Shown here piece after piece: positions 1 to 64,000 of a stretch of 64,000 nucleotides of DNA. The translations under genes and the position numbers were made by a program. The DNA lies in IMG/VR virus record IMGVR_UViG_3300034523_000174, positions 1 to 64,000 of that record; one strand, 5' to 3'. Positions within the stretch are counted from its first letter, which is position 1. Every line of letters begins with the position of its first letter. Source of the DNA: a virus. Under the pieces are notes generated by a model, which saw only the letters and a program-made list of their open reading frames with translations, was not told the origin of the DNA and did no database searches.

Positions 1-242
1 CACAAACAACCAGTAGCCGCGAAATCAAGACGCGTGCCGAGCTGGACACGGTGGAGAACGGCCAGTGGATGGATGCTCAGCCCTATGGCCTGCCGTCGGG
101 TGATCAGCGCCTGATCGTCGACCTGCTGCCTTTCGATCCCGACGCACCGTATCGCTGTGAGCAGACGGTGGACATGTTTTCACCTAACCCGGTGAAGGCT
201 GGTATTGACCGCGACACCACTGGGGCGATAGGCCAGCCATGA
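1..242 (+). CDS. hypothetical protein, 5'-truncated by window edge
   Basis: Frame is open from base 3; stop overlaps the next ATG (ATGA). Confidence 0.6.
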   Translation, partial: QTTSSREIKTRAELDTVENGQWMDAQPYGLPSGDQRLIVDLLPFDPDAPYRCEQTVDMFSPNPVKAGIDRDTTGAIGQP

Positions 243-748
243 CTACGCCCGCCAATTGCGAATACAGCATGAGTACCGATGATGCGATGCTGATCGCCGG
301 TATGAGCCAATACGACCTTGAAGCGCGCAGAGACATGGTTGGCGCGGTGCTGGCAACGGATGGGGCTGGCCGTCTGGTGGAAATGCTGGCGCAGTTGATC
401 GGCATGGCCAACTCCGTCGCTGAAAACTGTGCCGCGATGAGCGACCAGGTGCTGATCGAAGAGTGTGGCGTCCATCCCGACCGATTCGACAGTGTAAATC
501 TGCCAACAATCATTGGGGCGTGTCAGGGCGTGCTGATCGCAAGCAAGTGCGATCCTGCTGGCGCGTGTCACGGGTGTGCGTACCGGCTGGGCTCCATTGC
601 CAATCAGTCGCCCATAGCGACGTGCGATGCCGAGTTTATGGCCCACGACCGCAAAGGGTTCATGTGTCACGCATACCAGGATGAGGACAAACCTACCAAG
701 GTGTGTGTAGGTCACGCCAAAGCGTTTAAGGCTGGCGCCTATGCGTAA
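239..748 (+). CDS. Cys/His-rich phage protein (CxxC...FxCH...C)
   Basis: ATGA coupling to the upstream gene; motif CHGC..FMCH..CVGH resembles 39453..39809. Confidence 0.75.
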   Translation: MTTPANCEYSMSTDDAMLIAGMSQYDLEARRDMVGAVLATDGAGRLVEMLAQLIGMANSVAENCAAMSDQVLIEECGVHPDRFDSVNLPTIIGACQGVLIASKCDPAGACHGCAYRLGSIANQSPIATCDAEFMAHDRKGFMCHAYQDEDKPTKVCVGHAKAFKAGAYA

Positions 749-1019
749 CGTTTACCGCTATGCCGACGGCGCCATGACGCTGGCGACCTATGAGGAAGCC
801 GAGAAGCTGGCCGGGTTCCGCCTGGATCGTCGCAAGCATTACATGATCGATGAGGGCGAGGTGCAGGAGAAGGGCTATTTCACCCTACGTTGCTCAGGCT
901 GCTGCTGTGGCTGCGAAATGGGCGGGTGTGGGTGTGGAAACGTTGGGTGTCGGGAGTGTGGCTATACCGGCCGGACGCGACATGTTGAGTGGGGGCCGGT
1001 TATGAGGCCGGCGGTGTGA
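741..1019 (+). CDS. small Cys-rich (Zn-binding) hypothetical protein
   Basis: Overlaps the upstream gene end; CSGCCCGC...CRECG. Confidence 0.65.
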   Translation: MRNVYRYADGAMTLATYEEAEKLAGFRLDRRKHYMIDEGEVQEKGYFTLRCSGCCCGCEMGGCGCGNVGCRECGYTGRTRHVEWGPVMRPAV

Positions 1020-1068
1020 CTCACTCAATTTATGCAAAGGGCGCCCAGGCTGGCGCCCGATAATCCAT

Positions 1069-1109
1069 GCAAACCCCCGGCAAAAGCGCGGGTAATCGTC
1101 TGGGAAAAT
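1069..1109 (+). promoter_or_regulatory. putative late promoter (GCAAACC-N28-GAAAAT)
   Basis: One of 13 fixed-spacing copies. Confidence 0.6.
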
Positions 1110-1160
1110 TTGTTCATTCGGAGGCGTAAGGCCTCATGCGATGACAAAGGAAAATGCCCA

Positions 1161-2558
1161 ATGCTTGCCCGTGCTCCCTACCAGTTATTTCTAGGCAACT
1201 GCCTGGATACCCTGCGCAACCTTCCAGACAACTCTGTTGATAGCATCGTTACCGATCCGCCCTATGGGCTTACCAGCGGTAAGAAGGGCGGGAGCGGTAC
1301 CGCATCAGTAAACCTAAAAAGTCCACATGGCCGTTCGCGTATCGGTACAGGGAATGGCGCTGGCGGCTTCATGGGGTTGAAGTGGGATGGCGATGTTCCA
1401 TCCGTGGAGATATGGGCCGAGTGCCTGCGCGTGCTTAAGCCGGGCGGCCACCTGCTGGCGTTTGCCGGTACCCGCACCCAGCACCGCATGGCAGTACGCA
1501 TTGAAGATGCCGGCTTTGAGATTCGCGACATGATTGCGTGGGTCTATGGCTCAGGCTTCCCGAAGTCGATGGACGTGAGCAAGGCCATTGATAAGGCCGC
1601 CGGCGCCGCGCGAGAGCTTACCCGCCCCGGAGTAGATCGCCGTGAGGGTTATGGTGATGACTGGGATAAAGGCGACTCTTCAACCCGTCCTCGCTATGAC
1701 GAGCCCGCTACCGACACCGCCAAGCAGTGGGAAGGCTGGGGTACTGCGCTCAAGCCTGCCCTGGAGCCGATAACCGTGGCTCGCAAGCCATTTGCTTCTA
1801 CTGTGGCAGCCAACGTACTGGCGCATGGCACTGGGGCGCTCAATATTGGCGGCTGTCGGATTGAGGTGAGTGACGCGACCTACGCTCGAAATTGTTCTGG
1901 CGACCGTGGACACTCAGGAACAAGGGGTTCCGATCAGGAAGGGGCTACAAGCCTGCGTTCGGGTGGCGGTTCCGCTGCGGCTGGTCGCTGGCCTGCAAAC
2001 CTTATTCATGATGGTAGCGCTGAGGTAGTGGCGCAGTTCCCTACGTCTGATAGTGCTCGCGCCAATGGCAATCCCAATAACCCAAAGCGCGGCGAAAACC
2101 ACACGGCTACCAGTTACGGGAAAGGCAACGGAAAGGTCACGCATGATTTCCGTGATGCAGGCAGCGCGGCCAGGTTCTTCTACTGCCCTAAGACCAGTCG
2201 CAAGGATCGTAACGAGGGGCTGACAGATCCCGGTCCACAATTCACTCATGGCGCCACCCTGCGCCAGATTGAAAACACCGACGCCAAGAGCAATAACCAT
2301 CCTACGGTTAAGCCTACGGACCTGATGGCCTATTTGCTGCGCCTGGTGACGCCGCCGGGCGGTATCGCGCTCGATCCTTTCATGGGGTCGGGTAGCACTG
2401 GCAAGGCCGCTATGCGCGAAGGCTTTGAGTTCATTGGCTGCGAGCTGGACGAGGGTTATATGGCCATTGCGACAGCGCGTATCGCACATGAGCATTTGAA
2501 GCGGGTAGCGCAAGACAAGTCCCCCGAGAATGCTCAGTGCGAAATGGCCATGGTTTAA
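1161..2558 (+). CDS. DNA methyltransferase, N6-A/N4-C, beta class
   Basis: DPPY motif near the N-terminus; HPTVKP and DPFMGSGSTG SAM motif near the C-terminus; RBS-like AAGGA before ATG 1161. Confidence 0.92.
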   Translation: MLARAPYQLFLGNCLDTLRNLPDNSVDSIVTDPPYGLTSGKKGGSGTASVNLKSPHGRSRIGTGNGAGGFMGLKWDGDVPSVEIWAECLRVLKPGGHLLAFAGTRTQHRMAVRIEDAGFEIRDMIAWVYGSGFPKSMDVSKAIDKAAGAARELTRPGVDRREGYGDDWDKGDSSTRPRYDEPATDTAKQWEGWGTALKPALEPITVARKPFASTVAANVLAHGTGALNIGGCRIEVSDATYARNCSGDRGHSGTRGSDQEGATSLRSGGGSAAAGRWPANLIHDGSAEVVAQFPTSDSARANGNPNNPKRGENHTATSYGKGNGKVTHDFRDAGSAARFFYCPKTSRKDRNEGLTDPGPQFTHGATLRQIENTDAKSNNHPTVKPTDLMAYLLRLVTPPGGIALDPFMGSGSTGKAAMREGFEFIGCELDEGYMAIATARIAHEHLKRVAQDKSPENAQCEMAMV

Positions 2559-2563
2559 CTGGC

Positions 2564-3112
2564 ATGTCGAAGCGCTGGATAAGCGAAGAGCAGTTGAAAC
2601 AGCTCCCCCCGGCGATGACCAAGCGGGCGCTGAGCGCCGTGCCGTCTGGTGTTCCGGGCGCGGTGGCGGCAAAGAAAGCCCCGGCCAAGGCCGCGAGCAA
2701 TGCCGCCCAGGTACCGCCGCCGGTGGTGGTGCCTACTGCGTCACGGCCGAGCGCGAAAGAGCGCATGCAGGCCAAGGGGCGCTTGCCGAAGGGCGTAATG
2801 AACGCCACCGAAACCCGGTACGCGGCGCACCTGGACGAGTTGAAGCTGGCCGGGGATGTCGTGTGGTGGCGTTTCGAACCGGTGAGGCTGCTACTGGCCA
2901 AGCTCACCACGCTGACGCCTGATTTCATGGTGCAGTTGGCTGACGGTACGGTTGAGCTGCACGACGTGAAGGGGGCGAAAGCCATCTATGAGGATGATGC
3001 CAAGGTCAAAATGAAGGTGGCCGCCAAGGAATACCCGTTTGTGTTCCGCGTGGTGTTTCCCAAGGCCAAGAAGGATGGAGGTGGTTGGATCATTGAAGAG
3101 GTTGGCGCTTGA
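2564..3112 (+). CDS. PD-(D/E)XK nuclease-like protein (DUF1064-like)
   Basis: E..Y...TPDF...ELHDVKG motif. Confidence 0.75.
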   Translation: MSKRWISEEQLKQLPPAMTKRALSAVPSGVPGAVAAKKAPAKAASNAAQVPPPVVVPTASRPSAKERMQAKGRLPKGVMNATETRYAAHLDELKLAGDVVWWRFEPVRLLLAKLTTLTPDFMVQLADGTVELHDVKGAKAIYEDDAKVKMKVAAKEYPFVFRVVFPKAKKDGGGWIIEEVGA

Positions 3113-3387
3113 GCGAGCCACTGCCGGCGGTGGTGGTGAACGCCCATGAAAGGTACGTTAGCCATATCATGTTTTGTGCAGATTGTTATGCACCGAAAAA
3201 GCGCCATTGTCTTACAGGGTTGAGCCTTCGAATCGAGTACGACGCTCAGTTTTTGATGACAATTAGCGATCTTCGCTGGCGCCGAACTCTGTTATTGCGT
3301 GAAGGCGATCAGAACCCGGCAAACGCAGACGGGCTCAAGGCTCGCGTGATTGAGCTGTACAACGAAGGTTTAGAAAAAGCGCAATAG
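3109..3387 (+). CDS. hypothetical protein with H..CxxC..C motif
   Basis: TTGA overlap with the upstream stop. Confidence 0.6.
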   Translation: MSEPLPAVVVNAHERYVSHIMFCADCYAPKKRHCLTGLSLRIEYDAQFLMTISDLRWRRTLLLREGDQNPANADGLKARVIELYNEGLEKAQ

Positions 3388-3435
3388 GTTGTCAATTTCG
3401 CCACGTCCACAGCGAAATGCTTGCGCCTTTTTGGC

Positions 3436-3464
3436 TTGCCAAATGTATAGGGATACTTTCTAAT
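3436..3464 (+). promoter_or_regulatory. sigma70-like promoter with operator ATGTATAGGGAT (3443-3454) in the spacer
   Basis: TTGCCA-N17-TCTAAT; the 12-mer recurs exactly at 12048, 62385 (-) and 63004. Confidence 0.6.
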
Positions 3465-3499
3465 CGCCGCGTTGAGACGTGCCGGGGAGGGTGCTTTAG

Positions 3500-4252
3500 A
3501 TGGTCGGGGATAAAACAACCGCTGCGAATGCGACAGAGGCAGAAGGGGCGTCGGGCGATATCCGAAGCGCTGAGCTTTCGTTGTTTAGCGAGTCGGAAGA
3601 CTTGGGGGTTGGCGCTGGCTCAAATGAGCGCCGACGTGCCGAGGAAACCCGCCTAATGGGCATCGTCGGACGGAAGCTGCGCCGGGCACGCAAAGCGGCC
3701 GGATTGAGTGAGAGCGCTGCCGGTTTGGCGCTGGCTCAGGAAGGCGTGACGATGATCAGCCTTTACGAGAACGGTCACCGACTGCCGAGCTTGGCAAACC
3801 TGCGCCTGCTGGCTCAATTGTACGGCGTGACGACTGATTACCTCCTTGATATGCACGACGACATTCTGGCCGAGCCAGAAGAGGGCAATCAGGCTGTACT
3901 CAGGGGCATTATCAGTGCCTCCCTAATGGGCCAGTTCGGCCAGTTCGTAGATGGGATTTCACGCCGCAACGCCATCATGATCGAGGCTCTAAGCCTGGAT
4001 CGCGCTCTGCTGTCCAACCTGGCCGGTGTCGCCACGGATCTGGTCAGCGCTCTAAACGTCGTCAAAACCCACGCCCCCGAGTTCGAAGAGATTCGCGGTG
4101 GTGCAAAGCTCGTCCGTTTGGTGGGCGAACTGCATGGGAGTATGTCCGAACAGATACGCCGCCGAGCGCGAGAGGAAGCAATGGCCGACTACGAGCCGTT
4201 CTGTCCCGCGCCGGAGCAGATTGCAAAGCAGGTGCAACAGCTTTTGTTTTGA
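3500..4252 (+). CDS. XRE-family HTH regulator with C-terminal extension (candidate late activator)
   Basis: LRRARKAAGLS...ISLYENG.R.PSL..L..LAQLYGVTTDYLL; lies upstream of the small terminase gene. Confidence 0.8.
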   Translation: MVGDKTTAANATEAEGASGDIRSAELSLFSESEDLGVGAGSNERRRAEETRLMGIVGRKLRRARKAAGLSESAAGLALAQEGVTMISLYENGHRLPSLANLRLLAQLYGVTTDYLLDMHDDILAEPEEGNQAVLRGIISASLMGQFGQFVDGISRRNAIMIEALSLDRALLSNLAGVATDLVSALNVVKTHAPEFEEIRGGAKLVRLVGELHGSMSEQIRRRAREEAMADYEPFCPAPEQIAKQVQQLLF

Positions 4253-4299
4253 TTTGTGCTGCTGGAGAGGAAGGCGCGTATAGCCGTCGTGGCGCCTTT

Positions 4300-4803
4300 T
4301 GGAGTGAACCAGTTAGTCAACGGCGGTCGCAGCACCCCGCGCTCCCTGCCACCTCCGGCAGGTCGCGGGTTTTTACAGGGTTACGCATAACCGGAGCGCT
4401 TTGGATTAGAGCGCTGCGGTATGCAGTAGGCCGAAAGGCGGCAAGCATGGCCAGGGCGTTCCTCCTGGTTGTAGTGGCGCCAGTAATGCGGGTTGACCAT
4501 GCGCCTAAGCGCGTTACCTGCTGCATTTCAAATTAGCGCCCTGTGCGCGGATAGCTTGGCCTCCTTAAGGGGCTGATTCAAAGCGTGATGCGGTCGCTCG
4601 TTGTGGTGGTCTGGTGGGATGTCTCTACCAGGCTAAGGCGCTCTTAGACAGTGCGCTGCAACACCCCAGCATGGATAACCGACAGGAGAAAGGTTTACTG
4701 CCTTTGCGGCGCCGGTCAGTAGCGTTCCGTTGACTGATAGTGGTGGGGGTCAGTACCAGGACCAACGCCCACAAGAGTAGCCCGCCCTGCGGGCTATTTT
4801 TTT
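4300..4803 (+). ncRNA. candidate large structured non-coding RNA (family unknown)
   Basis: No credible ORF; about 10 nested helices with + strand G.U pairs; closing helix 4312-4323/4727-4738; GAAA tetraloop; ends in an intrinsic terminator. Confidence 0.55.
4778..4803 (+). terminator. intrinsic terminator
   Basis: TAGCCCGC-CCT-GCGGGCTA followed by a T run. Confidence 0.8.
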
Positions 4804-4873
4804 ACCGTGAGGCGCAAGAAGTTGGCCGCGTTGCCACGGTTGATAGCGAACTTATTACGCATGAGGTGTTGGG

Positions 4874-5947
4874 ATGCCGCGCAAGCCAGATACTGAAAAA
4901 CCAGCCGTGTCGGGGGATGATTTATCCCCGTCCTCGGCTAACGCGCGCGCTCGTAAACCTGCAAAACCGCGTGCGGTTAATGTTAACAAGGCCGTGCCGA
5001 GCAAAAAACCGGCCAAAAAGCCTGTAAAAAAAGCCGCCAAAGCCCCTGCAAAACCGGTCACGCCGAAGAAGGCGAACCGGCACGGTGGCTGTGGAACGAC
5101 AAAGATAGAGAACCCAGTGAAGCTAACGCTGAAAGAGCGTAAAGCCATGGAAATGGCGGCTTTCCAGGGGCTTGATGCCAGGCAGGCGAAGTTCGTCGAC
5201 CTGTGGTTGGTGACGTATGACCAGCGCCAGTCTTACCGTGACGCCGGGTTCAAGTGCGCCAACGATAACGCAGCCTCAGCAGCGGCCAGTCGTCTGTTAA
5301 GTAAGGTTAAGTCACACCCATATACGCTGGCTCGCCAAGTCGAGCTGTTTGCCCGCACGGCAGATGTTCAAAACCAGCTCATAGCGACCTATCACGCGGC
5401 GTCGTTTGCCGATCCGCGCGAGCTGGTTGAGTACGTGCGCCGGTGTTGCCGCTACTGCTACGGCATCGACCATAAGTTCCAGCTGCGCCCCAGTGAAATG
5501 GAACGGCGCCGGGCGCAGTACGAAATGGATAAAGCCGCCGCCGAGGAAGAGAACAAGACCATTGGCGAGTTCGATGAGCTTGGCGGTGTGGGCTACGACG
5601 GCAAGAAGCCTCCCCACTCCGATTGCCCTGAGTGCGACGGTGAAGGCGAAGGCCGCGCGCTATTCAAAGACACTAGCAATCTGTCTCCTGCTGCCCTGGC
5701 GCTCTATGAGGGTGTGAAGGAGGGCAAGGACGGTACCGAGCTTAAAGTGGCCAGCCAGAAAGGCTATCGCGACGGTTTGGCAAGGTTGTTCAACATGAAC
5801 GTGGAGCCGGCTGTAGTGGTGAATCAGGGGGTCACGGAAGAGAGGCTTGAGGAAATCCTGGCCATCGCTGAGGCGAACACTCAGAAAAATCGCGAGGCTA
5901 TGGCCGCACGAATGGAAGAGCTGGCCAAGATAGGAATCGTCAATTGA
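4874..5947 (+). CDS. terminase small subunit (PacA-like) with Zn finger and K/P/A-rich N-terminus
   Basis: Q..FV..W...Y..AG......ASRLL HTH; DPRELVEY.R.CCRYC...CPECDGEG as seen in phage TerS. Confidence 0.8.
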   Translation: MPRKPDTEKPAVSGDDLSPSSANARARKPAKPRAVNVNKAVPSKKPAKKPVKKAAKAPAKPVTPKKANRHGGCGTTKIENPVKLTLKERKAMEMAAFQGLDARQAKFVDLWLVTYDQRQSYRDAGFKCANDNAASAAASRLLSKVKSHPYTLARQVELFARTADVQNQLIATYHAASFADPRELVEYVRRCCRYCYGIDHKFQLRPSEMERRRAQYEMDKAAAEEENKTIGEFDELGGVGYDGKKPPHSDCPECDGEGEGRALFKDTSNLSPAALALYEGVKEGKDGTELKVASQKGYRDGLARLFNMNVEPAVVVNQGVTEERLEEILAIAEANTQKNREAMAARMEELAKIGIVN

Positions 5948-6225
5948 AACCGGCCGGGCCAACCGCTTCACAGGTTATGCAAGCACGCCGCACTACTGGC
6001 CTGAGTCAGCGCGCAAGCGCGGCGCTGATTCATGTCAGCCGGAGAGCCTGGCAGACCTACGAAGACGGCACAGTGACGATGAAACTCGGCTTGTGGGAGC
6101 TGTACCAGTTCAAGACCGGACAAATTTGGGGAAGTCTGCCGCCCTTGAAGGGTGGGAAACAGGCTACATCGCGCCAGGGTAGGCCAGAAAACTTAACGCC
6201 ATTCAAGGCAAAGTCACAGGAGTAG
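5944..6225 (+). CDS. small XRE HTH protein
   Basis: ARRTTGLSQRASAALIHVSRRAWQTYEDG. Confidence 0.7.
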   Translation: MKPAGPTASQVMQARRTTGLSQRASAALIHVSRRAWQTYEDGTVTMKLGLWELYQFKTGQIWGSLPPLKGGKQATSRQGRPENLTPFKAKSQE

Positions 6226-6231
6226 GAATAC

Positions 6232-6867
6232 ATGCAGCAAGCACAACAATCTATCGCTGTTGAGCGTCGTTCCCCGGTTGCGGCACTAGGCGCCCCCATC
6301 GTGAACGATACCGGTCTGTTGAATGCCGAGCAGATCCCGGCCTTTCGCGCGTACCTGGTGGAAAGCGGCCTGCAAGTCCGTGATTCGGGCGCGGGTCAGT
6401 TCTTTCATGTCCGCTTGCCCGAGCTGGCGCGCTGGCTGCCGATTGAGCGTGGTCGTGCTGGTGCGCCGGTAACGCCGGATGTGCTGCGCCCATTTATTGC
6501 CAGTTTCCTCAAGTTGCCGTTGGCCACCGCTATTGGCGAAGTTCGGGCCGCCCGTCATGCGGCTGAGCGCAATGTGGCTCGTGCGGCGCTTGCACAGCCT
6601 GTTGTTGTCGAGGTCGCTACCGATCCTATGACACAGTTTCAGGAGCAAGCCACGGCGCCCGCTGGTGCCGCGATGGATTGCCTTGATCCGGTCGAACGCA
6701 AGACGCCGGCACCGCTGTCGCGCTACCTCAGCGATCTGCGCGACGACCTGGCCCTGCATGCGCCTGTCCGCTGGGATCCGGAACTGAGTGCTGAGGCGAA
6801 CGCTATTCGCCGCTGGGAATACGCGGACGTGATGCTGGCCACACGCACCACCAAGGCCGGGGATTAA
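6232..6867 (+). CDS. hypothetical protein
   Basis: RBS AGGA; operon context. Confidence 0.7.
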   Translation: MQQAQQSIAVERRSPVAALGAPIVNDTGLLNAEQIPAFRAYLVESGLQVRDSGAGQFFHVRLPELARWLPIERGRAGAPVTPDVLRPFIASFLKLPLATAIGEVRAARHAAERNVARAALAQPVVVEVATDPMTQFQEQATAPAGAAMDCLDPVERKTPAPLSRYLSDLRDDLALHAPVRWDPELSAEANAIRRWEYADVMLATRTTKAGD

Positions 6868-6886
6868 CCGGGAGAGTACAAACCCT

Positions 6887-7057
6887 ATGGTTTGCCGTTA
6901 TTGCGACGGGGATCGGGTTGTGTGGCGCAAAGGCGCGCACGGCCCCTTCACCCTCTGCCAGGACTGCAAACGTCGGAACTGTGAGCGGGGCACAAGCGCC
7001 CTGCCTCACGGGCACCACGAATGCGTCCGCGCCCAACTTCAACTGAAAATGCTGTGA
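6887..7057 (+). CDS. 56-aa Zn-ribbon protein (not in ORF track)
   Basis: MVCRYCDGDRVVWRKGAHGPFTLCQDCKRRNC...; GGAG upstream; fills the intergenic gap. Confidence 0.6.
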   Translation: MVCRYCDGDRVVWRKGAHGPFTLCQDCKRRNCERGTSALPHGHHECVRAQLQLKML

Positions 7058-7064
7058 GTCACAT

Positions 7065-7520
7065 ATGAGCCAGCCACAGAAAGCCCCAGCCCCCACCGAT
7101 TTGAAACGCTCAGCGCGCCTGATGCGGTTGAAGCACGCCAACGCGGTGTTGGTGGAGATATCGAAGGTCGGAAACCACACATGGGCGAACGAAGCGGGGG
7201 ATGTGTGCCGCCTGCGCCTCACCGTTGACGGTCGCGTGCATTTCCGCGACCACGACCCGGAAACGCCGACCATCGACCTGCACAGCACCGCCAAGGGCGC
7301 TAATGGCTTCTGGCTGGGGTTTCCCTATAAGGGCTCCGAGGCGTTGGTGCTGCGCGGCCTGCGTGACTACGTTGCGCACGGGACCAAGATTCACCGCACG
7401 TTGCTGGTGCCGCTGGTAAACGGCCGCCTGGCGCGTGGGTACACGGATGCTGATGTGGCGCTGATCGAGGATCGGTTGAAGTTCGTGCCGATCTTTGTTG
7501 AGCCGGATGTGCGCCGGTGA
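7065..7520 (+). CDS. hypothetical phage protein
   Basis: Operon context; GTGA coupling to the downstream gene. Confidence 0.7.
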   Translation: MSQPQKAPAPTDLKRSARLMRLKHANAVLVEISKVGNHTWANEAGDVCRLRLTVDGRVHFRDHDPETPTIDLHSTAKGANGFWLGFPYKGSEALVLRGLRDYVAHGTKIHRTLLVPLVNGRLARGYTDADVALIEDRLKFVPIFVEPDVRR

Positions 7521-7708
7521 GGCCACTGATAGTGGTGAATCGCGGCACTGGCGAGCGCTTGCTGGTCGAATTGGAAATTGGTTCGCTGCTTTGGCTGCGC
7601 AGTGAGAGCGGCGACATTGAGCAGGCCAGCCGTGAGCACCTGCCAGCCGAACGATGGGCATTTATGGAAGCTGGGGGTACGCATGTCGATCTTTCTGAAT
7701 CGCGCTGA
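7517..7708 (+). CDS. hypothetical protein
   Basis: Overlapping start/stop coupling. Confidence 0.5.
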   Translation: MRPLIVVNRGTGERLLVELEIGSLLWLRSESGDIEQASREHLPAERWAFMEAGGTHVDLSESR

Positions 7709-8270
7709 TTTTGAGTATGCCGCGAGCCAGGCCGGGATAACGGATCTGGAGCGCGACGGCGAGGATTACGCCAACGCCAACACACAAATGGCGTATGCCG
7801 TATGGCTGAGCGTGGCATTCCCCCTTGGTGAGAATGGTTCGGCCCCGTTGGCGTGGGTAAACCGTCGCGGTGGCAAGGCGGTTGGGCTTGTTCTGGCGCG
7901 ACCTACAGGGCCGGAGTCGCCTCAGTGGGCCAAGCGTGTCGCCCAAGGCTGGCAATCATCTATGCCGATGTACGCCAACGTGCCAGGGGTGAGCCATGAG
8001 GTGATGTCTGTCGTGCTTGAGCACCAGCGCCAGCGCCAGGAAGAGGGCTATTCGATACAGAGCGACCTGGAGCAATACCAAGGGGGCGAGCTGGCGCGTG
8101 CGGCGGCGTGCTACGCGATGCAGGCGGGCGGCGTGTACCCAATGCGCTACGTCAGCTTCTGGCCCTTCAAGTCGAAAATCAAATCCTGCCCACCGGCTGA
8201 ATCGCTGGCCAAGGCTGGCGCGCTGATCTTTGCCGAGCTTGAGCGTGCAAAGGCGCAAAGCCACCAATAA
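7683..8270 (+). CDS. conserved phage hypothetical protein
   Basis: C-terminal E..RQ...EGY....D..Y..GELARAAACYA...WP...L.KAGALI.AELER domain, common in phages. Confidence 0.75.
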   Translation: MSIFLNRADFEYAASQAGITDLERDGEDYANANTQMAYAVWLSVAFPLGENGSAPLAWVNRRGGKAVGLVLARPTGPESPQWAKRVAQGWQSSMPMYANVPGVSHEVMSVVLEHQRQRQEEGYSIQSDLEQYQGGELARAAACYAMQAGGVYPMRYVSFWPFKSKIKSCPPAESLAKAGALIFAELERAKAQSHQ

Positions 8271-8295
8271 GCGCCAGAAAATCAAGCAGTAAGGT
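8255..8295 (+). promoter_or_regulatory. putative late promoter (GCAAAGC-N28-TAAGGT)
   Basis: Fixed-spacing motif upstream of the large terminase. Confidence 0.6.
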
Positions 8296-8338
8296 GTAAG
8301 GGCCGGTAATTCGGCCCTTTTTGCGTTTAAGGGATTGC

Positions 8339-9907
8339 ATGGCCAGGGCAGCGAAGAAAGAAAAACAGTTGGTGCTCGATGCCGATCCGCGCTGGCCCGC
8401 GTTCGTCCAGAGATATGCGTTTGAACAATACAAATTTGCCGTTGAAGTCTGCGGCATGGGTATTGTGGGCAAGCCCGTAACGCACCAGCAAAAGGAGCTG
8501 TTTGACGAGGCTTCGCCCTATGGCTGCCGGGTATCGGTAGCGTCTGGTCACGGTACTGGCAAGACTAGGAGTTTTGGCGTCATAGCGCTTTGGCACCTAC
8601 TCTGCTATCGCAACTCCAACACCTACATTACGGCGCCGAAACTCAAGACGGTGCGGGAGGGTGTGTGGAAGGAAATCACCACACTTAAGGCGCAGATCGA
8701 GAAAGGCCCGCACGCCTGGATTGCGCAGTACATCACCATTCAGGCCGAAAAGGTCTATATCAACACCAAGTCGGCTATCTGGTACGTCACCACCCGTACA
8801 GCGCCACGCGGCTCGCCTGAGAACCTGGCCGGTACCCACGGCGACTATCTGCTATGGATGGCGGACGAAGCGTCAGGCATCCCGGACGAAAACTTTGGCG
8901 TGATCGGTGGCGCCCTCACGGATCCGCGTAACCGTTTCATCATGGCCTCACAGCCTACGCGTAGCAGCGGGTTCTTTCGTGACTCACACCACAGTAAGAG
9001 CAAGCGCCAGGGTGGGGCGTGGACAAGCCTCACGTTCAGCTCCGAAGAAAGCACGCTCGTGGGTATCGAGTTCATCAAGGAAAAGCTCATTCAGTACGGT
9101 GGGCGCGATGAAATGGAATACCAGATCAAGGTCCGGGGCATGTTCCCGACCAATTCCAGCAAGTACCTACTAAGCCAGGCAGCCCTTGAGCGCGTCATTG
9201 AAGGCCCGAACGTCATTCTGCCGGGCGAGGCATACGGCCACCTGATCGTTGTCGACGTGGCGGCGGGCGTAGGGCGAGACAAGACCGTGGCCACGCATAT
9301 GAAGGTGATCGGCAACGGGGACCGGATGAGCGCAGACCGGCGCCGGATTGAGGTGGTCGCGGTACCGGTCTACACCAACACCGAGGATTGGACGCCGGTG
9401 GCGGTGAAGGTGCTGGACTACGCCGCGCAATTCTCAAACGTAACCATCATCGTCGACACCAACGGCATGGGTAATCAGTTCCTCAAGCGGCTGATAGAGC
9501 TGTCTGGCGGCGGTATCCATGCCAAGGGTGTGCGTTGGGGTGAATTGCCGTTCAGCAACGAATACCGCAAGCGATTCGTCAACCAGCGGGCGCAGAGCAC
9601 CGTGCACGCGGTAGAGGCGATCAAGGACTGTGTAGTACGCCTGTCGAGCCAGTACAAAAAGGATCTGATCGACCAGGGCAGCCGTATTCCTTACTTCCTG
9701 GATGAGCTTGGGCGGTACCACATCGCCCGCAAGCAGGATATGGCCGCCGAGGGTTTACCATCCCCCGACCTTTTGGACACCATCGCCATGGCCTTCCTTG
9801 AGTCTGCGGACTATGTGCCGGCGCAAGGAGAGGCAGTCAGTATCGGCACTGACCGTCGACAGGCCGCACTTGAGGCTGCTCGCGCGGCGCTGGCCGGCAT
9901 CACTTAA
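8339..9907 (+). CDS. terminase large subunit (PacB-like)
   Basis: Walker A SGHGTGKT; Walker B WMADEA; nuclease DVA.G.G.D and SPDLLD. Confidence 0.93.
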   Translation: MARAAKKEKQLVLDADPRWPAFVQRYAFEQYKFAVEVCGMGIVGKPVTHQQKELFDEASPYGCRVSVASGHGTGKTRSFGVIALWHLLCYRNSNTYITAPKLKTVREGVWKEITTLKAQIEKGPHAWIAQYITIQAEKVYINTKSAIWYVTTRTAPRGSPENLAGTHGDYLLWMADEASGIPDENFGVIGGALTDPRNRFIMASQPTRSSGFFRDSHHSKSKRQGGAWTSLTFSSEESTLVGIEFIKEKLIQYGGRDEMEYQIKVRGMFPTNSSKYLLSQAALERVIEGPNVILPGEAYGHLIVVDVAAGVGRDKTVATHMKVIGNGDRMSADRRRIEVVAVPVYTNTEDWTPVAVKVLDYAAQFSNVTIIVDTNGMGNQFLKRLIELSGGGIHAKGVRWGELPFSNEYRKRFVNQRAQSTVHAVEAIKDCVVRLSSQYKKDLIDQGSRIPYFLDELGRYHIARKQDMAAEGLPSPDLLDTIAMAFLESADYVPAQGEAVSIGTDRRQAALEAARAALAGIT

Positions 9908-9976
9908 AACAACGTTTTGATAATGTCTATTCCGCTGATATGCTGGCGCCTGCCCCACATATACGGAATAAAACTT

Positions 9977-10261
9977 ATGAGCATTGACGTAAATATCAAC
10001 GAGAAAAAAGCAGCATCCGTGATATCTCGCGGAATCCTTGGCGCCGTGAAGTGGATAGCTGCTTGGTATGCATTGGCCATGGTCGCGATTGCGGGCGCGC
10101 TCTATTCCATGGGCGGCGATTCAACCGATGGGGCTACCCGCTCCAATATGAAACTGCACACGGATGCTATGACCGGCTGCCAGTACCTGAGCGTGGCCGG
10201 CGGTGGGATCACGCCACGCCTGAGCGCCAGCGGCGCCCACATCTGTGATCGTCCGCAATGA
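9977..10261 (+). CDS. small membrane-anchored protein
   Basis: One TM helix; D..TGCQYL...GGITPRL motif. Confidence 0.7.
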   Translation: MSIDVNINEKKAASVISRGILGAVKWIAAWYALAMVAIAGALYSMGGDSTDGATRSNMKLHTDAMTGCQYLSVAGGGITPRLSASGAHICDRPQ

Positions 10262-10521
10262 AAGCCATGATCTGCCGTAAATCAATGAATTCATGCCAGA
10301 CGCCGGGTATGTGCTCGCCCCATGGTGGGTGTCCGGATCCTATCGCCGCTCCTGTCGCTGGCGAGCTTTCTTTCGTGCTGGAGGGCATCGGTTTCGACGG
10401 GATGCCTCTGGCGCGTGTAGCCCAGTACATGACGACGCTCGCTGAGCTGGTAGGTGATACGGCGGTGTTTGTCCGCATGACCAATAACGCAATCGTGTTC
10501 GTCGATGGTGGCGCGCAATGA
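10258..10521 (+). CDS. hypothetical protein
   Basis: ATGA coupling. Confidence 0.65.
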   Translation: MKAMICRKSMNSCQTPGMCSPHGGCPDPIAAPVAGELSFVLEGIGFDGMPLARVAQYMTTLAELVGDTAVFVRMTNNAIVFVDGGAQ

Positions 10522-10703
10522 GTGAGGAAGCACTGGCTTACCTGATCATCGGCTACTTGGCCGGCTGTAGCGTCACCCTGATGTCCATGGACATGCCGCG
10601 CCATGAAACCTACCTGTTTCGCCGGATCGCCGTGTGGCCGCTGTACTGGGCCTATCTGCTGGTGAAGATGGGTTTCATGCTGGCGAATGAGGTGCGACGA
10701 TGA
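10518..10703 (+). CDS. small membrane protein
   Basis: ATGA coupling; two hydrophobic segments. Confidence 0.65.
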   Translation: MSEEALAYLIIGYLAGCSVTLMSMDMPRHETYLFRRIAVWPLYWAYLLVKMGFMLANEVRR

Positions 10704-11089
10704 ACCTGCGCCCGATCAATGCTACAGCCGCCCGCGTGGTGTCAACTGGCACTCACTACACGCCGAACAAGCGCCACGGCTCACAGGTTTTCGACGTGCG
10801 CCCACCGATCCGCCAAGAGACGCGCCGGGATAGAAGTGTGCCGGGCTATAGAAACCTCTCAGGCGTTCGCCGTGGTCGCCTGGTCGCTGTGGGCTTGGCT
10901 GAGAGCGCGGGCATCAAGTGGGTAATGCGGTGCGATTGCGGCTCCTACGTCATTCGAACCAATAAGGCCGTCTGCAATGAGGCGAACGGCGCCGACGCCT
11001 GCGAAGAGTGCCGACACCTCCTGTACCTCAAGCGCAATGAGCTTCACCGCCGCACCGGCAAAGATGCCGACCTGAAAACCTTTATCTGA
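10700..11089 (+). CDS. Zn-binding hypothetical protein (GRL.....W..RCDCG...CxxC)
   Basis: ATGA coupling; motif resembles the N-terminal module of some phage HNH proteins. Confidence 0.7.
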   Translation: MNLRPINATAARVVSTGTHYTPNKRHGSQVFDVRPPIRQETRRDRSVPGYRNLSGVRRGRLVAVGLAESAGIKWVMRCDCGSYVIRTNKAVCNEANGADACEECRHLLYLKRNELHRRTGKDADLKTFI

Positions 11090-11115
11090 ATATCTGGAAC
11101 CAAGGAGCAGACGCT

Positions 11116-11370
11116 GTGAAGACTCGATTTACTTGGAAGTTGGTAGCAAAGGCAGTGGCAACAGGGCCGATTGATTCCGATTTGCGCGCCAATGCGTGGG
11201 AGGGGTCCAAGCTTCTGTTCAACTCATTGCTGGCGCTTATTTTGCGTACCGTGATGCTGATTGCGTTCCCAGTGTCCGTACCGGCGCTGGTGTATGGGCT
11301 CCGTCGTTATGAGCGCCAGCGGGCCGCGACCATTGAAGCCCGGCGCGCTGCAAGGGAGGCCGACGTATGA
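11116..11370 (+). CDS. small membrane protein
   Basis: AAGGAG RBS; TM segment. Confidence 0.7.
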   Translation: MKTRFTWKLVAKAVATGPIDSDLRANAWEGSKLLFNSLLALILRTVMLIAFPVSVPALVYGLRRYERQRAATIEARRAAREADV

Positions 11371-11870
11371 AGCGTGACAAGTCAATCCAGGCAGTGATCC
11401 GCCGCGCCCGTGCACAGGGCCGCGCCGAGGCCGTGACGATCATCGCCCGCCTTTGCCCGGATGACGACATAGATGGGCTGGTGCGCTGCTCCCCCAACGG
11501 TGAGTCAGGCGACTACAGCAGCTATTGGGACGTGGACGCGCTGCGCAAGCTCCTGTGTGCCGATACTGAGGTGTGCGACAAGATCGACCGCCTGCAAGGG
11601 GCGCATGAGTTTACGCATTACCTCAAGTACGACCTCAAGAGAGCCTGTGAAGCACTGACGGAGGCGCAGACCGATGCGGCCAGGTTCAAATGTGTCACTG
11701 AGGACATGCTGTCAGACCTGGCGCGGCGCTACAGCAGCGACGTGTCTGATGATCTGGCGGACGTGCTAAAGGCGCTCGATTCGGCCATTGCGCTTAAGAG
11801 CCAGCGCGCAACCCCAGTCTTCTACCCAACGCCCGCGAATCTGGAGTACTGGAAAGCGATCAGCGAGTAG
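11367..11870 (+). CDS. hypothetical protein
   Basis: ATGA coupling; GGGAGG RBS. Confidence 0.7.
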   Translation: MKRDKSIQAVIRRARAQGRAEAVTIIARLCPDDDIDGLVRCSPNGESGDYSSYWDVDALRKLLCADTEVCDKIDRLQGAHEFTHYLKYDLKRACEALTEAQTDAARFKCVTEDMLSDLARRYSSDVSDDLADVLKALDSAIALKSQRATPVFYPTPANLEYWKAISE

Positions 11871-12047
11871 CGTGGCGCTTGTTCAGGTCGCTGTCAGTGT
11901 CGATCACGCACTATGCCAAGTAGTTGAAGGTGATGCGCCTACCCGCTACGGTGGGACTGCTACCGCGACATGATGTTATTAAGTCTGATCAACAGATTCA
12001 CTGTAATGGCGTTTTAGAATCATAAAGGTCGTTTTTCGCCCGAAAAA

Positions 12048-12059
12048 ATGTATAGGGAT
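12048..12059 (+). promoter_or_regulatory. operator ATGTATAGGGAT
   Basis: Exact copy of the 12-mer, in an AT-rich intergenic region. Confidence 0.6.
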
Positions 12060-12114
12060 GCTTTTTTGGAGCCCCCGAAGTCAAAACCAGTAAAACAGAG
12101 AAGGATCTATCCTG

Positions 12115-12504
12115 ATGATTTTGAAAGCGTTCAGGGATGCACGATTTCAGTACGTCAAAGCCCGCGACTTCGCAGCGTTCAAGGCAGATAGCAAGTACGT
12201 TATAGGCATTACGCCAGACGGCCGGGAATGGCTGCTGGATGAGGGAACGACACTCAAGTCTATCGAGGCGGTGTTGCTGGATCTGGTGCGCCTCAATCGT
12301 GGCGTGCTGGTGAAGCGTAGCCGGGTCACCGAACTGATTCGCACCAAGACCGGGAATAACGTCGCTATCACGGTGATGACGACGGTGGGCGAGTTCAAGT
12401 TGGCGCGCCGTAACTGCGTGCAATCGATAGTCGAGATTATTGAGCACAATTTAAGGCGCGCCAGCGCCCGCACTTACCCCATGGAATCGCCAGATGAGCT
12501 TTGA
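12115..12504 (+). CDS. stand-alone LytTR DNA-binding domain protein, AlgR-like
   Basis: FKADSKYV...GREWLLDE..LKSIE...VRLNRGVLV.R.R...L.RT..G...L.RR aligns by eye with the AlgR LytTR domain. Confidence 0.8.
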   Translation: MILKAFRDARFQYVKARDFAAFKADSKYVIGITPDGREWLLDEGTTLKSIEAVLLDLVRLNRGVLVKRSRVTELIRTKTGNNVAITVMTTVGEFKLARRNCVQSIVEIIEHNLRRASARTYPMESPDEL

Positions 12505-12964
12505 AGACAAAACCCCGGATCTTTCGGGGCTGATATCGCCAATACCCACAGAAACGCCTGAGCAGGCCCGTGACGCCCTCATAGAGAAGGTAATGGCCAG
12601 CCAGCAGGCACTCGCCGCGCAATTCAGCAAGATCGATCACCCGTATGCGAGTGATGATGCGAAAGACGATTACGAGCTGGCCGCCGAAGAGTTCCAGGCG
12701 TTGATTAAGTGCGTGGTGCACATGCCTCAGTCAGTTGAGGGAATTCGCTTTCTTGAGGGCTGGCACGCCAACCGTATGGGGCAAATCGATACGCTGTTGA
12801 AGCATGCCAAGCCTGGCAATCTGATCGAGATTGGCGAAGGTAACGGCTCGGCGCCAATGAGCGATGACTTTGCCCAAGGGATGCGCGCTGCCCTGATGGT
12901 AGTCCGGGCGATGTTCGCGAAATTCCCGCTTGAGCTGAGCGTGAGTGAAGAGCCCGAGGAATAG
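12494..12964 (+). CDS. hypothetical protein
   Basis: Overlaps the upstream gene; followed by a terminator. Confidence 0.7.
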   Translation: MSFEDKTPDLSGLISPIPTETPEQARDALIEKVMASQQALAAQFSKIDHPYASDDAKDDYELAAEEFQALIKCVVHMPQSVEGIRFLEGWHANRMGQIDTLLKHAKPGNLIEIGEGNGSAPMSDDFAQGMRAALMVVRAMFAKFPLELSVSEEPEE

Positions 12965-12981
12965 CCGCCGCAGTGATACGC

Positions 12982-13011
12982 AAGCCCGCCCACAAGGCGG
13001 GTTTTGCTTTT
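12982..13011 (+). terminator. intrinsic terminator
   Basis: GCCCGCC-CACAA-GGCGGGT plus T-rich tail. Confidence 0.65.
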
Positions 13012-13066
13012 CTGTTATGCTGAATAAATCTTATAAATGTCAGTCTCTTAACTCAGGGTGGGGCGA

Positions 13067-13291
13067 ATGGAAGTAGCAAGATTGGTTGAGCTGTTGGGTA
13101 ACAAGAAGGCGGTTGCTGAGGCGCTGGGCCTGGCTTACCAAACCGTTTATTGCTGGGGTAAGGACGTACCGCCGAAACAACTCGCGGCTGTTATCGTGGC
13201 GCTTGAGACGAAGAGCGTAGAGGCTATGGAGCACTCCAAATTGCTGGCGCGTGAAGCCAAGGCGCTGCGCATCAAGCTCACCACTGAATAA
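13067..13291 (+). CDS. Cro-like HTH protein
   Basis: LGNKKAVAEALGLAYQTVYCWGKDVP. Confidence 0.75.
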   Translation: MEVARLVELLGNKKAVAEALGLAYQTVYCWGKDVPPKQLAAVIVALETKSVEAMEHSKLLAREAKALRIKLTTE

Positions 13292-13316
13292 CCGCTGTCC
13301 AAGCCTTCGCCAGCAT

Positions 13317-13357
13317 GCAAACCCGGAATCTCTCCCCATTCCCCCGCGTGTGAAACT
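13317..13357 (+). promoter_or_regulatory. putative late promoter (GCAAACC-N28-GAAACT)
   Basis: Fixed-spacing motif. Confidence 0.55.
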
Positions 13358-13386
13358 GCCACCCTGGTTATCTATGGGGTGCGGAC

Positions 13387-13683
13387 ATGATCGAAGAGTC
13401 ACGGTTTTATCGAGAGCTACGGCGGTTCGCCACCACTGAGCCGAGCTATTCCCCCAATTGCCAAGTCATTCGTACCGTCCCTACCGACCGTTTCAATCTG
13501 TCGGCGGTGGCGCGGCGGGCGTTTGGGGACGCCACGGAAACACGGGTGATATTGGCCGCTGCGGGTCTGTCCAACGTAGACGCCCCCCTCAAGGAGCAAG
13601 ACCTTGTGCTGCCTACCGTTGCGTACCTGCGCTACCTGAAAGAGAAGTGCGGGATTACCACAGCGGTTAGGACGGTTCGGTAA
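13387..13683 (+). CDS. baseplate/tail protein, LysM/tail-X-like (P1 gp26-like by synteny)
   Basis: L..VARRAFGD....VILAAAG...L.LP pattern. Confidence 0.6.
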   Translation: MIEESRFYRELRRFATTEPSYSPNCQVIRTVPTDRFNLSAVARRAFGDATETRVILAAAGLSNVDAPLKEQDLVLPTVAYLRYLKEKCGITTAVRTVR

Positions 13684-14756
13684 TGGCTGGCCAGGACCAG
13701 GGCGCCAACATCGTCCAGGACGCGCGCAAGTCAGCCAAGCAGGCCCGTGAGGCGTTTGAGTTCGATCTAAAGCGCCGCCTCGGGGATCAAGCTAAGATCC
13801 TTTCCGCCGACGATATGGGTGGTCTGTACGAGCCTAAGCGGGCGCTGTTCACGACGATTGACGGCAAGCCCCGGATGCTCACGTTTGACGACATCCTGGC
13901 ATTCAAGGCCGCCGTCAAAGACATTCAGCGCATGCACGGCCAGCATGGCAAACAGGCGTCCGGCGGGATCCTGGTCAAGAAGGTGATCGACCTGGCCACT
14001 CCCCAAGATCGGGAGCGCGCCAACAAACAAATCCATACGGCATTTCCCGTAGTCGACCGTGGCGGCGGCGTGGTGCAGTTCCAGACCAATGCTGGGCCAA
14101 ACTCCGACGTATCGCGGCACACGGTTATGGTGCAGTTCCTCAGCTATGACACCGCGCTGTCGGGGGGCGATTCGGCCGCCAACGCCGCCAAGCTGCTGGC
14201 GCGCGGTAAGGTCAAATACGATTGCGACTGCAACCGCCACACTTTCTGGTTTCGCTACATCGCCAGCATTGGCAACTTCAACTATGGGCGCGCCGAGGAC
14301 GGTTTCCCGCGCATCCGTAACCCCAAGCTGTACGGGGTGGCCTGCAAGCACGTCGTAAAGGTCATGGGCATGCTGGGTCACGCTGGCACGTTCAGCAACT
14401 TCGCCCGCCGCATGATCGAGCACGGGCGCAAAACGCTGAGCGGAAAGCAAAAGGTCATGACCGTGAAAGAGCAGCAGGCGTTTATCGACAATGCCGCCAA
14501 AGCTCGCAAGCGCGACCGCACCATAAAAACCACTGAAGAGCGGCGCCTGGAGCGCGCAGCGCAGCCCGCACAGCAGCGCAAGGCCGCCGAAGCTGCCAAG
14601 GTCCGGGCCGCGAACGAATCGCTGCGCAAGACACACGCCGCCAAGGTCAATAAGCCCGTGCCACTGGATAAGAAAATCAAGGCCATGATGAAGCTGGGCT
14701 ATTCCGAACAAGCCGCGCGGATCGCCATCACCGCCGCCGACAACGCACAGGGTTAA
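13683..14756 (+). CDS. SWIM Zn-finger morphogenesis protein (P1 gp25-like by synteny)
   Basis: CDC.RH...RNP.L.GVACKH. Confidence 0.6.
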   Translation: MAGQDQGANIVQDARKSAKQAREAFEFDLKRRLGDQAKILSADDMGGLYEPKRALFTTIDGKPRMLTFDDILAFKAAVKDIQRMHGQHGKQASGGILVKKVIDLATPQDRERANKQIHTAFPVVDRGGGVVQFQTNAGPNSDVSRHTVMVQFLSYDTALSGGDSAANAAKLLARGKVKYDCDCNRHTFWFRYIASIGNFNYGRAEDGFPRIRNPKLYGVACKHVVKVMGMLGHAGTFSNFARRMIEHGRKTLSGKQKVMTVKEQQAFIDNAAKARKRDRTIKTTEERRLERAAQPAQQRKAAEAAKVRAANESLRKTHAAKVNKPVPLDKKIKAMMKLGYSEQAARIAITAADNAQG

Positions 14757-14759
14757 GAC

Positions 14760-15269
14760 ATGCTCAATAACGTCGCAATTCAGATCAACCGGGCCAACCG
14801 CCAGCGCACGCTACGCGAGCCCAATGCTATCGACTGCGTGCTGTTCTCCAAACAGGTCGACCGGGAGTCAGATAGCGCCAGCGTCGACGGCTACCCCACG
14901 CTGGGTGGCGCTGGCGTGATGAGCGATGAGGATGAGGTGAACTATTCGTGGGTGTACGCCTGTGACGCCAAGATCCACTTCGCCCAAGGCTTCGCCGCGC
15001 CACTGGGCAACACCGCCGACAATGGCGGGCGCCTGGATTACCCCGAGGGCGTGACTGAGGCGTCTATCGAGCCAATCCTTGAGCCAGGCGCCGAGGGTTA
15101 CGTGCAGCCAGCCAAGCGGATGCTGGTGGCCTTGCTGATGGGTGACGGCCTGATCATCAATTACGAGATTGTCGATGTGACCGGCAACGTGAACATTCCG
15201 CCGTATACCCGCAAGTACCTGGTCAACCCGCGCCCTGATGAGGAAGTAACCGGCGACCTGGAACCGTAA
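14760..15269 (+). CDS. virion morphogenesis protein (head-tail region)
   Basis: Late operon position; acidic 169 aa. Confidence 0.55.
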   Translation: MLNNVAIQINRANRQRTLREPNAIDCVLFSKQVDRESDSASVDGYPTLGGAGVMSDEDEVNYSWVYACDAKIHFAQGFAAPLGNTADNGGRLDYPEGVTEASIEPILEPGAEGYVQPAKRMLVALLMGDGLIINYEIVDVTGNVNIPPYTRKYLVNPRPDEEVTGDLEP

Positions 15270-15290
15270 CGCGCACGTCCTCCATATGGT

Positions 15291-15331
15291 GCAAAGCCCC
15301 TCCCGGAAGGGCTAAAAACCGCCTGTACGCT
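15291..15331 (+). promoter_or_regulatory. putative late promoter (GCAAAGC-N28-TACGCT)
   Basis: Fixed-spacing motif with internal hairpin AGCCC...GGGCT. Confidence 0.6.
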
Positions 15332-15362
15332 GACCGATAAATGGGACTAATGCGTACAGACA

Positions 15363-16955
15363 ATGGCCGACGAAAAGAAACCGAAAAAAAGCCTGATGGG
15401 GTCGCTCGCCGGCGCCACCAAGCTTTTGCTGGGCGAGGTGAGTACCGCGCCCGATATCCGGATGGAAGGGATCAGCACGTTTGACGCCGATTACGTCGGC
15501 ATTGAAATGCTGCTTGGGTCTAGCGAGCGCCCGGCCCGGTCACGTTCTGCGATCTATCAGAAGTGGCATTACATGATTCAGGACGGGCTGATCAGCACCA
15601 TCCTGCGCTTGCATGTACAGATGGCGCTGGGCGGCCATGAAACAACCGGGGAAACGATCTTTATCGAAGCCAAGCCCGGTATCTCGGCGGCCGATCAGAA
15701 GGCTGTCGATGAGCTGCAATTTATCGCCAAAATTCTCAACAAGCACGCCCACGGCATTTGCTTCAACGCCTGCGCGTTCGGTGACGCCTACGCCCGTCTG
15801 TATACCGAGAAAGGCATAGGCCTGATCACCATCGACACGGAGTCGGTGTTTTCGCCGCTTGTGCAGGCCTTCGAAGAGATTGGCCATACCGTGGGCTACG
15901 TGGTCAGCATTGGGTCGAAGCTACAGAGCCGGTTCAACCATCTAAAAATGTGCCGTATGCGGATGCCGCGCATGGTGTACCTGCCTCAGATGCGCGCGGT
16001 AGAGAACGCCCAAAAGATCAACCTGGAAGCCGACACCGCTGATCACCTGGTGCCATTGCCAGCGCTGGTGGGCGGCTCGTTCCTGGAAGCGGCCGAAACG
16101 GACTACGACAACCTGCTGTCTTCCCTGCGCGGGATGATCGGCCAGCGTATTACCGGATCGATTGACGAAACGATGATCGGCGCCAACCTCTCCGACATGA
16201 CGGCGCAGCAACAGAAGCTGTTCATGGATTCGCTCGAAAAGATGCTCAAGAGCATGAAGGATCGGGCCGAGGAAGCGGTGCGCACAGGCACCTACGCTAC
16301 TTCGCGAAACTTCCATGTCATGCCGACCTTCAACGAAAAGCAGCTGACGCAAATCAGCTCGTTTCAGGGCGGCTCAAATTCCGGCGCCGGCGCCAACATC
16401 GAAGACGTGATGTTTTGCGCCCGCAAACTGGCGGGCACGCTGGGCATTGACCTGTCGATGGTGGGCTTTGCTGACCAAATGACCGGTGGCCTTGGCGAGG
16501 GTGGGTTTAACCGCACCAGCAGCCAGGCTGCTGAGCGCTCACGGATCATCCGTACTGCTTTCATGAGCATGGTCAATGACGTGATCGACCGCCACAAGCT
16601 GGCCAAAGACGGCAAGGTGTGGGCGGACGATGAGCGCCCGTATGCCGTGAATTTCTTCGGCTCCATCGCCGCGCTTGAGGCTGAGAAACAGGCCAGCCGT
16701 GAGCGATCGATCAACGGCGGCGTGATGCTGCTCCAGGGTATGGACCTGATGCGCAACATGGGATTGCCCGTGGATGTGATGGAGCAGTTCATGTCCGGAT
16801 CTATGGAAATCGACGCCGACAAAGCCAAGGTTTATGCCAAGGGGATCAAGGATGCAAAACCGCCTGCGCCAGACATGGGCGGCGGGAACTTCGGTGGTGA
16901 TGACAACGAGCCGCCATTACTACCGAACGGCACTACAGATAATGGGGAAGAGTGA
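15363..16955 (+). CDS. portal protein (P1 Prt-like)
   Basis: 530 aa; FGDAYAR and GGLGEGG motifs; precedes the protease as in P1 prt-pro. Confidence 0.8.
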   Translation: MADEKKPKKSLMGSLAGATKLLLGEVSTAPDIRMEGISTFDADYVGIEMLLGSSERPARSRSAIYQKWHYMIQDGLISTILRLHVQMALGGHETTGETIFIEAKPGISAADQKAVDELQFIAKILNKHAHGICFNACAFGDAYARLYTEKGIGLITIDTESVFSPLVQAFEEIGHTVGYVVSIGSKLQSRFNHLKMCRMRMPRMVYLPQMRAVENAQKINLEADTADHLVPLPALVGGSFLEAAETDYDNLLSSLRGMIGQRITGSIDETMIGANLSDMTAQQQKLFMDSLEKMLKSMKDRAEEAVRTGTYATSRNFHVMPTFNEKQLTQISSFQGGSNSGAGANIEDVMFCARKLAGTLGIDLSMVGFADQMTGGLGEGGFNRTSSQAAERSRIIRTAFMSMVNDVIDRHKLAKDGKVWADDERPYAVNFFGSIAALEAEKQASRERSINGGVMLLQGMDLMRNMGLPVDVMEQFMSGSMEIDADKAKVYAKGIKDAKPPAPDMGGGNFGGDDNEPPLLPNGTTDNGEE

Positions 16956-17857
16956 TCATGCGTAAGCGCACAGGGGTTATCAGTTACAACGTGAACGAGC
17001 GCGGGCGCCAATTCGCCGGCCAAGATCGCAAAGTCAACATTCCGGCGCTGATGGCGCTGATCAACGGCCCGATGGTGCAGGAGTTAGTGCGCAAAGGGGA
17101 CGTGTATGGGTACTTCGGCCATACGTTCCGCGAGAAATACGGCCTCAACGTGCCGGAAACAGTCATTGAGGGCGGAAAAGTGGTGGTGCTGGAGCCCACT
17201 GTGCGCACGGTGATGATCAAGTGTCTGCCAGACGGCACCATCCAGCATAACCAAGAGTTTTTGAACAACGCGCCGGGGCGTATCGCTGGCCGCCTGTACG
17301 ACAGCAAGGCCTATGGGTTCAGTTCGGTGTTCCATGCCCCCGAAGAAGCTGGCCTACGCACGCCCAAGACATTCCACGGTATGGATTTTGTCAGAACCCC
17401 GAACTACGACACGAACCGGGGCTATGACGCCATGCTGGATAGTGTCGAGGCGGGCGCCATTGAGTCGCTGGGCTTCGCGGGCGAGTGCGCTGCCATGATG
17501 GACAGCGTAGAGGCGATGATGGCGCAGAGCGATGCACAGGCGGCAGAAATCAGTGAAGCCTACCTTCACCAGTGCAAAGTAAACGATGACCTGGTGGACC
17601 TCAACGCTCGCCTGATGCTGCGCCTACAGAAGGCTGGCACGGGCGCCATGCTCGACAGCGCCGATCCGACCACACTTCAGCGCGGTTCGGAGTTCCTGCC
17701 AAGCCGTGCGGCGGCCATGCTCGACAGCGCCGACCGCTTCATGAAAGCCGACCTGCCAGACCTTGAGCCGTCGCCCGAGGAAGTCGCCACCGAGAAGAAA
17801 GCCGGCGTCCTGGCCAAAAGCGTGGATCTGGTGCGTAAAGTGATCGGGGGGGTGTAA
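16952..17857 (+). CDS. prohead processing protease (P1 Pro-like)
   Basis: GYFGH, GFSS and GMDFV..PNY catalytic-like motifs; C-terminal region has 4 x AM(L/M)DS. Confidence 0.8.
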   Translation: MIMRKRTGVISYNVNERGRQFAGQDRKVNIPALMALINGPMVQELVRKGDVYGYFGHTFREKYGLNVPETVIEGGKVVVLEPTVRTVMIKCLPDGTIQHNQEFLNNAPGRIAGRLYDSKAYGFSSVFHAPEEAGLRTPKTFHGMDFVRTPNYDTNRGYDAMLDSVEAGAIESLGFAGECAAMMDSVEAMMAQSDAQAAEISEAYLHQCKVNDDLVDLNARLMLRLQKAGTGAMLDSADPTTLQRGSEFLPSRAAAMLDSADRFMKADLPDLEPSPEEVATEKKAGVLAKSVDLVRKVIGGV

Positions 17858-20479
17858 GTGAGCATTCTCCCCTCCGATGGTGATGGCTTTCTAACGGGCG
17901 CGGTGTCCGAGAATCTGGAAAAGATCGCCCGCGAGATTGCGGTACTCAAGGCGATCCGCTCGGACACGCACGCCACCTTGGCACAACTGCGCTCTATAGC
18001 TAATTCGCTGGGAAGCGTCCGTGTAGAAGGGCCGGCCCCCAGCAATAGCGCGCCACCAGCTTCCCCCGTCATACCTCCTGACAGGCCATCGCGCCGCAAT
18101 TCGCCAGCACCTGGCGCGCCACCTAGTGCACCGTCCGACGGCTCGCCAAGACCTGCCCCGCCCCCACGGCCTGTACCGCCACCACAGCCGCCCGACCGGG
18201 ATGCCTCGCCAACGCCCGCTCCTGACCGTCACCGGGATGAGAGCGGCCGGTGGCGCCGCCGTAACGCTGGCCCCGATGGTGCACCAAGCCCTGACGCCTC
18301 GGGAAGCGACAAGGAAAGCCGTGCGGCTGGCGCAATGGGGGATGCCGCCGACACCTTGAAGGGTGTGGCCAGTGCCGTGGGTTCTGGTACAGACGGCATC
18401 GATCCAACCGTTCAGGCCGTCAAAGAGATAGGGGGCATAGTTGCCCCTGTGGTTGGCGTTCTTAAGCCTATGGGGCGCCTGTTCGGTATTGGTAAGCGCC
18501 CCGAGCAAAAGAATCAGCGCGAAAACGTTGCCTGGTACCGCCGTATATGGGCGGCCGTAAAAACCCCGGCCGGCGGTGGCGGTGGCGGCCTAATGGGCCT
18601 GGTCCTGTCGGGCCTTTTGTCGATGCTGGGTATGCTGCTGGGGCCGATCAAGGCCCTGAGCAAGCTGATGGGGCTTGCCAGTCTACTCAAGGGCGCAGGC
18701 TCGATGCTTGGGGGTGGACGTGGCTCCGGTGGCGGCAGGGGCGCACGAGGTGGCAGAGGTGGGGGTGGGCCTAACCCCCCTGATACGAATCGACGCGGCG
18801 CGCGTAATGGTCCAACCCCGCCCGATGCCAATGGCCGCCGGAATCAACCGCGCCCACCTAGGCCACCTGGTGGCAGTGGCGGCTTAGGAGGGATGGTTAA
18901 AGGGGTATTGAAAAAACTTCCATTCATTGGCGCCTTACTCGGCGGCGGCATGATCGCCAATGCGTTTATGAAGGATGAAGATCCGAACGCAACCCCCGAT
19001 GAGAAGGCCGCTGCCAAGGCAGACAAGTGGGGCACCGTAGGCGGCGTGGCTGGTGGTGTTGTTGGCGCGGCCGTTGGCTCCTTACTCGGCCCGGTTGGCA
19101 CCATCGTCGGCGGTATCGTAGGTGACTACATTGGCTCTGCCATGGGCGAATGGCTGTCTACCGTCGATTTTGCCGCTGTAGCCACAACGGTCAGTGATAC
19201 GTTTTCGGCGCTGGCGTCAGGCGCCATGGACCTGGCCAGCTCAGCTTTCGATTCGGTTAAAGGTGCCTGGAACGGCCTGGTAGAGAGTGGCGCTAAAGTC
19301 TTCACAGGCATGAGCGACTGGGCCAAAGACACCTGGAAGGCCGCCACAGATGCCGTGATGGGCATTAAGGACACCGTGGCCGACAAGGTGCAGACGGCCA
19401 AGGACTATGTGGGCGATAAAGCCACGTCTGTGAAGGATGCCGGCCAGAACCTGCTGAATAAGGCCACCGGTGGCAAGTACACAGGCGGCTCCAACGCCGC
19501 GAAAGACGAAATGATCAAGGCCATGGATGCGGGCGGTATCACTGATCCCAAATCTAAAGCCATGCTCATGGCCAACGTCGACCACGAATCGGGTGGGTTC
19601 AAGAAGAACGAGGAAAACCTTAACTACAGCGCCAAACGCTTGCAGGAGGTTTTCCCCAAATACTACAAGACCCCCGAGGACGCCCGAGCCGACGCCAACA
19701 ACCCGGAAGCCATCGCCAACAAGGTCTATGGCGGGCGCATGGGTAATACCGAGGCTGGTGACGGCTACAAATACCGTGGGCGCGGTAACTTGCAGCTGAC
19801 GGGCAAGGCTCAGTATGCGGAAATGGGCAAGAAGCTGGGCATAGACCTGGTGAACAATCCAGACCTGGCCATGGATCCTAAATACTCGGCGCAGATCGCG
19901 GTGCAGCACTGGAAGAGTTCCGGCGCCGACAAGGCCGCCCAAGCCGGCGACCAGACGCGCGCCCGTAAACTCACCAACGGCGGCACCAATGGCCTGGAGG
20001 ATGTAAACAGCAAATATGACGCCTATCTGGCCCAAGCTAAGGCCGGCGACCTGACGCCAACCCGTCGCGCCGATGAAGGCAAGGTGCAAGCGCCAGCCGC
20101 CGCCAGCACCGCCATTGCCAGTACCATGGCCACGGTAAAGGGAGCGCCCACTGGCGCTAAACCGATCACCCCCGGCATGCCTGGCGCCAACACGGTGGGC
20201 ATTATGGCCGCGCCGGCGACGGCTCCAACCCTGGCGACCAAAGGGGTTACGTCAATCAGTCCTGTGAGCGCCGGCACACTGGTCGCTCCTCGTTACACAC
20301 CGCCCGCGCCGGAAGCCGCTCAAATGAAGATTCCGGCCACGCCAGCCGTAGAAAAGCCAATGATGATGGCCAACAAACCAGCCGCCCCCACCACTATCCA
20401 AATGTCGGTACCGCTCAGTCAGAACCTGGAAGATCGCCAGATTGCCCACGTCGCTGGCGGAGGGGTTGGTATGGGTTAA
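17858..20479 (+). CDS. tape measure protein (Sit-like) with GH19 lysozyme/chitinase domain
   Basis: Gly/Ala-rich hydrophobic and amphipathic repeats; HESGGF..ENLNYSA, GDGYKYRGRG.LQLTGK..Y. Confidence 0.85.
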   Translation: MSILPSDGDGFLTGAVSENLEKIAREIAVLKAIRSDTHATLAQLRSIANSLGSVRVEGPAPSNSAPPASPVIPPDRPSRRNSPAPGAPPSAPSDGSPRPAPPPRPVPPPQPPDRDASPTPAPDRHRDESGRWRRRNAGPDGAPSPDASGSDKESRAAGAMGDAADTLKGVASAVGSGTDGIDPTVQAVKEIGGIVAPVVGVLKPMGRLFGIGKRPEQKNQRENVAWYRRIWAAVKTPAGGGGGGLMGLVLSGLLSMLGMLLGPIKALSKLMGLASLLKGAGSMLGGGRGSGGGRGARGGRGGGGPNPPDTNRRGARNGPTPPDANGRRNQPRPPRPPGGSGGLGGMVKGVLKKLPFIGALLGGGMIANAFMKDEDPNATPDEKAAAKADKWGTVGGVAGGVVGAAVGSLLGPVGTIVGGIVGDYIGSAMGEWLSTVDFAAVATTVSDTFSALASGAMDLASSAFDSVKGAWNGLVESGAKVFTGMSDWAKDTWKAATDAVMGIKDTVADKVQTAKDYVGDKATSVKDAGQNLLNKATGGKYTGGSNAAKDEMIKAMDAGGITDPKSKAMLMANVDHESGGFKKNEENLNYSAKRLQEVFPKYYKTPEDARADANNPEAIANKVYGGRMGNTEAGDGYKYRGRGNLQLTGKAQYAEMGKKLGIDLVNNPDLAMDPKYSAQIAVQHWKSSGADKAAQAGDQTRARKLTNGGTNGLEDVNSKYDAYLAQAKAGDLTPTRRADEGKVQAPAAASTAIASTMATVKGAPTGAKPITPGMPGANTVGIMAAPATAPTLATKGVTSISPVSAGTLVAPRYTPPAPEAAQMKIPATPAVEKPMMMANKPAAPTTIQMSVPLSQNLEDRQIAHVAGGGVGMG

Positions 20480-20496
20480 CCGCCCCTCGATTCACT

Positions 20497-20537
20497 GCAA
20501 ACCGCCCCGCAATAGGGCGGTTTTTGTTTGCCATGAT
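20497..20537 (+). promoter_or_regulatory. putative late promoter/terminator (GCAAACC-N28-CATGAT)
   Basis: Motif plus hairpin AAACCGCCC/GGGCGGTTT with T run. Confidence 0.65.
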
Positions 20538-20565
20538 GCAATCAATAAACCGCTATCGGTGCCCC

Positions 20566-20886
20566 ATGGCAGACGACACATTAAACACAGACCTCCTGTT
20601 CCGGATGATCGCCCACTGGGCTGGGACAAGGCCGGGTAGCTACTACGGCTCGACCTATGGCGCACCCACTGAGGAACTGTTGCAAAAGCCCCTCAGCTCG
20701 CCCATTGCGGACGCCTACCTGGCCAAGATGCGCGAGGACATTCCCGTCCTTGCCGCGCTGCCTGTGGGCACCATCAACATGCACGCGGCCAATGATGGCT
20801 TTGAGCGCAAAAACATCTTTATCGAAATTAGTGGCTCCTACGTGAGCCTTTCAGAGCTTGGAGAGGTCAACCGTGGCAACTACTAA
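20566..20886 (+). CDS. baseplate wedge protein, gp25/PmgA-like
   Basis: HW..T....YYGS.YG; size and position between TMP and the BplA-like gene. Confidence 0.65.
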   Translation: MADDTLNTDLLFRMIAHWAGTRPGSYYGSTYGAPTEELLQKPLSSPIADAYLAKMREDIPVLAALPVGTINMHAANDGFERKNIFIEISGSYVSLSELGEVNRGNY

Positions 20887-22261
20887 AGACGAGTTCCTAC
20901 AGTCCGCAGTCAATGAAATCTCCAGTTATCCCACGATTGCGCTGCGCTTTTCGATTGGCGACCCCCTGATTCAGCAAGGGCTGGCGTCTATGTCAGCCAT
21001 GCTGGCGGATCTGAGCAACCAGGTGGAAATGACGGCGGGCGAGGCGTTCATTAAGGCGCGGCCTGTGACGGTGCTGGCTGACGCGGCAGTGAAGGGTATT
21101 CTGCCTTTCGCAACGCCCACCATCGCATCGATCACCCTGCTCAACAGCGGCAGTACAGCCGTCCAGGTTCTACAGGGCCGCTCGCTGATGGATCAGGGTG
21201 GGCGGTACTGGCGTGTTATCTCGGGCGGCAGCGCTGAGCCCGGTGCAAGCGTCCTGATACTGGCCAAGCAGGTCGTGTTGCGCTCCCTGACCCACTCAGT
21301 CACGAAAAACACACCGTTCTATACCGTGGAGCTGGATGACCCCGCCGTGGGTTACATCGCAGAGGTTGCGGTGACTGGCTATGAGTACACCGCCGAATTC
21401 TGCAACGTCTCCCCCGGTGATCTGGTCTACCACGTCAAATCTGATGAAAACCAGATTTTGAGCCTGATGTTTGGCGTGGACGCGCTGGCGGGTAAGCAAC
21501 CGGCAGTAGGTGAGTCGCTGGCCATATCGATCTACGACACTGAGGGCGAAATCAGCCTGAGCGTGGGCGGCACGTTCTCGTTTGAGTACACCACCGCTGG
21601 AGACCAGTTTGTCATCATGACGCTTGCCGAGGTCACTCAGACCGGCGCAGCGCCGATGGATATCGAAACGATGCGCGAGGTGTGCAGCTACCCCGGCATC
21701 TACAGCAAATCCGCCGTCTACCTGTCGAACTTCGATTTTCTGGTGCGTAGTCAGATTCAGTCGCTCAACTTCCTGTCGGTATGGAACGAGGCCCGCGAAG
21801 AGGCTGTGCGCGGGGCTGACGTGCTCAACATGAACAGGCTTTTCGTGGCGGTTCTGCGCGATGGCACCAACGTGGAAACCCTGCGCTCTGAAATCTCGAC
21901 AGTGGTCTACACCGCCGACGACAGCCTGCGGTTGCGCTGGGTTGATGCGGTGGAGATTGAATTGCCTCTGGTGCTCACCCTTACCATTCCGTCTACCTAC
22001 GACTCCGCAGCGGTGCTCCAGGCCGTCCGGGCATTGGTGCTGATCAACTACGGGCGGAACTCGGCATGGGCTCGCCGTGGGGGTGCAAAGATCCTCAGGA
22101 AAGACATTTACGCGCTGATCGACAAGAATATCCCGGCACTCACACAGCGCCTGGCAGACCTGTCCGTTGATACCAGCGCTGCGGTTGCGCCGCTTCCTGA
22201 GCACTTCCGCTACGTCACAGATGCGAGCCTGCAAGTCGTGCCTGTGAGTGAGGATGCGTAA
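20873..22261 (+). CDS. baseplate wedge protein (BplA/J-like)
   Basis: About 460 aa; P1 synteny; GAGG RBS before GTG. Confidence 0.75.
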   Translation: MATTKDEFLQSAVNEISSYPTIALRFSIGDPLIQQGLASMSAMLADLSNQVEMTAGEAFIKARPVTVLADAAVKGILPFATPTIASITLLNSGSTAVQVLQGRSLMDQGGRYWRVISGGSAEPGASVLILAKQVVLRSLTHSVTKNTPFYTVELDDPAVGYIAEVAVTGYEYTAEFCNVSPGDLVYHVKSDENQILSLMFGVDALAGKQPAVGESLAISIYDTEGEISLSVGGTFSFEYTTAGDQFVIMTLAEVTQTGAAPMDIETMREVCSYPGIYSKSAVYLSNFDFLVRSQIQSLNFLSVWNEAREEAVRGADVLNMNRLFVAVLRDGTNVETLRSEISTVVYTADDSLRLRWVDAVEIELPLVLTLTIPSTYDSAAVLQAVRALVLINYGRNSAWARRGGAKILRKDIYALIDKNIPALTQRLADLSVDTSAAVAPLPEHFRYVTDASLQVVPVSEDA

Positions 22262-23082
22262 TGGAACTGATCCCGCTAAAGCGTAGCGCCGAATACGACG
22301 ACCTTGAGTCTGAATTCAAGGCGCTGTTTCTGAGCCTGTACCGCCAATACGTCAGCGATGACCTTAGCGAGCTGATGCTGTACGGGATGCCGCACCTAAG
22401 CTCGGATGAGGTCATTAGCATGCATCTGGGGCGTGACGGCCTGGCCATGCTGCGCGACACCACGAACGAGCGTATTCGCTACCTGTTCCACGCCTGGCGC
22501 TACAACAACCCCCAGCGCGGAACAGCGTTTCTGGACACCTACCTGCGCACGCTGTTTGGGCCTACGTTCCAGATAAATCAATTGTGGTGCCCGGTAGATG
22601 GCGTCTATCCCCATGATGCGGTATCGGAGGCCGAAGTTATCGCGCTGGGCGAGAGCACGGACGATTACTTTCTAACGAGCCGCCTACAGGTCGATATCGA
22701 CACGGAAATTGTCCCGCTGCGCATTGCCGAGGCGGCTAAGACGGCGGTTTCCGCCAAGTTCGTGCTGGACGTGCGTCTGGCCAAGACGATCAGCCTTGTT
22801 TACAAGGTGGCGATGCTGGGGTGGGGCATCCAGGTCGTGCGAGCGGCGGGCAAGGCCCTGTATCACCAGCGTGAGATTATCGCCTCGGTTACGGTTGGTG
22901 GCGGCATGTACGCGGTCGGCAGCGGTGACGCCATCAAGCTGGTACATACGGGTGGTAGCCAGGTGGTCCGCGCACCAGAAGTGCGCAGCACGGTGCGTAC
23001 AGGCCCTGCCAGTCGTCCAGGCGCGGCGACGATGATTTTCAGCTCAATTCCCCGCGTAGACATGCAAACCTACCCCAAATAG
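22261..23082 (+). CDS. baseplate protein (P1 gp16-like)
   Basis: RGTAFLDTYL...YFLTSR; synteny. Confidence 0.65.
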   Translation: MELIPLKRSAEYDDLESEFKALFLSLYRQYVSDDLSELMLYGMPHLSSDEVISMHLGRDGLAMLRDTTNERIRYLFHAWRYNNPQRGTAFLDTYLRTLFGPTFQINQLWCPVDGVYPHDAVSEAEVIALGESTDDYFLTSRLQVDIDTEIVPLRIAEAAKTAVSAKFVLDVRLAKTISLVYKVAMLGWGIQVVRAAGKALYHQREIIASVTVGGGMYAVGSGDAIKLVHTGGSQVVRAPEVRSTVRTGPASRPGAATMIFSSIPRVDMQTYPK

Positions 23083-23104
23083 GGCGTTTTTCCGACTGTA
23101 ACCT
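23064..23104 (+). promoter_or_regulatory. putative late promoter (GCAAACC-N28-TAACCT)
   Basis: Fixed-spacing motif upstream of the tail fibre gene. Confidence 0.6.
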
Positions 23105-23135
23105 TCTGCCATATATCAACCGTTTAGGTGGCGTT

Positions 23136-25532
23136 ATGGCAGATCCAGTTCTTATTGAACCCACGTTAACCCAGGCCGGGCAGGCGGCGGCGTTCAATGC
23201 CGACAACACCGGCCTGGAACTCAAAATCACCCATGCTTCGTTCGGCCTGGCGCACTACGACCCGACTGGCGAGGAACGTGACCTGCTGGCTCCGGTTGGC
23301 AGTAAGGTTCCTCTCTCTGGCGGCAGTCGCCCGACGCCTTACCAGCTGCGCATGGTGGTGTCTTGGCGCGAAGACGTAGGCGAAGTGCCGGTAGGTGAAA
23401 TCGGTTTCTGGTCCAATGACACCCTGGTGTTTATCTGGTCAAAGGCTGACGGCACCAATGCGTCCTACAAGACCGATGGCGTCACTTATGTGCTGTTCAA
23501 TGACCTGACCTTTGCTCAGGTTCCGGCAGGCAGCATCAACGTACAGGTAGACCCTAACGAAAGCGTGGCGCTGGCAGCTCTTGCAGCACACGAAGGGTCG
23601 GATAACGCCCACCCGCAATACCTGCTTCGCAAGGACGCATCCAAGGACGTAGCGTCGCTGTCGTGGCTTGGTCTGGCAGAGGGGGCCGAAAACGCCCTGG
23701 TACTCACGCCAGTAGCGGCAGAAACGGTTATTACCACCTACTCGGCGGGTCAGAAGTTCACTTTCATGGCCACCGCAACTAACACGTCTGTCGTCACCGC
23801 CAATATTGATGGAGCTGGCGCGGTGGCGTTGAGAAAGGCAGTCGCGGGTGGCGTTGCAGCCCTTGAGGCTGGTGATATTAGTCCGGGGGTGATCTACGAT
23901 CTGGTGTTTAACGGCACCTATTTTCAGCTGACTGGTGGCGGTCTGGGTGGCTCCAGCTCTGGCGGCGGCGGGGCTGGTGTAGGTGGCAGTTACACCAAGG
24001 ACGTTGGCACAGTAAACACCTACAAGGGCACCTATCTGCCTGCCGTTACATCCTTGGTTGATGGCCTTGAGTTGGTTTTCCTGGCTAAAACAACCAACAC
24101 CAACAAAAGCACCTTCTCGCCCAATTCCTTGGCAGCGAAACCTATTCTAGACCTTCGCTACGCCGAGCTTTCTGCTGGGAAAATCGGGGTAGGTGCTATC
24201 TGTACCGTGCGCTATCTGGCGAGCCTAGACTCTTGGGTTTTGACAGGCATTGCGGGGAGTGGCGTTCCATCCACGCTGGCCGCTTACGGCATCACCGATG
24301 CCTATACGAAGGCCCAAGTGGATGCCGCTGTGGGTACTCAGGCGAAAGTGGTAGGAACGCCCGCTGTTACAGGCTCCAGCAGCGTTACCGCAGGTACTGT
24401 GGTTGCACTTACTGCAACGGCAGCCAGCTTGCTGACGGGAGGCGCTATCGCAAGTTTCACCTGGACGCTGCCAGACGGCACTACGAGCACTGTGGCGGCA
24501 AGTAGCGGTAGCGCCTCAAAGTCGGTTACAGCTATCGGTAGCATTGGCTCCAACTACGCGGTGCAGGTTTACGCCATAGACACGGCGGGTAACAAGTCGG
24601 CGGTGACTACCAAGCTGATTGCTATTACCAGCCACAACGCGCCAACCCCGCCAACGGTCATCACTACCGCTGGAACGATTTATCAAAACTCAACCGGCAA
24701 CACGATCACTATTAGCGGTTCGACAGCCTCTGATGGCGCAACGCTCACGTACACCATCAACCAATCGGGTGATGCGGCGCTGACCTTTAGCAAGACCAGC
24801 GGCATCGTGGCAGGCGAGTCGATAACTTTTTCAGCACCAGCGGTGGCGGCGGACACGGTTGTCACGCTAAGCGCCGTAGCTGTTGACTCGCTGGGAGGGC
24901 AAAGTACCGCTAAGACGGCGGCTATCACCGTAGCCACCTACCCTACCGTCTTGGGTGTTCCTTTTGGTGGCGGGTATTACGCGGGCCGCATTAAAAACGG
25001 CACTGATGTTTACCTTCTTATTGTCGCGCCTAAGGCTTCTGGCGAGACAACGCTTGCACTTAGAGACAGAGACGGTACAGGCATGCAGTACAGTGTCTGG
25101 GATGGTGCGAGTAACACCGCAAGTTTGTTGGCGGAATCAGCTGCATCAACAACCATGAAATCTCCAGCGGCTGAATTTTGCAAAGCCCTGAATATTGGCG
25201 GGTTTACGGATTGGGCAATCCCAGCAGAAAACCAGCTTGACCTTATCTATCGTACATTTAAGCCGTACACGGGCACAAACAGTACGACCGAAGGTGCTAA
25301 CGGCAACCTTGATCCCGTACAACAGAACTACACGGCGGCGGCTCCTGCACAAACAGCCATTGCCGCGTTTAAATTGGGTGGCGCGGAGGCGTTTACCCTA
25401 GATCGGTATTGGACATCTACATCGTATAACGGGAGTTACGGAAAGCCGATTGACTTCACAGATGGGTATCGCGCTATCTCAACCAAAACGACTCAGCGAA
25501 AGTTGCGCGCCGTCCGTATGGTGAAAATGTAA
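23136..25532 (+). CDS. tail fibre / receptor-binding protein with Ig-like repeats and C-terminal DUF1566/CLec-like domain
   Basis: HPQY fibre motif, TLAAYGITDAY, Thr/Ser-rich Ig-like domains, GGGYYAGRI...DW.IP...YWTST...RAVR. Confidence 0.85.
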   Translation: MADPVLIEPTLTQAGQAAAFNADNTGLELKITHASFGLAHYDPTGEERDLLAPVGSKVPLSGGSRPTPYQLRMVVSWREDVGEVPVGEIGFWSNDTLVFIWSKADGTNASYKTDGVTYVLFNDLTFAQVPAGSINVQVDPNESVALAALAAHEGSDNAHPQYLLRKDASKDVASLSWLGLAEGAENALVLTPVAAETVITTYSAGQKFTFMATATNTSVVTANIDGAGAVALRKAVAGGVAALEAGDISPGVIYDLVFNGTYFQLTGGGLGGSSSGGGGAGVGGSYTKDVGTVNTYKGTYLPAVTSLVDGLELVFLAKTTNTNKSTFSPNSLAAKPILDLRYAELSAGKIGVGAICTVRYLASLDSWVLTGIAGSGVPSTLAAYGITDAYTKAQVDAAVGTQAKVVGTPAVTGSSSVTAGTVVALTATAASLLTGGAIASFTWTLPDGTTSTVAASSGSASKSVTAIGSIGSNYAVQVYAIDTAGNKSAVTTKLIAITSHNAPTPPTVITTAGTIYQNSTGNTITISGSTASDGATLTYTINQSGDAALTFSKTSGIVAGESITFSAPAVAADTVVTLSAVAVDSLGGQSTAKTAAITVATYPTVLGVPFGGGYYAGRIKNGTDVYLLIVAPKASGETTLALRDRDGTGMQYSVWDGASNTASLLAESAASTTMKSPAAEFCKALNIGGFTDWAIPAENQLDLIYRTFKPYTGTNSTTEGANGNLDPVQQNYTAAAPAQTAIAAFKLGGAEAFTLDRYWTSTSYNGSYGKPIDFTDGYRAISTKTTQRKLRAVRMVKM

Positions 25533-25588
25533 AACCCCCTTAACTAAGGGGGCCTGGCACTGTGCCCCCGCTACAGCCAGGAGACGTT

Positions 25589-26215
25589 ATGCGTTATTTG
25601 GAATATACCCATGTGGACTCGGTAACAGGCGTGCCGGTATCAATCGCTCGCGCCGTGAACGGGCCGAAAGAACCTTTAGTTGCCGGGTTGGAGTTTGTGT
25701 TCGCGCTGGAGTCTCTGTATCCAGCTCCCGCGCCTGCTTTATACGGAACAGCACCAGACGACTCAGCTATTACGGTAGCCGGTGTATTGCGTGAGCTGAC
25801 TAAGGAAGAGTTTGATGCAGTTCAGGCTGCTGAGCTTACCAATCGAACTATCAAACGAAATAACGGGTGGATGACTCAGATTCAGAACGAGCGCTGGCTT
25901 CGTGAAGTGTCCGGCCTGATCTGGAGCGGCGTGTTCATCGACACTGATGAAAAGTCGCAACCCAAGATCCAGTCGGCGCGCTCAGCGGCTCAGGACGGCT
26001 TGCGGGTAGATGGCTCAGCCTGGAAGTGTGGCGACCCGCAGACGGGTGAAATCATCTACCGCGCCACCAGCAACGCTGAAATGATCGAGATTGGCAGCAT
26101 GGCGTTCAACTACGTCCAGGGCTGCTACGACCGTGAAGGCGTGCTGATGACGGCGGTGAAGGACGGCACCTACACCGCTGACATGATCGATCTGGGCTGG
26201 CCTGCTCGGGTATAG
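25589..26215 (+). CDS. tail fibre assembly-associated protein (DUF4376-like C-terminus)
   Basis: R...EVSG....IDTD..SQ...WK...YVQGCYDRE; AGGAG RBS. Confidence 0.7.
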   Translation: MRYLEYTHVDSVTGVPVSIARAVNGPKEPLVAGLEFVFALESLYPAPAPALYGTAPDDSAITVAGVLRELTKEEFDAVQAAELTNRTIKRNNGWMTQIQNERWLREVSGLIWSGVFIDTDEKSQPKIQSARSAAQDGLRVDGSAWKCGDPQTGEIIYRATSNAEMIEIGSMAFNYVQGCYDREGVLMTAVKDGTYTADMIDLGWPARV

Positions 26216-26234
26216 CGCCACCGGCCGAAACCAC

Positions 26235-26275
26235 GCAAACCGCCGCGCAATGTGGCGGTTTTTGTGGGGCACCAT
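26235..26275 (+). promoter_or_regulatory. putative late promoter/terminator (GCAAACC-N28-CACCAT)
   Basis: Motif plus hairpin AAACCGCC/GGCGGTTT with T run. Confidence 0.65.
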
Positions 26276-26308
26276 TCACGGATAACCCCGTAGATTGAGC
26301 GCCCCACT

Positions 26309-27091
26309 ATGCCCCGAACCCTCAATGGCAGTTTCGATCAGATCAAGATCGGATTTTCTCAGTACCTGAGCCGCTGGCGCGAGGGCGTCTATCCCGATTA
26401 CGTCGATACCAAAGCGGTCCAGGCATTCCTAGACAAGCCATTCAGTCAGGCTGTGATATGGGCGGCGGCGCGAATGGTCGACGATGCAGAATCCATGCTC
26501 AAGGCGTACCAGAAGAACGACAACGGTCCGCCAGGCAAGACCACGCTGTTTCCTGTCGTGTTGCTGGCGATGGACGATAACTTTGCGGGTACCGGCGCGG
26601 ACTGGGGCGGCGATCACATTGCCCGAACGATGCAGCAGATCGAAGAGGGCGGATCCTGGTACGGCTATAAGCAGGTTATGCAGGATCGGCGCCTACAGAT
26701 GGTGATCATCGCCAGCGAGGCCGGTACAGCGCAGAGCCTGGCCGCGCAACTGTCGTCGTTCATCAAAGAACCGTCCAATCGTTATTTCGATGCCGTGTAC
26801 GAGTTCGGCCAATACAAGGTGCCGATGCCGCAAACGCTGGAATCGGTGCGCATTGACTGGATGGACGTAAGGCCTGACGGGATCAAGAACATCAAGATCC
26901 TGGTAGCCGACTTAACGCTCAAGTGCTCGATTCCATACTTCGACGCACCTGGTGATGGCCAACCGAACGACGGCAGCACCAACAACCCACCAGGCTATCC
27001 GTCCATGCGTGAGGTGGCGCACACCGACAAGTTCAGTCACACCGGTTCAACGACTACAAATTCCGGCATCAAATGGGGAAAGCCTGAGTGA
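26309..27091 (+). CDS. tail terminator/completion protein (P1 gp24-like by synteny)
   Basis: 260 aa; precedes the hub and spike genes. Confidence 0.55.
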   Translation: MPRTLNGSFDQIKIGFSQYLSRWREGVYPDYVDTKAVQAFLDKPFSQAVIWAAARMVDDAESMLKAYQKNDNGPPGKTTLFPVVLLAMDDNFAGTGADWGGDHIARTMQQIEEGGSWYGYKQVMQDRRLQMVIIASEAGTAQSLAAQLSSFIKEPSNRYFDAVYEFGQYKVPMPQTLESVRIDWMDVRPDGIKNIKILVADLTLKCSIPYFDAPGDGQPNDGSTNNPPGYPSMREVAHTDKFSHTGSTTTNSGIKWGKPE

Positions 27092-27987
27092 ACGTCTACC
27101 TGAGCGAGAACGGCGATCAATTGCCGTCTGACGTGGTGCTTAAGTGGGTGGGCCGCTCCGACCTTACCCCGGTACCGCGCTCGATTGAGTTCACGGCAAA
27201 GCTGATCGATGGCGTACAGGAAAAGCTCAAGGTGGGCGCCTCGATCTGGTCAGGCCGCGAGAATCTGCGCTATGAGGTGGTCAAGACCGACCGGGCGCCA
27301 CCGTTGGGCCAGGTGCAAGGCAAGAGTCAGCAGCAGGCCATGAAAGTCACGGCCTTGCTGCACCGCTGCGCCTCTGTGGCGCGTCCGTTGAATGGGGCGG
27401 TCATACTCTCCAATACCACGCTTGGGGCCATCTACCGGGCTTGTGGCGCCTTCATGCCGGTGGGGAGCGACTTCGCTGTGCCACGCTTTACCTGTTTCAA
27501 GGGAAAAGAACCAAGCTATGCGTTGGCGCAGGTGCTACAGGAGGAAGGCGCGGCGCTGGTGCTCAGGAATGGCAGTATCAGTGCCATGCGCCTGACCGAC
27601 ATGGCCAAACAGGCGCCGGTTTCCGATATCGGCCAGGTGGACAGCAGCGCCAAAATCGAAAGCGAATTCCTGCAACTGCAAGACATCCCGTCGTACTACT
27701 CAGTCGACGATACCGCCGCGATTGTTACAGGGCAGATGGGCCAGGCGCGGCGGGTGGCGTTCCTTGCTCGGGCCGATTCGCGCCAGCTCAGGAACGTCAG
27801 CTGTGTGCTGGTGCGCAATAAGACGGTAGACAGCACCATTTGCCAGCAGATCCAAGCCGGTGATGTGCTGCGCGTATCGGGGGAAAACCTGATCGTGATC
27901 ACCGCCGCCCACGCCTTTGAGAGCCTAGAGGGTGCGCAGGAAAGCCGCAGCCGCTTATGGCTCGGGAGTATCGTTAATGCCCAGTAA
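27088..27987 (+). CDS. baseplate hub (P1 gp6-like)
   Basis: RSDLTPVP motif; upstream of the spike gene. Confidence 0.65.
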   Translation: MNVYLSENGDQLPSDVVLKWVGRSDLTPVPRSIEFTAKLIDGVQEKLKVGASIWSGRENLRYEVVKTDRAPPLGQVQGKSQQQAMKVTALLHRCASVARPLNGAVILSNTTLGAIYRACGAFMPVGSDFAVPRFTCFKGKEPSYALAQVLQEEGAALVLRNGSISAMRLTDMAKQAPVSDIGQVDSSAKIESEFLQLQDIPSYYSVDDTAAIVTGQMGQARRVAFLARADSRQLRNVSCVLVRNKTVDSTICQQIQAGDVLRVSGENLIVITAAHAFESLEGAQESRSRLWLGSIVNAQ

Positions 27988-28510
27988 ATGGCCGGGAGTC
28001 ATTGCCGAGGTGGATCGGGAGCGCCGAGAGATTCGCGTATCAATCCCGCCCTTCACCGACGGCGCCAGCGAGCTGCCTATCGCTGAAATCGAATACCCGA
28101 TAGGCGACGACTCGCAAAACACAGAGATACGCATGGTGGTGGGGCGCCCGGTGTGGATATCGTTCATCGCGGACGATCCGCGCCGCCCGATCATCACCGG
28201 CTTCCGTAACCCGAACACGGGCAATGAAGTGGGTACCAGGCGCTGGAATCACGACAACTTTGAATTCAATGCCGACAAGGTGTTTACCGTGAACGCTGGG
28301 GAGAAAATCGCCTTGGTCGTGGGCGGTACATCGATTGTCCTGACAGCTGAGTCCATCGCGCAGATTGCTACGGCGCTGAGCATCAAGGCCACGACAACGA
28401 TTGAAGGGGCGGTAACGCAGACCGGTGGCGATATCACCAGCGACGGCATTAGCCTTCAGCATCACAAGACGCCTACTGCGCCGCCTGGTCCGCTCAGCGA
28501 GCCAGTGTAG
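27977..28510 (+). CDS. baseplate spike (gpV/gp5-like)
   Basis: OB-fold VWI.F...DP..PII.G, beta-helix repeats, C-terminal GISLQHH. Confidence 0.85.
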   Translation: MPSKWPGVIAEVDRERREIRVSIPPFTDGASELPIAEIEYPIGDDSQNTEIRMVVGRPVWISFIADDPRRPIITGFRNPNTGNEVGTRRWNHDNFEFNADKVFTVNAGEKIALVVGGTSIVLTAESIAQIATALSIKATTTIEGAVTQTGGDITSDGISLQHHKTPTAPPGPLSEPV

Positions 28511-28521
28511 TAATGGCGGTG

Positions 28522-28679
28522 GGTGACGTCAGGTTGCCCGCTTTCTTGGCCGCAAAGCACCTGGAGCCCTTTATTTTCAAGTGGCTTGAGGTGACGTCAG
28601 TTGGCTCTCTTTGTACCTTGCTATCTAGGTACATCCCAACATGCCTACTGGTTCAAATGTACTCTTCTCAGTGAGTACA
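28522..28679. repeat. repeat cluster between convergent genes: 2 x GGTGACGTCAG and 2 x TGTAC-N12-GTACA palindromes
   Basis: Direct repeats at 28522-32 and 28590-600; palindromes at 28612-33 and 28658-79. Confidence 0.6.
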
Positions 28680-28705
28680 AATCCTGTCGCGGACCTTATT
28701 AGCCA

Positions 28706-29734
28706 TTATTTCAGGTGGTCCAGTGACTTGCGGTAAACCATGCGTAGCTGTGGTCCGCGCTGGCCAGCCTCTTCGGATAGATCGTATTCCGGTACGTCGT
28801 TCTCCTTGATCACCTTGCGCAGGCTTCTGGAGAACTCTTTGAACGTGGTGTCGCTCCCGCTGCGCTGGTAGATCAGATCAAAACCCCAGGTGGACATGTC
28901 CTTGCCGGCGGTCTTGCGCGCCAGCCGGTAGATAAAGCGGCTGTAGCCCGATTCGCTCTCGAAATACTCAGGGTGTACCGCCAGGATGTCCGGTTTAACG
29001 TTGCCGGTAATCTCTTTATAGAGCCAGTCCGCCACCTTGAATTCGATGTATTCGATATTCCCATTTTTGGCGTTCGCGATGGTGCGGTAAGGCCCTATCA
29101 GGTTCTCGCCTTCGTCGGTGACCACCATCCGATCCTTGATCATCCGGGTGCGTTGGATCTTGACGTGCGTGGTGCTCAGTCGCTCAAGGGCACCAACCAC
29201 CGCCGCGCGCTGATTGCCCCCTTCGGTCTTTTTGGTGAATTTGATCACGTCGCCTATGTGCGGGCGGAACACCTGCAAGGGCTTCTCCCCGTCGCCCTTG
29301 CGAAAGCGATTCATTGCCTCGGTCAGGTGTGAGGTGGCCATCAGCACCAGGTCATAATCGAACACCGAGGCCATTCCGTAGACGCCAGAAGAGACGATCA
29401 CCTCACCATCGGGCAGCTCGTAACGAATAACGTCGTTCTCGCGCTTTTTGGTTTTCGACAGGCGAAATGGGGCAACGTCCATCAGGCTGCGGATATCGCG
29501 CGTGCCTATGTCGTAAATCATCGGCACGAAAAAATCAGGCTGCTGCGGTTCCTTGCTGGCGGCCTTTGTGGGTTTTGTCACCGCCTTGGCTTTAGGGACT
29601 TTTGCCCTGCCCGGTTGCGGTTCGGTGCCGCCAAGGAGGTCGCCCTGGCGGTCTGACTTCTTCCGGCTCTTGATGGTATCAAGGCGCCGATTGTGTTGAT
29701 TGACAGGTTCCGCAGGGCTCTTATTGGCTGACAT
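28706..29734 (-). CDS. repA: plasmid replication initiator RepA (RPA family)
   Basis: PFRLSK, GMASVFDYD, ALERL..T, RFIYRLARK; adjacent iterons. Confidence 0.9.
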   Translation of the reverse strand: MSANKSPAEPVNQHNRRLDTIKSRKKSDRQGDLLGGTEPQPGRAKVPKAKAVTKPTKAASKEPQQPDFFVPMIYDIGTRDIRSLMDVAPFRLSKTKKRENDVIRYELPDGEVIVSSGVYGMASVFDYDLVLMATSHLTEAMNRFRKGDGEKPLQVFRPHIGDVIKFTKKTEGGNQRAAVVGALERLSTTHVKIQRTRMIKDRMVVTDEGENLIGPYRTIANAKNGNIEYIEFKVADWLYKEITGNVKPDILAVHPEYFESESGYSRFIYRLARKTAGKDMSTWGFDLIYQRSGSDTTFKEFSRSLRKVIKENDVPEYDLSEEAGQRGPQLRMVYRKSLDHLK

Positions 29735-29773
29735 GATCGCTTCCGTAGCTACTTGTGGTGAAGAGAGTTAATG

Positions 29774-30090
29774 GGTGGGTGAATTACAAAACGTTACAGG
29801 TGAAAACCCTATAAGCCTCGACAGGAGCGCTCTACAAGGCGAAAAAAGTGGTCAACCGATCGGTTTTTTGTAATTCACCCACCGAAACACGCCTTTTTTG
29901 TAATTCACCCACCAAAGTATGTAATTCACCCACCTTTCTTTGTAATTCACCCACCGATTGTTGTAATTCACCCACCCATCCACAGGGTTGTTAGGGTGGT
30001 CTAGACCAAGTGGGGCGCGGTCTGTAGCGCTTATCCACAATGGCCAAAACATAGATATAAAACCTTTTTAAAACTCTTAATCTTATAGAG
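29774..30090. repeat. plasmid origin: iterons TGTAATTCACCCACC, DnaA box and AT-rich region
   Basis: Direct copies at 29869, 29899, 29920, 29941, 29962 (three 21-bp steps); inverted copy 29774-29788; TTATCCACA at 30031-30039. Confidence 0.93.
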
Positions 30091-30118
30091 GGGTACTTTC
30101 CCCTTCCGTGGCGCGCTG

Positions 30119-30403
30119 TCAGGCGGCGCGCAACCGAGCAATCGCCGGCACTTCTTTGTGTTGGGCTTGCCATAGGTCGTAAGCCGACTGGCGCCCGAGC
30201 CAAATATGAGCTTTGCCCAGCCCCGCCAGCTCTAGGCGCCAAGCGAGGTCGGCGCTGATCGCAGAGCGGCAGTGCAACACGCTGGACAGCTGCACCCTGG
30301 AATAGCCGAGGTGTTTAGCCAGTGCGGTAACGGTCATCTTGATTTCTGGCAGCACGTCTTTGCGCAGCCCCTCGCCCGGATGGGGAGGATTGTGCATGGT
30401 CAT
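30119..30403 (-). CDS. higA: HigA-family antitoxin (orphan)
   Basis: MHNPPHPGE.L...HTH...ISADLA.RL....WL..Q..YDL. Confidence 0.88.
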   Translation of the reverse strand: MTMHNPPHPGEGLRKDVLPEIKMTVTALAKHLGYSRVQLSSVLHCRSAISADLAWRLELAGLGKAHIWLGRQSAYDLWQAQHKEVPAIARLRAA

Positions 30404-30436
30404 TTGCCGTGTTCCTTTCGAATATGACGGACTTAC

Positions 30437-30455
30437 TGTAAAGCCAGGCTTTACA
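30437..30455. promoter_or_regulatory. palindromic operator upstream of higA
   Basis: TGTAAAGCC-A-GGCTTTACA. Confidence 0.55.
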
Positions 30456-30521
30456 CTTCGCAAGCATTTTGTGTATGGCCATGCTTTACACTAAACAATA
30501 GGTTTCCAGCCCTCTGGAGGC

Positions 30522-30562
30522 GCAAAGCGCGCCGGGGCTACGTCCATTTATCCCCTCACAAT
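30522..30562 (+). promoter_or_regulatory. putative late promoter (GCAAAGC-N28-CACAAT)
   Basis: Fixed-spacing motif. Confidence 0.6.
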
Positions 30563-30594
30563 GTCCCCAGTAAATCCAATCCATGGGGGCAGTC

Positions 30595-31764
30595 ATGCCA
30601 GCAACGAACACGCTCGATTTTTCCAATGCCCAGGCCGCTGCCAAGGCGCTCAAGAAAGTAAGTCAGATCATGATCCGCGCGGGCCAGCCCGTGGTTACGT
30701 CTGAATTCAATCCGTCCCCGAAACGCACCTCCGGCGTCACCTATCGCGAAGCCTCGTTAACCGTGGCCAGTGGGCAGGTGGTCGTTCTGCGTGTGAATGC
30801 CACCGGCGACATCTTCCAAGTACTGATCAACAAGTCAGTGACGCCACTCAAAAATCAGACTGATTCGGAAAAGGCCGTAAAGGAAATTGCCGGGTTGCTG
30901 GAAAGTGGGCAGGTGGCATTCCAGAAGGCCCAGGCCCGCAAGGCGATTGCCCTTCCCAAGGGGATGAGCACGCCGGCGCCGAAACAGGCGGCGGTGTATG
31001 CCGAGCGTGTGGCGCAGCTCGATACACAGATTGCCGAACGCCAAGCGACCGTAGCGGGCCTACAGCAGCAGTTGGGGGCAATGACCGACAGCCTTGAGCC
31101 AAGTGCGCTGGATAATTTCGCCAAAGAAGTGTTGGCGCAGTTGCAAGCCGGTGCAGTCGAGGACGGTGATCTGATCAGCAAGCAGGGCCGTGACGATCTG
31201 GTCGCCGCAAAGCTGGCGGCTCGCGATGATGGCGCCAACTGGCTTACCGATGAAGGTAAGAAACTTGCCGGCGCGCTGTTGGATGGTATCGATCAGCCTC
31301 TTCACGAAGCGTTGACGGTTTCAGGCGCCTACGTGGCTGCGCGGGAGATTGTCCTGGCTGATCCGGCGATGATGGATAGCGTGGCCACCGCTGGCGCAAT
31401 CGAACAGCTCAGGCAGGCGCTCAGAGTGGTCGAGACGAATGCGCCGATCAATGAGGCCGAGGGCAATCATGATCAAGCGGCCCTTGAGCGCAGCCTGGCC
31501 AAATCCTTTATCACTGCGATTGCCATGCTCGACAGCATGAGCCCCGACCTCGGTGATTCGGGGCTTTCCGAGCTGGTGAACATCGCCATTGTGTCGGCGG
31601 CGGACGTGAGCGACATCAAGGATGAGGACGCATTGGCGCAGTTGTTGGCACTGGGCCTGGTGGAGACGGCCGAGGGACTTTACATGTTGACCAGTGAGGG
31701 CCGCAGCGCCCTGGAAGACGCTGGCTTTGACGCCTACGGCGAGCCCTTTGCCGCGAACGATTAA
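30595..31764 (+). CDS. Hdf-like internal head protein (DarA N-terminal-like domain)
   Basis: KR.SGV..R......SGQ.V...V...GDIFQV.IN, then coiled coil; similar layout to the DarA_N region of 33839..37957. Confidence 0.7.
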   Translation: MPATNTLDFSNAQAAAKALKKVSQIMIRAGQPVVTSEFNPSPKRTSGVTYREASLTVASGQVVVLRVNATGDIFQVLINKSVTPLKNQTDSEKAVKEIAGLLESGQVAFQKAQARKAIALPKGMSTPAPKQAAVYAERVAQLDTQIAERQATVAGLQQQLGAMTDSLEPSALDNFAKEVLAQLQAGAVEDGDLISKQGRDDLVAAKLAARDDGANWLTDEGKKLAGALLDGIDQPLHEALTVSGAYVAAREIVLADPAMMDSVATAGAIEQLRQALRVVETNAPINEAEGNHDQAALERSLAKSFITAIAMLDSMSPDLGDSGLSELVNIAIVSAADVSDIKDEDALAQLLALGLVETAEGLYMLTSEGRSALEDAGFDAYGEPFAAND

Positions 31765-32243
31765 ATCGACGTGATTTGATACAGGCGGGCGATATCGTCA
31801 GTCATACGCCCCAGTGACTCAATGCCGCGTTGGCGTGACATGAAGTGCGCCAGCGCCAGCACCGCCACCTCTGCGTTGCTGATATCGGCCGCCAGGCGGT
31901 ATTTCTGTCCATGAGTGTCTACGCCATCTGATTCGATCCGTGGGCGCCAACGCGCTACATCGTCTGCCAGCTGAATGGTGGCCATGCCTTCGGCTTCCTT
32001 GTACGCGGTGATCGCATCTGCCAGGTGTTCCTCCTTGAACAGGCAGTCGTAATTTTGTAGGCGAAGGTTCGTCACAAACGCAAAGCCCTCGTCTGCAATC
32101 TCCCTATACGTGATCCGGTCCAATACCGTCAGCGTCCCCAATGCGTTGCTTTTGAACGCCATGAGCGTGACAGGCTCAGCCCCTGCGCCACCATAACCGC
32201 CTATGGAAACCATAATCTTCATACCAGCCGGCGCTTCTGACAT
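31761..32243 (-). CDS. hypothetical protein
   Basis: 160-aa ORF with GGAG RBS. Confidence 0.7.
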   Translation of the reverse strand: MSEAPAGMKIMVSIGGYGGAGAEPVTLMAFKSNALGTLTVLDRITYREIADEGFAFVTNLRLQNYDCLFKEEHLADAITAYKEAEGMATIQLADDVARWRPRIESDGVDTHGQKYRLAADISNAEVAVLALAHFMSRQRGIESLGRMTDDIARLYQITSI

Positions 32244-32357
32244 TGCCTATCTCCGAATAAATACATAAATTTGATGTTGTGTGTTTACACATTAAACAAT
32301 CAAATGATAATGTCCTTTTCGTCGAAGGTTACGACAGACACGAAAAGGAAAAGAGTG

Positions 32358-32591
32358 ATGAGAGCGCAAGAGCTTAAGCGGTTAAGGCGGTACATCTGGA
32401 TGGGCGGTTTGCTCATGGCTGTGCTTTATCTCCTGGTGGTTGCAGGGCTTGGTGGTAGCGATTACGACCAAGCCGTAGCGGATCATGCGTGGAAGTGCCA
32501 AATGATCAATGAGGGCGTTTGGCCCCATGATCCGGCCATTCATTGCCCGATACCGCTTGAGACTCTGGCGCTCAATACCGTTAGCCGGTAA
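32358..32591 (+). CDS. small membrane protein
   Basis: One TM helix; AAGGA RBS; terminator follows. Confidence 0.6.
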   Translation: MRAQELKRLRRYIWMGGLLMAVLYLLVVAGLGGSDYDQAVADHAWKCQMINEGVWPHDPAIHCPIPLETLALNTVSR

Positions 32592-32607
32592 CGCCATAAT
32601 CTGCCGG

Positions 32608-32631
32608 AAGCCCCGCAAGCCGGGGCTTTTT
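32608..32631 (+). terminator. intrinsic terminator
   Basis: AAGCCCCG-CAAGC-CGGGGCTT plus T run. Confidence 0.7.
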
Positions 32632-32648
32632 CACATCTATCGTTACAA

Positions 32649-32712
32649 GATAGCGCATTAACGCTAAAGCGCCATAGCGTGACAACCCTATTGCGTTATA
32701 GCGTGATAGCGC
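32649..32712. repeat. parS/operator-like 8-bp tandem array (NAWAGCGY)
   Basis: gatagcgc attaacgc taaagcgc catagcgt gacaaccc tattgcgt tatagcgt gatagcgc, directly upstream of parA. Confidence 0.7.
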
Positions 32713-32751
32713 TAGAATCCGGCCATCATTCAAACGGACGGAGTACAGGGC

Positions 32752-33387
32752 ATGACGGTTATCGCGGTGATGAATCAGAAGGGCGGTGCGGGTAAATCGA
32801 CGGTCTGCACCGGCTTGGCGCAAGCGCTTAATCTGGTGGGGCGTGACGTGGTGCTGATCGACTCCGATCCGCAGGGCAGCATGAAGGACTGGACCGAGGC
32901 CAATCCCGATCAGCCGGTAACGATCTATACCATCGAGCGTAATCAGCTGGCGTCACAGATCCCGCGCCTGCCCAATGACATCGTGATTATCGACGGTACA
33001 GCGAAGGCCGCCGACCTCGCCAAAAAGACGATTGCAGTGGCCGATATCATCATTATCCCGGTACAGCCAGCTCCGTTTGATGTGTGGTCTACCGGCGACA
33101 TGGTGGCCATGATTCAAGATCGAATGGATGAACTGCGCGGTACTGGCCAGAGCCTGAGAGCATACTTTCTGGTAAATCGCGCAATTGGTAACTCGAAACT
33201 GAGCAAGAGCATTTCCAAGACGCTGGCCGGTTATGGATTCCCGGTATTGAAGTCGCGGCTGGTGTCGCGTACTGCGCACCCGAACGCTCAGATGATCGGG
33301 AAAACCCCGCTTGACACCCAGCCTGGCGGCCTTGCTGCTCGCGAACTGCGGGCGCTTCGTGACGAAGTGCTTACCCTCCTGGCGTAG
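32752..33387 (+). CDS. parA: ParA/ParF partition ATPase (type Ib)
   Basis: KGGAGKS deviant Walker A, D.DPQGS, IIDG; no N-terminal HTH. Confidence 0.93.
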   Translation: MTVIAVMNQKGGAGKSTVCTGLAQALNLVGRDVVLIDSDPQGSMKDWTEANPDQPVTIYTIERNQLASQIPRLPNDIVIIDGTAKAADLAKKTIAVADIIIIPVQPAPFDVWSTGDMVAMIQDRMDELRGTGQSLRAYFLVNRAIGNSKLSKSISKTLAGYGFPVLKSRLVSRTAHPNAQMIGKTPLDTQPGGLAARELRALRDEVLTLLA

Positions 33388-33458
33388 TGAATAGACGTTA
33401 AGGCGTCAGATACACTATGATGCGCGAAACGCCGTAACGTTAAACAGGCAGGTGACTT

Positions 33459-33713
33459 ATGAGTGAAATGACAATCAAGACGCGCCCGCGCCCAGTGGAT
33501 GAAGTCATGGCGGACGTGGACGCGGCGGCTGGCCGTACTGGTGCCAAGCCACCAGCGCCTAAAGTGATCAAGCTGGGTGCAAAAGAACGGTTGAACAGCT
33601 ACGTGACGCCCGAGCAGAAGCGTAAGCTGCGCCTGCTGGCTATTGCGAAAGGCTGCTCACTTTCTGAGGTAGTCGGTGTACTGATCGACGAGACTCCTAA
33701 GCCGGAAGTTTAG
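33459..33713 (+). CDS. ribbon-helix-helix centromere-binding protein (ParG-like)
   Basis: Flexible N-terminus, then RLNSYVTPEQKRKLRLLAI..G.SLSEVV; downstream of parA. Confidence 0.8.
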   Translation: MSEMTIKTRPRPVDEVMADVDAAAGRTGAKPPAPKVIKLGAKERLNSYVTPEQKRKLRLLAIAKGCSLSEVVGVLIDETPKPEV

Positions 33714-33731
33714 GGGAAAGGCTTCAAGCCC

Positions 33732-33757
33732 AAGGGCGCCGCGTGGCGCCCTTTTTT
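33732..33757 (+). terminator. intrinsic terminator
   Basis: AAGGGCGCC-GCGT-GGCGCCCTT plus T run. Confidence 0.75.
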
Positions 33758-33773
33758 GTGCCTGTGATTTGGC

Positions 33774-33814
33774 GCAAACCGCCCGCCGGGAGCGGGGAAA
33801 ACGGACGGTATCGT
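33774..33814 (+). promoter_or_regulatory. putative late promoter (GCAAACC-N28-TATCGT)
   Basis: Fixed-spacing motif; supports the start at 33839. Confidence 0.6.
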
Positions 33815-33838
33815 GGCTGCTTTCAGGGAGCGGCTTCT

Positions 33839-36800
33839 ATGACCGACGTTTTTAGCAAACTCCAAAGCGCCGCCCATGCTGGCGCTTTCGGCATGGGTTC
33901 TACCGCACAGCCCACGCCCGCGCAGATCCGGGCCGGGAACTATGCCAAGGGGACCGTTCGCCTGCATGGCCTGCGCATCACCATCGAAACGCCCATGTTC
34001 CAGTCCCGTCGCGGAAAAGAGGACGGGAAACCGTGGTCGATCACCTGTATGGCGCATTACGGCTATGTGAACGGTACCAGGGGCGCCGACGGGGACGCGG
34101 TGGACGTGTTTGTTGGTCCGGCGCCCGAGAGCCTGCGCGTGTACGTGATCAACCAGAACGGCAAGACCGGCACCTTCGACGAGCACAAGGTAATGCTGGG
34201 GTTCATCGACCATGACCAGGCCTGCACCGCGTACATGAATTCCTATGAAAAGGGATGGACCGGCTTGGGCAGTGTCGCGGCGTGCACCATCAAGCAATTC
34301 AAGTATTGGCTTAAACACGGGGATCTAAGCCGCCCCCTCTCCCCCGACTTACCCAATATCCCAAAAGATGAGGCTTTGAGCATGACTGATGTATTCGCGC
34401 GCTGGGGCGCTGACAACCTCCCTGTAGGTCAGACAGTTGGCGCGTTGCTGTACGAGCTGCGCCGTAGCGATCCGGACGGCCTGATGTTCGACAGCGCCAC
34501 CATGGCCGATATCACCGAGAGCCTGGCCGACGACGGCACAATGCTCGATGCCATGGTGATCGAGTACAAACAGTTTGAGCGCAAGGCCGCTCAGCTGCTC
34601 AAGGTGATGCAGAACGTAGGCGGTGAAGTCCAGGCGGCCACCGTGGAAGTGAGTAAGCCATTCAAGAACAAGGGCACCACTCAAGTGGCCATGTTGTTCG
34701 GTATGAGCGACGGCCAGAGTGTGTCGGTGTTCTTTCACAACCCGGACAGCACGCCCAACAAACTCATGCCAGCCGACGAACTGATCAGTTGGAAGTGGGT
34801 ACAGAACAAGAAGGACATCACCGCTGTGGTGGCGCCTGAAAGCGGCCAGGATCTAAACCCGCGCATTGTCGCCCGCCGCATCATGTCGCTGATCCAGAAG
34901 AACAGCGCCAAGTTCATCAAGGCGAACGAAGGCAAGGCCGCCCGTACCGCTGCGCTCGATGAGCAAAAGGCGCTGGTAGAAAGCAAAACCGCCGAACTGG
35001 CTGCACTGGATACGCAAATCAGCGAGCTGACTGCCCAGCTTGAGGCGCAGAAGGCTGAGCTGGCGACAACGATCACCCCTGAGCCTGTGAATGAGCCCGA
35101 GGCTGAGGCTGCAATCGCCAATGCCGACGCATCGAATGCCAGCTACATGGCCAGCACCCTGGCGAAAATCCCGGCAATCAAGGCCGAGATTGAGGCGCTT
35201 GGCGGTGTACCGATGACCGAAGCCGAGTTTATGGACCGTGTAAACGCGGGCACCAACCAGGGCTTTAGCGTGGCCGAGCTGCAATCGAAGCTGGCAGACG
35301 CCAAGGCGCAACTGGCAGGAATCCAATCGGGTAGCGTTAAGCCGCGCACCATCGTGGGCAAGGGCGGTACTAAGAAAGGCGCTACGGCCTGGCTGAATAA
35401 CATGATTGCCGAGGTAGAGACGGCGCTGGCGAATGACGGCTTCATGTACACCGTGAACGTGAGCAACTACGCCTATAACCTGAATGCTCAACTGCGCGAA
35501 TTGAAGGCGAAGGCTGCCGATCCTGTAGCACCTGTGAGCACCGCCAGCATCCTCCTGGAGGACTACGCCGACGTTGCAGCGCTGGGGTCGGCCACCGTAC
35601 TCAGCGTGGGCTCTGAAAACGTCTACTTCGACAAGGACGGCAAGCAGTACATGACGAAATTGCTCAACACTGACGACTATGAGCCGAAAGTGGGTGAGGT
35701 GGTCGACCTGTCGGGCGTTGTCGATCCGTACACCGCTCCCGCCTCTAAGCTGTCTTTCACGGAATGGGAAGGCAAGGTGTTAGAGGCGCTGGCGGAACTG
35801 ATGGAAGTCAGCACCGGGGATGCCGACGCCATTGCCATGGGCCAGACCACCCTAGTGAAACAGCTCTACGCCGACGGTGTAGCGCCGGCTGAGGCTGCCA
35901 ATGCCGTCAAAGCCGCCGCGACCGCAGCGCCCGAGACGCCAGAAGAAGAGGCTATGTTGGCTGCCCACTTGGCAGAACGGGCCGAAGCCGCAGCCCAGGC
36001 CGCTGCTGGCGGCGTAAACGTGGACGATATGAAAGCCGTGATGACAGAGAATGTCGTGATCGATGTTCCGGCCGGCTGGCTTGTGATGAATGCACCGCGC
36101 CCGCTGGTTGGGCAAAAGACCGTCGAAAATGGCGAGTTCCTGACGGGCCGCTTCTACGGTGCCGTTGATCCGTCCGACACCTACGCCGCCAGCACTATCG
36201 AAACCAATCGCAAGTTGGACGCTGCCATTGTGATGCAGGGCATTGACCGGGCCACACAAATGGCAATGGCGATGGTCGGCAACAAGTACCGCGATGATTA
36301 CCTTGCCATGCCCGAGGCCGAGCGTTACCAGGCTCTGAGCCCTAAGATCAAGAAACTGTACGGCAAGCCATATGGCGAACTGAAAGCGCTTCTAGAGCAA
36401 GCCAAGGCCGAACCGGCGCCAGCGGCTGTATCTGCCGAAGACGAAGACACTGGCACTATCGAAGCCGAAGGCCGCGACAACGCCGTCAAAACCGCCAAGG
36501 GCACCAAGGTCGTGACCGGCTTCAAGGTGATCGAGGCGAAGAACCTGATCATCAGCCACGAAACGGACGGCACGGTAAACCCGGAATACCCGCCCGAGAT
36601 TCAGCCGCGTGACCGTGCACGTACCACTTCTCAGGCATGGGTGCAGAAAACCGCCCGCAACCTTGATCCGGATAGCCTGGGACGCACCCAGCGCGCCGAC
36701 AGTGGCGCGCCTATCGTTGGCGCTGACCGTGTGGTCGAGTCGGGCAACGGCCGCGCCATGGCGATCCGTGAGGCCTACCGTATCGGCCAGGCGGATGAAT

Positions 36801-37957
36801 ACCGCGAATGGCTGGTGGAAAACGCGGAGTACTTCGGCGTCGACGTGGCCAAGATCCAGCGCATGAAAGCCCCGGTGCTGGTGCGAGTGCGTAAAACCGC
36901 CATCAACCGCGTGGAGTTCGCTGTGGAGGCGAACCAGGACGATAAGCTGGCGATGACTGCCACCGAGAAAGCCCGCAGCGATGCCAAGCGCCTGGACACC
37001 GCCATGCTGGCCAAGCTGGCAGACGGCGACCTCAACAGCGCGGCAAACCGTGACTTTGTGGCGGCCTTCCTGCAATCGCTGGGTGATGCCGAGGCGGCGC
37101 AGTACCTGACCACCGACGGTAAGCCTACGTCCGGCCTTATCAGTCGCCTACAGGCCGCGCTGTTTGCTGGCGCCTACTCCGATGACCGTTTGCTGGAAAT
37201 GACGGCGGACCAGGCCAAGCCTGAGATTGCCAACATCGTTTCGGCCTTGAACAGCGCAGCGCCTGACTTCATGCGGGCCAAGGAACAGGACCGGATCGGC
37301 GCCGAGCAAGCGGGTGAGCAGGTAACTGACTCCCTGGAGCTGTCGCTTAACCAGGAGGCGGTAAACGCCATCATTGGCGCGACCAACGTGCTGCGCCAGG
37401 CAAAAGAGGCTGGCATGGGCCTGGACGAGTTCCTGCGCCAAGGGGACATGTTCGGCGGCACGGATCCGGCTGTAGCGGCCATGGCTGTGTTTATCAGCGC
37501 CAACAACCGCAGCGCTAAGCGCATGAGCACCGCATTCAAGGCCATGGCGCAGTTCGTCGAGAGCGAGAACATCCGCAAGCAGACCGCCGGCCTGTTTGGT
37601 GATGAGCCTGCCAGCTTTACCGACATCGTAGGCGCGGCCAACCGCAAGCTTGAGCAAGAGTATGGCGAGGGTCTGTTTGCCATCGACCAGGGCGACATGT
37701 TCAGCCAGCCAGCGCCGGCCGCACCACCGGTGCCAGAGCCAGAAGGCCCAAGCGAAGACGATGCCCTGCAAGCGGCCAAGTCCTACCTGGATAGCATCAT
37801 TGGCGGCACCACTGACCTGGGTAGCCCTGGCGACGTGCTCAAGGAGCTTGAGCGGATCTATGCAGCCTACGGCGAGGACAAGTTGAGCGAGCTGTTTGTA
37901 GAAGCCTCGGACGCCTTCCGGGACTACGCGCTCAAGGCTACCGCTGGCGCGTTCTAA
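33839..37957 (+). CDS. DarA-like polyvalent protein: InPase-like + DarA_N + DdrB-type ParB-like + DarA_C-like
   Basis: PT.AQ..AGNY.KG...HYGY..GT.GADGD.VDVF...FDEHKVMLGF; DGQSVSVFFHNPD; QPRDR...GAPIV...VESGNGR. Confidence 0.85.
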   Translation: MTDVFSKLQSAAHAGAFGMGSTAQPTPAQIRAGNYAKGTVRLHGLRITIETPMFQSRRGKEDGKPWSITCMAHYGYVNGTRGADGDAVDVFVGPAPESLRVYVINQNGKTGTFDEHKVMLGFIDHDQACTAYMNSYEKGWTGLGSVAACTIKQFKYWLKHGDLSRPLSPDLPNIPKDEALSMTDVFARWGADNLPVGQTVGALLYELRRSDPDGLMFDSATMADITESLADDGTMLDAMVIEYKQFERKAAQLLKVMQNVGGEVQAATVEVSKPFKNKGTTQVAMLFGMSDGQSVSVFFHNPDSTPNKLMPADELISWKWVQNKKDITAVVAPESGQDLNPRIVARRIMSLIQKNSAKFIKANEGKAARTAALDEQKALVESKTAELAALDTQISELTAQLEAQKAELATTITPEPVNEPEAEAAIANADASNASYMASTLAKIPAIKAEIEALGGVPMTEAEFMDRVNAGTNQGFSVAELQSKLADAKAQLAGIQSGSVKPRTIVGKGGTKKGATAWLNNMIAEVETALANDGFMYTVNVSNYAYNLNAQLRELKAKAADPVAPVSTASILLEDYADVAALGSATVLSVGSENVYFDKDGKQYMTKLLNTDDYEPKVGEVVDLSGVVDPYTAPASKLSFTEWEGKVLEALAELMEVSTGDADAIAMGQTTLVKQLYADGVAPAEAANAVKAAATAAPETPEEEAMLAAHLAERAEAAAQAAAGGVNVDDMKAVMTENVVIDVPAGWLVMNAPRPLVGQKTVENGEFLTGRFYGAVDPSDTYAASTIETNRKLDAAIVMQGIDRATQMAMAMVGNKYRDDYLAMPEAERYQALSPKIKKLYGKPYGELKALLEQAKAEPAPAAVSAEDEDTGTIEAEGRDNAVKTAKGTKVVTGFKVIEAKNLIISHETDGTVNPEYPPEIQPRDRARTTSQAWVQKTARNLDPDSLGRTQRADSGAPIVGADRVVESGNGRAMAIREAYRIGQADEYREWLVENAEYFGVDVAKIQRMKAPVLVRVRKTAINRVEFAVEANQDDKLAMTATEKARSDAKRLDTAMLAKLADGDLNSAANRDFVAAFLQSLGDAEAAQYLTTDGKPTSGLISRLQAALFAGAYSDDRLLEMTADQAKPEIANIVSALNSAAPDFMRAKEQDRIGAEQAGEQVTDSLELSLNQEAVNAIIGATNVLRQAKEAGMGLDEFLRQGDMFGGTDPAVAAMAVFISANNRSAKRMSTAFKAMAQFVESENIRKQTAGLFGDEPASFTDIVGAANRKLEQEYGEGLFAIDQGDMFSQPAPAAPPVPEPEGPSEDDALQAAKSYLDSIIGGTTDLGSPGDVLKELERIYAAYGEDKLSELFVEASDAFRDYALKATAGAF

Positions 37958-37976
37958 CCCTTAACCCACTGACCAT

Positions 37977-38001
37977 AAGCCCGCCGTGTGCGGGCTTTTT
38001 T
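37977..38001 (+). terminator. intrinsic terminator
   Basis: AAGCCCGC-CGTGT-GCGGGCTT plus T run. Confidence 0.75.
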
Positions 38002-38018
38002 GTGGGTGTGCGGCGTGT

Positions 38019-38066
38019 ATTGGCGCTATAGCGCTTTAACTTATTTGAGTTAAAGCGTTAAAACGT
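38019..38066. repeat. 8-bp phased array resembling the parA-proximal array
   Basis: attggcgc tatagcgc tttaactt atttgagt taaagcgt taaaacgt. Confidence 0.5.
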
Positions 38067-38068
38067 TG

Positions 38069-38097
38069 TTGACCAATAGGCACGAAGTGCCTATTAT
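38069..38097 (+). promoter_or_regulatory. strong sigma70 promoter with palindromic operator
   Basis: TTGACC-N17-TATTAT; AATAGGCAC-GAA-GTGCCTATT at 38075-38095. Confidence 0.8.
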
Positions 38098-38146
38098 CGC
38101 CCTAAGCCGAACGAAACGGCGCCAACCAAACACGGAGCACGAAGAC

Positions 38147-38623
38147 ATGACCAAGACCATGAACCTTGACCAGCTGATTGGCGCCGCCTACGTGACCAAA
38201 GACTTCACCTGCCTGAATGACTACACCCTGCTGGATTGCATCTGCCGTATCGAAACCTTGGGCCGCAACATGCCGGAAAACATGCTGGTGAGCTTCCAGG
38301 CCGAAGCCGACAAGCGCGGTCTGCGCGCCGAGCTGATTCTGTCGGACCTGGACGCGCCAGTAACTGCCGCCCCGGTTATCACCCGCACAGCGAAGAAGCT
38401 GACCGTCACCCTGGCGAACGGTGACAAGGCCAGTCGCGCCACCTCCAACACGTACCAGTCTGTAGTGGTCGGCTACAACGCCAGCGGCAAGTTGGTCGTT
38501 CTGTCTGCCCACTGGCTGGCGGCTGATGCGCTCAAGGCTGTCGACACCTTCAAGGCCGGAAAGTTTGTGAACTTCAACTACCGCGACAAGCTGGTTGGCG
38601 CCCCGATCATCGTAAGCGCCTGA
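38147..38623 (+). CDS. hypothetical protein
   Basis: GGAG RBS; strongly biased codon usage. Confidence 0.75.
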   Translation: MTKTMNLDQLIGAAYVTKDFTCLNDYTLLDCICRIETLGRNMPENMLVSFQAEADKRGLRAELILSDLDAPVTAAPVITRTAKKLTVTLANGDKASRATSNTYQSVVVGYNASGKLVVLSAHWLAADALKAVDTFKAGKFVNFNYRDKLVGAPIIVSA

Positions 38624-38666
38624 TCAAGCCAGCCCGGAGCGATCCGGGCACCACTGGAGCAAAGAC

Positions 38667-38960
38667 ATGGCAACTTTCATCACCTGTAAGCGCTGCGAAG
38701 GCAAAGGCCGTTTGGCCCACTTCGGCCACGTCGATAACGGCGTGTGCTTGAAATGCCGTGGTACTGGCCAGGTAATGAAAATGCGTAATGTCGTTACTTT
38801 CGAAACCCATTACCACGCTGTTACAGACAACGGCGCCCGCGTGCTGTGTGACGCCGACAAAGCCAAAGCTGAAATGCTGCTTGCTGCATGGGCTGAAATG
38901 AACTGCCCAGGCACCCTGGAAACTCGCGAAGTAAAGAAAACCGAGCGTGTGCCAGCCTAA
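38667..38960 (+). CDS. DnaJ-type Zn-finger small protein
   Basis: CKRCEGKG...CLKCRGTG. Confidence 0.75.
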   Translation: MATFITCKRCEGKGRLAHFGHVDNGVCLKCRGTGQVMKMRNVVTFETHYHAVTDNGARVLCDADKAKAEMLLAAWAEMNCPGTLETREVKKTERVPA

Positions 38961-39002
38961 TCAATCCCGCCCGGTTCGCCGGGCACATCCGAGGGGGAAA
39001 TA

Positions 39003-39170
39003 ATGAATTTCGTTTATGTGGGAGGCCCAAAGCTCGATCCGGACGACGATGAGGATTATTGGCATGAGTGCCACGCCTGCGGCCGCCACAACACCTCAGA
39101 TGATTACAGGGGGAATGACGGCGACTGTCGCTGTGGTGCTGCATACCGGAAAGAAGAACAAGCCTCTTAA
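39003..39170 (+). CDS. 55-aa acidic Zn-ribbon protein (not in ORF track)
   Basis: MNFVYVGGPKLDPDDDEDYWHECHACG...CRCG; GAGGGGG RBS. Confidence 0.65.
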   Translation: MNFVYVGGPKLDPDDDEDYWHECHACGRHNTSDDYRGNDGDCRCGAAYRKEEQAS

Positions 39171-39207
39171 TTGAGGCTTTGCCGGTACCAACAAAGGGAA
39201 AAGCCCA

Positions 39208-39456
39208 ATGAGTTTTAAACACCTTCTCGGCGCCAAGCCAGATCCGACTCTGCATAACCCCGATGCGGCCTACATACGCAGCCTTGTCGATGCGTGCGGC
39301 CTTACTCAGGCGCAGGCGGCCGAGGCTATCGATATCAGTGAGCGGGCCATGCGCTACTACCTGAGCACCACTACAGCAACCTTTCGGCCAGCCCCTTACG
39401 CCGTCCAGTTCACACTTGAGCAGTTGGCCGCCCACATGGATGCGGTGAAGCAATGA
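39208..39456 (+). CDS. small HTH repressor (KorC-like)
   Basis: P...IR.L....GLTQAQAA..I.IS.R.MRYY......PYA.QF.LE. Confidence 0.75.
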   Translation: MSFKHLLGAKPDPTLHNPDAAYIRSLVDACGLTQAQAAEAIDISERAMRYYLSTTTATFRPAPYAVQFTLEQLAAHMDAVKQ

Positions 39457-39809
39457 CGCGCGATCCCTTCAAGCACCACTACCGGCTCAAGCGCCCGTGT
39501 GCAAACTGTCCGTTTCTCAAGGTCGGCGCCATCGAACTGCAACCGGGGCGCCTGGACGGGATCGTCTCGGATCTGCTGGAGAGCGATCAAGGCACGTTCC
39601 AATGCCATAAGACGGTTCATTGCGCCCGTGGGGGCGAGTGGGGCGGCGAGGACAACTATCAGCCGTCGGGGCATGAGGCAATGTGTGCCGGCGCCGCCGC
39701 GCTACTGATGAAGCGGGGGCGGCCGACGGTAAGCATGCGGTTCGCCTTTGTCACTGGAGCCGCAAGCCCCAGCGACTGGGATGCAGTACAACCACTGGTA
39801 ATTGACTGA
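39453..39809 (+). CDS. Cys/His-rich protein (PCxxCPF...FxCH...CAG)
   Basis: Motif; ATGA coupling. Confidence 0.75.
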   Translation: MTRDPFKHHYRLKRPCANCPFLKVGAIELQPGRLDGIVSDLLESDQGTFQCHKTVHCARGGEWGGEDNYQPSGHEAMCAGAAALLMKRGRPTVSMRFAFVTGAASPSDWDAVQPLVID

Positions 39810-39824
39810 GGAAGCCCATAACCA

Positions 39825-40103
39825 ATGATCGTAGATATTAGATTTCAGAAAGAAACTACCTTGATCGTTTTCAAGGGCAAAGACTTTACTTCCCATGATG
39901 ACATCTTGACGATTGCCAGCAGCCTCGCCGCAGGTGGCTATTGCTTTGAGGCTGGGACTTTGCTTAGCCCATCGTTCGGCCAGTTCGTTGATGGTGTTAA
40001 GCCGCGAAGTGAGTACGGCGTACTTGTTGGGCGCGATGCCGAGGGTAAGCCATTTGTTCGTTGGGGCAAGATGGAAAAATCGCCAGCCGGGCTACCGATT
40101 TAA
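39825..40103 (+). CDS. hypothetical protein
   Basis: GAGG upstream; operon context. Confidence 0.6.
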   Translation: MIVDIRFQKETTLIVFKGKDFTSHDDILTIASSLAAGGYCFEAGTLLSPSFGQFVDGVKPRSEYGVLVGRDAEGKPFVRWGKMEKSPAGLPI

Positions 40104-40145
40104 TGAACCTGTAAACAATCCGCACACAAGAAAGGAGCCCCCGCC

Positions 40146-40385
40146 ATGACCGAGCTGTGCACAGTAGATAGGCTGTATCAGGGTGATACCGTGGCGCGGC
40201 TGATGGAGTTGGCCGAGAACCCCAACGAAAAGCTAGCGCAACGGCTGGATGCCCTCACGGCACTGGGGATGTGGCCCCCGTCGCTGAGAATTCGTGATTT
40301 CCTGATGCGCTTCAAGAATAACCCGGAATGGGAGGCACCATTGCGCGAGGTCGCTACGGCGGCCCTGGTGCGAAGCTTCGAATAA
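40146..40385 (+). CDS. hypothetical protein
   Basis: AAGGAG RBS. Confidence 0.65.
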   Translation: MTELCTVDRLYQGDTVARLMELAENPNEKLAQRLDALTALGMWPPSLRIRDFLMRFKNNPEWEAPLREVATAALVRSFE

Positions 40386-40456
40386 TTCATACAAAGAAAC
40401 CCCGGCCGGGCCAGAGTGGAGCGGCCAACGCAAACCAAACCGCCAGAGATAAACGT

Positions 40457-40930
40457 ATGACAAAGACACTTATGGAAGCCCCACGGCTTGAATCCACGCC
40501 TTGCGCGCACTGTACCGCCACTGGGCTGCGCGCTGGTGTCGATTGCCCCCGCTGTCACGGCAACGGATCGTTCCTTACCAAGCGCGGCCAGGCAGCGCGC
40601 GCCTACATGCGCACACTGCTGGAAAAGCCAGCCAAAGAGGTAGCCGTGGGGGATGTCGCATGGTTTCCGGTTGGGGGTGTGAAGGTTGCGGCCGCCGTGC
40701 TTCGGGTTGAGCTGGATGTCGGCCCTACCCTGCGCGTTCGACTGCACGGCAAACGCCGCAAGACTGGCGAAGACATTGCCTTTACCGTAGCAACGCATGG
40801 CGCTGTGGATCTGGCGTTTACACCGCTGGAACTGGAAGCTATCCGGGCGAAGGTCGAGGCGTATCAGGCCACGCTGACAATGAAAGGCCTCGCTTCCAAG
40901 CGCCCGCGCATGCTCAAGCGCGCCGCGTAA
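40457..40930 (+). CDS. DnaJ-type Zn-finger protein
   Basis: CAHC.ATG....CPRCHGNG..LTKRG.AA. Confidence 0.7.
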   Translation: MTKTLMEAPRLESTPCAHCTATGLRAGVDCPRCHGNGSFLTKRGQAARAYMRTLLEKPAKEVAVGDVAWFPVGGVKVAAAVLRVELDVGPTLRVRLHGKRRKTGEDIAFTVATHGAVDLAFTPLELEAIRAKVEAYQATLTMKGLASKRPRMLKRAA

Positions 40931-40977
40931 ATGACGCAAAGGCGCCAAAGCGGCAAAGCGTTTTAGTGTCTTAGAGT
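40930..40977. repeat. 8-bp phased array resembling the parA-proximal array
   Basis: aatgacgc aaaggcgc caaagcgg caaagcgt tttagtgt cttagagt. Confidence 0.5.
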
Positions 40978-41023
40978 TAGCCCTACGGCCATTCGGGCCG
41001 ACCGGACATTAAGGACGTAGGGC

Positions 41024-41680
41024 ATGAGCGAAGTATTAGCGGTGCGTGGTAGTGATCAGGTAATGCGCGAGCTGGCGCAGACGAAAGCATCCGTGATCGA
41101 AGCTAAGCGGGTGCTGATCGTCGGCGCTGGCGCTCTCCCTAAGCTGCTGGGGGAGTTGAACGATAGCCTGGCCGAGCTGGGCTATGTGTGCGTGCCGCTT
41201 GAGCCCGCGCAAGGCCTGTACAAGACATTTGCGGATCTGCTGGCGTGTCCTTCGCTGGCGCCGCTGCTGGCGGTTGAGGCCGACACCCCGGCGCTGGGGA
41301 TCGATCCACCGGCGGATTACGCGCCCCAGCTGATCAATAATGTCACCGCGCGCCCTGAGCCCCTTCCTGTGGATCCTGAGCACGCCGATCCCGAGCCGGA
41401 GCCTACTGTGGTCGACGTGTCGGGCCTGGATATGGGCAAGCCAATCAACTGGAAGTTGGGGGATGTGTTTATCTCCAATCCCCGTATCACGCTACCGCAC
41501 AAGAGCCGCAAGTGGATTCTCGACTCGCTGGATATTTCCGATCTGGAAAACCTGAGCGGGATCGACGTTCAAATCAGAAGCCCGAACACGACGACTACCG
41601 AGCTGCTGACGCTCAAGCAATTTATGGCTCAGTACGTGTTCCATAAGCGCCCTGCCGCAGAGCAAAGCGCCGCCGAGTAA
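41024..41680 (+). CDS. hypothetical protein
   Basis: AAGGA upstream; 218-aa ORF. Confidence 0.7.
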   Translation: MSEVLAVRGSDQVMRELAQTKASVIEAKRVLIVGAGALPKLLGELNDSLAELGYVCVPLEPAQGLYKTFADLLACPSLAPLLAVEADTPALGIDPPADYAPQLINNVTARPEPLPVDPEHADPEPEPTVVDVSGLDMGKPINWKLGDVFISNPRITLPHKSRKWILDSLDISDLENLSGIDVQIRSPNTTTTELLTLKQFMAQYVFHKRPAAEQSAAE

Positions 41681-41702
41681 CCCCGTTTCGACGCCTCAAA
41701 AT
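41662..41702 (+). promoter_or_regulatory. putative late promoter (GCAAAGC-N28-CAAAAT)
   Basis: Fixed-spacing motif. Confidence 0.55.
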
Positions 41703-41736
41703 ATGGGCTTGCATACCACTATGTAGGCCCATATCC

Positions 41737-44058
41737 ATGCCCCTCAATCCCCTTGAACAGGCCCGGAGCGCCGCCAAGCTGTTACAGCTTCGCGAGCAGC
41801 TACAGTCGGGCACGCTCAATCCCATCGAACAAGTTCGCGTAACTGCCGAGGCGCTGGCGCTGTACACCGCGTTAGGTGGCGCCCCTATGGACGGCCCTAA
41901 GCCTGTCGACGCTGAGCAGGCCGCCGCTTTCGCCGCTGACGACGGCCTGAGTGATGACCCGAACGCCGAAAACTACCGCTACAAAGACACCGGGTATATC
42001 GCCGGGAGCCGAAAGGAGGAAGCCGCCGAGCTGATCCGTGGCGCCCGCGCATCCGGCACCATGCTGCGCGCCAGCGATATCGACTTTACCGCTATCGAAG
42101 CGAACCCCCGCGAAGCCAAGAAGCTGATCACCAAGTCCAACCTTTTCGGCGTGGTCGACTGGGCCGAACTGCAAGCGGGCGGCATGGACCCGGCGGCCGG
42201 CTTCCTGCTGGATCGCGCGTATGCCTCCGTAGGCAAGGAGCCTGGTGAGAATACCCCCGAGGCGCGCAAATCGTTTGTGCTGGGCATGGAGACGCTGCGC
42301 ACCCGCATGGAAGGGTGCAAGACCAGCAAGGACGTGCTGGCGGTAATGGACGATATCCGTGACGAGCTGATGGGCGCCAAGCTCAACGCCGACGAGACGG
42401 ATCAATATAAGACGCTCAGTCAGCAGTCCCATGAGCTTTATCAGCGCAGCCAAGCACTGCGCGACGTACAAGCTGGCCTCAGTGATTCCATGAACCGCGC
42501 CAGCCAAGCCGCGCGCACTGCCAAGTACGACATAGAAAAGCGCCTGAGCCGTGGTTGGAAGCTGACAGACGAGCACGAAAAGGCTGTGACTGATGCCGAA
42601 GCGGAATCGCGCAAGGCTACAGAGGCCTGGCGGCAGAACCTGGAGCAAAACCGCGAAGCGCTCGATGACATGGACAATCAGCGCCGTGTGCTCAGCAAGC
42701 AACAACGTGAAATCGTCGATATCGCCAAGGTTCGCAACCTCAAGTCGCCGGAGTCTCAGGCCTGGCTATCGTTGGGCGAGCGCTTTATCAAGGCGGCCAT
42801 GTTCCGCAGCCGTGCCGGATCGAGCACGTTCCGCGATCACGCGGCCAATGCGCTGGCGGGCGAGCCCAAGACGTGGGAGTGGGCGGAAAAGGACACTGCC
42901 ACCGTTGAAAAGAAGGTGACTCAGAAGCGCCGGACCTTCGCGCTCAAGGTGATCGATGTCTTTGAGCGCAAGGGTGGGCGCACCGTACCGATCAACTCCA
43001 CCAAGGATCTGGAAACCCTCTGTGGATTCCGCGCCGTGCAAACGGGCAACTGGGTACAGAAGGACATCGACAGCGCCAAGTGGCATGTCGAGCAGGCCGC
43101 CGGCGCCATGTGTGACATGGCCGACATGCTGGGGATCAGCGAAAAGGCCTTGGGGTTCGGCGGCCGGCTGGGCATGGCGTTCGGCGCGCGCGGCACTGGC
43201 AACGCTGGCGGCGCCACAGCCAAAGGCACCTATGAGCCGATCCACCGCGTAATCAATATCACCAAGATGAATGGCGGCGGGAGCCTGGGGCATGAGTGCT
43301 GGCACGCGGTCGATAACATCCTGCACAGCGTCCTGCGCGGTGAAGATGGCGGCGCCGAGGACTTCGCCAGCGCCAACCCGAGCCTGATGCCAGAGGGGCC
43401 GATTCGTGATGCGTTCACTTCGCTCAAGAAGGCCTTAACCGAGGGCGATCACAGGCTACCCGAGTCGATCAAGTTCACCGATAGGCAGCGCGCCAACGCC
43501 CGCCACAACATCGACAGCCCGCATAACGAGGTCAGCCGCAAGATCAAGGCCGCCGGCAGTGCTGAGGCCGCTGTGCTCGCCGTGGATAGCCATTTTTCCG
43601 GGATTGATAGCGAGCGCCTGCTGAAACTCAAGAAGCAATGGCGAACCCTGGCCGCCGCCTACTACGCCCCCGAGGGGGTAAGCGATATCCAGCTCAACAC
43701 AGGCCGTGGCGTTTCCAAGTACATGGCCGAGGCCAAGGTGCTCGATGGAGCCAAGAGCAAAGAATATTGGTCCAGCGCTGACGAACTATCGGCCCGCGCT
43801 TTCCAGGGCTACCTGGAGGATCGCCTTGCGGAAAAGGGCCGCCAAAACGACTACCTGAGCAGTCTGGCCGACAACAAACACCACTACTTCCCTGAAATGG
43901 GGGAGCCCTTCAAGCCCTACCCCGAGGGCGAAGAGCGCACGCGCATAAACGCCGCATTTGATCAGGTGTTCCAGGCGCTACGCGACGAAAAGGCCTTTGA
44001 GAAGGCACTGGAAAACACCGCTCTACTCGATTCGATTTTTGGGGTTCACCATGACTGA
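41737..44058 (+). CDS. polyvalent protein with LPD1/zincin-like (HExxH) region (P1 DdrB-like cargo)
   Basis: GNWV...LGMAFGARG...YEP..VINITK..G.GSLGHECWHAVD...YWS...EL.ARAF..PYPEGEER. Confidence 0.8.
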   Translation: MPLNPLEQARSAAKLLQLREQLQSGTLNPIEQVRVTAEALALYTALGGAPMDGPKPVDAEQAAAFAADDGLSDDPNAENYRYKDTGYIAGSRKEEAAELIRGARASGTMLRASDIDFTAIEANPREAKKLITKSNLFGVVDWAELQAGGMDPAAGFLLDRAYASVGKEPGENTPEARKSFVLGMETLRTRMEGCKTSKDVLAVMDDIRDELMGAKLNADETDQYKTLSQQSHELYQRSQALRDVQAGLSDSMNRASQAARTAKYDIEKRLSRGWKLTDEHEKAVTDAEAESRKATEAWRQNLEQNREALDDMDNQRRVLSKQQREIVDIAKVRNLKSPESQAWLSLGERFIKAAMFRSRAGSSTFRDHAANALAGEPKTWEWAEKDTATVEKKVTQKRRTFALKVIDVFERKGGRTVPINSTKDLETLCGFRAVQTGNWVQKDIDSAKWHVEQAAGAMCDMADMLGISEKALGFGGRLGMAFGARGTGNAGGATAKGTYEPIHRVINITKMNGGGSLGHECWHAVDNILHSVLRGEDGGAEDFASANPSLMPEGPIRDAFTSLKKALTEGDHRLPESIKFTDRQRANARHNIDSPHNEVSRKIKAAGSAEAAVLAVDSHFSGIDSERLLKLKKQWRTLAAAYYAPEGVSDIQLNTGRGVSKYMAEAKVLDGAKSKEYWSSADELSARAFQGYLEDRLAEKGRQNDYLSSLADNKHHYFPEMGEPFKPYPEGEERTRINAAFDQVFQALRDEKAFEKALENTALLDSIFGVHHD

Positions 44059-46606
44059 TTTAGCTGAAAAGCACTTTAGCGCTATGGAGTTAATGCGCTT
44101 TAGCGCTGAGCTATTGCAAGTGCGCGCCACCCTGGTGGCGGACAAGCTAAACCCACTTGAGCGAGTGCGGTATAGCGCCAGAGGGTTGGAATTACGGGGC
44201 TTGCTGGGTTCGGCTGGCGTATCCCGCCGACCACAGCGCCGCCGAAATGCTGGCGCAGCGCCTGAGCCGCTACCGGCCGCGCCCACGCAACTGATAACGG
44301 ACAAGATCCCGCAGAAAAACGGCGGCGTCCTGGTGGTCGGTGATCCGGAGGCACTGGATACCTACGCCCGCACCTATCTCGACCAGGCCAAGTACACCAA
44401 GGCGCCTACCGGGTTGCTGCTGACCAAGAGCCAGGCGCGACTGGCGCAGTACCTCCCGACCAGCCAAGAGGTATTGCCGTCGGGTGCGGTGATTTACCGC
44501 TATGCCGATGGCGGCGTGGCGGTGGCCTTCGAACGAGAGCTGTCGGGTATTGCCAGTGACCTGGCCGACCTCAAGAGCCAGATGGGGCAGCGGTGGGGTG
44601 CGGAGAAATACCGGGCCGTCTTTGGCGAAGACGCGGCACCGGCGGATATTGCGGCCTTCCAGGCAGAGCAGGACGCCATTGCGCAGCGTAAGGCCGAAAA
44701 CGCCGCCGCTGCGATTGAAGAGGCCGAGGCGCCGCAACGGGAAAAGGAGGCGGCTGAGGCGCTGGCCAAGGTACAGGCCGAAGAGTTGGCGCGTATCCAG
44801 GCTGAGCAGGATCAAGCGAGCCGCGAGGACTTTGAAAAGACTATCGGCGTCGGCAAGGCTGAAAACCCGATCTATCAGGCCTACCTGGACACCCTAGAGA
44901 CGCTGCCAACCTATGAGGACGGCAACTCTGCATTCCTTGGCTGGGCAACCCTGCGTGCTGGCGAGTTTGAGCGCCTGAGCAAAGGTCGTGTATCGGCCGA
45001 CAAGGCTGGCCATCTGGCTTATGTGCGTCAGTGGGCAGATGAGCATCTTTCGGAGCGCGTGAAGTCCGGCGCCCAAGAGCCTGCCCCGGCCACTCAACAC
45101 GAAATCATTGAGTACACCACCAAGCGCGGGAAGGTTCTGCGCGGGATCATCCGCACCGACTTGAGCCAAGCCCAAGCCAAGGCCATCGACCCGTACACCT
45201 GGCGCATGAATGGCGGTTACTTCATTCGCGAGCAACACCTGGACGGCGATACCGCGCATATCCAGGCCGCACCGGCGCCGGTCGTGCTCTCTCCCGAGCA
45301 GCAAGCGGAGAAGGCCGCCGCTGATGAGCGTCTGGCCGAAGAACGCCGCCAGAAGGCTCTTAGCACCCAAGTCGAGAAGCTGCGCGCGGTGGCTGACAAG
45401 GCCGTTGAAGGGGGTGAGGCGGATATGGGCCGGGATCGGCTCACCAACACCGCCAGACGCGCCGGTATGGCCGCCAGCGCCATCGCCAAGGCTGCCACCA
45501 ACAAGGCCGACGGCCTGACGCTCAACAACATCGCGGACGCTATCGAAGTCGGCGCTGCTGGCCTGCTGACCAAGCTCAGCAGCCGCGCCCAACTGGAAGA
45601 GCTGCAAAGAGCGTTGCGCCTGGCGCAGTACGAGACGGATCGGCGCCTGAGCTACAGCGAGCAGCTGAAGCGCAAAGGCCGGCCGTTCGATGAAGATGAT
45701 TTAAAAAATGTCGTCATGCCGAGCCAGGTAACGTGGGCGAACCGCTTCAATGACGCCGCCAAGATCATTGCCAAGAAGAGCCCGACCGGTAATGCCCGGC
45801 TTATTGCTGCCCTGTACAAGATGGGCGCCCGCGCCGAACGCTTCACCATGAACCCCGAGGACGCCGCGATTACCCGAAAGGCCTATGACGTGCTCAAGGG
45901 GCTGAAAGAGGGGTACACGCTGCAAGACGCCGTGGAAAGCCTCGCCCGCCAGGATCGTCTGGCGCGTATGGGCATCACGGACGCATCGACCTTGCGCGAA
46001 GCCGCACGCGAGCTGCTGCCGATGATGGTTGCAAAGACCGAAGAGAGCGCCGTCAAAAAAGCAGAGCGGGCAATCATTGGCCAGAAGGTCGGGATCGACT
46101 TTTTCCCAACGCCTGCAAACGTGGCGCAGCGCATGGCGCGCCTGGCGGGTATCAGTAAAGGGACGCGAGTACTTGAGCCAAGCGCCGGCAATGGCAACCT
46201 GGCAGATGCTGCAAAGGCCGTCGGCGGCGAAGTGGACGTTATCGAGATATCCAGCCAGCTACGCGACATCCTGACGGCCAAGGGGTACACCGTCGTCGCT
46301 CATGACTTCGACGACTTCACGCCCGAGCAGCCATATCAGGCCATCGTGATGAATCCACCCTGGAGTTCTCGCAAAGACGCCAGCCAGATCATGCGCGCCT
46401 TCGACATGCTGGCCAGTGGTGGGCGCCTGGTGGCGATTGCAGGTGAGGGCGTATTTTTCGGCCAGGATCAAAAGGCCGTGGCTTTCCGCGAATGGCTGGA
46501 CACTCACAACGCCACGGTTGAAAAGCTGGAAGGCGGTACATTCAAGGACAAAGACCTGTTGGCGCAAACCGGCGCAAACGGTCGAATTATCGTCCTCAAA
46601 AAGTAG
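44051..46606 (+). CDS. large virion-cargo-like protein with C-terminal N6-adenine methyltransferase
   Basis: DFFPTP, VLEPSAGNG, NPPW, GGRLVAI motifs. Confidence 0.85.
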   Translation: MTDLAEKHFSAMELMRFSAELLQVRATLVADKLNPLERVRYSARGLELRGLLGSAGVSRRPQRRRNAGAAPEPLPAAPTQLITDKIPQKNGGVLVVGDPEALDTYARTYLDQAKYTKAPTGLLLTKSQARLAQYLPTSQEVLPSGAVIYRYADGGVAVAFERELSGIASDLADLKSQMGQRWGAEKYRAVFGEDAAPADIAAFQAEQDAIAQRKAENAAAAIEEAEAPQREKEAAEALAKVQAEELARIQAEQDQASREDFEKTIGVGKAENPIYQAYLDTLETLPTYEDGNSAFLGWATLRAGEFERLSKGRVSADKAGHLAYVRQWADEHLSERVKSGAQEPAPATQHEIIEYTTKRGKVLRGIIRTDLSQAQAKAIDPYTWRMNGGYFIREQHLDGDTAHIQAAPAPVVLSPEQQAEKAAADERLAEERRQKALSTQVEKLRAVADKAVEGGEADMGRDRLTNTARRAGMAASAIAKAATNKADGLTLNNIADAIEVGAAGLLTKLSSRAQLEELQRALRLAQYETDRRLSYSEQLKRKGRPFDEDDLKNVVMPSQVTWANRFNDAAKIIAKKSPTGNARLIAALYKMGARAERFTMNPEDAAITRKAYDVLKGLKEGYTLQDAVESLARQDRLARMGITDASTLREAARELLPMMVAKTEESAVKKAERAIIGQKVGIDFFPTPANVAQRMARLAGISKGTRVLEPSAGNGNLADAAKAVGGEVDVIEISSQLRDILTAKGYTVVAHDFDDFTPEQPYQAIVMNPPWSSRKDASQIMRAFDMLASGGRLVAIAGEGVFFGQDQKAVAFREWLDTHNATVEKLEGGTFKDKDLLAQTGANGRIIVLKK

Positions 46607-46628
46607 GTTCGAAACGCGCGAAAACCAT

Positions 46629-46669
46629 GCAAACCCCCGCCAAAAACGGGGGTTTTTGGCCCTTACCAT
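46629..46669 (+). promoter_or_regulatory. putative late promoter/terminator (GCAAACC-N28-TACCAT)
   Basis: Motif plus hairpin AAACCCCCG/CGGGGGTTT with T run. Confidence 0.7.
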
Positions 46670-46722
46670 CATTTCTGAAACTAATCGGGCGCAGCCCACC
46701 ATTATCAGAAATGAGGTAACAC

Positions 46723-48408
46723 ATGCCTACGAACATTTACGCGCCCGGATCCGGCTTGGGTGAGGTTGCTGCCAAGGTTGGTGCATTGGTCGGTGCTGCG
46801 CGCGGCAACGACAACATGCTCGACAGTCTCAGCGCTCCAGCCATGGATGCCGTGAAACTCGCCGTAGCAGACGCCAAAAACCTGCTGCCTGAGCGTATGG
46901 CTCGCCTGCTGGACAAGATCGAGGGCGAGGGCAGTCGCGCGTTGGCCGTTACCAGTATGCTGGACGGTATCGCCAGCTTTCAACGCAAGTGTGGTTTCTC
47001 CCCGTCCGCCGACATGATCGACGCGGTAATCTCCCAGGCGGAAAACCTGGCAGACGGCAAAGCTACCGACGTGCTGCCGCACGGAACCACCCTGGACAGC
47101 ATCAGTACCAACAATGCCTCGGCCACCCTGTCGCACCAGCCTAACCGCATCGCGGTAGCTATCACTGGCGGCCTGAGCGAGGCGATCCCGTTCGGCGCCT
47201 ACCTGCCATCCGACCTCAGTTCTAACGAGTCGAAGCTGGCCATCATCACCTCGATTGCCGGTTCGAACTTTGGCGCGTACAAGTCGGGCGAAATCATCGA
47301 CGGCACTTCCGGCGGCCGCGAATACACCCGCTCCGAACGTGTTGTGGACGTTACTGTTGACGTAGCACGTACCGGTGGCACTTTCGCCATCAAAACCCAG
47401 TCGGATGGTGGCGGCGCTACCGTTCCATTGCTGCGTGGTCGTACCTCGATCACCGCCAACGGCTTCCCGGTTGCTTTCGAGCAAACCAACAACTCCGGTA
47501 CAGACAGCTCGCTGATTTCTGGCCAGTTCAAGCAGGGCGCACAGTCTTACGTCATTACCGGTAGCGTCAACGTCGCCACCGGCGCCGGCACCCTGACCTT
47601 TGCCCCAGCCCTGGCCGCTGATATTGATATCGAAGCGCAAGGCTTCATCGACTTCGAAAGCAAGCCTGAGCTGGCGCCAAATATCGGCACCATCGCACAG
47701 AGCTACAGCCTGTACTGTGCACCGTCTCGCCTGATCATGCAGGCCACCCCGGATTCGCGCAGCCAGTCCCAGTCGGAATTGGGCGCCGACCGCCTGACCA
47801 TCGCTGTGCAGGCCGCTCGCACCCAGCTGGCGAACGAGCGTTACATCGCCGCGCTGCATAAGGTCCGCAAGCTGGCCAAAAACACCAGTCGCGAATACGA
47901 CTTTAACGCTGCTGAGCAACTGACGCTGAAAACTCGTGCGGACGCCCTGCGCGACCTGGGCTCGTTCGTGTCGGCTGTTGACCAGGACGTGGCCAACCAG
48001 ACCATGGAATACGGCCTGAGCTTCATGTACGTCGGTTCTAAGGGCATGTCCCAGTTCCTGACCATGGACGCCTCGGACTTCACCCCGTCCGGCCTCCAGT
48101 CGAAGCCAGGTATCTGGCGCATCGGCCGCTACAAGAACAAGTACGACGTGTACTACACCCCGTATGTCGTCCAGGAAACCGACACCGATATCGAAATCCT
48201 GTGCATCGGTCGCTCCCCGCAAGTGGCGCGTAACCCGATTGTCTTCTCGGATGCGGTATCCCCGACCCTGATCCCGCTGGCGGTGAACTCGGATCTGAAA
48301 ACCGGCGCGGCGCTGTTCTCCCGCCAGCTGACCGAAGTGAACCCGCACAAGCCGTCGTCGTTGGGCTGCGCGCTGCTCACCATCAAAAACGTGTACGCAC
48401 TGGGCTAA
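46723..48408 (+). CDS. major capsid protein precursor (P1 gp23-like)
   Basis: 561 aa; strongly biased codons; upstream of the sheath gene; N-terminal propeptide-like region. Confidence 0.85.
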   Translation: MPTNIYAPGSGLGEVAAKVGALVGAARGNDNMLDSLSAPAMDAVKLAVADAKNLLPERMARLLDKIEGEGSRALAVTSMLDGIASFQRKCGFSPSADMIDAVISQAENLADGKATDVLPHGTTLDSISTNNASATLSHQPNRIAVAITGGLSEAIPFGAYLPSDLSSNESKLAIITSIAGSNFGAYKSGEIIDGTSGGREYTRSERVVDVTVDVARTGGTFAIKTQSDGGGATVPLLRGRTSITANGFPVAFEQTNNSGTDSSLISGQFKQGAQSYVITGSVNVATGAGTLTFAPALAADIDIEAQGFIDFESKPELAPNIGTIAQSYSLYCAPSRLIMQATPDSRSQSQSELGADRLTIAVQAARTQLANERYIAALHKVRKLAKNTSREYDFNAAEQLTLKTRADALRDLGSFVSAVDQDVANQTMEYGLSFMYVGSKGMSQFLTMDASDFTPSGLQSKPGIWRIGRYKNKYDVYYTPYVVQETDTDIEILCIGRSPQVARNPIVFSDAVSPTLIPLAVNSDLKTGAALFSRQLTEVNPHKPSSLGCALLTIKNVYALG

Positions 48409-48420
48409 CAGGGGGCTGTC

Positions 48421-49038
48421 ATGGCTGCGAAGACTGGCGTTAAAGCGGCGGTGAAAACCGCTGCTGCTAAAACCGCAGCGGCCCCCAAGACCCCGGAAAC
48501 CGTGGAGAAATCCACGGCCCTTCCGGGCGTTGGTGCGCCTGCTGATAACACCGTCCCACCAGGTGGCGAAAGCGAGACGGCCAAGGCCGAGCGCGAAGCT
48601 GCGGAAAAGCTCATGGACGAACTGCGCGAAGAGGCCGAGCGCCTGAATCGGGAGTGGGACGACAGCGCCGCGCGCTTGCTGGCCGAGCAAATGGGCCTGC
48701 TGGAAGACGAAGCCCGCGCGGAGGATTTGGAGCGCGCCGAGCGCCTGAAAACCACGCAAACCACCCCCGAAGAGGGCGCCGCCGGTGCCGTAACTTTGAT
48801 CGGGTGGGCGCTTCCAGAAATCAGCGAGTTTCCGGCCACTGTCACCCTCGAAAACCACACTCGCAACCGCGTCCCGGTGGCCGGCGCGAACATCGGCCTG
48901 GCCCCATATGAGCGGGTTGAAGTCACGGTTTCACAGGAGCAGTTCGCCAAGCTCGCCAAAGCGCTGACCAGCAGTGCGCGGGCGCACAAGTGGGACAACC
49001 TCAAAGGCTTGCAGGTGAAATATGACCGTAAAAATTGA
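48421..49038 (+). CDS. virion-associated protein (paralog of 49022..49348)
   Basis: Low-complexity N-terminus; C-terminal domain aligns with the next gene. Confidence 0.7.
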   Translation: MAAKTGVKAAVKTAAAKTAAAPKTPETVEKSTALPGVGAPADNTVPPGGESETAKAEREAAEKLMDELREEAERLNREWDDSAARLLAEQMGLLEDEARAEDLERAERLKTTQTTPEEGAAGAVTLIGWALPEISEFPATVTLENHTRNRVPVAGANIGLAPYERVEVTVSQEQFAKLAKALTSSARAHKWDNLKGLQVKYDRKN

Positions 49039-49348
49039 TCGACAGGCTGGTAAAGCCCCGCGCCCACTCGTTGAGGCGTTGGTGGCAGGCCAGCAGTATC
49101 CGTTCCTGGCGTCGTTGACGCACATGAACAAAAAACCGGTGGTGGTCCCGTCCTCGGGCATCAATACCCCAATTGCACCAGGTGAGCCGGTTCAAGTGAA
49201 GGTTAAGAGCTTCGACCAGGCTTGGCTGTTGGTCACGGACCTGGCTGAGCTGGCGCACCGCGCTGGCAATGACGCCGCCGATTTTGCGGTGTTGGCAGCC
49301 CCCAAGGTCGCCAAGGCCAAGGCCGTCGAAGCCCAGGAGGCTAAGTAA
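49022..49348 (+). CDS. virion-associated protein
   Basis: Between capsid and sheath genes. Confidence 0.7.
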   Translation: MTVKIDRQAGKAPRPLVEALVAGQQYPFLASLTHMNKKPVVVPSSGINTPIAPGEPVQVKVKSFDQAWLLVTDLAELAHRAGNDAADFAVLAAPKVAKAKAVEAQEAK

Positions 49349-50994
49349 TGACTATCCCTTTTTCCCGCTCCATTGATAAGCGTTCGGGCGTACAGCTCAA
49401 CTACATCAATGACATGTCGGAAATGCCGAGCACCAGCACCGTGGCGCACAACATGGCCATTACTGGTCGTTTTGCCCGTGGTCGCACGGACAAGGTGTTT
49501 GCGGTTTCTCGCGACAAGATCAAGCGCGTGCTGGGTTCTGCTCAGTCGTTGTCGGTAAGTGCACTGGGTGAGCCCTATGTGCATATCTATGAAGCGCTCA
49601 AGAAGGGCACCGTTCAGGCCATCGTTTCCCGCCTGGTCAGCGCCGACGCCACCAACAAGCTGATGGTTGCCACGGCCGCTGTTGCCCCCGCAGAAGGTCA
49701 GCCGGCGCCACCGGTCTGGACGCTGGTGGACGAAGCCACGGGCGCCACCGGTACCTACCTGATCGCCATCAAGCATTTGGAATGCTTCTCCGACGGCGTT
49801 AAGGCCGAGATTCACGCCGACGCCGCAACGGACGCCGAGGGCGAGCCTGTCGCGTCCAAAATCATCACCCTGCAACTGCGCGACGTGGCTACCAACGCCA
49901 TCGTCCTCGGGCCTTACAAGGGCTCGCTTGATCCGGCGGCGCTCGATGAGTTCGGCCAGAGCAATTACATTGCCGATATCGTGGCGCAGTACACCGACCT
50001 GCTTCAGGTCGTCGACGTACATGCAGACGCAGAGGTACCAGTCGCGTGCGTGTTTTACGGCAAGAAGGACAATAAGGATGTCTATGCATCGGCAGCCCTG
50101 AATTACTTCACCGAAGGCTCTACGCTGTACACCACCGAGGATCTGGACGCCGCGATTGACCGTATCAAGCGTTCTAAGCCGACTTTTACTTACATCGGCG
50201 GTGGCGGTACCGAAAGCCTGGCGCTGATTTCTCGCCTGTTGGACCTGGGCAAGCAGATCAACAAGCAAGTGGTTTGGGACATTGCTGGTCGCTTCACTCC
50301 AGAAGCCGCCGCGACCTTCTACGCTTCGGTTGGCGGTGCGACTGACAGCCTGTACAGCCAGTGCTATTGGGCGCCGATCACGGCCACCAACCCGGTGGTA
50401 GGCGGTAAGGCCTATATGGGCACCTCGGGCATGAACATCGGCCTGCGCTGCGCTCGCAACGCACAGACCAACGCCAAGGGTATCGCCCCGCGCAACGTTG
50501 TGATTGCTGGTAGTGACTTCGCCGTCGACCGTACCAGCATGGTGCAAACCTATGAGCCGTCGGATGACGAACTGGAAGTGCTTGCCGCCAGCCGGATCAA
50601 CCCGGTTATCTACAAGGACTACGCCAGCGGCGGCAAATACGCCTGGCTCGATTCCTTGACCGGCGCGCAAACCGAAGGCGCTACCAAGCTGATCGCAGTT
50701 GTTGAAATGGCAACTTACGTCGACGACACCATTGCCTCGGCGGCTCAGGAAGCTTTGCAGAAGCCTATGGCCAAGGCCATCGAGAAAACCACGAAGTTCA
50801 TCGCCACCTTCCTGGAATCGCTGCAATCGGCTAACTGGCTGCAACCAAGCGAAGCCCTCGACGGTGCCTGCTACCAGGCCACCATCCAGGCGAACGCCAA
50901 CCAGCCTTTCGAGAAAATGAACATCGATACGGCCATCTGCTACGACGGTACGGCTCGCATCATCGTTCAGCAGCAGTCTATCGTCCGCACTTAA
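49348..50994 (+). CDS. tail sheath protein (P1 gp22-like)
   Basis: G.F.RG....F, RINPV and D.LT motifs; 548 aa. Confidence 0.88.
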   Translation: MTIPFSRSIDKRSGVQLNYINDMSEMPSTSTVAHNMAITGRFARGRTDKVFAVSRDKIKRVLGSAQSLSVSALGEPYVHIYEALKKGTVQAIVSRLVSADATNKLMVATAAVAPAEGQPAPPVWTLVDEATGATGTYLIAIKHLECFSDGVKAEIHADAATDAEGEPVASKIITLQLRDVATNAIVLGPYKGSLDPAALDEFGQSNYIADIVAQYTDLLQVVDVHADAEVPVACVFYGKKDNKDVYASAALNYFTEGSTLYTTEDLDAAIDRIKRSKPTFTYIGGGGTESLALISRLLDLGKQINKQVVWDIAGRFTPEAAATFYASVGGATDSLYSQCYWAPITATNPVVGGKAYMGTSGMNIGLRCARNAQTNAKGIAPRNVVIAGSDFAVDRTSMVQTYEPSDDELEVLAASRINPVIYKDYASGGKYAWLDSLTGAQTEGATKLIAVVEMATYVDDTIASAAQEALQKPMAKAIEKTTKFIATFLESLQSANWLQPSEALDGACYQATIQANANQPFEKMNIDTAICYDGTARIIVQQQSIVRT

Positions 50995-51004
50995 GGGGTA
51001 TCAC

Positions 51005-51733
51005 ATGGAAAAGTTACTGCAAAACGTACTCGCCACTGGCGCCGCGATCAGCAAGGCCTACGCGAGCCCGGCACCGGAATCTCAGGCGCCAAACCTGGCG
51101 CTGTCGGGCCTCTCCGCTGCCATGCTCGACGCGCTCAATCCGGACAATGCGCCCGCTGCGCTGTTCACTGACGAAATGCGCCAAGAAGCGGTAAGCATCG
51201 TCCAGGAGTGGGCTGAGTCGGAGCTGGAAACCGGCGAAGGCTATGGTGATCGTCTTTACGCACTGATCGTTGGCAGCGCCACCGATGGCGATGAAGACAT
51301 GAGCGATGACGAAGCGGAATACGCCGCCTCCTTGGCTGAGCTGGTGGGCGACTACCTGGAAGGCAAGGGCATCGACGCCGGCGACGTGGAATCGCTGCTG
51401 AGCGATGATCCGTCGTTTGACAATGACGTGGCCGCACGCATTCACGATGCGCTGCTGGACAAGCTCCCACAGGGCGAGGACGCCATGCTCGATGACGCTG
51501 ACAAGTTCGTCAGCGGTGACGACGACGAAATGCTCGATGCGGTCTACAAAAAGGTCGTGGCTATTCGTGGCGGCAAGAAGGTTCGCATCAAGAAGCGCAT
51601 CAGTGGCCGCGTGCGGCTGACAGCAGCGCAGAAAGGTGCGGTGCGCAAAATGCAGCGCAAAGCCTTCTCGGGTGCGGCGAAAATGAAGCGCGCCAAGTCC
51701 ATGCGCTTGCGCCACCGCCTGCTCGGTAAGTAA
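51005..51733 (+). CDS. bipartite acidic/basic head-core or scaffold-like protein
   Basis: Acidic body with MLD motifs; 64-aa K/R-rich tail. Confidence 0.7.
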   Translation: MEKLLQNVLATGAAISKAYASPAPESQAPNLALSGLSAAMLDALNPDNAPAALFTDEMRQEAVSIVQEWAESELETGEGYGDRLYALIVGSATDGDEDMSDDEAEYAASLAELVGDYLEGKGIDAGDVESLLSDDPSFDNDVAARIHDALLDKLPQGEDAMLDDADKFVSGDDDEMLDAVYKKVVAIRGGKKVRIKKRISGRVRLTAAQKGAVRKMQRKAFSGAAKMKRAKSMRLRHRLLGK

Positions 51734-51736
51734 AAC

Positions 51737-52918
51737 ATGGCTGACTTTAGCGTAGACAGCCTGGGTAAAACCGTCTCTTCCAGCATCAAGGGTGTTACCG
51801 GGACGGTGGCCGGGAGTACGTCGAACAAGCTGCTAGGGTCAGCCACCAAATTCCTGGGGAACGGCGCCGCTGGCGCCGCTTCCGGCATCCTTACGGCCGG
51901 GGTGTCACAGATTGACGGCCTGGTGGGCGGTACCGCCAACCGTAAGGCGATAGAGGGCGCAGTAAGCACCGTCACCGGCACGGTGTCGGATCTGTGGTCA
52001 GGCAAAACGACGATTGGCCAGGTATACGACGACGCCTCAAGCAAAGTCATGGGCTTGGTCGATGGCGTCAAGTCGGGCGACCTTGAGGGGACTGTCGGCA
52101 ACATTATCGGCGGTACCAGCTTGGCCATACCGGGCTTAACGTCGCTCAGCTCTGACCTGGGTGGCGACTGGGGCAGTCTTTCGCCCCTTTTCTTGGCCCG
52201 TATATTCGTGTGTGACGCCAAGGGCGTGGCTGACATTCAGGAGTTTGCTGGGGTGTATGGGGCGCTCAAAGAGGGCTCGCTTGAAATCCAGCAAAACTGG
52301 CAATCCCCGTTTGAGAACACCGGCCCGGAAACTAAGGCGCCAGCGCTGGCCGGCATGCTGCAATCGGGTTCGCTGGTGCCGGTCCTTAATGCGCTGCAAG
52401 CCATTTCACCGTTCAAAGAAGGTGCGATATCCGACACGCTCAATGCCGGCTCTGACAAGCTCAAGAGCATCATGCGCGACCTTGAGGGGCGCACCGGGAT
52501 AACCAAGCTCAACTCCCGCCAAGTTTTCTCGGGCATGCCACCGGTAAAGATCAACCTCACGCTGCACTTTCGGGCGATGAGCGATCCGTTGAAAGAGGTG
52601 GAGGCGCCGTTAACGCGATTGCTTGAGTGGATTTTCCCGCAAGAGCTGGCGGCCGACGGGATCCTTTCGGAGGTACTGCAAACCACTCAGGACGTGGATT
52701 CATTCATCAAGGCGCTGTTTCCGTCCAAGGCACCCAAACTACTGGGATTCACCTACGCGGGGCGGACCTTCTCCCCCATGGTGATCGAGAGCGTCAATTT
52801 TCCCTTGGATTCACCGAAGAATTCACAGGGCTATTACATCGACCTGCCAGTACAGGTGTCCATGGCCACGCTTACCGCGCTCGACCGGCCGGATATCAAG
52901 CGTTTCTTTGGTCGATAA
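51737..52918 (+). CDS. baseplate/tail-tube initiator-like protein
   Basis: NWQSPFE, NSRQVFSG.PP, PMVIESV..PLD.P; late operon. Confidence 0.6.
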   Translation: MADFSVDSLGKTVSSSIKGVTGTVAGSTSNKLLGSATKFLGNGAAGAASGILTAGVSQIDGLVGGTANRKAIEGAVSTVTGTVSDLWSGKTTIGQVYDDASSKVMGLVDGVKSGDLEGTVGNIIGGTSLAIPGLTSLSSDLGGDWGSLSPLFLARIFVCDAKGVADIQEFAGVYGALKEGSLEIQQNWQSPFENTGPETKAPALAGMLQSGSLVPVLNALQAISPFKEGAISDTLNAGSDKLKSIMRDLEGRTGITKLNSRQVFSGMPPVKINLTLHFRAMSDPLKEVEAPLTRLLEWIFPQELAADGILSEVLQTTQDVDSFIKALFPSKAPKLLGFTYAGRTFSPMVIESVNFPLDSPKNSQGYYIDLPVQVSMATLTALDRPDIKRFFGR

Positions 52919-52933
52919 CAGGCCGCAAACCCT

Positions 52934-52974
52934 GCAAACCCCGCCCCGAAGCGGGGTTTTTTACGTGTGACGAT
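52934..52974 (+). promoter_or_regulatory. putative late promoter/terminator (GCAAACC-N28-GACGAT)
   Basis: Motif plus hairpin AAACCCCGC/GCGGGGTTT with T run. Confidence 0.7.
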
Positions 52975-53008
52975 TGCCCGGAGTGTTCCATTCTCCAGAG
53001 GGTGATTT

Positions 53009-53482
53009 ATGACCGTTTCCAGTTTGGCGGTATTGAGCCGCACGTTTCAAAACACCAACGATATCGGGGCCAAGGCTGTCCAGGCGGACGCCACCATGGT
53101 GATCGAAGGTTTCGAAGACATGATGTTGCTGTGCAAGCAATTCCCATGGGGCGTGGCGACCTCGGGCGGGGTGGTTGAATACTTCGGCCCGCTGGGTCAG
53201 AAGATGGGTCAGCCGGGGCAAGTCAAGACCATGCAGGAAGGCCCGATTCAGATTTACGAAACCCGCAAAAACCACGCGGGCGAGTTCCTGAAAAACCTGA
53301 TCGCCGCCGGTGGCGAATTCAACTGCACCGTCTACGCCGGCCGCCCGGATGATTACACCAAAAAAGAAGACTACAAAAAGTGCATGTTGGTGATGGACAC
53401 CCCAGATCGTGACTGGGAGAACGACATGCAGACGTTCGTGCTCGCCGGCACCATGACCTTCCACTGGTTCGGCAACCAGTAA
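53009..53482 (+). CDS. tail tube protein
   Basis: 157 aa; own late promoter; tube-like size and beta-rich pattern. Confidence 0.65.
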   Translation: MTVSSLAVLSRTFQNTNDIGAKAVQADATMVIEGFEDMMLLCKQFPWGVATSGGVVEYFGPLGQKMGQPGQVKTMQEGPIQIYETRKNHAGEFLKNLIAAGGEFNCTVYAGRPDDYTKKEDYKKCMLVMDTPDRDWENDMQTFVLAGTMTFHWFGNQ

Positions 53483-53484
53483 TC

Positions 53485-53889
53485 ATGAAAATCAGCCAAT
53501 TAGTTGACCAGTACCTTGCTGAGCTACCGATTGGCTGTGTGCTGACGGAAGAGCAAATAGCCCGCCATCTGCGCGATGCAGTGCGCCAGTATTGCGGGTA
53601 TGCCCGTCTGACCAGCGCTCAGTCACTAGACACTGTGCACAGCGACCTCTATACGCCCGAAGACGTGCCGGCGCCGGTAGACGTTGATCTGACGCACAGT
53701 GAGCTGGCGATCATCCGCCCCTTATGGCTGCTCTACATCGAGCACGAAAACGCCATGGCCCTGGAAGCCTCCAGAAGCCAGGGCGCGGATCCTTATGGCC
53801 GGTCTACGCCCGAGGTCAAGCAATCAATCCTCGACTATGAGCGCAGCCTTCCACAACTGACATTTGTGTTTGAAGTGAGGTCGATTTAA
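53485..53889 (+). CDS. head-tail adaptor-like protein
   Basis: A...YCGY...I.PL..LY.E.ENA..LEASR; late operon. Confidence 0.5.
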   Translation: MKISQLVDQYLAELPIGCVLTEEQIARHLRDAVRQYCGYARLTSAQSLDTVHSDLYTPEDVPAPVDVDLTHSELAIIRPLWLLYIEHENAMALEASRSQGADPYGRSTPEVKQSILDYERSLPQLTFVFEVRSI

Positions 53890-54602
53890 TGGCCAACATC
53901 TTCGAGCGGCTGGCCTATCAAGGCGTGGAAAAGGCGGCGGGCAGCGTCCAAAAAGGGCTGCCTAACGCAGTCCTAAAATACACCAGCGCCGCCCGCAACC
54001 TGCTCGGCGGCAATTTGAGTGGCGCAGCCAACGGGGTTCTGGATAACGTCTTTGGTCGTACCAGCATGTTTTCCGCCGGCGGCAACGTCATTTTGGCGGG
54101 GCAGTCCTGGAACAGCATTCTGGAGAGTTTCGAAGAGGCGTCGAGCGTTCTTCGTGAGCGCACGAACCTGTGGCATGTCGCTGTCGATCCGGTGGGCAAA
54201 ATCAGCGCGCCGCGCATCAACCTGCTTTCCACCGAAGTCTCCTATAACAGCGTCCAGCTGGGCTACGAGCCGGTAAAGATCGGCTCAGGGTTTACGCAAG
54301 CCCCCACTGGCGCCGATCCGGTAGAGCTGCGAATCGTCTGCTACGACGTGGATGGCGAGATAAAAGCGTGGTTCGACCAGCTTAAGGCTACCGCCACGCC
54401 TCGGGATGGCTCCTTTGCCGTGCCATCGGACTACGCCAACACCATCACCGTCACCCACGGCTCAATCGAAGAGAGCCGCGGCTACTCCGCAAAGTGGGTA
54501 ATGGTCCCCGTGTCCTGCGAGGTCAGCCTGTCACGCAGCACTGACGAGTTCACCGCGCTCAATCTCACATTCACGCAGCACGATTCCTTTGGTGCCCTAT
54601 GA
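53889..54602 (+). CDS. tube-like baseplate protein
   Basis: Tube-fold-like C-terminal half; coupled start. Confidence 0.55.
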   Translation: MANIFERLAYQGVEKAAGSVQKGLPNAVLKYTSAARNLLGGNLSGAANGVLDNVFGRTSMFSAGGNVILAGQSWNSILESFEEASSVLRERTNLWHVAVDPVGKISAPRINLLSTEVSYNSVQLGYEPVKIGSGFTQAPTGADPVELRIVCYDVDGEIKAWFDQLKATATPRDGSFAVPSDYANTITVTHGSIEESRGYSAKWVMVPVSCEVSLSRSTDEFTALNLTFTQHDSFGAL

Positions 54603-55369
54603 AGTACATCAACCCGATCAACACTCGCCGTATTTCCGTGGAAATGAGCGAACTGCTCATTGAGGACGTGGAAAAGCTGTGTGAGATACCCGCGATTTAT
54701 GAGCAGCGCACAGTGAGCGAGCTGCTACGTCGAATCTGCAAGCCGATAGATCGCCCTGGTGCGGTAGCGGATCCGCGCTTTTGGTCAGTTAACGAGCGCA
54801 TTTTTGTGGTGGCCAGCTACATGGCTGCTACCCGCGATGATGGCCCGGACTTCCCTGTGGGCGAGAAAGGTAGCGGAGCCCACTTTAGCGACTACCTGCT
54901 GGCCAACACGGACTATGCCAGTGATATCCCGTTCAGCTTTGAAGGTGAGGCGCTGCTATTCAGTCCGTTGCTGGGCTACCAGGCTGAAATTATCGAGGCG
55001 CTGATTGCTGGCGGCACCTACAAGCCCACTGATTTCAGTTGGTGGTGTGGCGCCATGGCTGCGTGTGTACGCGGGGCAAACGATGATCCGTTGGAGTACA
55101 CCGACGACGCCAGCTATGAAACGGCCTTGGTGGGGCGTATCGCGGCTATTCGCCAAATGCCAGAGGCCAAGTTTGTCGGGCTATTCCATGCCTATCTGGA
55201 CGCCACTCAGATGGGTGCGCACCTGGTGCATGCGATTACCAGTTCCCATGGCGTAATTGCCGCCCCTGTCTCCGAGCCGAAAGAAGGAGGGCCAGAGTTA
55301 GCACCTGCCCGATTTCCTGCCCATACCTGTATCAGCTTCGGGGCGCGTCGAGCTATGGGATTCGTATAA
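54599..55369 (+). CDS. tail morphogenesis/assembly chaperone-like protein (PmgB-like)
   Basis: DPR.WSV.ER...Y......PDF; ATGA coupling. Confidence 0.55.
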   Translation: MKYINPINTRRISVEMSELLIEDVEKLCEIPAIYEQRTVSELLRRICKPIDRPGAVADPRFWSVNERIFVVASYMAATRDDGPDFPVGEKGSGAHFSDYLLANTDYASDIPFSFEGEALLFSPLLGYQAEIIEALIAGGTYKPTDFSWWCGAMAACVRGANDDPLEYTDDASYETALVGRIAAIRQMPEAKFVGLFHAYLDATQMGAHLVHAITSSHGVIAAPVSEPKEGGPELAPARFPAHTCISFGARRAMGFV

Positions 55370-55595
55370 CGCGGTACGTGCAGAGCTCGCGCTGTACTTC
55401 GGCCAAGACCTGGTGCAGTGCGGAAAGCTGACCGATACCCGCGTGCGAAAGCTGTTCGACAGTAAGCCTTTCAGCAACTGGAAGACTGGCCGCGAGAACG
55501 AGAACAAAGTCGTCAAGGCTGAGCTTGAGCGCCTGGACGCCATCATCAAGTCACTGGGCAACGTGGCGCAGATCATCGCCAAAAGAGGCGTCTGA
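55302..55595 (+). CDS. overlapping +1-frame ORF, possible frameshift extension of 54599..55369
   Basis: Frame is open 55302-55595 with no RBS-supported ATG; protein-like sequence. Confidence 0.5.
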   Translation, partial: HLPDFLPIPVSASGRVELWDSYNAVRAELALYFGQDLVQCGKLTDTRVRKLFDSKPFSNWKTGRENENKVVKAELERLDAIIKSLGNVAQIIAKRGV

Positions 55596-55600
55596 AACGC

Positions 55601-55641
55601 GCAAACCAGCCACGGAAGGCTGGCACAAAGCCATAGACAAT
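55601..55641 (+). promoter_or_regulatory. putative late promoter (GCAAACC-N28-GACAAT)
   Basis: Motif plus hairpin CCAGCC/GGCTGG; upstream of the lysis genes. Confidence 0.65.
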
Positions 55642-55676
55642 ATCGGTAAATCACCATGCGTAGATGGGACAACGAT

Positions 55677-55982
55677 ATGGCCGCTGACGTGCAGCGCTTT
55701 ATGGATACACCGCTGGCCAAGCTGACCCTTGGCATCGCCCAAGCGGCCGGGGCAGCCCTGCTTATTGGCCTTGCGAGCAGCATCACCACCAAACTCGACA
55801 ACATCCAGAACACCGTCAATCAGGGCACCCAAAACATGGCCCTGGTGCAGCGTGATGTTCGATTGCTGGAGACGACGACCACCGAACTGCGCACCGAGCA
55901 AGCACAGGGTGAAAAGCGCACCGCGCGCCTGGAATTCAAGGTGGAACAACTGGAAAAGGAGCGCGCCAATGACCGCAAGTAA
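55677..55982 (+). CDS. lysis-cassette membrane protein (TM + coiled coil; holin/antiholin-like)
   Basis: One TM helix then coiled coil; precedes the endolysin. Confidence 0.6.
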   Translation: MAADVQRFMDTPLAKLTLGIAQAAGAALLIGLASSITTKLDNIQNTVNQGTQNMALVQRDVRLLETTTTELRTEQAQGEKRTARLEFKVEQLEKERANDRK

Positions 55983-56226
55983 GGCCAGGAAGCCGAAAGC
56001 ACCCAAGACCTGGCGCCAGAAGCTCCAACCCTATAACACCGGGTTTATCGCCCTCGGCCTGTTCACTGACGCACTGGTGACGATCCTCACCGTGTACGGA
56101 GAAACCCCACCATTTGACCCCGTTATCTACGGGATGCTTTCCGCCACAGTGAAGGCCGCCAACGTGTCGATTCACTATGTAATCAAGAGCATCAGGGAAG
56201 AGGACAACACCGATGTTGCAGCCTAA
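55969..56226 (+). CDS. putative holin
   Basis: Basic N-terminus, two hydrophobic segments; AAGGAG RBS. Confidence 0.6.
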   Translation: MTASKARKPKAPKTWRQKLQPYNTGFIALGLFTDALVTILTVYGETPPFDPVIYGMLSATVKAANVSIHYVIKSIREEDNTDVAA

Positions 56227-56656
56227 CCAAACGCTGGCTTCCGAGGCAGATATTGCCGTGTTGGCCAGAACACTATGGGGCGAGGCCCGAGGCGAAAGCT
56301 CTGCCGGTATGGAAGCCGTGGGCTGGACCATCCGCAACCGGGTATTCGATGGGCGAAAAAACTCTTGGTGGGGTGAAGGCTATGCCGGCGTCTGCCAAAA
56401 ACCGTGGCAGTTCAGCTGCTGGAACGCCAACGATCCCAACTCGCCATACCTCAAGGGCGCCAAGTCGATCCCGGCGGGCGAGTACAAAAAGGCGCTGGCG
56501 GCTGCTATGGCTGTGGTGAACGGTTCGGTACCGGATCCCACCAACGGCGCGACCCATTACTACGCGACCACCATGCCCAAGCCACCGGCCTGGGTCAAAG
56601 GAGCCAAGCAAACACTGAAGCTTGGCGGACACATCTTTTTCAAGGACGTACCATGA
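56213..56656 (+). CDS. endolysin, SleB/Hydrolase_2 cell wall hydrolase
   Basis: LARTLWGEARGE...NRV...QFSCWN...DPTNGATHYY...GGHIFF. Confidence 0.92.
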   Translation: MLQPNQTLASEADIAVLARTLWGEARGESSAGMEAVGWTIRNRVFDGRKNSWWGEGYAGVCQKPWQFSCWNANDPNSPYLKGAKSIPAGEYKKALAAAMAVVNGSVPDPTNGATHYYATTMPKPPAWVKGAKQTLKLGGHIFFKDVP

Positions 56657-57090
56657 AACGATTGATTATTGCCTGTCTGTTCCTGTCAGTTTTTACGGCT
56701 TTCACGGCCTGTTCAGGCGTCAAAACGGTGGTATCCACGGTAGGTGGTGCGGTGTACAACGTCGCCGGCGATGCAGTGCATGCCTACTGCTCTCTTTCCG
56801 AAGCGCAACGCGAAGTCGCGCAACTGGTGGTCGCGGGTAAGACGTACAACTCAGGGGTGTGTAACGTCGTCAATGGCGATAAATCCATTGGCACCGTGCT
56901 GGCGGCGGTTCCTCCCGACCAGGCGCCGGCCGTACTCGACGCAGCGATTCAAAATGCCGTGGATAATGGCGAACTGAGCGCCGATAAGGCGGCAAAAATC
57001 AAGGCGATGCCAGCCGATACTAGCGCCACGAAACCGCCGGAGAAACCGGCCTGTGCGGTTCCTGCCGAGGGAGCGCGTATCTATGGCTAA
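56653..57090 (+). CDS. lipoprotein (spanin-like position)
   Basis: Signal peptide with lipobox FTAC. Confidence 0.7.
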   Translation: MKRLIIACLFLSVFTAFTACSGVKTVVSTVGGAVYNVAGDAVHAYCSLSEAQREVAQLVVAGKTYNSGVCNVVNGDKSIGTVLAAVPPDQAPAVLDAAIQNAVDNGELSADKAAKIKAMPADTSATKPPEKPACAVPAEGARIYG

Positions 57091-57595
57091 GCCGGGATTT
57101 GACCTGATCCCGCGCTTTCGCCCATTTCGCTCAGTGGGCGCCAACAACCTGTGGACCTTGCTGGACACCTTCCGCTACACCGCTGTAGACGGTCGGATCT
57201 ATGAGGCGCCACGGGGCATGTTGACGGAGTTGGCCAGCATTCCAGTGGTGGCTGGCTGGGCTTTCGACAAAGTTGATCATCGTCTGCCAGGTGCTATGCA
57301 TGATGCCCAATACCTGATCAGCACCATTACCGGCGCGAAGCGCCACGATCTGGACCGCCTGTTTGCTGAAATGTGCGGGGTTATGGGTGGCACAGAGATA
57401 CAGCAGGGACTGTTGCATGCGGGCCTGGATGTCGGCGGCGGGGCAAGCTGGGACAAGTGCCAGAAGGCCGGGGTGACATGGGCGGATTTTGACGTGGCAA
57501 TTCTCACCGATAGCGAGATTGCGGATTACCGCGCCCGATTCAATATTGCCGATATTCAGCACGTAGCCGAATGCCGGCCGCAACAATCGGCGTAA
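57083..57595 (+). CDS. DUF1353-like protein
   Basis: P.G..T.LASIP...HD..Y....R...D.LF.E. Confidence 0.7.
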   Translation: MAKPGFDLIPRFRPFRSVGANNLWTLLDTFRYTAVDGRIYEAPRGMLTELASIPVVAGWAFDKVDHRLPGAMHDAQYLISTITGAKRHDLDRLFAEMCGVMGGTEIQQGLLHAGLDVGGGASWDKCQKAGVTWADFDVAILTDSEIADYRARFNIADIQHVAECRPQQSA

Positions 57596-57660
57596 TTGGG
57601 CTCGCCCATGGGGTGATGTAACAGACAGGGGCAGCGCGCATATTCGCGTCTGCCCTTTTT

Positions 57661-58884
57661 TTATGCGTGCGCGCTGAGCATTTCTTTCGTCGATTTTGTC
57701 GAGGGTGCGGCACGCGACTCAATTTGACGTGGCGCTGTGCTGCGCTCCATCACGTACTTGGCCCAGCGCTCCATCAGTGGCCGGCGGCGCTCCAGCAGGT
57801 TGCCCCGGTTGTAGGCTCGCGTGGTCGCGTTGCCAACCGAATGCGACAGAGCTACCTCGCACAAGTCCGATGGGAACTTGGTTTTCTCGGCCGCCCACAT
57901 GCGAAACGTCGCCCGAAATCCATGTGGTGTGCAGCTTTCACCGTAGCGGATCAGTACACGGCGCATGGCGTTGTTCGGCATGATCGCCGCCAGGGTGCGG
58001 TTCGGGAAAATCAAATTACTCTTGCCACGGGTGTGCACGTCCTTGAGCACGGCCATGGCTGCATCGCTCAGCGGAATCTGGTGCGGCAGGCGGTTTTTCA
58101 TGCGCTCGGCCGGAATGTTCCACGTTTTGGTTTCAAAATCGATTTCGTCCCAAGTAGCGCCCATGGCCTCGCCACTGCGACAAGCTGTCAATATTACGAA
58201 TTGTAGGCAGCGCGCAGCACGGGTTACATCACCCTCCAATTTCTCCATAAAGGATGGGAGGCGCGAGTACGGCATGGATTCCAGGTGAGTGGTTTCCGGG
58301 ATCGACCGCGACAGAATGTTTTGCAGGTGTCCACGCCAGCGCGCCGGGTTATCACCGGAACGGTTGCCCCGCGTTTTAGCGAAGTCGAGAATCAGCTCGA
58401 TGCGGTTACGCACGCGCCGGGCCGATTCTGGCAATTCACGCCAAATAGGCTCAAGGACCGACATCACCGCGTCAGTGTCGATATCGCTCACTGGCAAGTG
58501 GCCAATTTTCGGGAATACGTGGTCGCGCAGCGAGGAAAACCACTGTGCGGCGTGCTTATCTGACCAGTCGTGTTTGTAGCGCTCAATACGTGCAAGCGCT
58601 TCGTCTTCAAAGGTAATGACCTGTTTGGCTTGTTGAAGCTTTTCGGCCAGCGGATCAATGCCGTTATGGATCTGTATGCGCAATTGCAGGCACGCGGCCC
58701 GAGCATCCGCCAGCGACACAAGCGGGAACGAGCCCAGCCCCATGTCGTGGCGTTTGCCGTTGAGCTGGTATCGGAAGATCCAGGATTTTGCGCCCGTTTT
58801 GGTGACGCGCAGGGCTAAGCCATGCTTGTCCGAGTACGTCTGCGGGATCGTTATGTTTTGGATCACTTTTTGCGTGAGAGCCAT
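57661..58884 (-). CDS. tyrosine integrase, P4-like with arm-binding domain
   Basis: GL.LRV...G.KSW.FRY; TACRSGE; HGFR; LSH...AYNR catalytic residues intact. Confidence 0.95.
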   Translation of the reverse strand: MALTQKVIQNITIPQTYSDKHGLALRVTKTGAKSWIFRYQLNGKRHDMGLGSFPLVSLADARAACLQLRIQIHNGIDPLAEKLQQAKQVITFEDEALARIERYKHDWSDKHAAQWFSSLRDHVFPKIGHLPVSDIDTDAVMSVLEPIWRELPESARRVRNRIELILDFAKTRGNRSGDNPARWRGHLQNILSRSIPETTHLESMPYSRLPSFMEKLEGDVTRAARCLQFVILTACRSGEAMGATWDEIDFETKTWNIPAERMKNRLPHQIPLSDAAMAVLKDVHTRGKSNLIFPNRTLAAIMPNNAMRRVLIRYGESCTPHGFRATFRMWAAEKTKFPSDLCEVALSHSVGNATTRAYNRGNLLERRRPLMERWAKYVMERSTAPRQIESRAAPSTKSTKEMLSAHA

Positions 58885-59199
58885 GTGAGTACCTTTTATG
58901 CGCGATTTGTTGGCTAAAGCGTTCCGATATCCATTTCGTGAGTGAAATTAGCGTTGGTGCGAATAGACAGATTTTTAATTTAGTGGGTTCAGAGACAGCC
59001 GTTCTCTCAGATAGTGCTGAAAGTACGGGGGATATGGTATCCCCGTTCCGCCGCCGGTAAACCCCAACAACGAAAGGCTTTTGACATAAATCGCAAGGCG
59101 TGATCCCACACTTGCCCCCACATCAAACCGTAGAAGGTTTGCCGGTGGGGGCTGGGGCTTTGTAGAGGGGGGGTGTAACGTTTCCGACGAGTGGTCAGA
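58885..59199. other. candidate attP region
   Basis: Non-coding DNA upstream of the integrase; paired CCCACA repeats at about 59105-59121; core site not identified. Confidence 0.35.
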
Positions 59200-59544
59200 T
59201 CAGAAGGGCGATTTTTCGCTGTTTTTACTGCGTAAATACGTTAGGTAGGCGTCTGCACTGCCAAATATTTCAATCATGCGTTCGGCATGGCGCTGTTCTG
59301 AGGTCATTCGTCGGTCGGCGCGCTCGATTTGCAACTGAGTTTGATGACTTCCCAAGCGCTCAATCCCTCGCCCGACTTCGACCGGAAAAAGGTAGCCCAC
59401 GGACACGCTCAAAACCATGATCACCAACCCAATGCCGACCCGTACACGCTTGGCAATTCGCGGGATTGGGTGGAGTGCCGGGTGCATGGCGCGGTATACG
59501 AACATCAGCGCCAGACATAGGACTGCTGTGGCAATTGACAGCAT
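59200..59544 (-). CDS. membrane protein
   Basis: Two TM segments. Confidence 0.65.
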   Translation of the reverse strand: MLSIATAVLCLALMFVYRAMHPALHPIPRIAKRVRVGIGLVIMVLSVSVGYLFPVEVGRGIERLGSHQTQLQIERADRRMTSEQRHAERMIEIFGSADAYLTYLRSKNSEKSPF

Positions 59545-59548
59545 GCGT

Positions 59549-60052
59549 TTACCCCTTGAATTCAAATTGAATGAGCCAGCACCAGGGGTTAGATTCCGCC
59601 GGGGTACCGGGTAGGCTGCGCGCCCAATATTTATGAAACTCGACCTTGGTTGAATATCCGCACGCCAGCAAATCATGCTTTCCAAGATCGTCAAAGCGGG
59701 CGATATCCAGGTGCTTGACGCGGGCAATGCCGAACCGCGCGAGCTTTTGCGGGGGTAGCTCTTGCAGCAGTTCGAAGGCGTTCCCCTGTTGAATCGGGGC
59801 GATGTCTCGCCCTATCAGGCCGATCCGGAAGGCCAGGCGAACGGCCCGCATTAAGGCTGGCGCATCGTCGATACTCAGACCTACAGCGGCCAGCTCCTGG
59901 TGGTTGATCACTGGCTGCGGATCAAATGGCACAATGACCATGCGCACGGCGCCGCTTTGCACTTTGGCGCTGATTTCAGGCGTAAAAGCCATTTTCCTTA
60001 ACGAAAAGTCGGAGTTTCCGTCATTGGCGCGGGATAGGGCGACATCATTCAT
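59549..60052 (-). CDS. ASCH/PUA-like protein
   Basis: F.......V.SG...F..YW......NPWCW.I.F. Confidence 0.6.
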   Translation of the reverse strand: MNDVALSRANDGNSDFSLRKMAFTPEISAKVQSGAVRMVIVPFDPQPVINHQELAAVGLSIDDAPALMRAVRLAFRIGLIGRDIAPIQQGNAFELLQELPPQKLARFGIARVKHLDIARFDDLGKHDLLACGYSTKVEFHKYWARSLPGTPAESNPWCWLIQFEFKG

Positions 60053-60476
60053 TAGGTGTCGCTACCGGTACCGCTTCGCGCCAAGCCACCATGCTCAGGT
60101 TGGGACATAGTTCGCTAAGTCGTTGGCCGTGCCAGTGCAATTCTGCGAGCCCTTTGCCCGCGCATGCGACAGCCAGCAACACGCTACCATCATCAAGCCT
60201 TACGTCTATGAGGCAAGGCGCCACGGGCAACTCATCGTGCTCCCAGCTATTGGCATCTTTGGTCAGACGGTCCACAGCTTCAACAACCTGGCTAACTTCG
60301 AAGCCTTGTCGGGTATTCAGGCCGACGGATGAGGCGATTAGCAGGATTCCCGTCTGCCAGCGATCTTTTCGTACCGGCTTATCATCACCGGGGCGCAGCT
60401 CATAATCCTCAAGCTTCGCGGTGCGGAATTCAGGAAGGCGAAAATCAGCCTCGGTTACTACTCGTTTGTGGTTCAT
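60045..60476 (-). CDS. hypothetical protein
   Basis: DFR.PEF....EDYE.R....VRKDRW motif; start uncertain. Confidence 0.65.
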   Translation of the reverse strand: MNHKRVVTEADFRLPEFRTAKLEDYELRPGDDKPVRKDRWQTGILLIASSVGLNTRQGFEVSQVVEAVDRLTKDANSWEHDELPVAPCLIDVRLDDGSVLLAVACAGKGLAELHWHGQRLSELCPNLSMVAWREAVPVATPNE

Positions 60477-60489
60477 ATATGCCCCCGGC

Positions 60490-60753
60490 TTACCGGCATT
60501 CAATGCTGAAAGTGACACGATCCGGCACGCGGCCAGTGGTTTCGAGGTAGGAGCCCTCGGCTTCGTCCATGGCCCGGTGCACGCCTTGTATGGCCTCTTC
60601 GTAGGTCAGTGGCCGACCCTTTTGGGAGTTCCATTTGACCTCTGTAGCATCACCGGTCTTGCCCACTGCCGTGACCATGCCCCACCAGGTGGTGCTTTTC
60701 CTCGGGCGGTTGCCGAAAGTGGCCGTGGTGTGGCCGTTGAATATGGCTTTCAT
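60490..60753 (-). CDS. hypothetical protein
   Basis: AAGGGA RBS. Confidence 0.6.
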   Translation of the reverse strand: MKAIFNGHTTATFGNRPRKSTTWWGMVTAVGKTGDATEVKWNSQKGRPLTYEEAIQGVHRAMDEAEGSYLETTGRVPDRVTFSIECR

Positions 60754-60825
60754 CGGATAGTCCCTTGCATAACTGGCGCCCATGCGTAGAATCCGGGCGA
60801 CTTATCTCTGGCGATTTAAGTGGGG

Positions 60826-60864
60826 AAAAACCGCGCAGCCGTAACAGGCCGCGCGGTTTTTTTT
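60826..60864. terminator. bidirectional terminator-like hairpin
   Basis: AAAAACCGCGC...GCGCGGTTTTT. Confidence 0.7.
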
Positions 60865-60878
60865 CGTCTTGAGTTTGG

Positions 60879-61799
60879 TCAGATGCCTTGTGGCACTTCT
60901 TCGCCGCCCAAGGCTTCCACCAGGGCGCCAAAGAACGCATTGAGCGTCAGCATCATCAGCACGAAGCTGGACGCGAACTGTCCATCTGCATCGTCACCGC
61001 CATCCGCATCGGCCTGATCCTTCAAAATGCTTTCAAAGCGCAGGCGGCGAATGACCATCTTGTCGTCGAGCACAAAAGACAATTTGTCGGCGTAGGCAAG
61101 CGCCAGCTGGGTGACGACCTTCCCGGTACTGAGGTGCAGCTTGATTTCGTCGCTGGTCAGATCCTGGCCGCGTGCCGTGATGGTGCCGCCGTCTTCATGG
61201 GTGTCGCGCAGCAGGGCGCTGTCGAGAACGTAGATGTCAGTCGGAGCTTCCTCGGTTTTTACCCACTCCGTCATGCTGGCTGCCGGGCTGACTTTGACCG
61301 TTAGCGGGCGTACAGGCAGCGTGCCGATCACTTCACGCAAGGTCGACAGCAAGTCCTCGGCGGTGTTGGCGCTGGACGTGTTGACCAGAATCAGGCCGGC
61401 TTTTAGGTCAATCGCTGCTAGGGTGTGGGAGTTGCGCACGAAGGCATGCGGCATCAGTGCCTGGATGATTTCATCCTTGAGCTGGTCGCGTTCCTTCTTG
61501 TAGACCTTTCGTTGCTGTTCGAACTCGATGGCTTCGACCTTCTTCACCACCGCTTCACGAATCACTGTCGCCGGGAGCTGGCGCGTAGCCTTGCGGGTGG
61601 CGATCAGAATGTAGCCGTTACGCTCGTACACCAGTGGCGACTCTTCACCCTTGCCATAGGGGGCAATGAAGCCGTAGGTGCTCAGCTCTTGCGTGCCAGG
61701 TTCGCGGGCGGGCTTGGTAGCCAGCGCCGTTTGCAGCCCTTCGGCGTCGACTGTCAGGGGTTGAGTCAGGCGGTAGGCCAGCAGATTCTTGAAAAACAT
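60879..61799 (-). CDS. rdgC: recombination-associated protein RdgC
   Basis: MFFKNL.YRL...LLP..V...[11 protein letters not shown]...LP.AF...L...LGGE; P1 carries the homolog hrdC. Confidence 0.95.
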
Positions 61800-61849
61800 G
61801 GGTGTCCTTAGCGGTGTAGGAAGGGGCGGACCGAGTGGTCCGCGCAGGG

Positions 61850-62365
61850 TTAAGCGCCAGCCAGGTAGGGCAGGGGCCGGAATGGGATGTCATCGTCTTG
61901 GAGCGGATCTTTATCAGGGCCATGGCCGCCCTGCTGATTCTGTTGCGGGCGTGGTGCCGGCTGGCGTGCGGCTTGGTTCTGATTTGGGCGCTGCTGTTGC
62001 TGGCCTTGCTGGTCGCCTTGTGGTCGGCCGCCGAGTAGCTGCATGGCGCCCTGCATGTCGACGACGATTTCAGTGGTGTAGCGCTTGATGCCGTCCTTTT
62101 CCCATTCACGGGTTTGCAGCTTGCCCTCGATATAGACCTGAGAGCCCTTGCGCAGATACTCGCCCGCGATTTCCGCGACCTTGCCGAACATGCTTACCCG
62201 GTGCCATTCGGTCTTCTCGACCTTCTGGCCGGTTTGCTTGTCGGTCCATTGCTCGCTGGTGGCCAGACTGAGGTTTGTTACTGCATTGCCGTTGGGCAAA
62301 TAGCGCGTTTCGGGATCCTGGCCGCATGTACCGACCAAAATCACTTTGTTGATCCCGCGAGCCAT
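61850..62365 (-). CDS. ssb: single-stranded DNA-binding protein
   Basis: [12 protein letters not shown]...TEWHRV...DDDIPF; Pseudomonas-type sequence. Confidence 0.97.
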
Positions 62366-62384
62366 AAAAGACCCCTCCTAAACT

Positions 62385-62396
62385 ATCCCTATACAT
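62385..62396 (-). promoter_or_regulatory. operator ATGTATAGGGAT upstream of ssb
   Basis: Exact reverse-complement copy. Confidence 0.6.
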
Positions 62397-62519
62397 GGTT
62401 CGGGCGCAAAACCCGTGTTCGGCGCATAAGATAATGCCTTCTCAAGATTTAAAACAGCGCTTTTATGTCCGCATAGTTTAGTATCAGGTCATACGAACTG
62501 AATCAGGGCTGTAGCGACA

Positions 62520-63011
62520 ATGAATTTGGAAGTGTTTGAGGGGGCAGTGACGGACGAAGAGGCCGTACAAGCCAGTTACCTGGAGCGTCAGCGGCGATTT
62601 TACCTATACGTCGACCTTAAGGCCGATGGTGTGCGCCTGGACTTGTTCCGGCACTTGCCAGAAAAGGAGCTGCACATTCTGTCGAATCAGGTGAGTGTGG
62701 CGTGCAGGGGCCGGACGGGCATCACCGAAAAGCTGGCAAGGCGCTTGGAGTACGTGATTGGGCTGCCTTTTGGCTTCTTTGACCATCCGTTGCCGGAGAG
62801 TGAATTGCGGGCGTCGGTGGCACGCGGTACCCGGCTGGTGCGCAAGCTGGCTAAGTACGACCTTGATCCGGAATGGGCAGGGCGCAGCAAGAAGAAGATC
62901 GCTCAGATTATGGAGGCGCCCACCGGTCAGCGAGGGGTGTCGAAAGCCCTGTATTTGCAAGTGGTTGCAGCACTTCGGCCAAAAAAGACGAGTGAGGGGA
63001 TGGATGTATAG
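62520..63011 (+). CDS. repressor-like HTH protein
   Basis: QVS......ITEKLARRLE..IGLP.GFFD, typical of phage CI N-terminal domains. Confidence 0.65.
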   Translation: MNLEVFEGAVTDEEAVQASYLERQRRFYLYVDLKADGVRLDLFRHLPEKELHILSNQVSVACRGRTGITEKLARRLEYVIGLPFGFFDHPLPESELRASVARGTRLVRKLAKYDLDPEWAGRSKKKIAQIMEAPTGQRGVSKALYLQVVAALRPKKTSEGMDV

Positions 63012-63015
63012 GGAT
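63004..63015 (+). promoter_or_regulatory. operator ATGTATAGGGAT
   Basis: Exact copy; a degenerate reverse copy lies at 63283-63294. Confidence 0.55.
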
Positions 63016-63401
63016 CTGGCAATGTTAGACGGCCAGCATTCAGCTATGTTATACAGCACGCCGATTTGAGGCCACTGGCCTAGTCCCACTAAATAGGAGA
63101 CGAAAAAAAAGAACCCGCCCCGACCAAGGTTATAGGTTCTTTTCGACGTAACGAGTGAAAACATTACACGATCAATCCGTAAGCTCTCCTTGCTTACCCC
63201 GTGCTATCGGAAGATGGCGCCAGGGGGATCTACTTTGTTGACGCCCCGAGTATACCACAGGCTCGGGATCTGCAAACTTTCCCACCCTATACAAGAAACC
63301 TCTAACGGCGTTTCGCTGAGCCGGCCTATTGGCTGTGATCCTCAGCGCCCGTTTGTGTCCGTCACTTTTGCCATCAGCATCCAATCATTAGGGGGTGCTC
63401 G

Positions 63402-64000
63402 ATGAGCATCATTCGCGCCGCACGAAAATCCCAGTTCTACAGTCTGCCTACTGCCACCATCGACGACGACCGACTGTCATGGGAGGCGCGCGGCCTGCTG
63501 GTCTACCTGCTGAGCAAGCCAGACCATTGGAAGGTGCAGGTTAAAGACCTAATGAATCGCACCAAGAACGCCATAGGCCGGTCAGCGGGCCGTGACAAGG
63601 TGTACACCATCATCAACGAGCTGCGCGCTGCCGGTTATCTCGTTCGATTCTTCAAGCGTGAGGATGGGGACTTCTCCGGTGTTGAGTACGAAATATTTGA
63701 TACCCCCGATCTAGAGGCTGGCGCCGAGTATCTTCGGAGCTTGGAAAATAAGGGAAAGCGACCGTTTCCGGCTAAGACGGAAACGGTAGATTCGTGTGAG
63801 GCTGAGGCGTCAGCGCCGGAAGCGTTTACGCCTAAGCCCGAAACATTAGATAAGACTGAAAGAGCAACTAAGATTGAAAAAGCAGTAAAACCTATCACCG
63901 ACCCCATGGCTGAGAAATCGAGTCAGGATCAGGGCGCCGATATCGACTCAACGCTACCCGTTGATTACCCAAGCGAATACCCAAGCAACCCGGCCAGCTC
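63402..64000 (+). CDS. phage replication initiator (winged HTH), 3'-truncated; not in ORF track
   Basis: MSIIRAARKSQFYSLP...D.RLSWEARGLLVYLLSKPDHW...GRDKVY.IINEL..AGY; frame is open to the window end. Confidence 0.8.
   Translation, partial: MSIIRAARKSQFYSLPTATIDDDRLSWEARGLLVYLLSKPDHWKVQVKDLMNRTKNAIGRSAGRDKVYTIINELRAAGYLVRFFKREDGDFSGVEYEIFDTPDLEAGAEYLRSLENKGKRPFPAKTETVDSCEAEASAPEAFTPKPETLDKTERATKIEKAVKPITDPMAEKSSQDQGADIDSTLPVDYPSEYPSNPAS

Follow-up and report, generated by a model that had tools for sequence, protein, structure and literature searches.

The virion and lysis operons of this phage are very probably served by a common class of late promoter. Each element has three parts: an asymmetric box of the form G-C/g-A-A-A-S-C, an exact 28-nt spacer, and a weak -10 hexamer that is fixed only at its second base, A (A2), and its sixth, T (T6). 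The fuller reading, in which these are activator-dependent sigma-70-type late promoters with a LytTR protein as reader of the box, is moderately probable judging from the sequence. The window analyzed here (64 kb) is the first part of a virus record 77,607 bp long, and the virus is a temperate Pseudomonas phage that has an integrase and a distant resemblance to P1. All 13 sites listed in an earlier note on this DNA were found at their coordinates, and in each a hexamer with A2 and T6 begins 35 nt past the G of the box. Its count of 13, however, had missed four more forward matches, at 48756, 46564, 4103, and 40430. The note had also placed a start codon 65–94 nt downstream of the G, which we confirmed, and the late functions that it assigned to the downstream genes, including one methyltransferase, are those given in the following list of predicted elements.

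1069–1109, forward strand: predicted late promoter (GCAAACC, 28 nt, GAAAAT) before a DNA methyltransferase gene (start about 1161)
8255–8295, forward strand: predicted late promoter before the large terminase (TerL) gene
13317–13357, forward strand: predicted late promoter before the baseplate-wedge operon
15291–15331, forward strand: predicted late promoter before the portal gene, present in 7/7 genomes
20497–20537, forward strand: predicted late promoter before the baseplate genes
23064–23104, forward strand: predicted late promoter before the tail-fibre gene
26235–26275, forward strand: predicted late promoter before the 26309 gene (PHROG family, function unknown)
30522–30562, forward strand: predicted late promoter before the Hdf-like gene
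33774–33814, forward strand: predicted late promoter before the gene for a 1372-aa DarB-like cargo protein
41662–41702, forward strand: predicted late promoter before the gene for a 773-aa protein (PHROG families, function unknown; putative virion cargo)
46629–46669, forward strand: predicted late promoter before the major capsid gene, present in 7/7 genomes
52934–52974, forward strand: predicted late promoter before the tail-tube gene
55601–55641, forward strand: predicted late promoter before the lysis cluster (endolysin-like gene at 56213)
48756–48796, forward strand: extra site in coding sequence ahead of the sheath operon, present in 7/7 genomes
46564–46604, forward strand: possible second capsid promoter, located at the 3′ end of a gene and 65 nt ahead of the first one, present in 4 genomes
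4103–4143, forward strand: uncertain site within the HTH gene; the small terminase gene follows about 770 nt downstream

Every site lies on the gene strand, ahead of late operons. In the 77,607-bp genome GCAAASC-N28-NANNNT has 17 matches on the forward strand and one on the reverse strand, compared with one forward and no reverse occurrence of the reversed control pattern. This genome-wide search returned no gene-strand match in the early region. The forward boxes number 41, and 17 of them are followed by A2/T6 at N28, where 1.75 would be expected (binomial P = 3e-13), whereas GCAAASC by itself shows a mild excess (45 observed, 31 expected). When spacings from 20 to 39 were scanned, N28 gave a peak of 10–17 sites versus 0–5 at any other spacing in all seven genomes that carry the code. 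The earlier note had also proposed a motif search. An unbiased dyad scan, in which every 6-mer was combined with every offset from an A2/T6 hexamer, again yielded this word in this register: the highest ranks in this genome go to GCAAAC (offset 35) and CAAACC (offset 34), which are among the top matches in the relative W03 and second and third in the relative W04.

The box is less strict than the YGCAAASC first described. A pyrimidine precedes the G in 12 of the 13 sites, and boxes with one mismatch show no enrichment in this genome, but the C at position 2 and the seventh base vary at orthologous sites in relatives, where GGAAACC, GGAAAGC, GCAAAGT, GCAAACG, and GCAAACT occur at N28, along with one GTAAACC at N29. 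An A/T tract is found at +24 to +27 in 11/13 sites. A weak degenerate copy of the box lies 9 nt upstream of it (z about 3 in three genomes). The tube site has a second box at this distance, at 52925, and the capsid site has degenerate copies at -9 and -19.

The same code is present in six relatives, which include two cultured Pseudomonas elements, pKF715C and the P. atacamensis SM1 "plasmid" (capsid 65–68% identical); it is absent from P1 and from Xanthomonas phage Rb1. Across 12 ortholog groups the box and the entire hexamer are kept, with an identity of 0.96 even at the unselected first base of the hexamer, compared with about 0.65 in the spacer and about 0.42 in the upstream flank. At 13317 the box and -10 are kept in 6 genomes with a diverged spacer, and at 30522 nearly all of the spacer has diverged among 5 genomes. 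The 48756 site likewise keeps its box and -10 in 7/7 genomes over a diverged spacer, and its box is retained in coding sequence even though the protein of that gene is only 42–44% identical to those of W03 and W04. Other sites are more restricted. The 1069 promoter was found only in this genome among those compared, and in the five relatives checked (G001–G004 and W03) the equivalent of the 26235 site is another motif, ATGTAYRSGGAT. The 4103 site is kept in close relatives only, and coding constraint could explain its conservation. The 40430 match, confined to this genome, is probably due to chance. In the capsid region, an assembled RNA contig starts at 46663, which is 13 nt before the predicted capsid transcription start and neither agrees with that prediction nor contradicts it.

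Host sigma-70 reads an A2/T6 hexamer. At these sites A2 and T6 are the only core of the -10, no TTGACA-like hexamer lies 17 bp from it, and no -35-like hexamer appears in the site alignment. A consensus scan of positions 1–20000 for -35 and -10 hexamers 16–18 bp apart also found none at the sites. If the hexamer occupies -12 to -7, the box would fall at -47 to -41, centered at -44, and transcription should start about 47 nt past the G, giving leaders of 18–47 nt. The earlier proposal of an asymmetric box at these positions in promoters with no -35 is retained, but not its view that the box replaces the -35: the box appears to lie one helical turn upstream of the absent -35, a class II-like activator position. 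We propose that host sigma-70 polymerase alone would be unable to use these promoters, because they have no -35 and a poor -10, and that a protein bound to the box would recruit polymerase in the manner of a class II-type activator.

The likeliest reader of the box, although we assign this role tentatively, is a small LytTR-fold protein whose gene is preceded by a second conserved motif:

12048–12059, forward strand: second conserved motif, ATGTATAGGGAT, before the LytTR gene
12115–12504, forward strand: candidate activator, a protein of 129 aa that has a LytTR fold and a C-terminal helix but lacks a receiver domain

The AlphaFold model of this protein has a pLDDT of 88, and its top 10 Foldseek matches are all LytTR domains (E = 2e-4). 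VIA-align gave Z scores of 9.5–11.2 over 94–104 residues against LytTR, versus 5.4 or less for unrelated chains. The Pfam LytTR profile (PF04397) scores 18.9–19 bits, below its cut-off of 22.6. Homologues are encoded in 7/7 box-bearing genomes, and none was found in Rb1 or P1. The conjugative plasmid pG69 carries a distant, truncated LytTR-like gene without box enrichment. LytTR regulators bind sites 4–11 bp upstream of the -35 (PMC6193735), and the end of the box at -41 is 5 bp from the -35 position, a distance that hinges on the predicted start. We found no literature report of a LytTR protein acting as a phage late switch.

It is always the second motif, and never the box, that stands before the LytTR gene. 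Further copies of this motif are located at 3443, 62385 (reverse strand), and 63004, and it is probably an early promoter or operator. Expression of the LytTR protein would be driven by a separate conserved promoter/operator motif, ATGTAYRSGGAT, common to other early genes.

A less likely alternative is that the elements are such late promoters with their box read by a factor other than the LytTR protein: a host Pseudomonas factor, a different conserved phage protein (for example, the XRE-type HTH protein at 3500–4252), or an unrecognized small protein. The box is invariant even though the LytTR proteins are only 34–38% identical across phages having the identical box (51–62% for the HTH protein), and a slowly evolving host reader would explain this more easily. 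In addition, many of the conserved early proteins lack an assigned function, and the canonical LytTR double repeat (two 9-bp direct repeats 11–13 bp apart) is absent, with no box-like copy about 21 nt upstream. However, no known Pseudomonas factor was matched to GCAAAS, and the AlgR consensus CCGTTCGTC differs from the box (PMC4787818). XRE-type HTH proteins usually read palindromes, whereas the box is asymmetric. Both the 3500–4252 and the 12115–12504 products had been put forward earlier as candidate activators. The latter has the LytTR fold, and the former looks more repressor-like: it matches PHROG repressor families, and a weak homologue of it occurs in Rb1, a phage without the code. The sole other recognizable DNA-binding gene that tracks the code is the LytTR gene.

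Several sites carry hairpins. The spacers of 20497, 26235, 46629, and 52934 contain a GC-rich hairpin followed by a T-run, as in intrinsic terminators (20499–20523, z -3.3; 26237–26261; 46631–46655; and 52936–52959, z -2.9), and each begins inside the box, at box position +2 (AAAC). The 23064 spacer has a weak hairpin and T-run, and the 55601 spacer has a hairpin without a T-run (z -2.2). At the TerL site a conserved terminator-like hairpin (8298–8319) directly follows the -10, and a terminator at 33732–33753 is placed 42 nt upstream of the DarB-like promoter. The earlier note had overlooked both the box-starting terminator hairpins and the A/T tract.

These structures bring to mind an RNA-level function, in which GCAAAC and the hairpin together would signal termination, antitermination, or processing where late transcripts end, and the -10-like hexamer would be either a pause site or a coincidence. 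By eye or by score, five hairpins are strong, including four with z of -2 or lower, and among relatives the hairpin structure is kept while loops and stems change. We nevertheless consider this explanation very improbable. In 8/13 sites the hairpin is no better than in shuffled sequence, and these sites still keep the box, spacing, and hexamer. Conversely, six terminator-like hairpins at gene ends (4774, 12982, 32606, 37977, 70700, and 75163) have no box. A search of Rfam gave no family match, which also counts against an RNA signal, and nothing at the RNA level explains the exact 28-nt distance to A2/T6 or the conservation of the whole hexamer. Unlike intrinsic terminators, the box, spacing, and -10 are conserved independently of the hairpin, which most sites lack. 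The spacer hairpin is an optional feature and does not define the promoter element. Four promoters may carry terminators in their spacers because the spacer sequence is otherwise free, and these terminators would split the late region into insulated operons, each with its own promoter.

A phage-specific sigma factor or polymerase might instead recognize both GCAAAC and the hexamer directly, the two being halves of a promoter whose spacer is unusually long. The strict two-part geometry, the strict box, and the many phage proteins without assignment are compatible with such an enzyme. Its involvement seems very doubtful, however, as a six-frame search found no Sigma70_r2 match, Pfam and PHROG scans of about 60 proteins gave no polymerase-like family, and a spacer of 28–29 nt does not fit sigma-70-family geometry. 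Finally, a chance or compositional artefact is already ruled out, for practical purposes, by the counts: GCAAASC is mildly over-represented, and one or two of the 17 matches (e.g., 40430) are expected at random, but the binomial probability, the strand bias (17 vs 1), the single enriched spacing, the retention of the pattern in six other genomes, and its de novo recovery all argue against chance.

Activator-dependent late promoters of this kind, as we propose them, resemble three known systems to different degrees. Among LytTR regulatory systems (AgrA at P2/P3, ComE, AlgR, and HdrR/BrsR), the candidate shares the fold and a site a few bp upstream of the -35 position. Like HdrR and BrsR, it has no receiver domain (PMC6193735), and single-site action has a parallel in AlgR, which acts at single 9-bp sites (PMC4787818). 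These systems differ in that they usually use two 9-bp repeats 12 bp apart, whereas here one strong box is accompanied by a weak copy 9 nt upstream. The AgrA, ComE, and AlgR consensus sequences are unlike the box, and no membrane inhibitor partner is evident here.

In the middle and late promoters of Mu, activated by Mor and C, the -10 is weak, a -35 is absent, and the activator site is centered near -43.5, before several late operons. The promoters proposed here would be similar in all these respects. However, Mor and C read dyad-symmetric sites, and no Mor-family domain was detected here (PF08765, six-frame genome search, no match at E <= 1).

The comparison with P1 is based on six annotated late promoters extracted from the P1 record (AF234173.1). 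In P1, too, the late operons are numerous and have promoters of their own (LPmat, LPpro, LPlyz, LPdar, LPs, LPsit, and LPpac, among others), and the virion module is similar. The late promoters of P1 combine a TANNNT-type -10 with no -35. Terminator hairpins abut promoters in both phages, as upstream of LPs. The P1 promoters depend on the phage factor Lpa (gp10), and lpa lies behind a C1 operator, much as the LytTR gene lies behind a probable early motif. The elements themselves are different, as the earlier note had maintained. In P1, a 9-mer of the AAGTGACTT type, an imperfect inverted repeat (AAGTnACTT type) at about -22, is followed by 4 nt and TANNNT. Our sites share no sequence at -22 beyond the A/T tract, and their asymmetric 7-bp box, at about -44, is separated from the -10 by 28 nt. 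Neither Lpa nor PacA was found to have a homologue in this phage; for Lpa, the best tblastn match against the whole genome had an E value of 3.2, a comparison at the sequence level only. The same box, standing exactly 28 nt before a weak -10 at nearly all virion and lysis operons, thus points to a late-gene switch unlike that of P1.

The 13 copies of GCAAASC-N28-NANNNT that the earlier note had described, in which a GCAAASC box is followed after 28 nt by a -10-like hexamer with A and T at its second and sixth positions (A2/T6), are all present in the genome, with the box beginning at 1069, 8255, 13317, 15291, 20497, 23064, 26235, 30522, 33774, 41662, 46629, 52934 and 55601. The reported distance of 65–94 nt from the first G of the box to a start codon was likewise confirmed, and plausible ribosome sites accompany the starts. 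In the whole genome, the pattern occurs 17 times on the forward strand and once on the reverse strand, against 1 and 0 matches for a reversed control pattern. An A2/T6 hexamer lies at exactly N28 in 17 of the 41 forward boxes, where 1.75 are expected (P = 3e-13). The claimed invariance of the spacing also held, as enrichment appeared at 28 nt only when the spacer was varied from 20 to 39 nt. A dyad scan, which tested every 6-mer at every offset from any A2/T6 hexamer, gave CAAACC (offset 34), GCAAAC (35) and CGCAAA (36) as the best forward matches and nothing comparable on the reverse strand. Plain 6-mer enrichment in a rough intergenic set did not pick out the box, as the dyad scan did, because GCAAAC is also frequent in coding DNA. 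Boxes with one mismatch and unchanged geometry show no enrichment in this genome (7 forward vs 10 reverse). The code is computationally solid, and we consider it very probable that these elements are late promoters.

Positions +24 to +27 are A/T in 85–92% of the 13 sites, and a run of at least three A or T falls there in 11 of the 13 sites versus 19% of background windows. The box is preceded, 9 nt upstream, by a weak and degenerate copy of itself (z ~3 in three genomes); a second copy 21 nt upstream was looked for and not found. Upstream of the capsid promoter (46540-46640), the words GCAAACC, GAAAACC, CGAAACG and CAAAAAG recur every ~9–10 nt, which suggests phased A-tracts, i.e., curved DNA, before what is presumably the most highly expressed gene.

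The record spans 77,607 bp, with 127-bp terminal repeats and 58.6% G+C, and the window covers its first 64 kb. Its virion module is distantly P1-like: the major capsid protein (46723-48408) shares 26% identity with P1 gp23 and 37% with its counterpart in the Xanthomonas phage Rb1.

Genes assigned by PHROG match (position), and the integrase
4874, small terminase
8321, large terminase
13387, baseplate wedge
15363, portal
20858, baseplate
23136, tail fibre
30583, Hdf-like cargo protein
33839, DarB-like cargo protein
49348, sheath
51737, PmgG-like protein
53009, tube
56213, endolysin-like protein
57661-58884, minus strand, integrase

The integrase indicates that the phage is temperate. Homologues of one of its proteins were found in Pseudomonas genomes; a megablast query with 46000-56000 found nothing in the phage collection, and the window contains no Rfam family match and no tRNA.

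The code is conserved in relatives. Four IMG/VR relatives with capsid proteins 81–86% identical carry 14, 17, 13 and 14 matches on the gene strand, 0–2 on the other strand and 0–1 matches to the control pattern. Two further relatives were found through the candidate activator: the 81-kb "plasmid" of P. atacamensis SM1 (capsid identity 68%, 11 matches) and pKF715C of P. putida KF715 (65%, 10 matches), both enriched at the 28-nt spacing only. The pattern is absent from P1 and Rb1. The two records (NZ_CP070504.1, "plasmid unnamed", and NZ_AP015032.1, pKF715C) are filed as non-mobilizable plasmids. Each contains a complete P1-like virion module, the late-promoter code and an integrase homologue. 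Both resemble phage genomes or phage-plasmids, belonging to the same family as the window's phage. A literature search on pKF715C returned nothing on its biology beyond the genome announcement.

In alignments grouped by orthologous downstream gene, the box and the entire -10 hexamer are retained, whereas the 28-nt spacer and the flank upstream of the box have drifted; the sites of the wedge, Hdf and fibre genes show this most clearly. Conservation within groups is 96% for the first base of the hexamer, which lies outside the pattern's selection, compared with ~65% for the spacer and ~42% for the upstream flank. At site 48756, in a coding region upstream of the sheath operon, box and hexamer are kept in all seven genomes (this phage and its six relatives) and the protein-coding spacer has changed. 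Orthologous sites outside the strict pattern carry GGAAACC, GGAAAGC, GCAAAGT, GCAAACG or GCAAACT at 28 nt and GTAAACC at 29 nt; the core is therefore closer to GSAAAS.

Two minus-strand genes embedded in the late region (28706-29734 and 31761-32243) are kept in 7/7 genomes without a box and are possibly prophage-expressed. The small terminase gene is preceded by a long non-coding stretch (4300-4873), with a strong terminator-like hairpin (4774-4800) at its end. This gene has no box directly before it in the window. The gene after it (5944-6225) has an orthologue in the P. atacamensis record, and a promoter with the box is found a short way upstream of that orthologue.

An A at -11 and a T at -7 are the bases that sigma-70 needs most, and these are the only two that the hexamers keep. 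A -35 element was not found at the sites. The distance from box centre to hexamer centre is 34.5 bp, one helical turn beyond a -35 hexamer, so that a protein bound to the box would face the polymerase from where class II activators usually sit, with its centre at about -44. Four RNA runs, represented by contigs only, covered the sequence in patches and yielded no start sites. A single contig starts at 46663, close to the capsid promoter, but contig ends carry no weight as starts.

The spacers of sites 20497, 26235, 46629 and 52934 hold a 9–11-bp GC hairpin, which begins at the box's AAAC and has a T-run at its end. These have the shape of intrinsic terminators and represent 4 of the 15 such elements on the forward strand. 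They are kept in relatives with altered loops and stems. Folding is no better than that of shuffled sequence at 8 of the 13 sites, and six terminator-like hairpins stand at gene ends without a box; the spacer can therefore hold a hairpin but need not. We propose that the free 28-nt spacer may be reused for the terminator of the preceding operon, so that promoter and terminator overlap. At the terminase promoter (site 8255), a conserved terminator-like hairpin (8298-8319) lies directly after the -10 hexamer and not in the spacer, and the predicted start falls within its left arm. It would stop read-through from upstream, while a transcript started at this promoter would contain the hairpin only in part. 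Hairpin extrusion moving the box to the -35 distance is ruled out, since the -10 would then be only ~3 nt away and a hairpin is absent from most sites.

Two candidate activators had been named earlier, at 12115-12504 and 3500-4252. The former gained ground, as it has a LytTR fold and tracks the code, and the latter is now a lesser candidate. We tentatively regard the 129-aa protein at 12115-12504 as the best candidate reader of the box, with close to an even chance of being so. Its Pfam LytTR match falls slightly below threshold. Its AlphaFold model (pLDDT 88) retrieved only LytTR domains as top Foldseek matches in the PDB (B. cereus 3d6w, AgrA, ComE; E = 2e-4), and VIA-align gave LytTR Z scores of 9.5–11.2 over 94–104 residues against at most 5.4 for the next unrelated chains. 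LytTR-family profile searches of PDB sequences returned no LytTR chain; such chains were retrieved by fold comparison only. The protein is without a receiver domain and has a C-terminal helix after the fold. Homologues occur in all seven code-bearing genomes (identity 70–75% in close relatives, 34–38% in the two plasmid records); none was found in Rb1 or P1. More distant homologues exist as well, among them a cluster on 82–85-kb contigs. No match came from tblastn against phages or from scanning genome contigs with the LytTR alignment. LytTR regulators bind just upstream of -35 (PMC6193735), and AlgR acts at single 9-bp sites (PMC4787818).

Alternatively, the box could be read by the XRE-type HTH protein at 3500-4252 or by a host factor. 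Several observations weigh against the LytTR protein: the classic double repeat is absent, the box is unlike the AlgR consensus, it remains the same as protein identity falls to about one third, and the conjugative plasmid pG69 has a distant, truncated LytTR-like gene without enrichment of the pattern. The HTH protein itself matches PHROG repressor families, has a weak homologue in Rb1 and shows no similarity to P1 C1. The LytTR protein remains our preferred reader. More tentatively still, we suggest that a receiver-less LytTR protein may be the master late activator of these P1-like Pseudomonas phages and "plasmids", acting in class II fashion at a single asymmetric GCAAAS box with its centre at -44, with the spacer housing the preceding terminator.

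The LytTR gene is never behind the box in any of the seven genomes; in every one, it is preceded by a second conserved motif, ATGTAYRSGGAT, with the variants ATGTACGGGGAT and ATGTACGCGGAT in the two Pseudomonas plasmid records. The motif, ATGTATAGGGAT, is a strict asymmetric 12-mer, always oriented towards the downstream gene.

Copies of the second motif ATGTATAGGGAT
3443-3454, plus strand
12048-12059, plus strand
62385-62396, minus strand
63004-63015, plus strand

In this genome the motif stands not only before the LytTR gene but also before the HTH gene (3500), the SSB operon and the rightward early operon, and it is probably an early promoter or operator class. Its layout mirrors that of P1, in which a C1 operator precedes each of lpa, ssb, ref and c1. 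The core TATAGGGA resembles T7-type initiation sites, but a phage polymerase was not found. Here, a GCAAACC late promoter (26235-26275) stands before the gene at 26309; in the four IMG/VR relatives and the P. atacamensis record, ATGTAYRSGGAT takes its place. Thus, one gene has swapped promoter class.

The explicit, very specific code offers a means of annotating the late operons of these phages, and it would represent a second, differently built switch for the P1-like lineage. The LytTR family is not known to control phage late genes, and one candidate activator can now be named; if this is true, the domain would have a new role, and Lpa would have been replaced in the P1 lineage by a new late-switch family. 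Two hosts, P. putida KF715 and P. atacamensis SM1, are cultured strains, which makes the proposal directly testable. The promoter-embedded terminators are a compact design and could serve as insulated expression modules in Pseudomonas.

To our knowledge, late-gene switches are known for few model phages, and Lpa is the only one described for P1-like phages; our literature search found no paper on this box or on LytTR proteins as phage late activators. P1 late promoters consist of a 9-bp imperfect inverted repeat, 4 nt and then TANNNT (P1 record; PMC10695390). The proposed difference from the P1 late system is supported, as box type and position differ and no homologue of Lpa or PacA was found in this genome. 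The system is not in the Lpa class, since box type, position and activator were each tested and do not correspond to it. Nor is it a member of the Mor/C class; neither a Mor nor a Sigma70_r2 domain was found in this genome. The fit to the LytTR promoter pattern is only partial. The system would work like other activator-dependent late promoters, and the activator placement inferred here follows the same logic as in P1 Lpa, Mu Mor/C and LytTR-type promoters.

Follow-up and report, generated by a model that had tools for sequence, protein, structure and literature searches.

ROOL and GOLLD are large, ornate RNAs that are often encoded in prophages and whose function is not known (Kretsch et al., Nature 2025, PMC12286853). 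By kind, they are the closest analogues of the RNA described here, which is located upstream of the small terminase gene (terS) in a group of Pseudomonas phage-plasmids and has in common with them its large size, its multi-domain and non-coding nature, its carriage by phages or prophages, and its many conserved unpaired nucleotides. In contrast to ROOL and GOLLD, the terS-upstream RNA is smaller (core of ~390 nt), occurs in Pseudomonas instead of Firmicutes, and has a regulator gene and terS as fixed neighbours instead of tRNAs; a sequence or structure match to either of them was not obtained with cmscan against Rfam. By position, it resembles putL/putR of phage HK022 and the pR'-6S-tR' late leader of phage lambda, which are likewise encoded between a gene for late control and the late operon, with a terminator downstream. 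The put RNAs, for which structure matters, consist of two stem-loops in about 70 nt and have no sequence similarity to the terS-upstream RNA, and the structure of the lambda 6S leader is not conserved, unlike that of the RNA reported here. Phage-plasmids and satellites also produce stable RNAs that are cut from longer regulatory transcripts, namely the immunity RNAs c4 of P1, CI of P4, and CA of N15. These are antisense-type RNAs of 70–200 nt with defined complementary targets, whereas the terS-upstream RNA has no target complementarity above chance (antisense matches in the 77.6-kb phage genome were at chance level only). In a screen of IMG/VR contigs, unnamed structured-RNA candidates were reported 5' of terminase genes (8,495 unnamed models, none characterised; Fremin & Bhatt 2023, PMC10690425), and this catalogue may contain the terS-upstream RNA as one of its unnamed models.

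The window analysed here covers the initial 64 kb of an IMG/VR virus record that is 77.6 kb long and has direct terminal repeats. A gap of ~620 nt (4253–4873) lies between a regulator gene and terS, and all genes near the gap are on the + strand. The upstream gene (3500–4252) encodes a 250-aa XRE-type helix-turn-helix (HTH) regulator (Pfam HTH_3, E-value 4e-9; PHROG 7396 and 8) with a weak RstR-like match in NCBIfam. The first gene 3' of the RNA (+ strand, 4874–5947) was confirmed as terS via Pfam Terminase_2 and PHROG 51, as the initial annotation, made from the DNA letters, had assumed when it placed the element next to the small terminase gene. The encoded TerS carries an N-terminal extension of ~90 aa (window 4874–5150) ahead of the Terminase_2 domain, which is of low complexity, rich in Lys, Pro, and Ala, and common to the relatives.

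Positions 4300–4803 were predicted to fold on the + strand with −227 kcal/mol (z = −4.1 versus dinucleotide shuffles). In this comparison, 0 of 100 shuffles were as good, and the z-score of the minus strand was only −1.8. Across the aligned homologs, G·U accounted for 18% of paired cells in the 3' domain of the RNA and for 8% in its 5' domain (see below for both domains); the + strand was taken to be the folded strand because the opposite strand would lose these G·U pairs. The initial proposal of selection at the RNA level, drawn from G·U pairs on the + strand, is borne out by both observations. Rfam 15 (including RNase P, tmRNA, group I and II introns, ROOL, GOLLD, HEARO, Proteo-phage-1, riboswitches, and small ribozymes) was searched with cmscan, which gave no match for the whole window at gathering thresholds and only four short chance-level matches on 4150–4950 at E ≤ 10, the best being the terminator hairpin as toga_FSE (23 bits versus a threshold of 40). 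ARAGORN predicted neither tRNA nor tmRNA on 3500–5500, and the earlier statement that the element lacks the hallmarks of tRNA, tmRNA, RNase P, and group I/II introns agrees with both searches. Open reading frames (ORFs) of 25–89 aa are present in the region on both strands, and none is kept across the homologs. Substitutions among the homologs had no 3-base periodicity (273, 322, and 285 differences per frame), and the indels were mostly not multiples of three (6–17 per pairwise comparison). Conservation of the RNA core was similar to that of the flanking coding DNA (e.g., 87% versus 78–90% in the comparison with the type A relative L003), and iterons or tandem repeats were not found in the region. 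The element is a conserved non-coding RNA with an intricate fold and a length of about 400–550 nt, is read on the + strand, and is under RNA-level selection. It has no Rfam 15 counterpart and is a new family among the large structured phage RNAs; the suggestion of an undescribed large phage RNA was thereby upheld, given Rfam 15 matches no better than chance at E ≤ 10, 16 homologs with compensatory changes, and no conserved ORF.

Using terS-based and motif-based searches, 16 distinct members were identified in Pseudomonas phage-plasmid-like elements, each of which is 77–95 kb in size where the contig or record is complete. Relatives in Pseudomonas phage-plasmids had been anticipated, and homologs were indeed found on plasmid-borne phage-like elements of this genus. 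The members were assigned to four types: type A (the window, L003–L006, L018, and L015; viral or metagenome contigs), type B (L001, an 81-kb plasmid of P. atacamensis SM1; L014, which equals L020; and L019), type C (L022, i.e., pKF715C of P. putida KF715, and L039), and the “mini” type D (L023, a plasmid of P. fluorescens DR133; L025, an 82.7-kb contig of P. azerbaijanoccidentalis SWRI74; L041; and L042). The provisional membership of type D rests on nhmmer matches to the 3' domain (E-values 7e-7 and 5e-13), common motifs (a Pe-like CGACAG hairpin, GGAUAAC, and the 3' strand of helix P4), and synteny, and not on the covariance model, which misses type D even with filters off; the 5' domain is lacking in this type. 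The gene order is the same in the window and in all homologs for which flanks are available: XRE regulator gene, RNA, intrinsic terminator, conserved blocks, and terS. A homolog of the regulator gene is located directly 5' of the RNA in L001, L022, L023, and L025, and this position holds wherever the upstream flank is available.

The deposited terS start codons of three plasmids look wrong (L022, 3979–5061; L023, 2240–3361; L001, 4356). The annotated start is ~105 codons too late in pKF715C and in the DR133 plasmid and falls within the terminator of the RNA in the SM1 plasmid, and the true TerS N-termini of these plasmids (MPR..., Lys/Pro/Ala-rich) align with the terS product of the window. 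On the SM1 plasmid, a gene annotated as a Hint-domain homing endonuclease (intein-type) was additionally observed from position 7978 onward, a few kb 3' of terS.

The RNA family is rare and small. Searches of a phage collection with blastn returned no homolog, and the pattern of invariant motifs had 0 matches in 185,579 species genomes, among which one close terS relative is present. More distant terS relatives (L007–L009, L024, and L026–L037) did not have such an RNA according to nhmmer. The sole match of the 3'-domain model in 151 Pseudomonas genomes (L043, 28.8 bits) was discarded as false, as it is located within an ORF and does not have the conserved motifs, and two sequences from a metagenome scan (L016 and L017) were unrelated chance matches to the pattern with ~40% identity. 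Short contigs from two RNA-library runs (X19 and X20), which may be DNA, include the element from another relative (type-B-like or type-A-like), with flanks that differ from the window around 4476–4518 and 4788–4828; public data therefore hold further family members.

The comparative structure, which was derived from aligned sequences, predicts a two-domain molecule with a core at about 4384–4772 (~390 nt) rather than one closed unit. The architecture initially proposed was about half right: several of its helices were kept, its closing helix was rejected, and four or five of the inner helices were replaced. The closing helix had been drawn between 4312–23 and 4727–38. At least four of the aligned members, and types B to D altogether, have no counterpart of its 5' strand, and the helix forms 10–12 of 12 pairs only in the closest relatives (6–7 of 12 in L005 and L015). 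It has zero compensatory changes, and it overlaps and competes with the covarying helix P7. Two further helices, 4374–80/4539–45 and 4696–4700/4717–21, turned out to be specific to the window.

Upstream of the core, two elements are confined to type A. The first is a 5' module at 4261–4313, in which a helix (4261–65/4309–13) surrounds hairpin A (4269–77/4292–4300). The loop of this hairpin (GUAUAGCC..GUG) is conserved in type A, and six of its nine pairs are maintained through two-sided changes (RNAalifold, 6 type-A sequences). The second is hairpin C with a U5 run (4336–4374; stem at 4336–69), located between the regulator gene and the core and retained from the initial annotation. Its stem differs in sequence in each relative and always pairs, with at least 9 of 13 pairs compensatory, and a U-rich run follows in 6 of 6 type-A sequences; hairpin C looks like an intrinsic terminator or a stabiliser. 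The 18 nt after the two terminator-like hairpins (4370–4387 and 4799–4816) are 72% alike (TTTTTAC.G.G...CGCA), which may be chance or a common post-terminator signal.

The core starts with the P1 hairpin (4390–4402/4408–4420; 12 pairs, 95.7% of cells paired), in which three pairs switch from CCG/CGG to AAA/UUU in 5 of 12 sequences and which retains the hairpin first drawn at 4385–4424. The 5' domain (4422–4525) is multi-branched and closed by P2 (4422–29/4518–25). Inside it are P2a (4430–32/4437–39; GCC-GAAA-GGC), which had been recognised at the outset and whose GAAA loop is GNRA in most type A and B members read by eye, a variable hairpin (4452–56/4463–67), which corresponds to the hairpin seen at 4449–70, and P2c (4483–90/4510–17). 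P2 and P2c displaced the initially assigned helix GCGGGT/ACCTGC around ATGCGC/GCGCGT, with A-U replaced by G-C in half of the sequences. Types A and B have an almost invariant 19-nt loop in P2c (4491–4509; GGUUGACCAUGCGCCUAAG), with L001 and L015 deviating at a few positions. Compensatory pairs numbered two in P2, three in P2a, and four in P2c; the outer UGGC/GCCA pairing (4448–51/4479–82), with zero covariation and broken in L015, is uncertain. The CCUAAG motif, similar to half of the 11-nt tetraloop receptor, was rejected as such, the partner strand being missing.

The 5' domain is followed by a variable linker hairpin (4536–4548), which is GCGC/GCGC in the window and, by eye, a hairpin of different sequence in most members, and by the Pa hairpin (4559–63/4569–73; three of five pairs compensatory), which preserves the helix assigned to 4556–76. 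The tmRNA 5'-end lookalike GGGGCUGAUUC at 4569–79 is not conserved and was dismissed.

The 3' domain (4590–4712) is closed by P4 (4590–97/4706–12), for which two registers fit, L014 and L019 favouring different ones. P5 (4600–08/4662–70) encloses P5a (4609–18/4624–33), a long variable hairpin that was kept from the initial hairpin at 4609–4633 and is deleted in L001, and Pe (4637–44/4650–57; loop UAGAC). P5 displaced the earlier pairing 4600–08/4654–62: in L019, both partners are altered in three of the four outer pairs, and in L039, GG/CC is replaced by AA/UU. A GGUGGU/ACUGCC pairing from the first RNAalifold run was likewise dropped in favour of P5 and P6 (4689–93/4701–05), with P5 supported by compensatory changes in L001, L004, L019, and L039. 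The 3' domain also contains the conserved single-stranded segment GCAUGGAUAACCG (4669–81), which includes GGAUAACC. An octamer identical to lambda boxA (CGCUCUUA, 4639–46) in the 5' strand of Pe was judged to be probably coincidental, as it is window-specific within a covarying stem and the consensus of the relatives reads YCYUUAGAC. The AACACC(CC) motif was tried as an anti-Shine–Dalgarno sequence against the ribosome-binding site of terS and rejected, as the terS side is not conserved.

Downstream of the 3' domain, the P7 hairpin (4715–20/4733–38) has a conserved loop (AGCGUUCCGUUG), forms six of six pairs in all type A members and L022, and has three of six pairs compensatory. The bipartite P8 hairpin (4742–45/4766–69 and 4748–51/4760–63) is preceded directly by a conserved AGUGGU and has five of nine pairs compensatory. 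The unit ends in an intrinsic terminator (4778–4803) with the stem 4778–85/4789–96, a CCU loop, and a U7 run, ~70 nt before terS. It is the closing hairpin of the minimum-energy fold, 100% of its cells are paired, and L015 contains a compensatory change; the strong terminator noted initially at the 3' end of the unit is thus real in the form of this GC-rich hairpin with U7. It escaped a simple scan for terminators, the probable reason being an extension of its stem by A-U pairs into the U run.

Between the domains, GGUU in the P2c loop (4491–94) can pair with AACC (4677–80) in every member of types A to C. The GGUU persists in type C despite a different surrounding loop, and type D, in which the 5' domain is lacking, has AACG instead of AACC. 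Support for this pseudoknot is circumstantial, since the columns are nearly invariant and covariation cannot test it.

Covariation was assessed in two ways. For the unbiased test, 10 cores were aligned with MAFFT and a consensus was computed with RNAalifold: 95.2% of cells were paired versus 34–48% with the partners slid, and 28 pairs had changed on both sides versus 2–7 slid and 12.1 ± 2.5 shuffled (0/500). For the curated test, the structure was determined from type A alone and turned into covariance models, to which types B and C were then aligned. The 3'-domain model built only from type A recovered types B and C at E-values of 6e-7 to 3e-12; in the resulting alignment of 12 sequences, 93.0% of cells were paired and 21 of 43 pairs had changed on both sides versus 3–9 slid and 9.1 ± 1.9 shuffled (0/500), with at least two compensatory pairs in each of six helices. 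The corresponding 5'-domain model recovered type B at about 1e-23 to 1e-25 and type C at 1e-4 to 1e-6, and 93.0% of cells were again paired, with 14 of 40 pairs changed on both sides versus 1–5 slid and 7.0 ± 1.2 shuffled (0/500). In the type-A 5' module, 15 of 27 pairs had changed on both sides. Model-fitted alignments lean towards their model, and the unbiased MAFFT/RNAalifold result agrees with them; all of these counts include inherited changes, because the family consists of no more than 16 members, which fall into four closely related types.

A consensus sigma-70 promoter was not found in 3300–5100, and neither a scan nor inspection by eye revealed a convincing sigma-54 or sigma-70 promoter 5' of P1. 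P1 abuts the stop codon of the regulator gene (within about 10 nt) in L014, L019, L022, L039, and type D. From the lack of a consensus promoter and, in types B, C, and D, the proximity of P1 to the stop codon, it was inferred that the RNA is transcribed together with the regulator gene as the 3' part of its transcript. Over 3400–6000, four metatranscriptome or transcriptome runs yielded only short contigs of low depth, which were scattered equally over the RNA and the two genes that flank it and could be DNA. Between the terminator and terS, four blocks (GCGCAAGAAGTTGGCC, TGCCACG, GATAGCGAAC, and ATTACGC; + strand, 4812–4861) are conserved in types A, C, and D and partly in type B, and they include a TTGGC-N-GCCA-like dyad. 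This stretch is probably an activator-dependent late promoter or an operator, and as such a neighbour of the RNA and not a part of it; possibly, it is targeted by the HTH protein encoded upstream. No further copy of the box was found in the 77.6-kb genome, where matches were at chance level only. The arrangement recalls other phages in which genes for late activators of the RinA family are located just 5' of terS (PMC3152322).

Roles in packaging, as a decoy, or in a late switch, as suggested initially, are speculative. The reading that we prefer, in which we place about as much belief as doubt, is a stable RNA that comes from the 3' end of the regulator transcript and acts on its own. The RNA would be made as the 3' end of the early or middle transcript of the regulator gene and then perhaps processed. 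Its two domains would dock via the GGUU/AACC pseudoknot, possibly aided by the GNRA loop, and the molecule would, while development switches to the late phase, either act in trans or serve as a scaffold that binds protein. The RNA would not be a sensor for the terminator, which would mainly insulate the late (terS) operon, the latter having its own conserved, activator-type control region further 3'. The molecule is larger and has more invariant unpaired nucleotides than known leaders need, which argues for this reading. Against it stands the layout of the locus, as a same-strand RNA that immediately precedes the late operon and ends in a terminator is the classic arrangement of a cis-acting leader; moreover, hairpin C, if it were an efficient terminator, would require a promoter for the core, and none was found.

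The same layout is the basis of the main alternative, which we regard as possible and on the whole unlikely: the element would be a cis-acting leader of the late operon, in which the RNA renders the polymerase resistant to termination (as HK022 put does) or senses a factor and thereby sets read-through of the 4778–4803 terminator into terS, as a lysis-lysogeny or late switch. In 16 of 16 members, the RNA is on the same strand directly 5' of terS, with the terminator about 70 nt before the start codon, and no consensus promoter is present between the terminator and terS; the operator- or activator-like blocks conserved 3' of the terminator argue in the opposite direction. One RNA-library contig (4611–4854) crosses the terminator and would fit read-through, but it may be DNA. 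The near-invariant GCGGGUU (4488–94) could pair with the 5' strand of the terminator (UAGCCCGC). This antiterminator candidate (4488–95 with 4776–83) is the sole one, yet the terminator change in L015 is compensated internally and would break the pairing with GCGGGUU, and types C and D keep the terminator without having the GCGGGUU motif. A two-domain RNA of ~400 nt is also far larger than the known put, EAR, and typical riboswitch elements.

It is rather unlikely, in our estimate, that the RNA represents a novel class of large phage RNAs that have tertiary structure and their own biochemical role, e.g., a ribozyme, a ROOL/GOLLD-like self-assembling RNA, or an RNA subunit that together with the regulator or the terminase times or licenses packaging in phage-plasmids. 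An explanation that we consider improbable is a 3'-UTR element of the regulator gene, which would control stability or translation of the mRNA, or bind or titrate the regulator or a host RNA-binding protein such as RsmA/E. It draws on the fact that, in types B to D, the RNA is contiguous with the ORF of the regulator, on the strict linkage to the regulator gene (16 of 16 members), and on putative CsrA/RsmA-like sites, namely the near-invariant CAUGGAU (4670–76) and several GGA motifs; only two or three GGA motifs are conserved, however, and the extensive conserved architecture would be superfluous for a sponge or stabiliser. A DNA-level element (a pac or cos site, an origin, or an operator array) or a hidden small protein gene is highly improbable and already largely refuted, since the position next to terS, where packaging sites are frequent, and a 69-aa minus-strand ORF (4317–4526) that is intact in three members are set against compensatory changes, strand-specific G·U pairs, and a conserved U-tract terminator, all of which point to RNA, as well as against the absence of repeats and of codon periodicity, the frame-breaking indels, and the splitting of this ORF in L006 and its absence from types B to D.

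It is rare for a large bacterial or phage RNA to have numerous conserved helices together with invariant loops, and earlier examples proved to be ribozymes, ribonucleoprotein scaffolds, or self-assembling cages. With 16 members, the reach of the terS-upstream RNA is narrow unless its function proves to be new. Its location, between the regulatory genes and the packaging/late operon of a group of Pseudomonas phage-plasmids, is a decision point, and the cultured carriers of the RNA (KF715, SM1, DR133, and SWRI74) constitute a tractable system for the function of a large phage RNA.
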